From Lepidodermella squamata (Eukaryota; Animalia; Gastrotricha): DNA of 64,000 bases. Positions 1 through 64,000 of the stretch are shown in pieces. The stretch is taken from assembly GCA_047495785.1 (NCBI GenBank), contig JBLDXI010000003.1:2790001-2854000 (forward strand). Reading direction: 5' to 3'. Position numbers and translations under genes: made by a program. Under the pieces are notes generated by a model that searched no databases, was not told where the DNA came from, and worked only from the letters and a program-made list of their open reading frames with translations. Numbering within the stretch: the stretch's first letter is position 1; each line of letters opens with the position of its first letter.

Positions 1-199
1 ATTTTGGCCGTATAGCAATATAAAAATTTAATCGATAAACGTGAGGTCCCCGGTCAACCAGCAAGACTGAAATAGCCAAGAAACTACTTTTATCCTAAGT
101 AGCGAACTGCCTTTCAGGGCCAAATAGGGCCAGTTTTTATAGCAACGAGGCACACGATATATAGCTCGTCGGGTTTGGAAATGTCAATAAGCGAGACTA

Positions 200-640
200 T
201 CACGAGCTGTGACATCTTGCCGTTAACTTTGAGACATTTTGAGTCTAGCCAGTGGATAGCGCTGTCAAGGTCATTTTCAGGTGCTGATTTCAATTCAGAA
301 TCATTTTTGGCTGCAAAATATATAGTGATGTCATCAGCGTATTGGATTACGGTGGATTTTGTGATGAAATTGGCAACTTGTTATCACAAATTGTGAATAG
401 TAAAGATCCCAATGCAGAGCCCTGTGGCACTCCATACTTCGGATGAACTGTGACCGAAGTTTTTCGAGTTACTTTGGTCAAATATTAGAAGTTATCTTGG
501 TTTGGAGGAACCTTCGTGCCTTGTCCATCAAAGCAACGTTGTAGTCTTGATTGCGGTATCGGCATAAATCAGCCAAGACACCGATTTCCTCAAATTCACG
601 GGACTAGTAGCAACTGTAGTGAACTTGCTCCGAGTTCTAT
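200..640 (-). mobile_element. Decayed non-LTR retrotransposon (CR1/L2-like LINE) reverse transcriptase fragment
   Basis: Minus strand reads KYGVPQGSALGSLLF (~395-440) and, after a frameshift, VIQYADDITIYF (~315-350). These are the RT GVPQGS and YADD motifs. Stops and frameshifts are present. Confidence 0.85.
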
Positions 641-702
641 AAATTAAATTGAATTAAACAATGGCGCCAAGAGCTTGGACATTTAGCCGGTGTGATTTCT
701 TA

Positions 703-870
703 CCGTTAACCTTGAGGCATTTTGAAGTACTGATTCAAATTCAATATCGTCAGCGCGTTAGATTACCTTGGATTTTAGTGATGAAAGGGGCAACTCGTTT
801 ACATAAATTGTGAATGCAGAGCCCTGTGGCACTCCATACTTCAGATGAATTGTGACCGAAGTTTTTCGAT
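703..870 (-). mobile_element. Second, more decayed copy of the same LINE RT fragment
   Basis: aatgcagagccctgtggcactccatactt...tgtgaccgaagtttttcga (813-869) repeats 411-467, and ccgttaac..tgag.cattttga (703-723) repeats 220-242. Confidence 0.75.
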
Positions 871-1043
871 AAAATGACAACGTGTATTAAAGGGAATTTT
901 TTTATTGCATCTCTCGGCAATTTATTATTTCATCGGGTATCGGGCTGACCTTTATTGGAAAAGTTGAAAGCATTAATCTCAACAAGTGGCAGATTTGTAT
1001 TTCGACAGATTGCTACAAATTATATGCTTTTATTCCTTTTTAG

Positions 1044-1895
1044 CAAATGCAAAGCGGTAGCCTTTTTCAATGCGTGGCCTTGCAAGCTTCAGCCGATCGA
1101 ATCCGGCCGATTGATCTGCCTGCGATATTTCCTAACCTACGAAGGTTCGATCAAACCTACCGCCCCGCTGTCAACCATGCTGTTAGAAAGCCGAATTTCA
1201 ACCCTGTTCAACGGCCTGATGTCTCTCCCTAGCTGGCAAGATGGCTCCCGGTCAATCGGATACATTTTTCAGCACAAATATTCTGCAGCCAGACTTCTTA
1301 ATTCGAGCAATAACAGCCTTTTGGGTAGTGATAGAATTGCTCACGAAGCTCTGACGAAAGGTGAATCGACCCCGTTTGAAATCGAAATCTTGCCTGTTGT
1401 TATCGAGGCTAATGCTCGCTGCCCTGTTGAGGACACCTACAAAGAAGCCGAATCATACTTTTTCGACTGTATCTGCAATAACAGGACTGTCGATGTGAAA
1501 ATCAATCGTTTATCAGCCAAGGCTGTAAAAGCCCTGAAAACTGTTGATTCGAGTGAGATGAGTGACAACAGCGACTGTGATGATGTTATTGGCGATGACA
1601 AAGGAAGTGGCGGCGCGTTAGCTGATTTCACGTTGAATTTTGAGGGTGGCAAAAAGACTGATCTCAAAATTCGGTTCGTTCAGGATTGGAGGAAAATCGC
1701 GATAACTCGAACTGTTGAATCGAAGATCTCTAAAGCTGGCAACTCCATGGTCGAGTAAGTTATTTTCCTTCTGAAAGTTGCTTTTATGAAATTTCGTGAA
1801 ATAGATGGGAATTCAAGTTTCATGCATCAGCAATGCTGATTAAGGCGGCGAAAGGTGCGAAGGGTAAAAGAAAAACTGCCGCTAAGCGGGGCTAA
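1044..1895 (+). CDS. 3' exons of a divergent 2OG-Fe(II) oxygenase-like protein (5' exons not identified)
   Basis: Acceptor ttcctttttag ends at 1043; exon 1044-1754; 50-nt intron 1755-1804 (GTAAGT...ATAG); last exon 1805-1895 ...EWEFKFHASAMLIKAAKGAKGKRKTAAKRG*. The motifs AFFNAWPCKLQPIESGRLICLRYFL, GYIFQHKY, LLGSDR and GNSM..FHASAMLI resemble the AFYxDCxHEVxPVxSGxRxxLxYNL / HxY / LKGxD / GNE..Y..AAL pattern of P4H-like 2OG-Fe(II) oxygenase proteins (recalled, not searched). Confidence 0.55.
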
Positions 1896-1971
1896 AACTG
1901 ACACTGTTTTTTCACGTGTTTTATCAATCAATGAATAATCGAATAATAAACTTTGGTCACACTAGTTCTGT

Positions 1972-3498
1972 TTACAGCTCTTCAGTGAATGGTTTTTGTT
2001 TTTCAATGAACCAGCTTAATTGAGGCTGAGAAATTGAGTAGGCATGTTCCATGAGTCGGCGCATTCTCGCTTCAAGAAACGACGTATTTTTCGCAATGTA
2101 TTGAAGTGTAGATGGCGGGACGTTTTTGTTCCCAATGTGCTCTCGAAGCATTTGGGACAGGCTGTTCGCGGCAAGTTCCAAACTTGCCAATCGGGACAAG
2201 TAAACTGCCGTGTGCTTATTCGCCTCCAGATAGAAGGCCATTACATAGGAGTGCATTATGGCTTGCCGATAGTGAACGAGCTCGTTTGCTATTTTCTGCA
2301 GTACTGGCATCTAAAAATTCACATACAGACATATTGTCCCGCAAAGAATATCGGGCTCACTTCAAGCTGTGTGACTAGCCCCTCTTCAAACTTCATATAT
2401 TCGCTGTTGGCCTTATAGGCATTGAAGCAGTGTTCTGAGCGTACTGCCCCTTGTGCTTCGTCCGGTGGCTGGCGAGCTGAATGGACCGACTTCGATCTAG
2501 TCATCCCATTAGATCCCATGGGCGTTGTAGCCTTGCAATTCTTAGCTACAAGAGCATGAGTCCGCCAAGGGCTCAGACAATCCCAACAAAACTGCGTGGA
2601 ACATTTCTGTAAAACAACATTGAGCATTATGTTATAATTATCGAATTTCGGCGGTTACCTTATTCTTGCAAATCACAACTCTAACTGCCTTGTTCGAAGG
2701 TCGTTGGATTTTCAGGCCACACTTGGGACAGGCCTTGTTTTCTTGCTTCAGTAACCAGTCGGTTAAAAGATCGCACGAAATAGGCATATGAGGCTGTTTC
2801 AGGCAGGCGAAACAGAACGAAAACCCGCACTGGCATTTGACAGAGACCTCAGCAAATTGTTGAACCAGAATTGCATTCGTGCAGCCTTTCGGCGAGATGC
2901 ACCACCTGATTAACGGGTAGGTTTTCACAAATTCTTCTACAAATTTTCGGATGAAATTGCGGCAGAGCTGGTCATTCTTAAGCAGGTCATTCAGCGAGTC
3001 ATCTTTCATCTCCGTTGGGCATTCGTCGAAAGCATCACCTGTCTTCCCCGGGCATTTAATAGCTGCATCGGTGGTGCTATTGCGAAATGTCAGTTTATCT
3101 AAGATGAGACCGGTGTAGCATTCTTTGCATACATTGTGTTTGCAGGGTTCCAAGGCTTTCGCGTTAGACCAGGACGCGACACCCTTGCATTCTGCACAAA
3201 TCAAAGCATTACTCTTCTGTTTGGCTTCGTTAGCAGCGATTAGAGAGCTGTAGAGGCCGTTCGTTTTGAGAAGTAGCTCAGCATTTCGGTCGAGGGAATT
3301 AAACTGGCTGGTCAGGCGGTGAATGTCCCATTTAAACAGGTGCAGCAGGTCGATGGATGTAGAACGAGGCAACTCGGTCAACTTCTGGATTTTCTTGATT
3401 TTCGAGTTCACAAACGCTCCCACTTGTTCCAGAGAGAGGCAATGGCTGGTGTTTTCGCTGAAAGCGCTAGCTGTTGTTCGATCAGGTAAATGGTTCAT
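1972..3498 (-). CDS. Ariadne-like RBR (RING1-IBR-RING2-Ariadne) E3 ligase homolog, 3 exons
   Basis: Exons 3498-2659, 2606-2361 and 2310-1972, joined by 52- and 50-nt GT-AG introns. UBA-like LLHLFKWD; RING1 CAEC..CKHNVCKEC..CPG..CP; IBR WCISPKGC..CQCGFSFCFACLKQPHMPISC; RING2 CPKC..CKNKKCSTQFCWDCLSPWRTH; Ariadne domain YRQAIMHSYVMAFYL..LELAANSLSQML. Confidence 0.9.
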
Positions 3499-3896
3499 TG
3501 TTTTATCGGACGTAAAAAATCTGCACTGAGCTCAAGTGGAACGTTTATTACAGTTTGATCGATGGGCAATTTAAACGAAGCGGCTTTTTGTTACTACGAA
3601 ACGAATATCATATCGCCCGCGGCTGCATATTAAAGTTGGCCAATAAGCTGAAACAATAGCGACACAATCAATAACAGGAGCAAAACAAGCTTTGAGAGTA
3701 GCCCTGCCAATAATTATATTGGCGATCCGGCATGAGAGAGCATTAAAGATTTATTCCACTTGATGAAACGACACAAAAAATGTCAACATAACAATTTAAG
3801 CCACGGATTGATTACTGAGCTTGCTTCTGTAACTTGAATGCAATTTGGCAACGAGGAAATGTAATAAATAAACAAAGTAAGTTTTCCGGAGTCTCA

Positions 3897-6397
3897 TCAA
3901 TGGAAATCTTCAGAAAACTCATAGCTTTCTGTCGAAATTGATTCGAAATCAGCCGTGACGTGGGTTACCATGCTTTTCGTGTCGTCATCAATATCGTCTC
4001 CTGCCTCCACAGGTTCGCGCCAGTCTACCCAATAGGCTTTTATTGGCTTCTCGTGGCTAGGACCTTCAAGCTCGCCGCGAAACGTGAAATTTACGTCGTC
4101 ATTGCGTTTTCTAAGACGACTGTGCACGGCATCGGAAACTTGAACTTTCATGGCTATTTATAACGATAAATGATTGAAGCCACAGGCTAGCTAGAAAAAT
4201 TTGGACAAATTTACGTAAGCTTGTTGAATGGATGATTGAGACGACAGGCATTATTTCACTCGAGATCACGAGCTGAGGAACAATCATGTGAGACCCCATA
4301 GCATGACAGGGGCCTACATGGATGCCAAACCTCAAGGCCACGTCATCCTCGCGCTTTTCAGTGGTAGTGTTTACCATTGCAACGGCATCACGCATTTCAA
4401 GGGCGATGAAAACCTATCGGAAAGGCCAACTTATTTTGAACAGTGGTATTTCGAAGCCTACCATTTCCAAAACATGATGCTTAATAACGCGGTGTTCCCC
4501 AACGCCAGTTGCCAAGACAAAAAAGTTGCCTAAAAGAGGAACGTAAAGGCGCTAGTCTCGAAGAGAAAACAAACCTGATACTGAAAGTTTGACGCAGTTA
4601 TGCTTTCTCAAGCAATCTTCAAATGTCTCGTAAAACCTATACATTACGGTTTCGACTTCTTCAAATGGCAACTCTGCCATCATCGTGCCGATATTCCATA
4701 TATCGATCATCATGATACAAGTTTCTGCGTCATACATAGAAGTAGAAAAGTTCCAGTAAAAGAGCATCAATAATACCTGGAAAGGCTTGCATTGGAGGAT
4801 GGGAGTTGTTTCTAAAGGTTTTCACGAGCGTTTTCGGAACGTAATCGTAGATGAAGTTTGAGGCTATCTTGAGTTGTCGCAAGCTTTCATGGCTTTCGTC
4901 AATTCGCCCGTGAAGGCGTGACATCACTTTCAACTGCATGATCAGGGCCAGAACAGCCAAAAATAGCGAAATCGCTATGAATGGAATGCCTACAAATTTC
5001 AGGGGATTAAAGGAAAAACAGCCTTGCTAGGAAACTTACTAAGTGTATCGACGTGTGGCCAATCATTGGAGTGTTCGGCAAGCTCTTGATCAACCAGAAC
5101 TCTTAGGGTGACTTGTATCCAATTTAAATTTCTCTCGTGCAGAGAAACCGTTTCCATGAATGCGGCTAAATCTATTTTTGTGAAATCACCAACCATGACG
5201 AGCTTATGGGTCCGCTCCACATCTTTCCAACTGTCTTGTTCCGATAGGTTTGCCATTTTCTCCATGCCGTAGTCCGAAAACAGATTGGTCATTGAGCTGA
5301 ATTCCTGATACTTGGTGAAGAAGCTGCGGTAATGAAAGGTACATCGATAAAACGGCGATTTCGATCATTTTCAGTCTTACGAAATCAGCTGAACGTATAC
5401 GGGATCCGAGACATTCAACTTGCGACCTTCATTGATGAACCTTTTTGTAACCATCCAATAATTCTTAAAATTGATGATCTGGGATGTTGGGAAATGCTAG
5501 AGCAACTAATTTTCAAGGGTGGGCATGCAAACCGTTTGAGTTATCGGATTTAGCGTGAACAGGTCGCGCCAGCCTATGTAGCGGGGTAACGGCAGCGTTA
5601 CACCCCTGGTTACGATGACAAGAGTTTCAGCGAGGGTTGAGTAGAACTTCAAAACGTCGAGCTCATTAGTTCCGTTTGGCGATCGTCTTGAATCGCGCTG
5701 ACCTTTTAAGGCTAATCGGAGGGCCAATGAGGTTTGAACAAGTGGCCGATTCGCCACTGAAACGTATTTCATATCTGCTTCGTCAGGCCAATCGTCGATA
5801 TATATTAGTCTCTGAGGGAGTTACGTGCTTTAAGAGCGATTGGAAATGTAACATGCTGCATACCAGGTCAAGTTTTCTCATGGGCTCGTTAACCTTGGAT
5901 AAGTAGTCATCATAGGGACCTCGGTTGTACCTAAAATTGGGGTATTTCGCATCAATTTTATGAAAATTACCGTGGCATCAACTTACTCGTATGCGACTTC
6001 GTATTCGTTGAAGAGCTGAGCGATCAGGTCAAATACTTGACAACATAATTGAAAATGACTTCTTCTTAGGTATTGAAAACTCACAGCTAATGATAAGTGA
6101 CCGCCCTCGCTGGAATTGAAACATCGTAACAAATCATTGGTTGAAGCCTTTTTATGCTCACCTTCAACTCTTTCGTGTTGCTTGTCCTCAAGCTGGCAGC
6201 TTGTTCGTCCGTTATCACTTGTACCGCTATTCCCGCGACCATGATGATACCGAAAGTCACCACCTGTAAATAAGCTATTCAAGCACCAACTATTCAAATT
6301 AGATGTGATTACTTACCAATAATATCTCCAGCACTCGGCCGTAGCTTGAATGCCAGAACGCCTGGTGGACGCTTTCATCTGAGTCAGAGTGAATCAT
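3897..6397 (-). CDS. Multi-exon membrane guanylyl/adenylyl cyclase-like protein, paralog 1 (TM - putative NIT-like sensor - TM - degenerate class III cyclase domain)
   Basis: ATG 6397 MIHSDSDESVHQAFWHSSYGRVLEILL|GT, followed by many ~50-nt introns. Cyclase-fold segments: TCIMMIDIWN..VMYRFYETFEDCLRKHNCVKLSVSG|NFFVLATGV, ALRFGIHVGPC, MKVQVSDAV..FTFRGELE..AYWV. Acidic tail. Confidence 0.8.
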
Positions 6398-8140
6398 CCT
6401 TAAATTCTAGAAGAAAAAATGTATTATGCCTGAAACAATCGGGTGATTCGAGATCGAGGCACCGCAGTGTCTTTGCAGTGTCCAGTCCTACGCCTGTAAT
6501 TGAATCTGAACGGTCTCCTATTACCTATTATACCTATATCTTTGACCTTGTTTTTTCGCCGTCCCGCCGTCTTCACTAATTAGAAGCTGCGCCAGATTAT
6601 CCTGCGTGCCTTGTTTACATTTGCAGGTCAAGGGAAACAGGGACAACGGATCCTTTTTGCCCTCCATAATATGCCCCACGCATATCTCCTATAAGAACAA
6701 ATTACGGATGCACTGTTGCATAGACAAATTTACTGGCGGCACAAGTCTCTCTAAAGTTCGTGGACTACTCGGATTCACCCCGGAGTGGCAACACCCACCT
6801 GATGAAATGGTGAGCTTTCAATGATTCATTGAAGGAATTGTCCCTAAATGTTATTTTCCACAGAAATTGACCGCTGAAAGCAATCGCAATCAAAAATTCC
6901 AAGGTCTAAGGTTCGTCATTACAGGAGTGGATCATTGCTGGCAAATTTATGTGCTCTCGCGGAGTCGAATTAAAATCCTTCGAAGGCCTCGATTTACCAT
7001 ATGCCTCGAATATCAAAGTCAAGCTGCAATCTGAAACGGCCAGAATCTTCGCAAAATTCCCTAATACCTCTTATTCACGGACAGCCGATTCTAGGTGGCG
7101 AATGAATACGAATCAATCAAGCGAATCAACAAAACACTTTGAAGTTAATTAATTTACTGATTATCACTGTGATCATTCTAAAGATGAAGTGGTCGCTTGC
7201 ATGTCATAAGTGAAGACAATAAACGATTATATTTGGAAAGGTGATTGTTTCGACGTTTTGGCAATGAATCAAAAATATAATGGCAGCGGGAAGGCAGGTG
7301 AGAGTTGATGATTCACCCCTAGATCCTAGGTTGCTGAAGCTATTAATAGAAATGCTGCTTCGATTGCACCAATTCAGTAACGCGTTGTCCTAACTCGACT
7401 GTATGTAACCCGTTACGACTTGAATAAATACGTAACGCGTTAAAGGCAGCAAAATAGACGTCAGTTGGAAAAATACATGAAGCTTTATAAAAAATGCATA
7501 ACGCGTGACAAAAACGGGTAAAATCACGCGTTACGAAAAAGAAAACAGAAATACGTAAGTTCCTCTCAGCGTGTCAGCTTCTATAGTTGGATTCTGCCTT
7601 CCTTTTATAAGCGTACACTTAGAATTAGAAGGTACTGCGCCAAAGGCCGAACACGTGACTCATAAACCTCGGAGCCTGATTTCAATTAAACTTCGATTTA
7701 GCTTCTACCTTAGTATAGATTATAGATATAGCAGTAATCAAGCGTGTGGCCTCCTTATGTCCACTCTCACATCAGCCTTGCCTAGTATTTATATTTAATA
7801 AAGTAGTTTGTCTTTTCTCTAATCCCGGCGCCTCAAGGTCAGAGCCCAGATTTTCAACATATTCCTAACAAATTGACTTCCGTAATTAGAAATTAAACCA
7901 GATTAGCACAGGCTTGAGTATGGTCATCAGCCCCTCTAGATTGCGGCTATTGACCGCGCATATCACACATTGACCGAAGCTGAAAGATGATCCATCGATC
8001 GTATAGCAGCGGTGAAGCTTTTTATCAGACTGTAGTTTACCTAGATGCAGAATGGGACGCCGCGGCTCGCAGAAGATAGAAAATTTATTTTTTTATCCAG
8101 GTGACCCACACAATTCGTAGTGTGTTTCCAAGTTGTAGAG

Positions 8141-8346
8141 TGTGACCGGCGGTCACTTGGCTAGCATGCGTCCGTCGCTGCACCCGTGTTAAGGGACCAC
8201 CTGTCGCATCCCTCCAACCCAGGGTCGCGTGCCCCTACTGTATATAAACTGGCCCTATGTGGCCCTGAAGATCAGATCTCTTACTAATAAACCTGTTTGG
8301 TTGCTATTCGTGCTATTTCGTGTTAGTTAAACCGGGGACCGTCACA
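8141..8346 (+). mobile_element. Probable solo LTR (206 bp)
   Basis: Termini TGTGAC...GTCACA (6-bp inverted repeat with TG..CA), internal TATATAAA (~8241) followed by AATAAA (~8286), higher GC than the flanks. No clean TSD. Confidence 0.6.
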
Positions 8347-8789
8347 TAGTATAAAGACCTGGTGCAGCTTTGTTAGGTTTATAAATGTAAACAAAAACAA
8401 ATTAGTAATTAGCCAGATCCGTTCTGACCAGCAACGCCATGGAAATGTTATGCTGGAAAAATATAATCAGACAAGGGTACTACTTAGAAGCATGGCAATC
8501 ATTGTACAAAATATGTGGTTGGCGCACAACTTACCGTTGCAATATTACCCCTGATTAAGGATTAACTTGAAATCGTATGAACTTTCTTTTTTCTTTCGGA
8601 GATTAACGAATGTAAACACTTTATTCCCATATAAGTCTTTCAACAAATAGTCAACAACAATCATTATTGATTCAATGAATATCTCCATCTCAAGGCCAAT
8701 AGCACTGTGCTTTGAAGGTATTGGTCCAATGTTATCAGGAATTGAAAAGCGGTTTCAGAGCAAAGAAAGTTGTTCGCTGTTTGCTGTTT

Positions 8790-11343
8790 TTAATGGAAAT
8801 CTTCCGAAAATTCGTAGGTATCAGTAGAACAGGATTCCAGCTCAGCAGTGACTTGGGAAAGAAGGCTCTTAGCATCATCATCATCTTCTTCTTCATCGTC
8901 ATCGACAGGCTCCCGCCAATCTACCCAATAAGTTTTGATTGTGCTGCCGCCATCCACGCCTGGTACATCCCCGCGTAACGTGAACGATATGTCGTCACAT
9001 TGCCTCTTTACTTGATGCTTAACATCTGCTGAAACCTGCAGTTTCATCGCTGAAAAACAGATGGAACATAGGAAACAAGTCCTTGGGCTTCAGCTATAGA
9101 AATAGTTACTACAAGATACTTACGAAAACAAGTTGAATGAATAACAGATACGATGGGCAAAATATTGCTGGCAATGATGAGCTGCGGAACAATCAAGTTA
9201 GCTGCCCTGACATGACATACACCAACGTGAATCCCGAATCGAAGAGAAATATCATCGTCACGTCTTTCAGTTAAAGCATTGATTTTTGCCATTTCATCTC
9301 TCATTTCGAGAGCCAGAAATATCTAGGCGAATCGGCGGAAATTTCATAATAGGTTTTAAAACTGATTCTCATTTACCATGTCCAAAACGTGGTGCTTGAA
9401 AACCTTCTGCTCGCCCAAGCCAGAGGCAACCGTGAAAAAGCTCCCTATGATGAACAAGGAAAGATGATTGAAGTCACTAACACTTTTATATTACCTGTAA
9501 CTGACACTTTAACGCAGTTATGCTTTCGCATACAGTTTTCAAACATTTCATAAAGCTGATACAGGACAGGCTCGACGTCATGAAAAGGCAATTCCGCAAG
9601 CATTGTCTCCATATTCCAAACGTCAAGCATCATAACACAGGTATCTAAAAGAAAGGACATTTCACAATATTTTAATCAACGGAAACACGCGATACCTTTG
9701 TAAGGAGTGGTCATTATCGGCAAATCATTGCGCTTGAAGGCCTTGGTCATTGGTTTCGGAATGTAATCGTAGATAAAATCCGCGGCCGTCGTGAGAGCCC
9801 TCAAGTTATTATAACTATGATCAACTTGCGAATGTAAACGGTTCGTTGCGATGATCTGCAGAATCATTGTAAGAACTATGAAGGCGATAGATATCGCAAT
9901 AAAAGGTATGCCTATTGAAAAATAAATGATGACAGTCCAGATTTTTCTCCGTAAAAGAGAACTCACTGAACACGTCTACTTCCGGCCAATCATCGGCGTG
10001 CTCCGCGAGTTCTTCATCCACCAAATTCTTCAGTGAAGCGTAAATCCAGCGTAAATTACTCTCATGCGACGAAACGACCTCGGAGAAAAATTGCGGGTCT
10101 ATTGCTGAGAGGTCTCCGATCATTACTTGTTTATGCAATCGCTCAACATCTTTCCAGGAATCTTGATCAGTCAGGTTGGCGATTTTATCCCTCCCGAAGT
10201 CGGAGTAAACTGTTGCCATTGAGCTGAATTGCTGATACCTGTTGTAGTATCTATGCATGGGATCAAAATATTGTAATCGATTAAAGAGAAAGGGATCTTT
10301 ACGATAAAACTTGAACGAATACATCCTGCGAAGAGTTCATGCTGCGCCCTTCACAAATTTACCGTGTATTATTTTCATTTGTTTGGAAATGTCGCAATCT
10401 TACTTTCAGCAACGAATTTCCGCGTAGCCATCAAATAGTTCTTGAAATTTATAACCTGTTTCGAAGGATAAGTACATGGAGGTCCAATTACTTAGTTGTT
10501 CTTTCCCTCACCGTTTGAATGATCGGATTCATAGTGAGTAAGTCGCGCCATCCGATATACCGTGACAGTGGCATCGTAATTCCGCGCGTAGTTGTAACAA
10601 GAGTCTCAGCTATTCTTGAGTAAAACGCGAGAACTCATGCCTCGGTTGTTCCATTCGGTGATTTTCTCGAATCACGTTGAGCCCGCAAGGCTGAGCGCAA
10701 AGCTAGTGGAGTTCTGACATCAACGCGATTGCTCATCGTAACGAAAGCAAAGTCAGACTCGGATGGCCAGTCGTCAACATATATCAACTTCATATCCAGA
10801 TTTTTCATTGGTTCTTGAGCCTTACTAAGGTAAACATCGTAGGGTCCAGTGTTGTATCTGTAATGAAGATTAAAAAAACTCAGAAAACTGAAAATACTGA
10901 AACGGCCATACTCGTATGCAACTTCGTATTCTTTGAATATTCGATCGATGATGTCAAATACTAAATTGGAAAAAATTAACTTAGAAATGCTGCATAAACT
11001 TAGAAACTCACCAGTCATGATCAGAGCTCTGCCTCTCTAAATTGCAGAGAAAGCTTAGGAATGACGATGTTAGTATGAAAATTAAGATACCTTCAGGTTA
11101 ACCGTGTTGGCATTCCTCAATTGAGCCGCTTCAGCATCAGTTATCACTTGGAGTGAGATTACTGCAACACCGAGGAGTCCGACTGCCACAACCTATCAAT
11201 TGGCCTCATGTACGATGCCTTACATATCTCGTAAAGATGAGAATTACCAGTGTGATTTCGAGTTTGCGGCCAAATGGTGTTTGCCAGAAACCAGAAATTC
11301 TGCCTTCTGGAGTTTCGTCTTCAGGATGAATCCTCGTTTTCAT
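8790..11343 (-). CDS. Multi-exon membrane guanylyl/adenylyl cyclase-like protein, paralog 2
   Basis: ATG 11343 MKTRIHPEDETPEGRISGFWQTPFGRKLEITL|GT. Collinear with paralog 1 (EYEVAYE, YxxGPYDxYLSK, DDWP, QRDSRxSPNGT, QDSWKDVER, RFGIHVG, YWVDWREPV, YEFSEDFH*), with matching intron positions. Confidence 0.8.
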
Positions 11344-13555
11344 TATAACGTTCGCTGATTGATAGACAAATAACGATAGAAAGCTTCATTAGGACGAAGT
11401 CCTATGCATTCGATTTATTGTTTATTGTTTATGATTAAGTAAATTAGTCCTTCTAATCACGGACAGAATCACGGACACACGTTGTATTCATGTTTCATGT
11501 CGTTTTAATTAAAAACTCATAAGACGTCACGCACTGCACATGGCGTATTAAATTATACATGTCCTTCTTTCAGATGGATCCAAGAAGAAGAGCATAGATC
11601 TTGCAAATTTACACATAAAATATACCAGAGCTTCGGTCGAAGTTAACTATATTATTAATGCGAATTGGCTGAAGTTATAATCATTCAAAACCATTTTATA
11701 TATAGTGGATACTTGGTTTAAATGGCCCAAAGCTTGAAGGCCGAAGAATAAAATAAATTAGCTTTTAGTCGCACTAGGTAACATCATGGGTAACACTTGC
11801 GTGACACGAGATTGAAAAACGGTGGTCTGGAGTGTTATATGGGAAATGGCAAAAGTGGTGTATAGTAGCCTTCAGAAACTGCATATCGTATCTCGTTGCC
11901 ACGATTTTTCTTCTTTTAAATTTCATCGATTTCCAAGACATGGCAAGAGTTGTTATAAGGATGTAAATATTTTTTCCTTCCGGCCTCAAGACAGATTATG
12001 TTCAGTGCAGTATAGGCAGGATTTACCTGCACCATCGCGGATTGACTGGCTCGTCCTACCCAATAAATCGTCTTCCGTTTGACGATTCGCCGAGATTATT
12101 TCATAAATATTGATCCTAAAAGTGCTTCAGGTGTGCCCCCCTATGTCCGATGCTCGAATGCTGCTTTTACAGACTGTGCGAGGTGACAAAATCCCACTTT
12201 GTGAATCCTATGTTTGTAACCGACTTCAAGCGATGTTTCGCTGTAACTAAGCTATGCAAGTTGATTAGTTTTTGATTAGTTGTGTGTTGAGCGTGGGAAT
12301 TTTCGATCGAAGGCTAATCGATCGTTCAAAAACAAGCACATCTTTGGTACACATGTTATTGTAATGACATGGTGAAACTATAAAGCATTCATCGCTTTTT
12401 AATTGAAAACTTATGAATATTATGATTTGGTTGTAAGTTATTTGTTCTCGTTCACTGTACCGATCACTTTACTTCCCACGAAACAGCCACTTTTGATTTC
12501 TCATTCGATTCTACTTAGCATAACGTATTGATGCAGCTCGTTTGGCGTTTTTGATCAGTTTTGATCAAACTAATCGCAATTTACGTGGAGGTTTGTACGT
12601 ACGTTTCATAAAAGGATCTATACAGATAATAACGCGGTTGTTTTGACGCGTCGCGAACGATATCTCTTATTCTTTCAAGTCTATTTATATCTTATTTGTA
12701 TCGAATGAATAACCATATTATAAATAATTACGCTCGCTATTCAAGCTGAATGAATCGATATCGATATGAAAAACTGATCGCTCCGAATTAATTGATGGGA
12801 CATAACGTAACAGTAACAATAAGAATCTGCACTAATCATCCTTCAGCCCGTGCTAGACGCTCGATGCCGCCGCTGTTTCTTCGCCAGCACCGCGCTTGTT
12901 TTGAATAAGTTGCAGTGACCTAGGTGCACGCCGAAGCACCTGGCTCGTTAATAATTAACCCTGCCTTGTAATTAATGAAATGCGCTATTCCTACACGCGT
13001 TAATTATGCATGCGCGCAATTATTATTTTATTGTCTTAAACAATTTAATACACGCGCAATTTTTTGTTGTCCAGGCGTTCGACACACACGCAACACGTGA
13101 TCCAGTTTAGGAGGTCGCATTATTAATATTGACGAGCCTTGTGCATGACGTGTTACGCCTGCATTATCACCTCCACCATGGTGACGACTAAAATCGGCTT
13201 CGGTAGGGTGATTTCTATCGATTGATTCAGTTTAACGATTCTAGTGCAAACAATGATGCAAAAACAACGAGGGGAATAATATTCGCATGCGTTCATTTTG
13301 CAGCAGTGGAACTCCGGCCTTAACCTTGAATGCATCTAGCGGATGAAATTTCAGCACTTGACCACGCAGTACAAGGTTCAAAAGTGGTACCGTACAGCTT
13401 TATAACATCGCCGCTTTTCAATTTAATCTAAAAGCAAATTCCGACCTTGCATTTACTTACACTTGCTTTTATTAGCCAAATATTTGGATTCAATTTCCGA
13501 TCGTAAATATTTACTGTTGAAACACACACGCCGGGACTGCCAAATCTCCGCGAAG

Positions 13556-15707
13556 ATGAGCGCAGTTTTTCCACCACCTACTGGACAATCCGCAATGGAC
13601 GAAGTTGTGCAACTCAGCAATAGATTTTGGGTAAGCATTTGAACATTTCTTTACCTGTAATTAGCTCTTCAGCTATTTTCGTGGGGTTAATTTAGCTGAG
13701 GCCTAAATATTTAGCCTACATTCCTCAATCCTGTGTTTTTTAGAAATCAATTGAAGCAGAGAAGACGCAATACGCGCCGGTCATAGCGGAGCAACAACCT
13801 CCGACTTGTTTTTACTGCAAAAGCAGCGGACATCCGTCAACTCGATGCGAACGGCGACTGGAGGAGGCGAAAGATGAGCAGGAACAACTTCGGCGAATGC
13901 TGCACTACCGGAATCAACAAATGCTAGCTATGCAACAGGTAATTCGAGTCGACTCGCATTGTTTCGCCCCCCGGCATTATCATTTTGCGCGCGCACTTTT
14001 TGTCTCCGATTTAGTACGAATTCCGCGCGTGTCTTAAATATCCGCGACCTGTGAGATGGGCAATAACTTGCTCATGCGCCAGAAATTTGATACCCGGCTG
14101 CGGGTACACGCTGCTAGGGGTTGCTGAATAATATGAAACGTTTACGTATCGATTTCGTCGTGCCTTTCCAATCATCGGCTAATATTTCAGATTTTTGTGT
14201 TATCAAATTAAATTCGATACCTGCGCGGCTGCTGGCTCGCAATATAAACGCGCTACGTTTTTATTGGAAAAACGAGCCCGGCAATTTGACACGTCAGGTC
14301 TCGCCTCGTGCCCGCCTCATCTCACAGCTCGCATTTGCACAGTTCATTATCAAAAAATTCGTCGCTTCTTTTAGCAAGTTATCTTATTTCTCTACGCGGC
14401 GATATGATTTATCCTTCGAAGTACAGCACAGGCGGCGCGCTTTCCCTCTGGCAGGTCGGTAGAAATTTCGATTGAACCAGTAATTTGTTTTAAATCATTT
14501 TTTCTTCTTTCTTTAGGGCAATGGTACTTCACCGCGCGTAGTACCCTACCCGCGTCCTATTGGGCCTACCCCTGCAATTAGGCAACCCAATTTCGGCAAC
14601 GCTCAAAGGTCTCTGGAGACATCTGTGGTCGATTCAAATGGCGTTGCGCTGCCAATTGCAGCAATTTTACAACAAAGCAAGAATGAACTTGAAAAGCTTG
14701 GCGCGAACCAGGCTAAACCAATGAATGGCGATCCAGCCGTTGCTCAGGCTATCGCGCAGATGTACCCGGACCTTGTCGGAAACAAGGCGCAAGCTCAGCA
14801 GAACCAGAACGCAACTTCGCCATCGCCGAGTTTTCTAGTCGCTTTGACTACAATTTTAACGCCGTTGTTAATCGACTGCCACGCTCATCGTCAATCGCTG
14901 TTATCGATGAACCAAGTTCTTACGCAATTGTATTCCGCGTTAACTATGTTAACGAACCAGTTGGAGCAAAGCACTGCGCAGCAATCACCGGCTGGTCAGC
15001 AGTCGCCGAATCAGCAACAGCAGATGACGCAGCAGCTGGCGGTTGTTGTCGACCAGCTTCGAACCGGCATCGGAGCGTTCTGTGGACATGTTGTCCAGTG
15101 CTGCCATCACTTTGACACGCAGATCTCAGCCCCGGTGTTGCAGCTAGCCGGGCAAGTCCAGCAACAGCAGCAGCACGCACAACAACAGCAACAACAGCAG
15201 CAGCAGCAGATCAGACCGAACTCAGCCACCTCAGCTGGACATTCTCCCCCGGTTCAACAACCTCAGGCTATGAACCCGGCTAACAGGATGCAGCAGTTAC
15301 AGCACCTGATTGCAATGCAAAGCGCTGCGAATGGCAATTCACCACCTTCGCTGACCTTTCCCCAACTCCAGCAGTGGCTGCAGCAAAATCAAAAGGTCCC
15401 GGCTACGGCCGGAATTACGCCGAGGTTCCCGCCCTTATTTCCTGTACCGACATCAAGCCCGCAACAACAACAGCAACGTCAAAGCCCTGTTGTAGTCACG
15501 AGCTCCCCGCAACAAGTGAGTAATCAATCCGCTGGGTATCCCACGTTATTCGGGATGCCGATGAACCTGGCAACTACAACGCAGCATACGTCACCGCAAC
15601 CACCCCCGACTAGCGCTGAGTCGGTTTCTAACCCGTTCCAGGGTGTTTTATTCGCGGCAAATGCAGCAGCTGCTGCAGCCGCAGCCGAGAAGCAGCTATC
15701 TCAGTGA
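13556..15707 (+). CDS. CCHC zinc-knuckle protein with long Gln/Pro/Ala-rich low-complexity C-terminus (~486 aa, 3 exons)
   Basis: Exons 13556-13630 (MSAVFPPP..RFW|GTAAGC), 13744-13938 (CFYCKSSGHPSTRC = CX2CX4HX4C) and 14517-15707. All junctions are phase 0 and in frame with the 14625 ORF, which carries polyQ and polyA tracts. Confidence 0.85.
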
Positions 15708-16896
15708 GCTGAATCCTCGTTACTTACAAAGAAATTTCGTATAATTCTGTCAAAATTCTGAGTCGCACTCTTGAAAATTGTTCACCTAACTTTCTGGTAA
15801 AGATGTTGCTTTACGATATACTTATTTTTTCTCTCGAATGAACTCTGGTACATTTTCGCTGTGATTTATCGAAATCATTCGTCTGAAATTTCATCGCAGT
15901 TGCAGGCATTACTCATATTATATATGTTCAATTAATGTCTATATGCTCGTATATCATATTGGAAAAAGTGAAGTAAACGGATATTGCCGTCGTTTGAATT
16001 CGATGCTATGACTCGTTGAAGGTTTAATTTCTGAAATTTGATCTCGTGCCAGTGGATCGAATTTCAACAAACACAGACAGATCTCGGGGCGGAATGATGG
16101 TTTGCATTTCGTCTTACAGGTGCTTTCTCGCGCCGTTACAGGAAATCAAGATATGGGGGTTGTCGTTAATCAACATTCTTTCCAAAAATATCTTCGGTTA
16201 CGTGTTGTCTTACTTATTAGGTCCAACCCACGCATTTCAGTGAGCACGCTTCGACTGTAATTGGCGCAGATTTTTCTTCTCGAAAAAGCCACAAATATAG
16301 CCTGCTAATTTGTAGCTACTGAGAAAATTCTCCAAAGGTATTTCCTGAAGCTAATTACGCCTATTCGATATGTCACTCCGGGATTCGATACTTATTTGAC
16401 GATGTTTCTATCAGGTAATTGGTTATTAGTTATTCCTCAACTATCCTAACACACCTGAAGATGAAGGCATCCGAACTCGGTTGAAGCTGTGATTAATTCC
16501 AAATCAAAGCTGAAAAGGGTAAAAGTAGCAACGATCATTTTTTATTCTTTTTCACCTTTTAAAAAGCAAAGACAGCGAGATCTTCACGAATAGGAAATTG
16601 TTGTAGATCCAAATTATCCTGAAAATATAGAATCTATATGCCACTACAAGGCGCGTTGCATTTTTTAATAAAAAAGAGCGAAATCGCTAAAGAGGAAATG
16701 ATGTTTGAAGCTACTGACGCTGAATCATTAGGTACTAGAATAAATTCACAAATGCGATAACTAACCTTGCGCTATCACTACTTTCACAGCTCTGAGATCT
16801 GCACATAATAACCACAGCCATACGAACATTTGCACTCAAGTAATAATCAAATAATTTGCACTCAAGAGAAAAGTGGCCAACTAGAACAGGATCAGA

Positions 16897-17057
16897 TTAC
16901 TGACTTATATAACAGTAAAGGTGTATAACAGCAAAGAGGAGATCGAGGAGATCGAGGAATGGAACGTTGCTGAATTTCTTCTTCATAGCCCGTCACCCAG
17001 CCCAAGTGGTTCCAGCTAAATTAACCGCCACGAGATGATAGATGGTGAAGAATGTCA
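16897..17057 (-). pseudogene. Relic 3' fragment (M3-M4) of a LamG-Cys-loop channel gene
   Basis: gaacgttgctgaatttcttcttcat...ccagctaaattaaccgccacgagatgatagat closely matches 17425-17506 of gene A. Contains indels. Confidence 0.85.
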
Positions 17058-17338
17058 AATTTGGTTCCGCAACACGCATATGAATTCCGCTAACGGTAAG
17101 ACACATCACATATAAGATTAGAAACGTGGGAATATTTAGTTTCATAAAAAAGACTATTTATCTGTGAAAAGCACTTGCGGTTTCTCTAGCTGTTTCGTCA
17201 GATAGTCAATGGGTTATATTCAGTAAATAAATAGTAAGATGACAATCTTTTTGCTAATACTACATCGCTCATCGGCGACAATCTACTCTATACTCTGATC
17301 CCCTTCTCTCACACTGATATGTTTACTGGGAAAGTTAT

Positions 17339-20239
17339 TCACTGATTTATGACTGTGTAGCAATAGATGTGTAAAGCAGCAAAAAGCGCGATCGAAGCCA
17401 GGAAAATGAGGAGATCGAGAAATCGAACGTTGCTGAATTTCTTCTTCATTGCGCGTCGCTCAGCCCAGGCCGTCCCAGCTAAATTAACCGCCACGAGATG
17501 ATAGATTGTGACGAAGGCCGTAAAAAAGCTCATGATTCGGATGTAGTCACCCAACAAAACCCCGTCCTGCGTTTTCGGAACTTGACCCATAACGTCAGAT
17601 TGAGCAACAGTCATTGCGAGTAGGGTCGTTACAGCGAAGTTCGGGCGATCAGGAGTATCAGGCGGCATAAGAAATGTGACCAGATCCAAAGCTGCCAACA
17701 GAGCACTAGGCAAGGCTAAATTGATAATGTAGTAATCCGGAATACGCTTGAGAATGACGGAATACTTCACAAAATGAACAGGCTGGCCTTTAAACTCTCG
17801 AGACCCATATACCACGTTTGAGGCGACCCAGCGCCATTCATTTGTCTCAAGAACCCGCCAAGCGAATAGCGGTTTATTATCATCGAAGCGTACGACCTTG
17901 GAGGAGCGGACTAGCTCAAACATGAAAGAGCACTCTTGCTCATCGTAAGGAAATCGACGTAAATCAAGACCACATATTGATTTGAAGCTCCCCTCACTGC
18001 TCCAGAAGAAGTCAAAAGTTTGATTCACTTCGCCAGGAGTAACAGTTACCGACAGATCACGGCCAAAGCTTTCGCCCGACATGAAAACGTTGTCCACAGC
18101 TGTGCTTGTGAAGCGTAGCTTAGGTACCCAGACGACATCGGGCGATGGTACGTACAAGGTTTCTTTCCGCTTTGTCAGAGCTGTTATGCTGTTCAATGGA
18201 CATGTCGTGACGTTCCAGGAAAGGACGAGCGTACCACTGACGTCAATTATTTGATCGACATTGTTGACCTCGTTTAGGCTCTCAACTTGAAAAGCAATCG
18301 TGATGATATTTGTTTGGTCGTTATTCGGTGGGACGGATCGATCTGCGGTGAAATCGTCACATTCTTTCATAGCGCTTTCAACCGGTTGGGGCTTGAATGA
18401 CTCCGGTGGCTGCGTTGGTATGACGCTAGACAGAATAGATGGAGCTTTCTTTTGCTCTTCCTTCGGTGGGGCTTCTTCGTATGGCTTCGGAGTGGTTGGA
18501 GCCGTAGAAGTAGCAGCTACTTTAATCGTTGATGTACCGACAGCTATGGGCGGGGTTGAAATGGCTGCCAAGACCTTCACAGTTGTTGACATTGACACAT
18601 CCTGAACGGGCAGCCCTGTTACGCTTGAAGTAGACAGCATTGGTGATGCTTGAGTAGTTGACTTCGCAGTTGGCGATGATGTTGAAGTATCAACTTTGGA
18701 ACTTGCAGACACTGAAATGGTTTTTGAAGCTGACGATGTCGGAGCGATGGTTGTAGTCGGGTTCGTTGTTGCAGCTGTTGATGTGGGGTTTAATGTTGTC
18801 GTAGTTGTTGGTACTGCATTGGTCGTTCGCGGAGTTTTCCAATTTTCGCAAGAATTTGGCAGCTGGACGATTTCGTCTTTAGTGAGACACGCACTGTAAT
18901 AAAAGAGGCACGCTATTGCATCACCTTCCTGCATTTTAGCATGTATACCAGCTACATTCCCAAAATATATCTCAGTGCTTTGAGAAAAATCCAGATCAGG
19001 CCATATTACAGACCCAAGTATCGACGGGGGCTTTCCATGGTAAACGGTCAAATTCGATGTAGTTTCGTCAAACGTGATTGCAATGAAGTGCCATACTCCG
19101 GGGTTGATATCATTGAAAGAGATGATATCAGTAGTTTGATAACTTACGGTCAGAGTTTTAGACGGCATTGGACCATATGACAAATAGAACAAATTCGCTG
19201 TTGCGCCATAATGGCTATAAATTCCCCGTCTTTCAGTTGAACTACCGGCATAAAAATACAGAGCAGTCGTAATCGATTTCGTACTTGAAAACGGTTTCGA
19301 AAGGGACTTGAAACTGCCGATCCTGTCTATCGTAGGATATCTTTTAAAAGATGAATTTGCGATGCCGAATGGACCGATTATGGTACTCTCTATTGCTCCA
19401 AGCAAAAATCCGGGATTACCGTTGCTGGTAATCTGAAGATTTTTCGCAACATCAGAAAGGTAGGAATAGTCATCCATTGGGAGGAAAAACTGGATGTCTG
19501 CGTCACGAGGCCAACTGCGACTCACTTCAATCGACGACTTCAGCTTCCAGTCACGGCAAGCCGTTGGCAGCTGTGCGATCTCTTCCTTGGCCATTTCATT
19601 CGTGTAACGCATAAAGCAGGCAATAGCATCGCTTTTGCCCAGCTGAGCTGAATCAGTCTTGCCCAAGGTCAGAGTTAGCTCTCCCCCTAGGTTCAAGCTT
19701 TGAGATATTTCCGTCGGAGTACCAATATTTTCGCCCAAATAGATCTTCAAATTATTGCCGTTGTACGTGATTGCAACAAAAATCCACTTGTTTGGTGCCA
19801 CAATTATTGAACCGATTTCAGTGCCGCTCTTCATTATTTTGACAGCTGAATTTGTTACCGAATAGCTCATGGCAAACATTTTTGGTTCAGCTGTACTGGA
19901 ATAGTCCAAAATGCCACGATTTGCCGTTTGATCGCTTCCAGATGCGTAGAAGTAAAACGATTGAGTGAATGCTGCATTGAAAGTCATGGTTACGGCGCAG
20001 ATACGCGAAGTGCCAACGCGATAGGATGTTTTCGGCGTGTTGAACGGTCCGTTGAACGCAGTCTGCACAGTTCCGACATCAGTTAGGGATATTAAGGCTC
20101 CACCAACCCCAGAAACATCGCTAAGACCTGCAGTTTCATCAAGCGGTAGAAAGAGCTCGATATCGCGTTGTTTAGGCCAAAATGCCGATGACGGATTGAA
20201 AGCGAGAATCAGCAGAACATAATGATGAAGGCAAATCAT
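17339..20239 (-). CDS. LamG-LamG-mucin stalk-Cys-loop ligand-gated ion channel, copy A (intact, intronless)
   Basis: Likely ATG at 20239 (MICLHHYVLLILAF signal peptide). Two repeats of LPxD..W.F.AIT..IACF..Y..EI.QL (LamG_3/pentraxin-like), a Thr-rich stalk, Cys-loop CGLDLRRFPYDEQEC (C-X13-C, FPxD) and four TM helices. Confidence 0.9.
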   Translation of the reverse strand: MICLHHYVLLILAFNPSSAFWPKQRDIELFLPLDETAGLSDVSGVGGALISLTDVGTVQTAFNGPFNTPKTSYRVGTSRICAVTMTFNAAFTQSFYFYASGSDQTANRGILDYSSTAEPKMFAMSYSVTNSAVKIMKSGTEIGSIIVAPNKWIFVAITYNGNNLKIYLGENIGTPTEISQSLNLGGELTLTLGKTDSAQLGKSDAIACFMRYTNEMAKEEIAQLPTACRDWKLKSSIEVSRSWPRDADIQFFLPMDDYSYLSDVAKNLQITSNGNPGFLLGAIESTIIGPFGIANSSFKRYPTIDRIGSFKSLSKPFSSTKSITTALYFYAGSSTERRGIYSHYGATANLFYLSYGPMPSKTLTVSYQTTDIISFNDINPGVWHFIAITFDETTSNLTVYHGKPPSILGSVIWPDLDFSQSTEIYFGNVAGIHAKMQEGDAIACLFYYSACLTKDEIVQLPNSCENWKTPRTTNAVPTTTTTLNPTSTAATTNPTTTIAPTSSASKTISVSASSKVDTSTSSPTAKSTTQASPMLSTSSVTGLPVQDVSMSTTVKVLAAISTPPIAVGTSTIKVAATSTAPTTPKPYEEAPPKEEQKKAPSILSSVIPTQPPESFKPQPVESAMKECDDFTADRSVPPNNDQTNIITIAFQVESLNEVNNVDQIIDVSGTLVLSWNVTTCPLNSITALTKRKETLYVPSPDVVWVPKLRFTSTAVDNVFMSGESFGRDLSVTVTPGEVNQTFDFFWSSEGSFKSICGLDLRRFPYDEQECSFMFELVRSSKVVRFDDNKPLFAWRVLETNEWRWVASNVVYGSREFKGQPVHFVKYSVILKRIPDYYIINLALPSALLAALDLVTFLMPPDTPDRPNFAVTTLLAMTVAQSDVMGQVPKTQDGVLLGDYIRIMSFFTAFVTIYHLVAVNLAGTAWAERRAMKKKFSNVRFLDLLIFLASIALFAALHIYCYTVINQ

Positions 20240-21561
20240 ATTGCAGCAGCAATTTAAAAGAATTTGAAAAAATTTCAATTTTTTTTTTAATTTTCGAGGT
20301 CAACTCGTCAAATATACGCGTCAAAGTAACGTCGCTTTTATAGGCTGAGACACAAACCATGCGTCATTTTTTATTTATTTTTAGTCGAAAACAAGCTTTA
20401 TTACAATCAATAAGTTATTTTGATCTTGATTGGCAAAACAATTCCATCATATGCGTAGCTATAATATCGGTCTCCCTCGAATTGCGAAAGGCAGAGAATT
20501 GAGCATGACGCTGTGACTAAAAGTCATTCCTAGAGATACTGGCATTGCGACAGCATCGGTTTTATCAAAATATTTAATTAAATGTTGCCTGCTGTTTTTT
20601 CGCACCGCAGCTATTTTTGTCCTGGCAAATGTAATAACATTTATTTCTGGGAGTGAAACTTGATCACTCGGCGACATGACCTGGAATCAACGAAATCATC
20701 ACTCGAATCCTCGTGTGCTGGATGGTAATAATTTCAAGCTGTCGTCAGCTGCAGCGAAATTTCGGATTCGATGAAAATAAGTAATATATTTCGGTTTCGT
20801 AAGCAAGTTTTCTGCCGAATGCCAAAGGCAAACCTTCTAAAACTAAAGCTGAAACATTACAATTTCTAGTACGAGTAAATTTCACAAACAATCTTCAGCA
20901 AAAATGCGAAGAAAATTGCCACCCAGTGTTAAGGGTTTAGCAGAGAAGCTCTGAAATTTTATTACAATAAGAGCAGAGAACAAAGAAGAGACGAAGCGAT
21001 ACATCCAGCTTTCAGAGACGTTGAATTTGAAGTTGAAACTTGATTCAGGCACATGCTGACAATAAATGCACTTTGATAAATTACAGTTTGATGCCTCACA
21101 GCTCAGATCAGCATTTGCAAGTAAGGAAGGTGACACCATTTAGCACTTGGAAAATAATTACCGCAATTGATAGATAAAAAAATGTATCAAGTAAAATATA
21201 ATAGCAACAGATGTTCCTTTCCACAGCTTGAGAATTCTTGAAAATGACGATATTAAAGTGTTTCAATTCTTTTCACAGGGGTTCACACCAGAGAGCGAAG
21301 TAGCACCGCAGAAGTCGCAGAAGGGGTAAGGATAAGGGAAATCGGTATATAAGGCCCTGTTGTCGTTGAGTTGACTGTGCAGACGATTTAACCGGTAGAA
21401 AAGATCCCTAACATCCCCAGTTCTCTGGTTCACAGTTCACATCCTCGCACGGATACTGTTGGTTGTTGACAAAAGAAAAACACTTCATCGCATGACATCT
21501 GACAAAGCACGACATGACATAGTTTTGAAATTGAAATAGAAAATCCTACTGGGAATGTTAT

Positions 21562-24229
21562 TCACTGATTTACGACTGTGTAGCAGTAGAAGTGTATGGC
21601 AGCGAAGAGCCCAATCGAAGCCAAGAAAACAATGAGATCGAGAAATCGAGCGTTGCTGAATTTCTTCTTCATGGCTCGCCGACCTGCCCAGGCCGTTCCA
21701 GCTAAATTAACCGCCACGAGATGATAGATTGTGACGAAGGCCGTGAAAAAGCTCATAATTCTGATGTAGTCGCCGAGCAACACCCCATCATGGGTTTTGG
21801 GAACTTGGCTCATAATATCAGATTGAGCCACAGTCATAGCTAGGAGAGTTGTTACAGCGAAATTCGGGCGATCTGGAGTATCAGGCGGCATGAGAAATGT
21901 CGCGAGATCCAAAGCCGCCAACAAAACACTCGGCAAGGCTAAATTAATGATGTAGTAATCCGGAATCCTTTTGAGAACAACGCTGTACTTCACAAAATGG
22001 GCGTATTGACCTTTAAAGTATCGAGTGCCGTATGTCACGTTTGAGCTGATCCAGCGCCACTCCTCCGTCTCAGTATCGCGCCAATTGAACAGCAGCTTGT
22101 TCTCATCAAAACGCACTACCTTAGAAGACCGGACATGCTCCATGACAAAGGAGCATTCTTGCTGATCGAAAGGAAATCGGCGCAAATCGAGACCACAAAC
22201 AGATTTGAAACTACCCTCGCTGCTCCAAAAAAAGTCAAGTGTCTTATTTACTTCACCCGGAGTTACAGTTACCGTCAGATCACGGCCAAAGCTATCGCCC
22301 CACATGTAGACATTGTCCACTGCCGTGGTCGTGAATCTGAGTTTAGGCACCCAGACAGTATCCGGAGATGGTACATAGAGGGATTCTCTCCGCTTCGTGA
22401 GAGCCGTTGTGCTATTTGCCGCACATGTCGTCACGTTCCATGCCATGACCAGAGTGCCACTGACATCTATAATTTGCTCGACGTTGTTGACCTCATTCAG
22501 GCTCTCGACTTGAAAAGCAATCGTGATGATATTGGTTTTTTCGTTATTCGGTGGGACGGATCGATCTGCGGTGAAATCATCACATTCCTTCATCGCGTTT
22601 TCAACGGGTTCTGGCTTGAACGACTCAGGAGGCAGCATAGGAACGACATTTGCCACCATATCTGCCATGGTAGCCGAGAGCATCGAGGTGGTCGGTGTTG
22701 AGGCTGGAGTTGCTGCCTTTGCAGGTGATGATGTGGAGACAGCATCCATTCGTGACGATACCGTAGCAGAAGCTGTTTGAGAAGTTGATGACATAGTGGT
22801 GGTGGTTGTCGTAGACATCGTTGATGTCGTAGTTGTTGGTACCGCAGTGGTTGTTCGTGGAGTTTTCCAGTCCTTGCAAGCATTTGACAGCTGCGCGATT
22901 TCATCTCTTGTTAGACAGGCTTTGTAATGAAAAAAACATGCCATTGCATCTCCAACCTACATGCCAGAATATATTCCCGGGACGATACCAAAATAAATGT
23001 GAGTGCTTTGAGAGAAATCCAGATCAGTTTTGGTTACAGTTCCAAGTGTTGATGGCGTTTTCCCAAGATATGCAGTCAAAACCGAGGTTGCCTCGTCGAA
23101 CGTAATAGCGATAAAATTCCACACTCCGGGGGTAATAATATCATGGTAAGTCATGATATCAGTATTCTGCCAACCTATGATCAGAGTGTTTGAGGGTGTA
23201 GGACCATATGACAAATAGAACAAATTCGACGCTGCGCCATAATGACTATAAATTCCCCGCCTTGCAGTTGAACTACCTGCATAAAAATACAGAGCAGTCG
23301 TAATTGATTTTGTACTTAAGGAAGGTAACGAAGTGGCCATGATTCCGCCAATTCTGTCAATCGCAGGATATGTTTTGATAGCAGAGTTTCCACCACCAAA
23401 TGGACCGACTATGGAACTCTCTATAACACCAAGCATATTTCCGGCAATACCCTTGCTGGAAACTAGAAGATTGTTTGCAACATCAGTCATGTAGGAATAG
23501 TCATCCATTGGGAGGAATCGATGACTTGAGTATCCAGTAACGACAAGCCTCTGGCAGCTGAGCGATCTCTTCCTTGGCCATATCATTCGCGTAACGCATG
23601 AAGCAGGCAATAGCATCGTATTGGCCCAGCTGACCTGAATCACTCTTGCCCAAAATAAGAGTCGATGCTTCACCTAGGCTCAGTGTTTGAGTTAATGTTA
23701 CCGTCGGATCGCCGACGTTTTCGCCAATAAAAATCTTCAAGTTATTGGTGATGTATGTGATAGCGAAAAATGTCCATTTGTTTTGCGTCACACTCACTGT
23801 CGCAACATGGTTGCCGCTCACCATTATCTTGATAGTTGAATCGGTTGAATAATACACCATCGCAAACAATCTCGAATCAGTAGGACTGGAATATTCGAAA
23901 ATTCCACGATATACCGTTTGATCGTTTCCAGAAGCGTAGAAGTAAAACGACTGAGTGAATCCTTGGCTGAACACCATAGAGACAGAGCAGATTTGCGACG
24001 TGCCGCTTTTGTATGAAGTTTTCGAAACGCTGAACGGCCCATTGACAGTGGTTTGAACAGATCCGCCGCCAGTTGAATTTATGGTAGCTTTGTTAGCCCC
24101 TGATACATCACTGCATCCTGCAGTTTCGTCCAGCGGTAGAAACAGTTCAATATCACGTTGCTTTGGCCAAAATGCAAGTGACACAATAAATAAGAAGCTC
24201 GTCAGAAAAAAGCATTGAAGGAGTAACAT
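21562..24229 (-). pseudogene. LamG-LamG-Cys-loop channel, copy B (44-bp frameshifting deletion near 23517; CAG>TAG stop at 22957-22959)
   Basis: Three ORFs tile a copy-A-like protein. Relative to A and C, 44 nt encoding the LamG1-LamG2 linker are missing. GGC ATG TAG GTT here corresponds to GGC ATG CAG GCT in C. The channel-encoding part 22944-21562 is open. Confidence 0.85.
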
Positions 24230-24623
24230 CGCGTTGAGTGCTGAAATACTGACTTTTACGCTGCTGGTTTCAAGTTTAACTTGAATAGAATAAGGTTTAT
24301 GAAACCGTGTTATGCTTTAGTTTTTTAGCATTAAAACCTTCACTTTTATTAAATTCATTGATTAAATTATCTAATTTTACTTTGTCATTCGGGTTATTTC
24401 GCTAAAGCAATAAAAGTCACGGAACGATCGACGGTGAGTATCAAGTGAAAATCGAACTGAATGAAAAATGAAATATGTCTAATTTACATTAAAAATCCGA
24501 TATTCTGCTGGGGAACCAGCGGTGCAAATGAAGAACAACAAGATAAAACTAAAGGTTTAAGGGTTTTAGGTAGGCCTAGATTCCAAATAACATATCACCT
24601 ACCGCGCGAGAACCCATGAACCA

Positions 24624-24907
24624 TGTTCACGCAACTGAGAGTTAGAAGTTAGAGGTTAGATTGTCGAGTTCTTGCACCTTTTGACGGCACCGGCACTCGA
24701 ATGTATCTCTCTAGATAAGGTCAGGATCCTATCTTACGGAATCGAGACGATGATATTGGATCTAGGTCTCTCGGCAACCATCCCCTATTTACCTTCTATT
24801 CACGACGTGCCGGCTTCGTATTGATGATAAGCTCGGAGCTATTGGGACGGGCAAGGGCTTTCTGGCTCTCTGTGGCAGTGCCGTCCGTCAGCGGCAGCGA
24901 TTGAACA
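24624..24907. mobile_element. Possible solo-LTR-like insertion
   Basis: Bounded by TGTTCA...TGAACA and more GC-rich than the flanks. No TSD or clear polyA signal. Confidence 0.25.
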
Positions 24908-25716
24908 TCAGGCCTCGTGTTCCTCGCTAAAATCCAAATTAATTTCCCTGTCATGCCTTCGCGCTTTTATCGGCGCCCTTTTGCCATAGAGTCATAGAGG
25001 ATACATTTTGGAAGACAGAAAATTTATTATCAGGCTTATCATTTTCATTCATTTTGAGCAGGAAGGTATCGTCAAAATAACAGAAAAATGACATTTTTCA
25101 ATGCATTGCTCTGGGCACACGCAGCTTTCAATTAAGCAGAACGCGACCATCGCACCTCGAGATTTTGAAAACATTAATATCCAGCGTAAAATTATGAATC
25201 CATTTTTTGTTTTTAAAACCAGTTAAAATTGGTTTTGAAATTTCGAAAAAATAATCAGCGTGTTCCTCGTGATTTCCTGTCTGGATCCATCAACCAAACC
25301 CTTTGGGAAAATCGAAACCGCCACGGAACCAGTAAAAAAAGAATCGAATATTGTGTTTACTGCGCTGATGAATGCGTTGACCATCTGGCGCCCATGGCGT
25401 AGCACCCTTTTTCTCGTGAGTAAACAGTCTATCCTAAATTACGTCTATGGGAGGAATAGATATTAATATTCCTCCAAGCATATTACGCAACAAAGCAAAC
25501 AAAGATCGCGCATTCAGGTGAGCTGCCTCCATAGCCATAGAGCTAGTTTTAAGATAGAGGTCCTCATTGAGCTAGTTTTAAAATAGATGCCCTACTCGTG
25601 AAGAAGCCTGCAAACGCCATGGGCACCAGATGTTGTGATGAATCAGCATCGAGTGGTTGGAAAAGTAAACAAATCAGGTGATTTTCGATCGCTCATTATT
25701 CTTGAACAATTAATCA

Positions 25717-26406
25717 CAATCAATAATTTCCGGCAGTTCCGGATAGCTCTTGAAACGATGAACACATTGATTATTTTTTCGAAATTTTAACTATTTTTGA
25801 AATGGGGAAAATCGCATAAAAATGAAATTGATCAATTAATAAAATATGACAATTGCCAATAAGACAGTGAAATTGAAGGGTATTTTTAATGTACCAGGCA
25901 ATTCTCAACATTTCTAGCTCTACATTTCTATGCTTGGAGCGAGCTTGGAATATTTTTTTCTGATTTCCTAAAAATTGGTATTCATTGCATGAATGGTGTT
26001 TCACTACATTCGAACTCTGATCCAGCTCCGGACTCAATTCAGCCACACCATGTGTAAATGGCGCACGTGCTGTCAACAAAAATTCTTGATAGAATCCAAC
26101 AGGCAACCTCCATTTTGTAATGTAAAAACCCAAGTGGAATAATTCATAAAATCATAGAAAACCAGGAAAAAAATCTTCCAAGCTCGCTCCAAGCATAAAA
26201 ATGTAGACCTTGATCAGAATTACCCACCCTATTCGAAATATGCAATATGCTTCAATTTCGATTTAATTTTTGGTTAATGTCGATTTATTTTTGAAATCAC
26301 GAATTAGTTTTTTAACGATTTCACTGCTTTACATTGCTCTGAAAATTTCCAATCAATGTGTTCTTCGTTTCAAGAGCTATCCGGAACTGCCGGAAATTAT
26401 CGACTG
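25717..26406. mobile_element. Non-autonomous foldback/MITE-type DNA transposon with long imperfect TIRs
   Basis: 25723-25772 (ataatttccggcagttccggatagctcttgaaacgatgaacacattgatt) is a near-perfect reverse complement of 26351-26400. The inner arms atgcttggagcgagcttggaa (~25929) and ttccaagctcgctccaagcat (~26176) also pair. Confidence 0.8.
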
Positions 26407-26494
26407 AACGATTGAAGTTGACGTAGTAAAAATTAACGCGTGCCAGACCTGACCATTATTTGAACCTAACCTTTATTATTTCCATTGACATTCG

Positions 26495-26559
26495 GACCCC
26501 GTCTTATATTTGTGGCCGACTTTTAAACGAGGCTGACTAACTTTTCGGCCAGTACGGTA
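26495..26559. mobile_element. Right end of a Tc1/pogo-type MITE (same family as 44056-44241)
   Basis: gaccccgtcttatattt...cagtacggta matches the right arm of the element at 44179-44243. Confidence 0.6.
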
Positions 26560-28574
26560 TCATATAAATTGTTGAATTCCAACGAGTATTGAAAGATTTG
26601 AAAGTGAATCAACGAGCGAAGCGAGACATTTTTCAGAAGATTGTGGCTATTTATCATCCGCATACGTCGAATTTTGCTGGAAATGTGCACAAATTATGTG
26701 AAACCCCGGACTATTGCCCTCGAAAGAGCCGTCCGGCCACACGCAATGCAAGAGAGTGGGCCTCGCCGGCCGCATGCCGCCGGGAACACGGTGTTTGAGA
26801 ACCACTGATGTCGTAGTTAGTGAGTCGAAACAAGCTTTATTAAAATCGATAAGTTTTTATCGATCTTTGTTCTTAGCAATGGAATAATCGGCAGTCAGAC
26901 GTCAGCAAACCTTGGGCAAACAGTTTTGTTGAGAATCGGCAACAAGAAAAACCTCTGGATAATTCTGGAAAAGCATATTACAATACTTGGATCGAAATAA
27001 AATCGCGCGCCGCCGCTGTGCGCTCGGAGAGAAATCAGTGATTATAGTCTATCCTGGCCCCGCTACTGTCTTTTCTTTAAAGGTAACATTTGAAATTGTT
27101 GGTTACTTTGAAATAAGCAACAGCTGGCATGGGTTCACTGTTTCATTGAACTCCATAAAAATCCTTTTGTATTCGATTAGAAATAAGGCGCGCGTCTCAG
27201 CTAGCCGATTCCCGGATATCGTACATCGCATTCGTAAATGTCTTCACCTTCCGGATCTCCTATCGCCTTGGATTCAGCCCAAATTTATTCTTTGACGCAT
27301 CGCATTGTCATTTTCGATCAAATAATGCGAAGTTATATATTTGTTCTATTCCCTCTAGAACGGCGAAAAGCGAAGATTTAAAACCTGATGATGAGATGGA
27401 AAGCCGATCCTAGAGATACCAGGAGAACTTCTTCGTTTTAATTTTAACATTTTAATTAAATTTCACCTGTTGTTATTGGACTGCGTAGATGTTTTTATCC
27501 TCACAAATGCAATAAAAGTTATTTCTGAAAGTCTGAAAGTGAACTTTGACCTTTTCTGGCAAGGTGCGAGTGTCGGGGAGCGTAAACCTGAAATATTGAC
27601 ATATTTTTAATGCAAAGCTCGGATCTTCAGATACTGATGTGTTAGATGGAAATTTCCAGCTTTCGTCTTCTGCAGCGGAAAACCTTTCTCGTAAACTCAG
27701 TTTAGATGAAAATTAATTGGAAATGCAACAGAGTGTAATTTATTTCAGAGAAGTTTACTTCAGTTTCGCAAGGGCTTACTGTCCACAGTTTTCAACTTCA
27801 ATTCAGCGCAGAGAACAAAGATAAGCATCAAGGTGGAAGGTGAAATGATTGGTGTATGCAGTATTTAGGGATGTTGAATCAGGTATCAGGACGCTGACCA
27901 GATATTTACTTAGATACTTTCACAACTCAGACCAGCTTTTGCAGCATGCTTCAGGTCGTAGTCGTAAGGTGAAAACATTTAGCACTCAAGAAAATGACTG
28001 ACATATTTGAATGGTTGATCCACAACATACATAGCAATTAGCAATTCCTTTTCACAGCGAAATAATTCTCACTGATTGGGATTTTGAAATGTTCACACTT
28101 GTTACTGTTCACAACTAATCACAAATCACAAGACAAATACATCTCCGCATTTGACAATGCATTCGCAAACGAGATCATATATATTTGACATTGACACTAG
28201 CAACGAATCAGTCAATGACATTTTTACGTATATACATAGCGGAGAAGAAAGAAAAGGTACTAAAAGTAATTAGTTAAAAAAATGAAAAATTATATTTTGA
28301 AATTTTGCCGGATAAAAACATCAAACTGATATTAGAATTACATGCCAGATGCAAGATATTTTATCGCGAGAAATTGTAAAGTTTTTAATATTGGATACTA
28401 ATCCTGAGAGAACTAATACTTATAAATGGTTAAAATGAAGTGAAATGGGCTAAGTAATCCTGAAATAATAGATCAAAGAAATTCAATTTCTTTTAGACAT
28501 TATCAGTAAATAAAACTAATGCGACTCTCCACTCAATTACCCCTGGCCCCTGGCACTGCCACTGAGACAGCAAC

Positions 28575-31248
28575 TCACTGATTTATGACTGTGTAGCAAT
28601 AGATGTGTATAGCAGCAAAGAACCCGATCGAAGCCAAGAAAATGAGTAGATCGAGGAATCGAACATTGCTGAATTTCTTCTTCATGGCTCGCCGACCCGC
28701 CCAGGCCGTTCCAGCTAAATTAATCGCCGCGAGATGATAGATTGTGACAAAGGCCGTGAAAAAGCTCATGATTTTGATGTAGTCACCGAGTAAAACCCCA
28801 TTACGGGTTTTTGGAACATGGCCCATGATATCAGATTGAGCCACAGTCATAGCTAGGAGAGTGGTTACGGCGAAGTTCGGGCGATCTGGAATATCAGGCG
28901 GCATAAGAAATGTCGCCAGATCTAAAGCCGCCAATAATACACTCGGCAAGGCTAAATTAATGACGTAGTAATCCGGAATCCTTTTGAGAACAACGCTGTA
29001 CTTCACAAAATGGGCGTATTGACCTTTAAAGTAGCGAGTGCCGTACGTCACGTTCGAGGCGACATAGCGCCATTCCTCTGTCTCCTGTTCCCGCCAAGCG
29101 AACAGCGACTTACTCTCATCGAAACGCACTACCTTAGTAGACCGGATATGCTCCATGATGAACGAGCACTCTTGCTGATCGAAAGGAAATCGTCGCAAAT
29201 CGAGACCACAAACAGATTTGAAGCTTCCCTCGATGCTCCAAAAAAAGTCGAGTGTCTTATTTACTTCACCCGGAGTTACAGTTACCGTCAGATCACGACC
29301 GTAGCTATCGCCCAACATGAAGACATTGTCCACTGCTGTGCTTGTAAAGCGTAGTTTGGGCACCCAGACAGTATCCGGTGACGGTACATACAGAGATTCC
29401 CTCCGCTTTGTGATAGATGTTATGCTATTTGCCGCGCATGTCGTCACGTTCCACGCCATGACCAAAGTGCCACTGACGTCGATAATTTGCTCAACGTTGT
29501 TGACCTCGTTGAGGCTCTCGACTTGAAAAGCAATCGTTATGATATTGGTTTTTTCGTTATTCGGTGGAACGGATCGATCTGCTGTGAAATCATCACATTC
29601 TTTCATTGCGTTTTCAACGGGTTCCGGCTTGAACGACTCGGGAGGCAGCATAGGAACGACATTCGCAACCATATCGAGTCGAGGGCTCCGAGGTGGCCAA
29701 TGTTGCAGCTGGAGTTGCTTTTTGCGTTACAACATTTGCGGTTGACGATGTGGATATAGCTGAAATGGTATTAGAAGTTGATGACATCGTAGTGGTGGTT
29801 GTCGTAGGTGTCGTTGTTGTCGTAGTTGTAGGTACTGCAGTGGTCGTTATCGGAGTTTTCCAAGTGTTGCAAGCATTTGACAGGTTTGCGATTTCAGCTC
29901 TTGTGAGACAGGCGCTGTAATGAAAAAAGCATGCCATTGCATCTCCAGCCTGCATGCCAGAATATACTCCCGGGACGATTCCGAAATAAATGTGAGTGCT
30001 TTGAGAAATATCCAGATCAGTTCTGGTTTCAGCCGTCAACAGCGAATTCCCAAGGTAAGCAGTCAAACCTGAAGTTGCCCCGTCGAAGGTAATAGCAATG
30101 AAATGCCATTGTCCGGGGTTGATAACATTGAAATAGTTGGTATCGCTATTTCGCAAACCTATGGCCAGACCGTATGAGGGACGATAGGACAAATAGAACA
30201 AATTCAATCCTGCGCCATAAAAACTATAAATTCCTCGATTTGCAGCTGGATCTGCTGCATAAAAATACAGAGCAGTCGTAAATGATTTGTTAGTTGAGAA
30301 TGTTTTCGAAGTGGCCAGGATTCCGCCGATTCCGTCAATCCCAGGATATGTTTTCATAGAAGAGTTTGCTGCACCAAAAGGACCGTTTATAGAATTTTGT
30401 AAAGCTCCAAGCAAAGATCCGGAATTACCATCGCTGGAAACCTGAAGATTTTTTGCAACATCAGTCATGTAGGAATAGTCATCCATTGGGAGGAAAAACT
30501 GGATATCTGCGTCACGAGGCCAACTGCGACTCGCTTCAACCGATGACTTCAGCTTCCAGTCTCTGCAAGCCGACGGTAGCTGAGCGATCTCTTCCTTGGC
30601 CATTTTATTCGCGTAACGCATAAAGCATGCAATGGAATCGTTTTGGCCCAGCAGAGCCGTATCACTCTTGCCCAAAGTAAGAGTTAGTCCTCCACCTAGG
30701 GTCATTGTATAAGAAAATGAATTTATCAGATCGATGTTTTCGCCAAGATATATCCTCCAACTACTGGCGATGTACGTGATAGCGACAAATGTCCACTTGT
30801 TTGGCGTCACAGTGACCGTTGTAACATGGGTACCGCTCACCATTATCCTGATACCTGAATCGGTTGAAATGTACCTCAACGCAAACAATGTCGGATCAGC
30901 AGGACTGGAATAAAGGAAAATTCCACGATCTACGGTTTGATCGTTTGCAGAAGCGTAGAAGTAAAACGACTGAGTGAATCCTTGGCTGAACGCCATAGAG
31001 ACAGAGCAGATTTTCGACGTACCGATTTTGTACGATGTATTCGGGACGTTGAACGGCCCATTGACAGTGGTTTGAACAGATCCGCCACCAGTTGTATTTA
31101 GGGTAGCATTATTGACCCCTGATACATCACTGCATCCTGCAGTTTCGTCCAGCGGTAGAAACAGTTCAATATCGCGTTGCTTTGGCCAAAATGCAAGTGA
31201 CACAATAAATAAGAAGCCCATCAGAAAAAAGCATTGAAGGAGTAACAT
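28575..31248 (-). pseudogene. LamG-LamG-Cys-loop channel, copy C (frameshift at the stalk/channel junction, ~29676)
   Basis: ATG at 31248. ORF1 encodes SP-LamG-LamG-stalk and then runs out of frame. ORF 29672-28575 encodes the whole channel. Alignment to B shows a net 8-nt deletion (tgccatggt > g). Confidence 0.85.
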
Positions 31249-31933
31249 CGCGCTGAGTGATTGAAAATACTGACTTCTGATGTTTTCCAAGGTCAACGTG
31301 AATAGAACAAGGTTTAAAATCCGCGTTATGCTTTAGTTTCTCGGCATTCGAATACCCTCTTTTATTAAATTCATCGATTATATTCTACCTTGTTATGTGG
31401 GTTCTACGCGAAGTAATAAAAGTCATTTGTATACACAAAATTTCATGAAGCTGGCTGGGGGCTGGGGAACGAGTATCAGATGAGTATAAGATTAAAACGG
31501 AACTGAATGCATACTTGTGTCAACGGTTCTGTATGAAAAGAGCAAGCGAAATAAGAGGAATGATACCTATGAGTCAATTTTTTGTCGAGCTGTTCGTTCC
31601 GCAACAATATAATCGCACGCGTCGAATAAGTTATTTCTTCGAAGAATTGGCAGCAAAACCCGCCTTCCTGGTTAGCTTTTGAACTGCCAACGGAAAATAA
31701 TGAGCAACATCACGTGTCTTAAGCCATTTTATTGCTTTGGTCATAATAGTTCAAAAACCATGTTTCACTTTTCAGTGGCATAACACTCAAAGCGCGGTAA
31801 TACGGTATAAATGTTACAATTATTTCTGATTAATTATTTAATTTGGTATTTTCATCTATATATTGAACCAGCTAAACAAAAGATTGTTTCTAGTAATAGA
31901 AGAGCAGCCGAAATTAATGTCTCTGAATAACAG

Positions 31934-32256
31934 ATTAACCACGAATAACCAAAGTAGGATAAGCATGCGTATAGCGATGAAGATTGACAGCAGGGAAACT
32001 ACAAAAACCAGCTCGTCAAGAAACCGGACATTGTTGATTTTCTTTTTTAATACTCGTCGCTCGGCCCATTGAGTACCAGCTAGCAGGCAGGATAGAGGGT
32101 TATAAACGCTGCCTGGAAACCGTTAACTCTAATGTAGTCACCCAGAAGAATCCCATCGTTAGCATTAAAACCTTCGCTTTCATTAAATTCATTGATTAAA
32201 CTATTCAATTTTAGTTTGTTATTCGGGCTATTTCGCAAAAGCAATAAGAGTCACTG
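31934..32256 (-). pseudogene. Collapsed relic: D-like channel 3' end fused to B-like 5' flank
   Basis: 31934-32158 matches the M3-M4 end of copy D (32617-32844). 32159-32256 matches the upstream region of copy B (24326-24422). Confidence 0.8.
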
Positions 32257-32616
32257 AAGGAGTGACGGCAGCAACTTACTCGTGTATATTTACCGCTTTT
32301 CTCCGTTTCTGGCAATACAATCTGTATTTCTTCTCGCAAAGTATCAACATTTTAGGGCTTAGTAATTTGACTGATTTGTCTATGCTGCTAATTTGTAATC
32401 GAAATGCAGTTCTAGATAGATCGAAAGTGATCAAACCTTACAAATAGAAATTTTACTTTAGGAAACTTTCTTCAGTGGGTACAATCGCAAACTTCGCTGC
32501 ACATCAGGTATATCGAAACATCTCAACAAAATAATAGCATATATGTTTTAGCTACGTGTGTAGGAATAGAAACGTGTGGAAAAGACGAGTCGAAATGTAG
32601 AGTTCTCAATAAAAGA

Positions 32617-35349
32617 TTATCCGCGAATAATTATCAGACAATAAGCATGTATAGCGATGAACATGGACAGGGAAGCTGCAAAAACCAGCACGTCAAGAAA
32701 CCGGACATTGCTGATTTTCTTTTTTAAAGCTCGTCGCTCAGCCCATTGAGTACCAGCTAGCAGGCAGGCAAACAGATGATAGAGGGTTATAAACGCTGCC
32801 AGGAGACCGGTAACTTTAATGTAGTCACCCAGGAGAATCCCATCGTCACTTTTCGGCAGTTGGTTCAATACATCCGATTGGGCCACAGTAAGCGCTAGAA
32901 GAGTAGTTATCGCGAAATTCGGGCGATCTGGCGCATCAGGTGGCAGCAAGAAAGTAGCCAGATCCAAGACAGCTAACAAAGCACTCGGCAAAGCCAGATT
33001 CATAATGTAGTAGTCGGCAATTCTATCCAAAACCACGGCATATTTGACATACTGAACTTCCTGACCCTTGAAAATTCGTGAATCGAATGTCACATTCGAA
33101 GCGACCCATCTCCATTCTGGCGTGTTGTAGTCTTGCCAAGCGAATAGCGACAGACTTTCATCAAATCGTACAACATTAGTCGATCGAACGAGTTCAAAGA
33201 TGAAGGAACATGTCTGCTGGTCGAATGGAAACCTACTCAGCTGAAGGAAGCAGACGGACTTGAAAATTCCTTCATTTGTCCAGTAGAAGTCGAAAGTTTG
33301 GTTGACTTTACCAGGCGTGGTCACAGCTGCCAGATCTTTTCCGAAGTCATCAGAGTTTTCCATGAATTTATTTCCTGCCGCGCCGCTTATGAACCGAATC
33401 TTAGGAATCCAGACCTTGTCAAGAGATGGGACGTAGATAGACTCAGCGTATCTCGTCATTTCAGTTGTGCTATCCATCGGGCATGTCGTAACTTTCCAAT
33501 TCAAAACCATAATACCGTCCACTTCGATGGTTTGCTGAACGTTGTCGATGGTATTAAGGCTAAATACCTCAAAGCCTATCTTCACACGGGTAGGTTCACC
33601 GTTGTTCGGAGGAACGGATCTCTCTGCCGTGAAGTCGTCGCATTCCTTCATTATGGTCTCAATAGGTGTTGGGTTTGTCGACTCTTTCGGCAGCATTGGG
33701 ATGATTTGCTGCATCACTATTGAGGAACGGATTTCGCGAGAGTTTGAAGGAATTGGTATCGCTTGGGGACTGATTGTAGTTCTATCTTGTTTTGCCGTTA
33801 TCTGTGTTGTTTTTGTTGTCGAAGTTGGCGGAATACTACTTGTAGTTGATGAAGCTTGAAATGTTGTAGTTGTTGTGGATAGCTTTGAAGATGCGGTAGA
33901 TGTTGCAGTTGTCGTTGTTGTCGACGGAGATGCTGTAGATGTTGTCGTTGTTGAAGTTGTAGCCGGAAGCAACCGCCAGTTCTTGCAAGTATCCGGGAGT
34001 TGCTTTATCTCCGCCTGCGATAGCGCGGTGTCAAATTGGAAAATGCAGGCCATTCTCAAAGTATCGTTGAATGGTTCAGGCCAAGCTTGAGCGTCATTAG
34101 ACTCGCCAAATGATGCGATGGTTCCATTTGTGAAGTCAAGTGAAGGCACGTTATAGCTTCCAATAAGGTGTGCCGATTCTCCGTGATAGAAGCTCAAGTT
34201 TTTCGACGTGGAGTCAAACGACAGCGCGAAGAAATGCCAAGTGTCCATTGAAACAGACATACCTTGTCCAATAAGCCCGTTTCGCAACGTATATAGCTTT
34301 GTCGTGGCTGACTCGGACACTAGCTCGAGAACATCGATGGAACTCAAGTAGCACTTTATAATGCCACGCCTGCTAAAAGTTGATTCGATTCCAAAGCGAA
34401 CATAAAGCGCTATCGTCGTTGAGGCGGAGTAGGCGACTTTTCCAGCAGCTACGAAGGCTCTAACAGGGCGCATAGATGTTCCAGGCACACTGAATGGCCC
34501 TGTCAAATCTGTGGAAATCGAGCCAGGAGCACCCCATACATCGAAGGGGATGCCGCGATAAACTTCGTTGCCATAGGAATATTCATCCAGGGGCAAGAAG
34601 TAGTACATCTTATCTGGCCTGACCCAGTTATTCGATGACTGCACTGAGGATTTTTCTTTCCAACCGCGACAAGCCCCGGGTAACTGATTCAGCTCAACCT
34701 TCTTCAGCCATGTCGAGTATAGCATGAAACATGCCATCGCATCATTTTTTGCCAATTTGGAATCAAGACTTCGCCCAATTTGCAGAATGTTGCTTGAGGC
34801 AAGATTGAAAACCTGCTCAAACGAGCTTTCTTTCTGTTGATTCTCACCAACATAGATTTTGGCGAGATTCCCTCCGTATGTGAATGAGACGAAATTCCAT
34901 TGCCCAGGTACTACTGCATTCGTCATGTTGAAAAACGAACCGCCTGTCATACCAATCTGAAGGGTTCCATCGGATTGAAGGTAATTCATAGACAATGTGC
35001 TTGTATCCGTACCGCTCGAGAACGTGAATAATCCACGTTTTGCCGTTGAGTCAGTGTTATCCGGGTAGAAATAGAACGACAGTGTCAATTCAGCTCCAAA
35101 GGAAGATTGCACGCTACATATTTGTTCTGTTGCGATTTTGAAGGCTGTTTTTGGCGACCCGAAAGGCCCGTTTCGCAAGGCTAGCACCCCGTTTTCACCG
35201 CTACAAATGGCTTGATTATTAACGACATCCGTCAAGTTCGAAACTTCATCCATTGGCATGAGGAATTTGAGATCTTTTTGACGCGGCCAATAGCCCAGCG
35301 ATCCATCGAATATTATAGCGAGAATAATCACACTGAAAACTGAATGCAT
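32617..35349 (-). CDS. LamG-LamG-mucin stalk-Cys-loop channel, copy D (intact, 910 aa)
   Basis: Signal peptide, two LamG-like repeats, Thr stalk, Cys-loop CFLQLSRFPFDQQTC, M2 PDRPNFAITTLLALTV, four TM helices. Confidence 0.9.
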   Translation of the reverse strand: MHSVFSVIILAIIFDGSLGYWPRQKDLKFLMPMDEVSNLTDVVNNQAICSGENGVLALRNGPFGSPKTAFKIATEQICSVQSSFGAELTLSFYFYPDNTDSTAKRGLFTFSSGTDTSTLSMNYLQSDGTLQIGMTGGSFFNMTNAVVPGQWNFVSFTYGGNLAKIYVGENQQKESSFEQVFNLASSNILQIGRSLDSKLAKNDAMACFMLYSTWLKKVELNQLPGACRGWKEKSSVQSSNNWVRPDKMYYFLPLDEYSYGNEVYRGIPFDVWGAPGSISTDLTGPFSVPGTSMRPVRAFVAAGKVAYSASTTIALYVRFGIESTFSRRGIIKCYLSSIDVLELVSESATTKLYTLRNGLIGQGMSVSMDTWHFFALSFDSTSKNLSFYHGESAHLIGSYNVPSLDFTNGTIASFGESNDAQAWPEPFNDTLRMACIFQFDTALSQAEIKQLPDTCKNWRLLPATTSTTTTSTASPSTTTTTATSTASSKLSTTTTTFQASSTTSSIPPTSTTKTTQITAKQDRTTISPQAIPIPSNSREIRSSIVMQQIIPMLPKESTNPTPIETIMKECDDFTAERSVPPNNGEPTRVKIGFEVFSLNTIDNVQQTIEVDGIMVLNWKVTTCPMDSTTEMTRYAESIYVPSLDKVWIPKIRFISGAAGNKFMENSDDFGKDLAAVTTPGKVNQTFDFYWTNEGIFKSVCFLQLSRFPFDQQTCSFIFELVRSTNVVRFDESLSLFAWQDYNTPEWRWVASNVTFDSRIFKGQEVQYVKYAVVLDRIADYYIMNLALPSALLAVLDLATFLLPPDAPDRPNFAITTLLALTVAQSDVLNQLPKSDDGILLGDYIKVTGLLAAFITLYHLFACLLAGTQWAERRALKKKISNVRFLDVLVFAASLSMFIAIHAYCLIIIRG

Positions 35350-35972
35350 CCTTAACCTCGGTTTGAAAATTGATCAGACCAGAGTTTTGTCAACGGGGAT
35401 TTTCAATTATTGTCGCCACCGTGAAAGTTCTCGGAATTTCAGCTTTGTTTACTTTGATCGCTATGGTTCGATTACCTGTAGAGAAAATATGTCAGGGCAC
35501 CGATAGGTTCCGACCACACATAGATGGCAAATAAACTGTGGGGGAGAAAGAGTATTTGTTGTTTGTCAAAAACATCGCATGGATTTGGAGCTTTGGGCTT
35601 TTGACACCTTTATTGAACGTTGACATTCGGCAGCGTTCATTCTTTCATTCCGTCGAGCCTGCGGGCAAAGGTTAACGGGTTCGGAAATGGCGCCATTCCA
35701 AAGCAAACAATATACGTCTGTTTTTTCGAAATCTCTCTGTCAAGTGTTAGTGTAAAAAGCATTCATGCTGTAATATCCGGCAAGGTAAGGATAACACGAA
35801 ATATTAACAAAATGCAAAAATGCAGAATCAAAGCGTAATACGTTTTATTCGTGGATTTATCGATTGAATAGCAGAAAAACACCGATCAAAATCAATAATA
35901 TAATAGTAAATTGTCATCGCTTTCCAGGGCGATATGAAACGTCAATTTCGCATCCTTTTTGAAGGATTATTA

Positions 35973-37973
35973 CTATTTATTAATAGTTGACAAAATATAA
36001 GCATGAATCGCGATGAAGATTCCAGTGGTTACAGAGAACGCCAGTACATCGATGAGTCGAATAAGGCGAATTTTGCAAGGTCGCACCGATCGGTTAGCTA
36101 TTTTCACGCTAGACAGCAGACAAGCGATTAGATGATAAACAGTGACAACAGCTGAGAAAAAAGATATCGCCCTGACGTAATCCCCAAGTAAAATTCGATA
36201 CTGCACCTTTGGCAATTGGTTCAAAACATCTGATTGCGCTACAGTTAACGCAAGTAGGATCGTAACCGCAAAAGCGGGCCTATCTGGGGCATCAACAGGT
36301 AAGGCGAAGGTAGCAAGATCCAGAAAAGCTAGCATTGCACTTGGCAATAACAGGTTAATGACGTAGTAGTCAGGGATACGCCGTATCTTAACGATAAAAT
36401 TGACAATATGCACCCGTTGCCCTTTGAATTTTCGCCATTCCAGGGATGTTTTCGAAGAAATCCACTTCCATTCGCTGGTTTCGAGATCCAGCCAATTGAA
36501 ATCGATGGAATTTTCATCAAATAGCAAAACCGACATTGGGCGGACCATTTCGAAGGTGAAAGTGCACTGTTGCTCATCGAAAGGGAACAAGCTCAGATCA
36601 AGGTCGCATTTCGACTTGAAGCTGCCTTCATTCGTGTAGAAGAATTCGAAAGTTTGGTTTGGGAAATCTTGAGAATTCAGCACTGTCACATCTCTTCCGT
36701 AATCATCGCCAACTAAAAATACGTTGTTAACCGCCGTACTCGTGAACCGAATTTTTGGCAACCAAACGGTCTCAGGAGAAGCGACATAGAGCTTTTGCGG
36801 GGTCTTGGTCAGGGCTGTTATGCTAGTTCTTGGGCACGTGGTGACCTTCCAAGTCATTAGCATTAGCCCATCAACGTCGATCAGCTGATCCACATTGCTA
36901 ACCTCGTTCAAACTACCGACTTCGAACGCAATTCTTATGACATTTGGCTCAAAGTTGTTTGGAGGAACCGCTCGTTCCGGGGTGAAATCTTTGCATTCTT
37001 GCATGGCTATTTCAATCGGCAAAATGTCCTCGGCCTCCTCAGGCATGTCCGGGACAATGGTTGAAGCTATTGATATCGGCTTCGAGGGGAGTGTTACCAT
37101 GGTTTTCTTTGTTGTCGTAGCACTTGGGGTTCCGATTGATGTAGCTAAATCAGGACTTGTTTTTGCTGTTAAGGTCGTCGTTGTGGTAGTCGTTGATCTA
37201 GCCGTTGTTGTAGATAAAAATGTAGATGTTGATGTTGAACTCGAAGAAGTTGAGGATGACACAGTCGAGGTTGATGGAGGCGGGTTTTGACTTCTACAAG
37301 CTGTTTGAACATCAATCAAATCCGACTGTGTCAGCGCAGTGTTATGGAGCATCAAACACGCCATGGCATCCTCGCGCAGCATTTTGTTGCTTTCGGTGTA
37401 GCGACCGAAGTAGAGTCTAGCGATTGAAGCTACTTCGATTACTTTATCCGGGTAATTGTAAGCTTTTAGAGTATCTCGACCGGTGTAGAGCGTTGCGGTA
37501 TTTTGCGAGTACGTAACAGCTATGAAATTCCATTGCCCTGCCACAACGCAGTCCGTGATAGTGGCGACTTGCGGCATGGAAATTGAGTTTGGATTGGCGT
37601 AAATCATTGCGAATTTGTCATTGATTCCAGTCGAGTCCATGAAGCTGAAAATTCCCCGATTGCTCGATGAGGCTGCCAGGAATACGAAAAACGAGATGGT
37701 GAACTCGGCGATGGGAGACAACACGACATATCCAATCAGGTTAATACCGATTTTGTAAGACGTTGATGAGACCCCGTATGGCCCAGGTATGCCTTGCTGG
37801 AGAGAACCCAAGTCATTATTCACGCCGGCGTTCACGACACATTTGTTGGTAAGATCTTTCAACGCTGATTTCGCATCAAGAGGGAAGAAGAATTGCAAGT
37901 TACTCTGCCTCGGGTATTGTGCATTTGCGCCGGCTATCGCCGTTAAAGCAAAGACTAAAGAAGTCAGAAGCAT
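35973..37973 (-). CDS. Single-LamG-mucin stalk-Cys-loop channel, copy E (intact, 666 aa)
   Basis: Signal peptide MLLTSLVFALTAIAGANA, one LamG-like domain, Ser/Thr stalk, Cys-loop CDLDLSLFPFDEQQC, four TM helices. Confidence 0.9.
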   Translation of the reverse strand: MLLTSLVFALTAIAGANAQYPRQSNLQFFFPLDAKSALKDLTNKCVVNAGVNNDLGSLQQGIPGPYGVSSTSYKIGINLIGYVVLSPIAEFTISFFVFLAASSSNRGIFSFMDSTGINDKFAMIYANPNSISMPQVATITDCVVAGQWNFIAVTYSQNTATLYTGRDTLKAYNYPDKVIEVASIARLYFGRYTESNKMLREDAMACLMLHNTALTQSDLIDVQTACRSQNPPPSTSTVSSSTSSSSTSTSTFLSTTTARSTTTTTTTLTAKTSPDLATSIGTPSATTTKKTMVTLPSKPISIASTIVPDMPEEAEDILPIEIAMQECKDFTPERAVPPNNFEPNVIRIAFEVGSLNEVSNVDQLIDVDGLMLMTWKVTTCPRTSITALTKTPQKLYVASPETVWLPKIRFTSTAVNNVFLVGDDYGRDVTVLNSQDFPNQTFEFFYTNEGSFKSKCDLDLSLFPFDEQQCTFTFEMVRPMSVLLFDENSIDFNWLDLETSEWKWISSKTSLEWRKFKGQRVHIVNFIVKIRRIPDYYVINLLLPSAMLAFLDLATFALPVDAPDRPAFAVTILLALTVAQSDVLNQLPKVQYRILLGDYVRAISFFSAVVTVYHLIACLLSSVKIANRSVRPCKIRLIRLIDVLAFSVTTGIFIAIHAYILSTINK

Positions 37974-39005
37974 ATTTGATAAACACGATGAACATGGAAC
38001 GCATAGATGCCAAAAACCGCATGATCACACGCCTGTTCCCGTGAATTTTCAATTATTAAAATTCAAAGAGCGAAGTCTGATATTCCCGGATGTTGGTTTA
38101 AAGTGTACAATAAAATCTCGGCATAACTGAGGGAAAGTATATTGGAACTACGCTAGCTTCGGGATTGAATTCTGACCTGGACATTTATGCTGCCAGGATT
38201 TTCTATGTTTCGATCTAATGCTCGAGGAAAGCCGCACGAGTTGTAAGTGCTCGAGTTTATAGTTCCTACTGTTGATTATATATAATTAGGGTTTAATTTT
38301 TTTTACAAGGGGTTTTGAATTTTGAAGGCATTTTTCATTCCTCTGCATCATTGTCTATTTTATTGCAGTTGAAATGAACCTGAACTCACTTCCAAACTTT
38401 GCCTGAAAAAAAATTGTTTTTCATGCTCATCTCAATTTCAATATCCCCAGCAGCAGCTGATTGAAGTGTATTTTTCCAAGCGGTGTTCACGTGAATCTAA
38501 AATATTGCATGCAGAAACGTCCAATACACGAGACAGCCAGAGGTCGAATTTTTGTATTGAAATAGTATGTTCTCTGCGCCTGGCGCCTTTATTTCCGTGA
38601 AAACTCGTAGCGATGCATTTCATTTCCGCGAAGCCTGGATCAGCAAAGCATACGGTGGTATAGGACGCTTGGGTATTTCGACCTTGAAACAGATTTGAAA
38701 ACAACTCCCTACGCTAATCGAAAACCGCGACGCATGCTTTCAACCGCAACAGATGGAGATTGGAAATTACAATAACTAAAGTGAACAAAACGGCTTTCTG
38801 TTATATATTAGATGCTTTTCATTTGCATCAAATTTTATGCTCAAACAATTCCCCCATCCATTATTTCCACCAAATTGAAACAGCGAATTTTTATTTAGTG
38901 AACTCAGAATTGAAGCTCTATACAAAAATCGGAAAGCAGAATACAATAATAACAGCAGAAAAAGATTGTGAATTTTGAATTGCAAAGTCTACTTTTTAAA
39001 TCACC

Positions 39006-41918
39006 TCAAACTTTGACAATTGTCATGCAGTAGGCATGGATACAAATGTAGAAGCCAAGGGAAGCGAACAACATCAACATGTCCATCAACCGAACGAGGG
39101 TGATTTTGCATTTTCCAAATGAACGTTGTGCCACTTTTCTACTAGCCACGAAGCATGCGAACAAATGATACGCTGTAATAAAAGCCGCATAAAATGTTGT
39201 TGCTTTTATGTAGTCGCCTAAGAGTATTCGGCTCTTCGTTTTCGGTAGTTGGGCCAGGACATCAGATTGGGCGACGGTGAGAGCTAACATTGTTGTTATA
39301 GCAAAACCCGAACGATCCGGCAAGTCTGGCGATAAGAAGAATGTTGCCAAATCCAAAAATGCCAGCAAAGCACTCGGCAAAGCCAAGTTCATTAGGTAGT
39401 AATCAGGGATTCTCCGTAAGACGACTTCAAACTCTACGACATGAATCGGCTGGCCAACAAACATTCGGGTATCTAGAGTCACATCAGACGAAACCCATAG
39501 CCACTCTGTTGTCGTGCGGTCAAGCCAATTGATTAAAAAAGTATTGGTATCGAATTGCAGAACCTTCATAGGTCTTGTTAGTTCGAAAGTGAAATAACAA
39601 CGCTGCTCATCGAATGGAAAATAGCATAAATCGAGTTTACACACTGATCGGAAATTTCCTTCGGTGACTAAAAAGAAGTCGAAAATTTGGCTGTCGCCAA
39701 GCGGCGTATTGAGAACGGTGAGGTCTCTTCCGAACGAGCCATCATTCATGTATGGATTACTAGTGGCGCCGCTGGTAAAGCGCAACTTCGGAGCCCAAAC
39801 ATTATCCGGCGAGGCCACATACAAAGTTTCAGGCCTCTAAGTGAGTTCAGTGGTGCTATTCAGAGGGCAGGTCGTCACGCTCCATTTCAGAAGTAGCAAG
39901 CCATTAACATCGATCGCCTCGTTTACGTTGTCAATGCCGTTCATTCGGTTAACTTCGAACGCAACTGTGACGTGAGTTGCTTTCCCGTTATTGGGCGGGA
40001 CAGATCGATCCGCAGTGAAATCATCGCATTCTTCCATGATTCTCTCTATCGGAGTGGGATTTGTCGAAGGTTCCGGTAGAACAGGTACAAAACTTGAGAC
40101 TAGACTTCTTGGAACAGACGGAGGCGGCGTTGCTGTTGTCGTAAGTTTTACTGTCGGGGTTACGGTACGTTCAGCAGAACTAATCTTGGTCGTTATGGTA
40201 GGAGGAATTTTAGTTGAAGAGCCAGGTGATGTAGTAGAAGTTTCCGGCGGCGTTGAAGTCGAGATCGTTGCTTTTACCGTTGGTGGGACAGTAGGTCCAG
40301 CAGTAGAACTGATTCTGGTTGATGTTGTTGAAGGAATTGCAGTTGAAGACCCTGCTGATGTTGAAGAAGATGTCGTCGAAGCTGAAGACCCTGCTGCGGT
40401 TGAAGAAGATCTTTGCGCCGTTGTAGATTTTGTGGTTGAAGATGAGGTCGTTGTTGTGGTCGAAGTGCTAGTTGTTGGAAATGTCTTCCAGTTCTTGCAA
40501 GACCCTGGCAGTTGCTTGATCTGCTGCGGAGACAAGACGGCGCCGTATTGAAAAAAGCATGCCATACTATCGAAGGCAAAACCCGATAAACCTATCTTGC
40601 CGTCATCGCCTTGCATTAACGCAACAAAATCACTTGTGTCGATCGCAGGCTGTGTTATTAGCTGTGTTGAATTTACCGAACGAGCAGCTTCCCCTGTATA
40701 CAAGCTCAGAGTCGAGGTAACTGCATCGTAAGAGACGGAAAAGAAGAGCCACTTAGTTAACTCGATGTTAGACACTGACAATAATGTACCACCATCTGTA
40801 TTGGCGATTATTAGCGAGCTGGGATGCTGAAAATATATGGATAGGCGCGAGTGCGTGGCTTTGCTCCAAAAGTTGAAGATTCCTCGTGTAGGCTCATCTG
40901 CCCTATCGGCTAAGTTAACGTAGGAAGCGACTGTAAGACTTGACGTAAATTTAGTGGGAATGACGTTGCACAGGCGATCCTTGATAACTCGCGCTGATGA
41001 ATTCGCCTTATCGAAGGTGCCCAATTTCGATGTGTCAATTACCCCTATACTATCCAGTCTTCCCACTTCTCTGACGACCATTGCATTGCTACCAGATACA
41101 TCATTCAGGTACGAGAAATCATCCATAGGTATGAAGACTTGTAGACTATCGGGCTTCGGCCAGTTATGCGAGGCCTGAACCGAGGTTTTTGCCTCCCAGT
41201 TCTTGCATACGGCAGATAGCTGTTGCAGCTCCTCAGCTTGAAGCATTTCATTGTAATGCATGACGCAGGCCATTCCATCAGAATCTAGCATGAATGTCGT
41301 ATCAGCAGATCTACCCACGTCAACTAAAGTCGTCTGTGACAACTTGATCTCCGTGCTAGATGTTATCGGTTGGACTAGTGTTGGATTTTCCCCAGTGTAC
41401 ACCTTCAATGTCGTCCCGAGCAAAGTTATCATAACAAAATTCCATTGCCCTGCAGTAATAGCATTGGCAACCTCCCCTATAGCCTGGGTTCCGACTCGGA
41501 ATTCGAGGGAGCTCGGGTGCTTGTAAACTACAGAGAATAAATTGCCCGCGTCACTCTTGTAGGCGAATAATCCTCGATTTACACCCGCCTGGGCGTCTGG
41601 GTAGAAGCAGAATGCAAGCGTCATGTCGCTATTGAGCGTAACTTTGACACTGCCGATCAAGCCATTTTTCGGGCGATATGATGTTTTAGGTTGGTTGAAT
41701 GGCCCCGTGAATGCCGTTTGCAACTCCCCGTAGACATTATTCCGAACCCCACCCCCAACAACAGTCTTGCTCCTGGCAACGTCTCTAACGCCGGCTGCTT
41801 CATCAAGTGGCAGTAGGAACTCAATATCAGCTTGCCTTGGTAGAAAGCCGTGGCTTAATCCAAGAAAAGCTGAGATAAACTGTATGATAGTCCTCATCAG
41901 AATTCGTCGAGAATTCAT
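39006..41918 (-). pseudogene. LamG-LamG-Cys-loop channel, copy F (single in-frame TAG at 39837-39839)
   Basis: ORFs 41918-39837 and 39824-39006 share a frame. ACT TAG AGG CCT here corresponds to ACT AAA AGG CCT (T-K-R-P) in copy G. Otherwise full length. Confidence 0.8.
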
Positions 41919-43627
41919 GCAGCTGTATTCATCGGTTTGACGGTTTTTATCGTCTCACTCATGTGTGTGCGAAAATATTTAATCGGATGTTTTGCAGTTA
42001 AGGGCGTGGCAATAATGCAGGTTTCGCAGACAATAACAGTCCGATTAAAAATGAGTAGGCATGTATCAACAGCGCGTCACGATATTTGCTCATCAAATTC
42101 TCCTGCTCTTTCACGCTGTCGGGACATATTCTAGAAGCTTTCGTTATATGTTTCGTCGTTTTTCATTAACTATTGACTACTGAACAAACAGCTGTGTTTG
42201 AGATTGAACACTTCGCCATGATGCGCAGCTAGAAACGTTCATCAGAAACGGGGAAGAATTCAGCTTGTGGAGATCGCAGAGAAAAAAACAAAAAAACAGA
42301 CTGGCGAATTATCGCGCGCGACAGTCGTGCACTTTTTCACGGACTTCACGGACTGTCGCGAGTGTCGCATCAAAGTCACGCGCAACAAAACGCTGGGGTG
42401 ATCACGTGACGCGACAGGCGCCCGTACAATAGGGCTGGACCACCGTTGCGCAAAATGAAAAATTGGCGTTACTCTATCACTTCGTAACAATTTGCCCTTG
42501 TGTATACGGACCCGGCCATTTGGGGCTAAGAGCTAAGCAGTTCGAAGCATTCTCCATCTTCCGACAGACTGAAGAAAATGGTTAAAATTGACGACACGCC
42601 GGTTGATGAAAACGAAAATTCGTTGATTGGTCGAAAATGAGCTTTATTGCGATTTCTTCAGCTTCAGGACGGCTAACGGCGCTCCGCTTCGCTCGTTAGC
42701 CATCAACTCGGCCAACATCGAAATTGTTTGCGCTGTTTTGGCTCCGTGCTTTGTTATCAGCCAGATATTAGCGTAACTTCGGTCAGACGTCAGGCATAGA
42801 ACTATTGCCTATTGCTAGTTTCATGGTGGACCGGCTATCGGCTATGGTACATATACCGTTGTGGATCGAAAAGAACATCACGCTTCAAGCATCGACTGCC
42901 ATCTCAGCAGGCCCTACCAAACGCGCAATCGTCCGCTAAAGGAATTTTTATATTACTTAATAGTATTATATTTTTATTTTATTAATTTGTAGGTCTCTGA
43001 TGGGTCTCTTGACCGACACGAAATGTATATGCCACGTATACGACAGACCATTATATGTGAAATAATAATTTAAATGGTTATTTCATCTCAAGGAAACCTG
43101 AACTCACAAGTTTGAACACAGAATTCAAAGCTAAGCACTTGAACTGCACTCTTGATTTTGAACCGATATTCAGCATATTCTATTCAGCATGCTATCTCAA
43201 GCTTTATTTCTCCAGCACCTCACCTCCATCATATCCAAGTGTTGCGATCTCGCATCGCCAAGACTTAACCCTGCTACGGCAGAAGAACTCCGCCCATTCC
43301 CCGCCCGTTGGTTTCGTGGGATTCCCCGCTCATTTTGAGAGCAGCTCATTCGAGCGTGCTCGTTTCCAAATGGCGCTATTTGTTCTTCTACGAATTTACG
43401 AAGAACTAGTTTCTTAAACCCCGTTATTCCGGCCGGCGAGGCCCACTTTAGGGGCCGGAAGAGTTCCGCCCATCTCTTGCATTGCATGCGGCCGGACGGC
43501 TCTTTCGAAGGAAATAATCCATGGAAATACCAGTGGAATAGCCAGAAAAGGATCGGGAAATAATCTCAAAAACTAAATATTGATGAAACTCTGATAATCG
43601 TGTAAACCAGCGTTTGGGCACTTTGCC

Positions 43628-44771
43628 CAAGGGAAGGAGGCGAAACTGGATTATTTTTGCACCATCTGGCGTTCAGAAATTTTTTGAAAAAGACCTCAAA
43701 AGTGTGTGCCGAAATTTCATCGATTTTTTTGATCGATTTTTAGGGGATAACTATTGAAATACGAATTTCCACGACTACAGAATTTCCAGTTCACCTTAAC
43801 ACGTTTTTCTCATAACGATAGGCTATTTTTTGAAAATTCGACCTTGACACATGTTTTTTTTGGCTCGAAATTTAAAATTTTATGGTATTTTTGCCTATAA
43901 AACAGATCTGAGCTTTTGTTGCATGATGAAGTTTCACTCGGCGTTACTCATTTCGCAGCTTATAGGTATCTAATTATTGGAAAACTCAAGAACCAATAAA
44001 TTAACGCTCTTTGAAACAATAGAACCCGAATGCGAAATTCGTCAAAAATTAATTACCGTACTGCCCGAGTTGTTGGGCTTGTCCTTCATTTTTTTTCTAA
44101 CCAAGTCGAAACCCCGTCTTATATTTGAGACCGCCCTTTATTTGAGGCCCGACCTTTATTATTTCGACTGGCCTTCGGACCCCGTCCTATATTTGAGGCC
44201 GATTTTTATTACGAGACTGGCTAACTATTCGGGCAGTACGGTATATTAAGTACAAAAAAATTTCTATTGACTGGGCTATTTTTTCAATTCAATCCGAAAG
44301 GCTTCGGAAGGCAGAAGGGAGGAAAGCCCGGGTCAATTCAAATTGACTCAAAATTAAACCGAGCTCTGTCGCGTGAGGTCGAAGCATGTGATCTTTTTAT
44401 ATAATTAGCCATAAAATCAAATGAATAACGAACGTTTCCCATAGCCAAACATATTTCAAAAATTAACGGATCCTTTGCAAATTTTCAAATATGAAGTTTT
44501 AGGGTAGTTTTCAAAAATTACAGCCAATCGTGGTCTACTCGTTGAGACGAGTAAGAATATATTTTCAGATTGAAAATCGGAGGCCCAGGTGATGAGTTAT
44601 TCTCTATGCCTCTACGGTACTTTTTCATGCAAGGATGCAGAGCAATTTTTTCAATTTCAATTTTTTGCACTTTCGTAAAACACACTTTTCGATGTCTTTT
44701 TCTCGCTTCTGTGTGCTTGGACGCGGATTAAAAAGCATTGTTTGTTAATCCAGTTTCGCCTCCTTCCCTTG
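43628..44771. mobile_element. Non-autonomous DNA transposon with 8-bp TSD (P-element- or hAT-like)
   Basis: TIRs CAAGGGAAGGAGGCGAAACTGGATTA / TAATCCAGTTTCGCCTCCTTCCCTTG, flanked by the direct repeat ACTTTGCC at 43620-43627 and 44772-44779. No transposase ORF. Confidence 0.9.
44056..44241. mobile_element. Tc1/pogo-type MITE nested in the 8-bp-TSD element
   Basis: TA|CCGTACTGCCCGA...TCGGGCAGTACGG|TA, with internal repeats ccccgtc(t/c)tatatttgag. Confidence 0.85.
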
Positions 44772-45890
44772 ACTTTGCCAACTTTGCGTCGACAGGTGTT
44801 TCAGCAAAAAAATTTCGAGGTCGATATTTTTTATCGCAATCATAGAAAATAAATAGAAAATAATAAATTATCGAAATAAATTATCAGGTGAAAAGAAAAG
44901 GCTGATTCATAAAGTCTGAATTTGTTGGGTATTTAAAGTGAAAAACGCGTATATATATATTATATATATATGGAACCATATCGCCATGAAATGAGCCATC
45001 ATGTAATGATTACATGATACCTCGCCTCCATGGTGTAATTTGAAATTCCAATTTACGCGATGACTTGATCCATCGCGATATGCTCCCATGCGGGTGACAT
45101 TTCACGATAGCTCATTTAATCCATGACCGCAATGATGTGCCAATCGCTATTGGCCAATATTTCACCATCGCCTACGGCATATACACGTCGTGGGCGCTGG
45201 AGGGTTAAACACTAATTATGAACTTTGTACCGTGGATCGGTCATTGTAAATCCGGTCGAAAAGAAGCATATCTCATAAATTCTTGAAAAAGTATAAAAAA
45301 AATCAGGCAATTTTTGACGTTCAATGACCCAAGCCCCGTCGCGCGATTCGTCTTCGTTGTCGAGAAAATCAATATCGAAAAATCGATTATTTGCACATGG
45401 TTGGTAAGCTGTGTTGCGTAATCATTACTCATTGGAATTTCGAAGACAAAAACTAGTAGTGAGAAAAATTGCTCGGATTGCACTCACTTATTATGAGTCC
45501 CGTCAGCGGAAACGGCAGGGAATTTTCTAATTCAACTTTTAAGGAGGAATTTCGCCAAAAATATCCAGGTAATTAAAATCCACCTTAATTTCTCGAAACT
45601 GTATAAGCTTTTTTCATCTGAATTTTAGCCTTCTAGGCTTTGCCTGGCGCAGAGAATAGCAGTGTGATTCAGTGCAAATTTCGATCATTTCGTCAACGGC
45701 GACGAGACGAACGATGGCGAGCCACCCTCCTTTACTAACAAAGGTAGTGAAAATTTATCGAAATTAATTTTGAAAATTTCTAAAATTTAGATGCCGTAAA
45801 CATCAATTTCGTTAATTGAAATCCAAAACCTGAATACCGAATACATTATAAAATAATTAAAATTAAAATTCTTTCAAATTCTGATAGTCT

Positions 45891-46255
45891 GTTCGATATT
45901 CATGTGAAACATATTAAAAACCCAAATGAGCCAGTTAGACGCGGGAGACCTCGTAAGTCGACCCTGTTAATGCGACGCACGGAAATTCACAAAATTGCGG
46001 ATCTAGAATTAGCGGAAATAACTGCCAGAGATCGGGATGAATGGCAATTAGTGTGCAATAGCATCGAAAATTATGAATTTTTGGGCAAAAACAGGTTGTT
46101 CGCGACCGATCTGTCGGCCCCTGAAGCCGATCGCCTGTCGTCAGCCGTCCCCTAAACCCTCACGGGTAAGGCCTTTTTTTCTACTCTCTAATATTACATC
46201 ACATGCCTACGGAGGACGAAAAATAAAACTGATTCATTCATTCATTCATTCATTC
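45891..46255 (+). mobile_element. 5'-truncated RTE-like LINE insertion with (ATTC)n tail and TSD
   Basis: Encodes RRGRPRKS..ARDRDEW (typical RTE-clade ORF C-terminus), followed by AATAAA and an (ATTC)n tail. TSD ATTCTGATAGTCT at 45878-45890 and 46256-46268. Confidence 0.85.
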
Positions 46256-46449
46256 ATTCTGATAGTCTAATTTTTGTTTTTGAATTAAAAAAATCAAAGG
46301 AATCGAATCGCGCGATGAGCCTTTTATCTTTGGAATCCTTGAAAGACGGAGATTCTTCCCATGAAAATTACGAAAATTTTGGAGATATATGCTCTTTTTC
46401 CACCTTCTAAATCAATAAATTCAAATTTGTGTGCAAATTCATAGTTTAA

Positions 46450-48700
46450 CGACAACAGGCATGTGCGTGAGTGTCCGATTTGTTACATCATTGTTACCAC
46501 AAGGATAGGGGGACCGTTGAAGGCGATGATATAGTCACCCGTTTATCATCGCTGGAGGCAATCTATAGCGTGACCCTATCTCTCGGAGGCCTTCACGAGG
46601 CGGTTAATGTGAGTATCTGTACTTGTACCGTTTATGTACTCGTATGGAGAAACTAACTCCAACTGGAGCGCTCCTTACTCCCACGGTGCTGTTGTAGAGG
46701 TCCAATGCTAGCTATGCGTTTCATAGTTTTAGTCGGGGATCAACCTGCAATGATACTAGGAGGACAGATACTGAGGCCATGTGCAGTAAGTGCATGAGCT
46801 AACATACAGTATTTGGGGCAACTCCCCACGTGATTTATGTCCGGTCACGTCGGAAAGCACGCTATGACAGAGTGTCCCTCTGTACGGACTAGGATCAGCG
46901 CTTGGTAAGGCATAGGCAGTTGAGCCTAAGGAGCCCCATCGCAAGGACGCTTTTCCGGACACGGACGTGTTTGGCACGAGTCTCTGGCGACACAGGACAG
47001 AAGAATGATCGTTGACGGGCATCAGCTCGGAGATCCAGTACTCTGCAACCAGTGTCTTGTTCTATGTTATGAACGGTTTTTATGAAAGATGTCCACCGTC
47101 ATGGAGCGCATTGAAGCTTAGCCGAGCTCACCGTATCTGGGTCGAGTCCGCGGTACAGTTGAGTACTGCGCATGCTGAGTGACCATGATCTTCAGAAGTG
47201 GGACCAATGTCATCTCTCAAGAGCCTAGTAAAGACCATAGAAACAGAGATTTGAAAAACTGACATCGTAGCATCAGAAGATCCTGAAACTAACCTGGAGG
47301 AGGTGTGCACAGTTGGCGCTCTGGCGGATGTGCCACTGAAACCTAGTTAAAGTAAGGTAATCCTTCCGGTGTGAATTGGTCAGTGAGCTAAACTTACCCC
47401 GTCTCCGCTATAAGTTATCCCTGCACTGTGGCAAATGTGGCGAGAGTGCGTTTATCGCTCTTACTACGTGCTTACAGAGCCCTTGGCCCTTGGTGATCTA
47501 TTAGGTATCACTGGCTGGTGGCGTTGGTAAAACGGCGTTTCCGTATTACCCGATCATTTCGGGTTCATATTAGCCCACCTACAGATCGTTCTAAGTGAGC
47601 ACGGTCGCTTAAAGTCGCGAAGATACAAGTCTTACTGGCCCTGGCTTCACCGCGGGGACAGCCGTAGAGTCGGAAGTGGACGGAGCCGGTCGCCGTCTGC
47701 GTTAAATGGGCGCTGCTGGGACAAAGGAAAGGGAGTGCTAGTCGGCAGACTACCTCATCGCTTAAAACGCATCAAACAACTGCTTGTATACACTGTGGTA
47801 TGAGTAGTTGGCGTTCGACCACCCAGCGTGCACAGCAAGCAGCCTTGCTGGTCATCCATCAATGTAGCTCCAATATTGTGCAATCTGATGATCCGTGGCT
47901 GCGTTATGGCCTCTGTGTTGGGTTGTTACATGTTGGTCGGAGAGCGGAGGTGGTGGATGGTGCATAGAGAGACGGGTACCTAGCGGAGTCCAGGTGGCAA
48001 CATCACTCTCATCACATCATTGTCTATGGTGTACATAGTCTGATTTTTTTAAGCCTTTCATCATCGTAAGAGGAACCTTTAACTGGCGAGTAATTGATAC
48101 TTCGGTAAAGGAGGCGTTTCGTGAAGTGAGCTTGAATAGCCGCTAGTTTTTCAATATCATAAAGTGGGTACGGTGATGGATGGACAGAAATCGAGGCGCG
48201 ATAGTGTGTAGGATTTAAACGCTTTGAGGCGAAGGGATTCAGATGTGAAGGATTTACGTAAGATTAATTCCGTGGCATTTCGTAGCTAATGCGTTACAAT
48301 AATCCGTGAAGGTAAGGATGATGCAGTCGACTCTGGAGTTATTAGGATTTTCGGCACTGGGCGTTCAAGGGAATCTGATCTGTTCATAATGAATTTTGAA
48401 AAATAATAAATGAAGTCTCAGGATAAAGGATAAACTGAGAACTGCTTTTTATGTCGGACATTAGACTTGGATCATTATCCTTCTATTGACCATGTAGATA
48501 GCAGAATTCAAAATGAATCGACCGCCTCAGGAGAATCGGGGAATCATCAAGGAGTAGCGAGGACTCGCAAATCCATCAAATTGGATTAAGTGATGTTACA
48601 ATTTTTCAGCGATGCCCAGCCGTTGTTTAATTGATTTTAGAAGGCCGTGCCATTGTGAAGGGGGTAGGTTAATCGCTTTATGACTTTCTGAGGTGATTTT
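46450..48700 (-). mobile_element. Heavily decayed LINE-like sequence (boundaries uncertain)
   Basis: Minus strand ~48180-48270 reads LILRKSFTSESLRLKAFKSYTLSRLDF, resembling the post-RT region of L2/CR1 elements. The block is GC-richer, absent from the corresponding position beside copy F, and has no long ORF. Confidence 0.4.
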
Positions 48701-48968
48701 CTGCCCTGAACTATCGAACCCAAGATACTGATCGAACCTGAAAAACTATCGAACCCTGAGGTTTTTCCTTCCTTGCTTACCGTTGGAGGTACCCCGCCCC
48801 CTCCCCACGCTCCCTTTTTTCCCGCCTAACTGAAACGTTCAGTTTTTATTTAGTCAACTCAGATTTGAAGTTATCTCTAGACAACATTAAAAAAGCAGTA
48901 TACGATAATGAAAGCAGAAATAGATGATGAATATTGATTTGAAAAGTCAGTCTATTCTTGACTTCAGT

Positions 48969-51650
48969 TCAAAATTTGACAATTGACATGCAGTAAGCAT
49001 GTATACCAATGTAGAAGCCAAGGGATACAAAAAACATCAAAATGTCTATCAACCGCACGAGGGTGATTTTGCGCTTTCCAAACGAGCGTTGCGATGTACT
49101 GGCCACGAAACATGCGAACAAATGATACGCTGTAATAAAAGCCGCGTAAAAAGTCGTCGCTTTAATATAGTCGCCCAAGAGTATACGGCTTTTAGTTTTC
49201 GGTAGTTGGGCCAGGACATCAGATTGGGCGACGGTGAGAGCTAGCATTGTAGTTATAGCAAAACCCGGACGATCTGGTACGTCCGGTGGCAAGAAGAAAG
49301 TAGCCAAATCCAAAAAAGATAGCAAAGCACTGGGCAAAGCCAAGTTGATTAGGTAGTAGTCAGGGATTCTTCGCAAAACAACCCCGAACTCTACGATGTG
49401 TATCGGCTGGCCGACAAACATTCGGGTATCGAGGGTCACATTAGATGAAACCCATTCCCATTCCGTTGTCAGGCGGTCAAGCCAATTGATGAGAAAAGTG
49501 TTGGTATCGAATTGGAGAACTTTCATTGGCCTTGTGAGTTCGAAAGTGAAATAGCAACGCTGCTCATCAAAAGGAAAATAGCATAAATTAAGGTCACAAA
49601 CAGATCGGAAATTTCCTTCGGTGACTAAGAAGAAGTCGAAAATTTGGCTCTCGCCCAGCGGCGTATTGAGAACGGTAAGGTCTCTTCCGAATGAATCATC
49701 AGCCATATAAGGATTACTAGCGGCACCGCTGGTGAAGCGCAACTTCGGAGCCCAGACCGTTTCCGGCGATGCCACATACAACGTCTCAGGCCTTTTAGTG
49801 AGTTCTGTGGTGCTATTCAAAGGGCAGGTCGTCACGTTCCATTTCAGAAGAATCAAGCCATAAACATCAATCACCTGGTTTACGTTATCAATTCCATTCA
49901 TTCGGCTAACTTCGAACGCGACGGTAATGTGAGTTGCTCTCCCATTATTGGGCGGGACAGATCGGTCCGCAGAGAAATCATCACATTCTTTCATGGCGCT
50001 CTCTATCGGGGTCGGATCTGTCGAAGGTTCGGGCAGAACAGGTACAAAACTTGAGACCAGGCTTCTTGGAACAGACGGAGGCGGCGTTGCTGTTGTCGTA
50101 AGTTTTACTGTCGGGGTTACGGTACGTTCAGCAGAACTAATCTTGTTCGTTATTGTAATAGGAATCGCAGTTGAAGATGTTGTCGAAGTTTCCGGCGACG
50201 TTGAAGTCGAGATCGTAATAGTCGAAGTGCTAGTTGCCGGGAATGTCCAATATTCGCAAGTTCCCGGAAGTTGCTTTATCTCATCTGTAGACAGCACAGC
50301 GCCGTATTGGAAAAAGCATGCCATTGCATCAAATTCGAAACCCGTATAAGCGATCGTGCCGTCGTTGCCTTGAAATAGGGCAATAATAGCGCTTGTGTCG
50401 ACCGCAAGCTGCGTTGTTAGCTTTGTTGAAGCCACCAAATCAGCATTTTCCCCTGTATATAGTCTCAGAATCAACGTATCTGGATCGTACGAAACGGCGA
50501 AGAAGACCCACTTCGTCACTGAAATATTAGAAATTGACGCTAATGCCCCATTTTTATTAGCAATTATCAACGAGGCGGGGTGCTGAAAATGCGCAGATAA
50601 TCTTGAACCTATCGCGGCGTCCCAATATACGAAGATACCACGCGCAGGCTGATCAGGCATATTAGCAAGATTTACATAAAGAGCGACAGTAATGCTTGCC
50701 GTGAATTTCGGAACAACGTTGCACAGGCGATCCTTGATAACTCGCGCCGATGAATTCGCCTTATCGAAGGGGCCCAATTTCGATGTGTCAATTACCCCTA
50801 TACTATCCAGTTTTCCCACATCTCTGACGACCATTGCATTGCTACCAGATACATCATTCAGGTACGAGGAATCATCCATAGGTATGAAGACTTGTAGACT
50901 ATCGGGCTTTGGCCAGCTTTGCGAGGCCTGAACCGAGGTTTTTGCCTCCCAGTTCTTGCATACCGCGGATAGCTGTTGCAGCTCCTCAGCTTGAAGCATT
51001 TCATTGTAATGCATGACGCAGGCCATTCCATCAGAATCTAGCATGAATGTCGTATCAGCAGATCTGCCCACGTCAACTAAAGTCGTCTGTGACAACTTGA
51101 TCTCCGTGCTAGATGTTAACGGTTGGACTAGTGTTGGATTTTCCCCAGTGTACACCTTCAATGTCGTCCCGAGCAAAGTTATCATAACAAAATTCCATTG
51201 CCCTGCAGTAATAGCATTGGCAACCTCCCCTATAGCCTGGGTTCCGACTCGGAATTCGAGGGAGCCCGGGTGCTTGTAAACTACAGAGAATAAATTGCCC
51301 GCGTCACTCTTGTAGGCGAATAATCCTCGATTTACACCCGCCTGGGCGTCTGGGTAGAAGCAGAATGCAAGCGTCATGTCGCTATTGAGTGTAGCTTTGA
51401 CACTGCCGATCAAGCCATTTTTCGGGCGATAGGATGTTTTAGGTTGGCTGAATGGCCCAGCGAATGCCGTTTGAACTTCCCCGTAGACATTTTTCGCATC
51501 CCCACCCCCAAGTACAATCTTGCCCCTCGCAACGTCTCTAACACCGGCTACTTCATCAAGTGGCAGTAGGAACTCTATATCAGCTTGCCTTGGTAAAAAG
51601 CAAAAACTTGATCCAAGAAATGCTGAGAGGCACGTTAGGAAAACTCTCAT
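48969..51650 (-). CDS. LamG-LamG-mucin stalk-Cys-loop channel, copy G (intact, 893 aa)
   Basis: Signal peptide, two LamG-like repeats, stalk, Cys-loop CDLNLCYFPFDEQRC, M2 PDRPGFAITTMLALTV, four TM helices. Closest paralog is F. Confidence 0.9.
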   Translation of the reverse strand: MRVFLTCLSAFLGSSFCFLPRQADIEFLLPLDEVAGVRDVARGKIVLGGGDAKNVYGEVQTAFAGPFSQPKTSYRPKNGLIGSVKATLNSDMTLAFCFYPDAQAGVNRGLFAYKSDAGNLFSVVYKHPGSLEFRVGTQAIGEVANAITAGQWNFVMITLLGTTLKVYTGENPTLVQPLTSSTEIKLSQTTLVDVGRSADTTFMLDSDGMACVMHYNEMLQAEELQQLSAVCKNWEAKTSVQASQSWPKPDSLQVFIPMDDSSYLNDVSGSNAMVVRDVGKLDSIGVIDTSKLGPFDKANSSARVIKDRLCNVVPKFTASITVALYVNLANMPDQPARGIFVYWDAAIGSRLSAHFQHPASLIIANKNGALASISNISVTKWVFFAVSYDPDTLILRLYTGENADLVASTKLTTQLAVDTSAIIALFQGNDGTIAYTGFEFDAMACFFQYGAVLSTDEIKQLPGTCEYWTFPATSTSTITISTSTSPETSTTSSTAIPITITNKISSAERTVTPTVKLTTTATPPPSVPRSLVSSFVPVLPEPSTDPTPIESAMKECDDFSADRSVPPNNGRATHITVAFEVSRMNGIDNVNQVIDVYGLILLKWNVTTCPLNSTTELTKRPETLYVASPETVWAPKLRFTSGAASNPYMADDSFGRDLTVLNTPLGESQIFDFFLVTEGNFRSVCDLNLCYFPFDEQRCYFTFELTRPMKVLQFDTNTFLINWLDRLTTEWEWVSSNVTLDTRMFVGQPIHIVEFGVVLRRIPDYYLINLALPSALLSFLDLATFFLPPDVPDRPGFAITTMLALTVAQSDVLAQLPKTKSRILLGDYIKATTFYAAFITAYHLFACFVASTSQRSFGKRKITLVRLIDILMFFVSLGFYIGIHAYCMSIVKF

Positions 51651-52318
51651 CGCATTTTTTCGATATTTCGCTGCTTTGGCTGATGTTCAAAATGTTAACA
51701 TTTTTCAATTCTCCGTTCACATATTAATCGGATGTTTGAAGTGGAGGTTATGGCAATAATGCCAGTTTTTTCAGGCAGAAATATTTCGATAATTAAAGAT
51801 CAACACAGCGTCAGGTTATTTGCTCGAAAAATGCTGACGCTTCACCCTGAACTCTCATCTTTTGAGAAGCTTTCGTTTATTTTTTCATCGTTATTAATAA
51901 TCAACCCTGAATAAACAGCTCTTGTTGAGATTTAACATTCCGCCATGATAAGCAGCAAGGACGGCCACTAGAAATATTCATCAGAAGCGGGGAAGGATGC
52001 AGCTTGTGGAGTTCAGAAAATAAAAAAATGTTGGCATCTGTTATAGAAAGAACTGAAGGTCGCCGAATGAAGATGCACTCAATTAATAAATTCATAGAGA
52101 AGTAGTTTAAATAACTAGTAATTGAGCGCGTATTCATATAATGGTCTCAATCACAGAATTTCCCGCTCATTTTGTACATTCTTCACAGGTTAGGAAAGAA
52201 AAGGTAGTAACGGAGAAAAAGATTGCAACAAATCAATGATTAATTATTTTAAAATTAGTAAAAAATAGGCGATTTTCGATATGTGCAACAAAAATAATCT
52301 TGTTTTAGAAAAATATCG

Positions 52319-55300
52319 TTAATTGAATGTAGTTCCGGAGCATAGGAAATCAGCGAATGATTTGTCATGTGCTAGCGATTCGACGCTAAGATCTTGCGTG
52401 GACGAGACGAATTTGAAGTAGGATGAATCCGAAGCGATCTCCTCTCGCAAAACAGTCTGTTGAGCTTGACCGCTAAGCGCTGGCCCTAGAGCCAAAGCAA
52501 ACACTCTAGCATTCCAAGGTTCAGCTTTAAGAGCCTCCACTTCAGCGTTGGCCTCGATTAAAGATCCGCCTCGTCGCGCTGTAGTTAGATATACGATTCT
52601 ATTGTTGTTACTGAATGGCAGGCGAGGTAGGACTGTGTTCCGAGCAGTTTGGAACAGTTTTGTCAGGTCATCTTTGAAAGCCTATGAAATATGGTCACCT
52701 TAAAAACAAACTGATCAAAAGGAAAACAAACGCACGTGTTTGAACTGGGCAATGTTCTTTTGAACCCAGACTCGCCAGGCTTGGCTATGGTAAGGCTGAT
52801 CGGCTGAGACATTCATGGCCGTCCAAATGTACTCACGATGAGCCATTCCAGTCATAGTCACGCCACCCAAGCCCAATTGCGCTTGAACATTAGGTCTAGG
52901 GGAGCTGCCTATTTCGCCGATCAGCGACTGCCATCTGAGTGGGAAACGATCGAGGAAAGCGACGACATTCGGTAGGTCAGCCTCTCGCGAAAAGCCTTCA
53001 ACCTCATTGACATCGAAAACGAAGATCAAATTAATTCCCGGAGGGCATTGCATTGTCTGGCCTTTGACGCATCGGGGTAGGGTGCTCCATTCACTGTTGG
53101 CCATACATCTAACGCCGGGGTAAGTCGTTGGCTGAAGACCGTTGCTGCATTGATACCAGATCAAATCACCAACAATGCTGGCCTCGCCACTTGGAACTGT
53201 CGTGAAGGAAATGTTAGCATTAGCAACTGTTGGTAGGGGTCCACAAGTAGGTCCACTGGTATCTCGAGCAACACAGCTTGGGATATCGGACCATTCGTTA
53301 GTTTGAAGGCATTCAACCCGCGATGAACCCTGCATGACATAAGGCTGGTTACAGCTCACTGTTGCGTAACTTCCAATACGGCTGAGTGACCCGGCGAAGT
53401 TCCGTTCCAAAACCCGTGAGTTCGGAATTTCAGGCAAAGCCCCACAGCCGATAGCGTCGAGAGCTGGGTCACATCTCGGAAGGGCAGACCATTTTCCAGA
53501 TAATTGGCAGGTTACCCGTGACGGACCAATCAGCCGATACCCGTTCGAGCATGAATACACGACACTGGTTCCAGGCACTGTTGGTGTTTTGTAAGGTTGG
53601 GTGATGTAACCCTGCTGCACAGTCGGAGCAGTTCCGCAGGTCGCAGCAGCTTTTTGGCAGGTTGGCGCAGTTGTCCATGTTGCATTTACCGTGCAAGTTG
53701 ACGTACTATCCGCCGAGAGAAGGACGTAACCCGAGTCGCAGGTGTACATTACGTAATCACCCGCTTTAGGCTCGCTGATCTGGCGGTCGTAGGTTGCCAT
53801 GGAAACGCGTCCGTTTTTCACAATGGGCGGGAACGAGCAATGGTGGCCGCTCAAAGACAACGAATTAGCCCCGATGACTTCAACACAGTTCGGAGCTTCA
53901 GTCCAAGTCCCGGCTACAGTGCAGGTTACTTCGTCATGGTCACCCTGGATCTTCAACCCTGTATGGCAGCGGTATCGGACATAGTCACCAGGAACCGGCC
54001 TGGTTCCAGCTGGGAATGACTGGTAGTAGATTGATGCCGTAAACAAGCTGGGCGGGTTCTCGCAGTTACCAGAGGAGACCTCGCAAAGAGGTACCTCGGA
54101 CCATTGCCCATCTTCCTGGCAACTAACCACCTCACTACCGCTAGTCATTCGATAGCCGACGAGGCAAGAGAACCAAATGACGTCACCTACTGAGGCCTTG
54201 CTCTGGAAACTCTTGTAAACCAACCTCGCTTGAGGTACAGCAGGAACTGCCCCGCAAGTAACGGCTTTCTTAACGCATTGAGGTAAGGTACTCCAGTTTC
54301 CTTCGTTGCTACATTGTATGTAGTAGGTGCTAGTCGCTAACTCATAGCCAGGTAGACATGCGTAGAACACCTTGTCAGTCACCCTACCAACGGCACTGTT
54401 AAACGTCCGGCTCACAACTCGAGCATTCTCGACCAAAGGCGCTAAGCCGCATTGTTTGACTGGAGCACAAGTTGGTAGATCGGTCCAGTTGCCGAACATG
54501 TTGCATTGAATGAAATTCGCCCGTGTGGTGACGCGCCAACCATCGTCACAATCATACATGACCACACTGCCATATGTGATTGGGGCGTTTTCAGCATTTC
54601 CGTAGCTTTTGTAAACAATTGTAGCATGTTCGACGTTCGGAGGCTTGCCACACCCTTCAGTTGCGAGACTGTTACGATAGATTGCGACGCATTGCGGCGA
54701 GGCAGTCCATCCTCCATTTGTTCGACAGGTTACGGTTGAGGTTGAGGATGACGAAAGCATGTAACCATCATTACACCGATAGACAACCCGACTACCAGCT
54801 CTAGAGTTGGCTCCGATGAAATCAGACTGATGAATGATCGCATTTTGGACATCCGGAGCAGCTCCACACGAAACTCCGTTGTTGTTGTTGTTCGGCTGGT
54901 TGTTATTATTGTTATTAAGGCGGAGGCAGCGGGGTACATTTGACCACCCTGATGTGGTGCAGCGAATATCTGCAGCTCCGCTAAGGACGTAGCCACTTGA
55001 ACAGGAGTAAGTAACTCGATCTCCTTCTCCAGCGTTGCTACCGACAAACGACTTATCGACTACAACGGCGTTACTTATCAAAGGAGCATCGCCACATGAG
55101 ACCCTTGGGCGGGGTTGAACTCGGGAGACACAAGACGGGACTCGGGACCAAGTTCCATCCGATTGACAGGTGACCCGTTTCGACCCAGACAGATCGCTAT
55201 TTGGGTCGGAACAGGTGAATTCGATCCAATCACCTGGTTGGCTGTTTCTGGACCCACTAGCCCCGTTTTGGCGCCAAGAGACAGTGGCACCAGCTACCTG

Positions 55301-58300
55301 AGGTGCCCCGCCACAGGTTACAGAGTTCAAAGGCTCGCCTTGATCATCAACCCGCAGACATTGAGGTGGAGCTGACCATGCTCCAGTTGGTAGGCAGAGA
55401 ATCACATCGTCTCCGAACCGGAGGAAACCCGGGTTGCAAGAGATTGATATGAAATCTCCGACCTTGGCAGCTCGCCCGGAAAATGTTCGCATAACCTCGT
55501 AACCATTATTCAGTCTAGGCGGTTCTCCGTAACAGAAAGTTGTTGACGGAGCCTCGCAAACCGGCGCCTGGGTCCATTCCCCATTCGACTGGCAATAGGC
55601 CTTATCCTCACCCCGAGTATCATACCCAGTCTGGCATTGGTAGTGAACGACAGAGTTCGCCACCGATTGATCCCCGGTGAAGTTCGAGTAAACAATGACT
55701 GAATTTTGAACAGAAGGCGGGGGTCCGCAGGATGTGACGCAATTTGGCGGCGAAGACCATCTCAAGTTATTCCCATTCCTTTCGCAAGTTACTACACCAT
55801 TGCCCCTAGCAAATGCATAGCCTCGATTGCATGAATAAGAGGCAGTATCCCCTTGGCTGGAGCTCTGGATGTTTGAAGAGGATAACCGAGCATTTGCGAC
55901 ATTGGGTGGAGCGCCGCATGTTTCGGCAGCTACAGGTCTCTGTTGCTGGCCACCTGTGCAAATCAACTGAACAGCCCAATCTCCGGTCGATAGGCATACG
56001 ACCTTGTTCCGGCCGAGTAAGGAGAAACCAGGTTGGCATTCGTATATCACGTAATCACCCACTTGGATTCTACCACTCGGGCCACCTGCAAAAGACCTTG
56101 AAGCCTCCCTAGCGTTTGTGATATCTGGCGGGCTGGGGCAGGTAGGAGTAGCCGGGGTTGCGCAGTTTGGGACCATCGACCACTGGCCGTCACTTCCGCA
56201 AACGACCTCAGCCCGACCTTGAAGAGCGAGCCCTGAGGTGCATTCATAACGGACTACTGTATTAGGGGTTGCGTCTTCATTAGCTGAGGCGTTTGAAAAC
56301 GCTACCCTAGCCCCGGATATGATGGGCGGAGGGCCGCAGGTTACGGCGAATTGGCAGGTTGGAACGTTGATCCAAAGCAGGGTTCGAGGGTCGCATGTCC
56401 CCATAGATTGGCCAACCATCTGATAGCCGCGGTCACAGGCATAGGTAGCTGTGTCTCCGATCACACTCCGAAGGGCTGGGTAGTAACTGGTTGTCAGGAT
56501 TTGGCCGTTAATTACAACCGGCGGATCACCACAGCTTGGTTTTACTGAAAAATCGATTTGTTAAAATGCAAATATTGAAATACTCATATTACTTGAGCAG
56601 GATGGCACTCCAATCCAGAGAAGGCTCTTAGTATCGCAGACTGCCGTAGTATTGCCAGATAAACGGTAGTTCGAGTTGCAGGTATAGGTCGCCCGATCCC
56701 CCGGTGAGCTTGTACCAGTAAAACTTGTTGTGTTAACAACTCCGTTTTGAATTTTCGGAGGATCGCCGCAGGTTCGGACTTCGCATTTCGGCAATGCACT
56801 CCACTGGCCGTTAGTGCAGGTGACAGTCGCCTGGCCGACGGTCATAAAGGTTCCACCCGTGCAGGAATAGCGAACTGTCGACCCGGTGACACTCTTATCG
56901 TTCGAAAAGCTTTGGAAACTGACATTTGCGTACATCACAGCGGGTGGGAATCCGCAGGACATGACGCAGTTGGGTAGAGATGACCAGCGTAGAGGGTTCC
57001 CGTCGCACGTGATAACACTCTGGCCGGTTAGGACGAAGCCGGAGTTACAGCCGTAAGATACGCTATCACCTTTTCGAGGCTTGCTATTATCGGCGTAATT
57101 GATAGCATGCGTGTAACCGTTGGTAACAGTTGGAGCATCAGGACAAGAAGGTTCGATAACTAGAAAACAAACACAAGTTTCCTCAGATTTCATAAAAGAA
57201 TCAAATAATTCAATTTAAAAATTTAAAAATTTAAAAATTTGAAATTCCAATTTCAATTTGAAATTTTGAAATCCAAGAAGTTCGAATTTTTAATTTTTAA
57301 TTTTGAAACTGAAATTGAAATTGAATTTTTTTTTTAATTTTTGAAAACTGATTCTTACATTTGCAAGTTGGCAAATCAGACCATGCCAAGGGGTCTCCAG
57401 CGCAAACCACCTGTGCCGAGCCCTGAAGTTGGTAGCCACTATTGCAGGCATAGCTGACCGAATCGAGAAACCCGGCTTTCTGCGTCGTCCCACTCACAAT
57501 GTTAGTTCGAACAGTCTGCGCGTTCTGAATACGAGGAACCGGGCCGCAAGTCGGATTTTCAACGCATTGGGGCGTTTGCGTCCACTGTTGGGTGCTGCCT
57601 TCACATTGAATCGATTCGTCACCACTGAGCGAATAGCCAGTGTTGCAGTCATAGGACACCATATCGCCTGGCTGGCTGGTTTTATTCGGGAAAGTTGTCC
57701 CGCTAATTTTGCCATTTTGAACTTGAGGCGGTGCTCCACAGGTCAAATTTTCTAAACAAATTTACTAAAATCCTAAAGTTCAAAATTAAGATAAATCCTT
57801 ACGACATATTGGTGAGGTTGACCAGCTTCCAGTTGAAAGGCAAGAAACCATATCCGGACCTTTAATTCCGAACCCAGTCGAGCAGATGTAGTGAGCAGTC
57901 GACCCGATAACACTGGCCGTATCGGTGAAATTCAGCCAATCGATAATTGCATTCGGAATTTTCGGCGGCGCCCCGCACGTGACCACACATTCCGGCATAG
58001 TCTCCCAGTTCAAAGTTTGAGGATCGCAATGAACAGCCGGCGATCCGATTAGGGTGTAACCACGGTTGCAAGTATAGGCTAGGACATCGCCGACTTGGCT
58101 TGAACCACCTCGGGCGAAGCTTTGCGACGCCAAAGCGCCGTTATCAAGTCGAGGAGCTGGGCCGCAGCTTGGGGGTGGCCCGCAGGTGGGTGCTGAGGGT
58201 GCCCATTGGCCGTTGTCGCCGCAGATTTGAATCGCGAAGCCTTGCATTTGTTGGCTATCGACGCAGGTGTAACGAATAATCGACCCAGCAATCGATGCAT

Positions 58301-61300
58301 TTCCGGTGAAATTGCGCCAGGCAATATTGGCAGAAGCAGCCTCAGGAGGTCCGCCACAGGATTCTAAGTACAAAAATTTAATTGCAAAATATAAATTTTA
58401 ATTTTAAATTAAAACTTTTTTATTTCAATTTTGTATGTAATTAAACTTAAAATTTTTGAGCGATCAAAAAATTTTTATTTTCCTTTTAAAAGATTCAAAA
58501 ATTAAAATTAAAAAATTTCAATATTCTCAAATTTTAATTAAATTTCGCTCTATTTTTCATGCAAATTTATCAACTTACGTAAGCATGTAGGGGTCGGTGA
58601 CCAGTTCAGGGTTCGATCGCAGTAGACCTGGCTGTTTCCGGTGATTACGTAATTAGGGTCACACGCGTACGTTGCCATGTCGCTTTGTGCGCTAGCCCGG
58701 CCCGAGAATGTGCTCGCTACAATTTTCGCATTCGGTACCACCGGAGCATCGCCACACGTGTTTGTGATACAGAGCGGGGGCGTAGTCCATCGGCCTTGAC
58801 TCGTACAGGTGACTTCACAAATTCAACAAATTCTTTTATATATTTTTTCTAGAACACTTTTGACTTACTAAGATTTGATCCTCTCAGCATGAAGGTATCG
58901 CTATTACAGGCATAGGTAACAGTGCTAGCGGGCAGTAATTTGTTCCCACTCGAGTAATTCGTCGCGATAATTTTGCCATTCGAAACGCTTGGTGGCTGTG
59001 GACACATAACTGCAAGAAAATAACATTGAAAGAAATTCAAATAAATTCCAAAAAAAATCAATAATTTACTTATGCAAATTGGCAGGGCTCCCCATAGCAG
59101 ATTTTGGTCACAGGTGATGGTAGGGCTGCCAGAGAACATCGTGTAGCCGGAATTACAGGCGTAGGTGATCGAATCGCCCGGGCGACCTTGAAGGCTCGAC
59201 GCAAATGAAGTCGACATGATGCGGCCATTCAACAGCTGAGGCATGTTTCCACAAGTTTGCAGCACTAGAAAAATTATAATGAAAATTCAATTCCATTCCT
59301 TCAACTTAAATTCAATGGCGAATAAAAATGTCTTTAAAATATTATTTTCCAAATTTTCAAAAAATATAAATTTTTTCAATTTCTTCGATTATAATTTGGA
59401 AATTTTGAAAATTTTGAAGATTTTGAAAATTATCAAATTTGAAATTTTGAAAATCCAGGTAAAAATGTGTGTAAATTAAATTTCAATTTTTCGAAAATAA
59501 TCGAAGATTCGTTAAATTTCAACTCTGCATTTCTCCACATTTTCAATTTGATTTTTATCATTCAAGAAAATTATTTCGGCTCACGATTGCAGATCGGAAG
59601 TGGCTTGAAAGTGAGCGTCGCATTTTCGCAATACGCCCTAGTTTGACCCGAAATGACGTAGCCCTCATCACAGGCATAGGTTACTGAGTCACCAGGCGAC
59701 GGTGTCCCATCATCGCCATAACTGCGATCCGTAATTCGCCCATTCGCCAACATAGGCGGGTCGTTGCAAACAAGAGGCCGAACAACGATGGCGATGCACT
59801 GCGGGACAAATGTCCAACTGCCGTCGCTTTGGCATGTGCTTTTCGCGTTGCCTTGCATCGTGTAGCCGGAGTTACAGGTGTAGGTCACGCAGTCGCCCGG
59901 GAGAGGGTTGACTGAGGTGTAGCTCTTGCTAGCAACAATTCCATTCGCAACTTGAGGTGGCTGGCCGCAACTTGCATCTGATGAACAAAATTAAATTTTC
60001 AAAAATATTTCAAAAAAATTAAAATTACCGCAAACAGGTCCTGACGACCAGCGGCCATTGCTCCCACAAACGACGTAATTGTCGTAACCCTGCCGTAAGG
60101 TGTAGCCAATGTTACACTGAAACCTAACCGTGGAGCCGGCAATACTGTTTGAGCCCGTAAAATTCTGCTGGACGACAGCTGCGTTCGCGAAATAAGGCGG
60201 AAACCCGCATCCGGATTCTGAAAAGAAATTCGGAATTTTTTCAAAATTCATCAATCAGCCATGAAATTACGTTGGCATATCGGCATAGAAGTCCATCGAT
60301 TGCTGCTTGGATCGCAAGTGACTACCGAGCTTCCACTCAGGGCATAACCGGAGTTACAATCGTAAGATAGAGTATCACCCGAAGAGCTGGCTGATCCCCT
60401 CGGGAAACTTTGGGTCAAAACGCGACCATTCGGCAAATTCGGTGCGGGTCCACAAGTTTTCGGAACACCTTACAAAAGCCGCCAGAATATGATAAAAAAA
60501 TGAATTAAGGTGGATTTGAAAAATTACTGATGCAAGTTGGTAAAACGGTCCATTGAGTTGCGATTGCGTCACATGTGATTGTTGCGGAGCCGCTCAGGGT
60601 GAACCCGTCATTGCAGGCGTAGGTCACAGTGTCCCCTTTTTGACTGGAGCGGCCAGAAAAACTCTGGCGCAAAACGCGACCGTTTGCAAGGGTTGGCGCA
60701 TTTCCGCAAGATTTTGACGTTTCTGTAAAATTAATACGAAAATTATTGAAAATTCAACCTTAAAAAATATTCTACTCTATAAACTACAATGAAATGACCT
60801 AAAAAGGTTCTAATAAATTTAAAGTTCATCGTTATAGCAGTATGTCTCGCAGGGAACGCAAACCGATGAGTGAAAAAACGGATCAGAAAGTCTCGATTTG
60901 AAATTTCAAGAAAATTTAAATTGAAAATAAAACTTTTCACCCGGTTTCACGCGGCCTTATCAGAAAATTCGGTGATTTTCAATTTTTCCGGAGAAATTGT
61001 GGAAAACTGAAACGCTATTCGAACCATTAATTTTGAAATTTTTGAAAATGAAATAAAAATAATTGTGCAAGTCACGGGACACACTGTGCGTGAGAACTCG
61101 ATTATCTAGGTCAACTACGACATGTTTACGAGTTCACAAATTTTTCAAAACAAATTGACGACGATGTTTTTACTAGATTAGGAAATCACACGATTTAAGA
61201 CAAGTTACCTTCATCTGTACAATTCGCTATAATAAATATAATTTTTTGAAAATTTTTAGAAAATCACGCATTTTTATGACCCTTTGAAATTGAATTTATT

Positions 61301-64000
61301 TACCTCTGCAAATAGGCGGGGGAGTCCACGCGCCAGATGACGTGCACGTGATCGTTGGGAAACCAATAACGTCGTAGCCGATATTGCAAACGTAGGTCAC
61401 AGTGTCCCTTTCTGAACTCGGCTCGCCAGCTCGGTAACTCTGGGCAACAATCCTCGCATTGTTAACCAATGGAGCCTGGCCGCAAGACCGAACTGTTTGC
61501 CTGGTTACAATCTGGTTGCAAGTTAGGAAACCAGACCATGTCCCGTCTGATTGGCAGGTGTAGGTATCGGACCCTGAGATTTGGTAGCCGTCGTTACATT
61601 GGAACTGGACCCGATCGCCCGGGCTGGCAAGGGAGGTTCGGTAGGTTCGGGATTTTTCCTGCGCGTTCGCAACTCGAGGTGGCGTAGGGCACTGCCGGTC
61701 ACCCTGGGTGCAGTAGGGTAGCGTTGACCAGGTGCCGTCCTCCTGGCAATACACCGTCTCGCTACCCATCAATTTATACTCGCCGGAACATGCGTAAGTG
61801 ATCGTGTCGCCGCTAACAGGCTGCCGACCGAAGTAAGTCGTGACTACTACGCCGCCCTTTGCAATCGGTTGAGCGGGCGGGCAGGCATTTCCGACGCCGC
61901 TGGTCGATGGAGGGATCGGAGCGCTTTCAACGCCTGGCACGCAAACGGGCGAGTCGGTCCATACGCCTTCTGCTGTGCATAGAATAGCGTCGACGCCATT
62001 TTTGGCGCCGAAGCCAGGCCCGCAGGCATATCGCACGGCTGATGTTGGGGTGGACGGCAGGGTTGAAGTGAAATTTTGCCAGATTATGTTGCCGTTCTCA
62101 ATGATTGGAGCCGGTCCGCAAGTTACTAAGAATGAAATAAAGATAATTATAATCCATTCGAAGGTTTAAATTCATTATAAATGCCTAGAATTGGATAAAA
62201 TTTTCGAAATTCCAAACTTTCAACACATTTTTAGGCAAGAAAATTAATCTCTAACGATCAATCCACGTATTTAATTTTGGGTCATCCTGTCTCTGGAACC
62301 AAATTTACGGTGAGCGTAACCTAATTAGCTGTTGTGGAACCAAATTTCGGAATATTCATGGGGCCTGAAACCACTTTTCAGAACTTCCCAAGCAGTTATT
62401 ATAGCCCATCTTAATTATAAATAATTTATTTTCAGCGTAAAATTCTTTGCAAGACGTATTGTTTACTTAAGAAATCTCAAGTTGCCCCACATTTTTGAAT
62501 TTTTTTAGAATCAAAATTCGGCACGTTTTGAGTTAAGTTCCGCAACAGCAAATTATAGATTCCGCCCACCTTAAATTTGATTCCGATAAAGAATATTCTG
62601 TTTAATTTTGGGTACTTGGCATGTCAGCTAAAATTGAGGTTGAAACCATAATAGAGAAAAATGAGAATGAAAAAATCACTGATTAGTAATAGGATCGATA
62701 CTTGGAATCTACTTGGAACTTGGAACTTGGATACTTGGAATCTACTTGGAACTTGGAACTTGGATACTTGGAATCTAAAAATATTGAGATTCTGGAAAGG
62801 AATAAAACTCGAAAACTAGTTTTGAATCCACCAACTTCGCATTGAATTTTGGCCAACTTTTCCCAATTTACAAAAATCAAACTTTCCAAGCCGATTGGAA
62901 AGGACTTTCCATTTCGAAAAGGTCATTCTAACGAAATTCAAAAATTCTTATCGAATTTTTCCTGATATCGCAAAATAAAAAAAAACGAATCCAGTTCGAA
63001 ATCGAATTCAGTTTAAAATTGAAAAATTAAAATTAAATTAGGAATTAGAGCAGGCTCTTGGCTTAAAATTTGAATAGTAATAATTCAGAAAAAATCCATA
63101 AAAAATTGAGGTGGATGTTGAAATCAGTAAACTTACAGACGCAGCGCGGCAACTGGCTCCACTGGCTATTTTTGTCGCAATACGCCGTATTGACGCCATA
63201 AGTCGCGTAGCCTCGATCGCACGTGTAAAACGCCGAGTCGCCAGCCACGCTTTTCCGGCCCTGATACGTCGTCCGCTCCAATTTCCCGTTCGGAATTTTC
63301 GCCTGAGCATCGCCACACGTCTGCGCCTTGCTCCAGTCGACAGCGCAAGCCGGCGGCGCCGACCAGATGCCGCTGTCCAGACACGTCACGGTCGGCGTGC
63401 CCTGCATAACGAAGCCGAAATCGCAGATGAACGTGATTTTATCGCCGGCTAGTGCTTGCAGGGTATTGTAAGTCCGGCCGGTTTCATGGCCGTTCAAAAC
63501 CTTCGGAACCCCGACGCAAAACGCGGCAGCGGTTTGGCAGCTCGGGACATTCGACCAGTAGCCCTTATCGCCGCAGGTTACCACACTGGATCCGGATAGG
63601 GTGAAGCCATCCGAGCAGCTGTAACGCACAACTGATCCTAGGCCGCTTTTATCGCCGCTGAAACTTGAGCTGGTCACGAAGCCATTCGCGAGGCTAGGCG
63701 CGGCGCCGCATGACGACGAACACGTTGGGACATTCGCCCATCTTCCGCTTGTCTCGCACGAGGCAATGGCGTCACTCGACGACATTGCGAAGCCGTTAGT
63801 GCACTGATATTTCGCAGTGTCCTAGGTAAAAAAAGACCACCCTAGCAACGGCGGTAACCAAGGACGCTGTCAACTTACCCCGGGTGCACTCGGGCGTGAC
63901 GAGAAACTGACGCTTTGAATAACGGAATTGGCGACATTTGGCGGGTCGCCGCACGTTCGAGGCTGGTCTCCGACACATTGAGGCAGTATCGACCAACTTC
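52319..64000 (-). CDS. Giant Sushi/CCP-repeat protein with C-terminal degenerate vWA domain (5' end beyond window)
   Basis: Repeated C-x-x-P-P-x-I/V-x-N-G/A...G-D...Y-x-C-x-x-G-Y...C...G-x-W-x-x-x-P-x-C modules (about 40 counted by eye) over at least 14 GT-AG-bounded exons. The last intron 52682-52735 joins ..AQFKH to AFKDDL..IVYLTT..VFALALG..EIASDSSYFKFVSSTQDL (vWA). Stop at 52319. Confidence 0.9.
62697..62777. repeat. Intronic minisatellite: 33-bp unit x~2.5 built on ACTTGGA heptamers
   Basis: gatacttggaatctacttggaacttggaacttg repeated in tandem. Confidence 0.85.

Follow-up and report, generated by a model that had tools for sequence, protein, structure and literature searches.

[quoted passage not shown] In DeCLIC, each pLGIC subunit carries, ahead of the ligand-binding domain, two additional jelly-roll lobes rich in beta structure (PMC9897478). 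This channel is bacterial, has a Pro-loop without cysteines, and has its N-terminal domain (NTD) packed directly on the extracellular domain (ECD). Outside the pLGICs, secreted neuronal pentraxins cluster AMPA receptors via the N-terminal domains of the receptors. The NTDs of iGluRs are likewise accessory domains that bind ligands or partners (PMC9897478).

Here we analyse a 64,000-nucleotide stretch of DNA (the window) from the gastrotrich Lepidodermella squamata. Its family of head-bearing channel genes has a true Cys-loop and stands as a clear counter-example from a eukaryote. The window genes resemble DeCLIC in their extra N-terminal jelly rolls and in having almost no intracellular loop (PMC9897478). 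Unlike DeCLIC, they have a C-x13-C Cys-loop, eukaryotic signal peptides, heads of the LamG_3/pentraxin type and a mucin-like linker of 66-138 residues between head and ECD that is modelled with low confidence; the 50 best structural matches of the heads did not include DeCLIC. A pentraxin-type domain at work on the outer side of a ligand-gated channel recalls the neuronal pentraxins and AMPA receptors, but in that case the pentraxin is secreted as a protein of its own and the channel is a tetrameric iGluR, whereas in the window the domain is covalently part of a predicted pentameric Cys-loop subunit.

Results

Gene copies in the cluster

Seven loci, all on the minus strand, lie where an earlier note on this DNA had placed them (Table 1). 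Their layout is a signal peptide, one or more LamG_3 (ConA-fold) heads, a Ser/Thr/Pro stalk and a complete Cys-loop channel, and the genes are intron-free. The earlier note had described seven same-strand genes with one to two heads each. The seven loci are there, but only four of them (A, D, E and G) encode a complete protein, B, C and F being broken by frameshift or stop; two heads are present in A, D and G, whereas E has a single one, not two.

Table 1. Features of the cluster and of its reference copy (positions in the window).
Feature	Position	Strand	Description
Relic downstream of gene A	16906..17136	-	Channel 3' end; tblastn
Gene A	17339..20239	-	Intact, 966 aa; signal peptide, two LamG_3 heads, 138-aa Ser/Thr/Pro stalk, Cys-loop channel
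Gene B	21562..24229	-	Broken; tblastn frame change, read-through alignment, translations, DNA alignment to A
Gene C	28575..31248	-	Broken; channel half out of frame
Relic	31952..32166	-	Channel 3' end (M3-M4 region), in two frames; tblastn
Gene D	32617..35349	-	Intact, 910 aa; reference copy for models
D channel (aa 554-910)	32620..33690	-	ECD, Cys-loop at 33208-33252, M1-M4; M3-M4 loop ~8 residues
D stalk (aa 464-553)	33691..33960	-	60% Ser/Thr/Pro; predicted disordered, pLDDT 25-35
D head 2 (aa 239-463)	33961..34635	-	Second jelly roll; corresponds to the pentraxin-matching part of the family profile
D head 1 (aa 19-235)	34645..35295	-	LamG_3 jelly roll; Pfam 7e-13; model pLDDT mostly 85-97
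Gene E	35973..37973	-	Intact, 666 aa; single head, stalk, channel
Gene F	39006..41918	-	Broken; in-frame TAG at 39837-39839, where G has AAA (Lys)
Gene G	48969..51650	-	Intact, 893 aa; two heads, stalk, channel

Gene B has two lesions. A deletion at ~23515/23516, between its two heads, shifts the frame, and at 22957-22959 an in-frame stop replaces Gln. In gene C, an 8-nt gap relative to B at ~29676/29677, inside the stalk, shifts the frame. Since the C channel still shows a dN/dS of 0.14 against B, its break is either recent or an assembly error. We rejected introns as the cause of the breaks: the TAG of F stands at a Lys codon of G, the gap in C is 8 nt long, and B combines a deletion with a Gln-to-stop change. 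The relic downstream of gene A accounts for the start coordinate that the earlier note had given to the array. A prokaryotic origin or contamination was also rejected, because short introns and Sushi repeats occur in the neighboring genes and the closest relatives with a name are receptors of animals. Rfam gave no match in the window.

Structure of the heads

The heads have the LamG/ConA jelly-roll (beta-sandwich) fold, as the earlier note had read from the sequence; Pfam, a head-pair model and structural matches agree on this. Laminin_G_3 (PF13385) scored 55.4 bits in A, 49.4 in D and 46.4 in G, all above the cut-off of 27.6, and 23.0 in E, below it. The AlphaFold model of the head pair reached a pLDDT of 83.7 and a pTM of 0.70. 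Each head matched jelly rolls that are carbohydrate-binding or lectin-like (domain 4 of AbnA, the lectin domain of trans-sialidase and clostridial HCN/NTNH) with Z 17-20 and an rmsd of 2.6-3.0 Å over 186-204 residues: D head 1 matched domain 4 of AbnA, which binds carbohydrate, and the HCN domain of NTNH/BoNT (VIA Z 18-20), and D head 2 matched AbnA and the trans-sialidase lectin domain (Z 18-20). For the pair as a whole, the top Foldseek matches were the tandem LG pairs of laminin, Gas6 and neurexin, with a Foldseek probability of 1.0.

The label "pentraxin-like" in the earlier note holds at the level of profiles and not for single sequences. The family profile matches NPTX1, PTX3, NPTX2, SAP and CRP at E 3e-9 to 4e-5, with the NPTX1, PTX3 and SAP matches covering profile positions 293-451 at E 1e-9 to 1e-7. 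Pfam Pentaxin (PF00354) gave no match at E<=1 for any single protein tested, and the strand equivalent to the pentraxin HxCxS/TWxS motif reads W-x-F-x-A/S-x-T/S-Y/F in the heads, without His or Cys. True pentraxin membership is unsupported, given the lack of a PF00354 match in any single sequence; the heads are probably related to pentraxins in fold and superfamily without being pentraxins proper.

The channel module

Judged from its sequence, the C-terminal module is a complete channel of the Cys-loop receptor superfamily, as the earlier note had described. It is predicted to form a pentamer. In all four intact copies, Neur_chan_LBD (PF02931) scored 39.7-59.2 bits, above the cut-off of 26; for Neur_chan_memb (PF02932), at 26.9-30.4 bits against 28.1, A and G pass and D and E fall just short. 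A, D, E and G, and relatives as well, have a C-x13-C loop with an FP[FY]D motif; in gene A, the loop is CGLDLRRFPYDEQEC (Pfam for this gene: Laminin_G_3 1e-14, Neur_chan_LBD 7e-12, Neur_chan_memb 6e-7). A first full-length model of D, built on a 4-sequence alignment with pLDDT 50 and used only for helix positions and for one database lead described below, places four helices at residues 778-801, 809-829, 840-866 and 875-909.

The best PDB sequence matches of the D channel are nAChR and 5-HT3 (E 2e-14). With these receptors it shares the FPFD motif in the Cys-loop and an M2 that aligns to that of nAChR, including 9' Leu, "LLxLTV" and an acidic residue (Asp) at -1'. It differs from them in an M3-M4 loop of ~8 instead of 70-270 residues, a Pro at -2' and an additional conserved Cys pair (ECDDF ... 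VTTCP). In the PDB and paralog alignments, the nAChR loop B Trp is absent, its position, 7 residues after the Cys-loop, being taken by Val, Met, Ile or Thr, and so is the vicinal Cys pair of loop C, with no CC in that region. From the -1' Asp, the 9' Leu and the nAChR-like M2, we infer that the pore is probably cation-permeable. The pore-lining and Cys-loop residues are invariant across paralogs whose channels are 53-62% identical.

Fusion of heads and channel

In A, D, E and G, Pfam places Laminin_G_3, Neur_chan_LBD and Neur_chan_memb within one uninterrupted ORF. Signal-peptide-like segments are seen at the N-termini of the translations; according to the translations and the channel alignment, the channel half lacks a signal peptide of its own and must therefore be made behind the heads. 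We rejected a gene-model artefact, in which two genes are read through, for this lack of a second signal peptide and because distant relatives keep the single ORF. The fusion of heads and channel is genuine. Short contigs of a run flagged "RNA?" (run X2, which is shallow and of uncertain RNA status) cover parts of D and, in E, positions in head, stalk and channel; in the D-E region, the 620-nt spacer has none, and no splice joints are seen. In this shallow run of uncertain RNA status, no read or contig spans from head to channel.

The Thr/Ser stalk described in the earlier note is confirmed: in A, D, E and G it is 66-138 residues long, about a two-fold range between paralogs, with an S+T+P content of 53-68%. 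It is probably O-glycosylated and extended.

Selection and relatives

The channels are under strong constraint, with dN/dS of 0.10-0.14 at dS of 0.37-0.85. The heads evolve about three times faster (dN/dS 0.30-0.63), and deep paralogs are 29-40% identical in their heads. Since all dN/dS values are below 1, this faster evolution could reflect relaxed constraint rather than diversifying selection. Between F and G, head 1 is nearly identical (dS 0.085, vs 0.615 for head 2 and 0.565 for the channel).

Relatives were obtained by an exhaustive profile search; the word-index protein searches that preceded it were uninformative blanks, as the query with whole D returned nothing, probably because the Thr-rich stalk filled the words, and the channel-restricted query returned only P0014. 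Independent metagenome contigs carry the single-ORF layout of head and channel in P0001 and P0002 (two heads), P0005 (one head) and P0011 (three heads). P0001 is 37% identical to D in the channel and 25% in the head. Among 93 channel domains placed in a tree, those of the window genes form one clade (SH-aLRT 99), nested in a 20-row clade (95) with all head-bearing or otherwise N-terminally extended relatives.

The ESM Atlas contains ~800 arthropod proteins in clusters (679, 88 and 55 members, and others) that combine Pentaxin or Lectin_C with LDLa and Neur_chan_LBD and appear to have a short complete pLGIC. By language-model features, these are the clusters nearest to gene D (0.79-0.81), and they align structurally to a short arthropod channel cluster, itself the nearest to the D channel (0.97), with TM 0.77-0.80 over 342-349 of 368 residues. 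Compared at the cluster level, they resemble the window proteins in having a ConA-fold or lectin domain N-terminal to a pLGIC. They differ in carrying LDLa with a Pfam Pentaxin or C-type lectin domain, where the window proteins have LamG_3 pairs and a mucin stalk; there was no Ldl_recept_a match in the window proteins and no LDLa cysteine/SDE motif in 170 relatives. The AFDB entry H3FXQ6 (849 aa) aligns across head and channel, a lead taken from the model with pLDDT 50. Our literature search found no paper on the arthropod Pentaxin/Lectin_C-LDLa-pLGIC proteins, and none describing a LamG-fused animal channel family, which agrees with the earlier note; comparable proteins appear to exist, however, in these database clusters. 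With the arthropod clusters, an architecture of this kind is in part already common in annotated animal proteomes, and H3FXQ6 likewise weakens the claim of a new class. The observation is real but was overstated, and the arthropod clusters reduce its novelty.

Discussion

Based on these findings, we propose that the cluster is a tandem birth-and-death family of modular pLGIC subunits in which the heads tether or capture targets and the channel gates, a reading that we judge to be about evenly poised between right and wrong. Each subunit would be made as one polypeptide of the secretory pathway, and five of them would surround a probably cation-permeable pore, displaying 5-10 heads well above the ligand-binding domain. 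The heads may serve as variable recognition modules for glycan or protein targets; their binding would bring a ligand or surface to the channel, or the channel to a surface, while the conserved channel module would do the gating. We suggest that the heads would act through tethering or local capture and not through rigid allostery. The flexible stalk of 66-138 residues argues against rigid allosteric coupling from head to pore, and a long disordered stalk alone cannot transmit a conformational change. Against recognition by the heads, we count that no sugar- or calcium-binding residues were identified in them.

The heads could instead be modules that anchor or cluster the channel to matrix, cuticle or a partner cell, with gating by an ordinary small-molecule transmitter or pH. 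The profile matches to neuronal pentraxin-1, -2 and PTX3 point this way, as do the matrix and synaptic LG pairs (laminin, neurexin, Gas6) that are the best tandem-domain structural matches; moreover, the channel ECD is well conserved among paralogs, as expected with one shared small ligand, and a long flexible stalk fits a tether. We nevertheless consider anchoring somewhat unlikely, because the heads diverge fast among deep paralogs, are subject to conversion and gene loss, and are found on proteases or free as secreted proteins as well, which is more usual for recognition of variable targets than for binding to a conserved structural partner. From anatomy alone, the adhesive head, extended stalk and channel also resemble tether models in which heads attached outside pull on the glycosylated stalk and open the channel. 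The stalk, however, joins the N-terminal helix of the ECD, which to our knowledge is not a known gating lever, and its length varies two-fold between paralogs; we know of no pLGIC that is force-gated, and such gating seems very improbable here.

It would also be conceivable that the cluster is decaying or non-functional, its long ORFs being recent duplicates not yet disrupted or its products non-conducting scaffolds. Three of the seven copies are broken, two relics accompany them, and the evidence for expression is weak. Yet the low dN/dS of the channels, the invariance of their pore-lining and Cys-loop residues, and the full layout retained by homologues with 37% identity all speak against decay, and we give it a very low probability. 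A further idea, which we hold to be rather improbable, is that these are lectin-gated channels acting as ionotropic pattern-recognition receptors: on binding a glycan, a microbial surface or a secreted glycoprotein, the heads would directly open the attached pore or license its opening and give a millisecond electrical read-out of a macromolecular cue, and the arthropod pentraxin/C-type-lectin-LDLa-pLGIC proteins would be a second, unrecognized branch.

The arthropod clusters suggest that the window family is not the sole eukaryotic case of accessory N-terminal domains. The window family lends itself naturally to studying how an accessory domain affects a pLGIC. The window genes are compact, with no introns and almost no intracellular domain, and should suit expression and cryo-EM. 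If the heads confer ligand specificity, lectin-type recognition would be joined to fast ionotropic signaling, a link that is undescribed for the superfamily. The head cassette behaves as a portable recognition module that occurs on a protease, free or on a channel. In the LamG-protease relative P0024, a trypsin domain follows this two-head cassette (colinear, E 2e-16), so that the effector is trypsin and not a channel, and elsewhere the cassette is found free or in arrays of 4-8.

Results

Seven related minus-strand loci span 16.9-51.7 kb of the window (see table). The earlier note had described them as seven same-strand genes with one or two heads each; the seven loci are present, but only A, D, E and G are intact, B, C and F being frameshifted or stopped. 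Pfam matches Laminin_G_3, Neur_chan_LBD and Neur_chan_memb in all four intact copies, each of which starts with a short, hydrophobic, signal-peptide-like segment. Two LamG_3 heads are present in A and G (Pfam) and in D, and E has a single head with a Laminin_G_3 score below the cut-off.

Coordinates of features in the window
Feature	Position	Strand	Description
Gene A	17339-20239	-	single uninterrupted ORF, 966 aa counted from first ATG
Gene D	32617-35349	-	single uninterrupted ORF, 910 aa
Gene E	35973-37973	-	single uninterrupted ORF, 666 aa
Gene G	48969-51650	-	single uninterrupted ORF, 893 aa
Locus B	~23515/23516	-	frameshifting deletion where head 1 meets head 2
Locus B	22957-22959	-	stop codon; Gln at equivalent position in C
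Locus C	~29676/29677	-	8 nt missing vs B, in stalk; channel half out of frame
Locus F	39837-39839	-	TAG; AAA in G
Relic	31952-32166		short, channel 3' end
Relic	16906-17136		short, channel 3' end
F head stretch	40464-41849		compared with G
G head stretch	50226-51602		compared with F
X1 variant contig	32617-32846		D 3' end rearranged or duplicated ("goes back 230, 457 letters between"); 10 nt missing at 32768
X1 variant contig	33940		in-frame 6-nt insertion GTTGTC, D stalk
Ariadne-type RBR E3 ubiquitin ligase	1972-3498	-	IBR 2e-12, UBA_ARI1; exons split by very short gaps
Paralogous gene	3897-6297	-	multi-exon, short introns
Paralogous gene	8790-11018	-	multi-exon, short introns
Gln/Pro-rich ORF	14625-15707	+	360 aa, no Pfam match; most GC-rich part of left half
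Sushi/CCP-repeat gene	52715-63785	-	very large

The fusion of heads to channel is genuine; several lines of evidence agree, that from reads being weak. A pLGIC subunit requires a signal peptide, which the channel half does not itself carry; what precedes it is the stalk and a conserved segment (P-x-LP-x-E-S...P-I-E...M-K-E-C-D-D-F). An exhaustive profile search over 1.84 billion representatives gave 5,935 matches, the best of which, encoded on ENA metagenome contigs, share this layout within one ORF, carrying one (P0005), two (P0001, P0002) or three (P0011) heads. Heads and channel thus share one ORF, as had been claimed, in the four intact copies and in these distant relatives. Since channel identity between D and P0001 is only 37%, and head identity 25%, the architecture has persisted across a long divergence. 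A quick maximum-likelihood tree of 93 channel domains groups the window copies in a single clade (SH-aLRT 99), with P0001/P0002 as its sister (86); a 20-row clade (95) includes them together with all relatives that bear heads or are otherwise N-terminally extended. Directly outside it lie hundreds of head-less short pLGICs of ~370-400 aa, which come from the same metagenome projects as the relatives and are likewise intron-free and in tandem arrays.

The DNA run X1 covers the D-E region, with SNPs, and some of its contigs, 90-95% alike, may represent a second haplotype or close paralogs. The run X2 (2015, flagged "RNA?") gave short contigs over E, in its head, stalk and channel, and over parts of D; in this shallow run, no contig fell in the 620-nt D-E spacer, no splice joint was seen, and no contig bridged head and channel.

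The D head pair was modelled as two beta-sandwiches (pLDDT 83.7, pTM 0.70; 28-sequence alignment). Its top Foldseek matches were tandem LG/LNS pairs (laminin alpha2 LG4-5, Gas6, neurexin L2-L3) and clostridial Hc domains (E 1e-13 to 1e-9), and single heads aligned with AbnA arabinan-binding domain 4, the trypanosome (trans-)sialidase lectin-like domain and NTNH/BoNT HCN (Z 17-20, rmsd 2.6-3.0 A, 186-204 residues); structural neighbours in AFDB and Atlas are "LamG-like jellyroll" proteins. The head-family profile matched PDB pentraxin domains (NPTX1 3e-9, PTX3 6e-9, NPTX2 2e-8, Limulus SAP 1e-7, CRP 4e-5), yet single head sequences gave no match to Pfam Pentaxin and lack the pentraxin signature. 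Of the proposed LamG_3/pentraxin-like identity, the LamG_3 jelly roll is therefore retained, and judging from sequence the heads are best labelled "LamG_3, distantly pentraxin-related." Conserved features are WP[RK]x...F-L-P-L-D-E, GPF, RGIF, W-x-F-x-A-x-T-Y, Y-x-G-E and a Cys pair (DAMAC...QLP-x-x-C). The head is a portable module: it occurs as an N-terminally colinear two-head cassette with a trypsin domain at the other end (P0024), on its own in proteins of ~280-360 aa, and repeated four (P0052) or eight (P0042) times in arrays. On the contig of the fused channel P0001, six tandem trypsin-domain ORFs adjoin (L001 3677-9437). Channels of the same clade have other N-terminal extensions of 300-440 residues: P0007 (743 aa) with an EGF-like module, P0010 (760 aa) with a weak LamG_3 match, and P0009 (797 aa). 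Since these extensions differ, N-terminal domain swapping seems common in the clade.

In A, D, E and G, a stalk of 66-138 residues, 53-68% Ser/Thr/Pro, links the last head to the predicted complete pLGIC, which in each has a C-x13-C loop containing FP[FY]D (CGLDLRRFPYDEQEC in A). The channel part is short, only ~340 residues; four helices at 778-801, 809-829, 840-866 and 875-909 in a full-length D model of poor quality would leave an M3-M4 loop of ~8 residues. In the PDB, the sequences that match the channel best are those of nAChR and 5-HT3 subunits (E 2e-14), and its nearest named relatives are animal receptors. M2, P(-2') D(-1') R(0') ... L(9') ... T V A Q S D, has an nAChR-like "LLxLTV" core and acidic -1' residue, plus a proline at -2', and with reservation we infer cation permeability. 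Unlike in nAChR, the loop B Trp and loop C Cys pair are absent. An additional pair of conserved cysteines (ECDDF ... VTTCP) points to a further disulfide.

For close pairs, dN/dS is 0.10-0.14 in the channel and 0.30-0.63 in the heads; deep paralogs are 53-62% identical in the channel and 29-40% in the heads. F and G are near-identical in head 1 (dS 0.085), in contrast to head 2 (0.615) and the channel (0.565), a pattern that identifies, at the sequence level, a gene-conversion tract limited to head 1. The combination of duplication, conversion, pseudogenes and rapidly evolving ectodomains is characteristic of receptor families whose ligands vary.

The Sushi-repeat gene and RBR ligase neighbouring the array have short introns. 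The former includes a 1249-aa exon with 17 Sushi repeats (Pfam E 3.5e-132), and more Sushi-rich exons lie beyond, separated by gaps of ~40-100 nt resembling short introns. The two tandem paralogous genes have motifs in common, including "DDVxLRFGIHVGxCH" and "YWVDWREPV"; two scanned ORFs of the 8790-11018 copy had no Pfam match at E<=0.01.

Discussion

We propose, with about an even chance of being right, that five subunits would form a pentameric, probably cationic channel, in which the tethered heads would serve as recognition or capture modules for putative glycan or protein targets and the conserved channel module would gate. Head action through tethering, local concentration or localisation would be more plausible than rigid allosteric coupling to the pore of the DeCLIC or iGluR-NTD type, which appears unlikely given the length and predicted disorder of the stalk. 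A tentative alternative, clearly less probable than recognition, is that the heads are anchoring or clustering devices, for which neuronal pentraxin with AMPA receptors would be the analogue. A force-gated tether is very unlikely, and a decaying or non-conducting family slightly more so; channel dN/dS is low even for broken copies (B-C 0.14, F-G 0.10), so that the breaks in B, C and F are either recent lesions or assembly errors.

The claim that such an architecture is undescribed in animals holds for the literature searched but probably not for the databases. Our full-text searches found no LamG-, pentraxin-, lectin- or LDLa-fused Cys-loop receptor, and "N-terminal," "fusion" and "lectin" never occur in the main text of a pan-kingdom pLGIC inventory (PMC4795631). 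By language-model features, however, the ESM Atlas clusters nearest to D are three arthropod ones (679, 88 and 55 members; 761-905 aa) with Neur_chan_LBD, Ldl_recept_a and Pentaxin, and the cluster nearest to its channel alone is a 368-aa arthropod short pLGIC (0.97). The model of the latter aligns with Pentaxin-LDLa and Lectin_C-LDLa clusters across 342-349 residues, so these arthropod proteins contain the whole channel; structural alignment with the AFDB entry H3FXQ6 (849 aa) spans D residues 79-908. Taken as leads, the cluster annotations and model alignments indicate that this genome is probably not alone in joining a ConA-fold or lectin domain to a eukaryotic pLGIC, and uniqueness is tempered by these apparently analogous, equally unstudied proteins. 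Compared with the arthropod clusters, known by their descriptions, the window family has LamG_3 pairs and a mucin stalk, and LDLa is absent from the window proteins (Pfam) and the relatives examined (cysteine/SDE motif check). It represents a eukaryotic pLGIC family, so far undescribed, whose N-terminal domains have a lectin fold.

Three ENA metagenome contigs of relatives (L007, L009, L010) carry intron-free tandem arrays of 3-4 head-less short pLGIC genes (372-425 aa), which suggests a very large, lineage-specific expansion of pLGICs.
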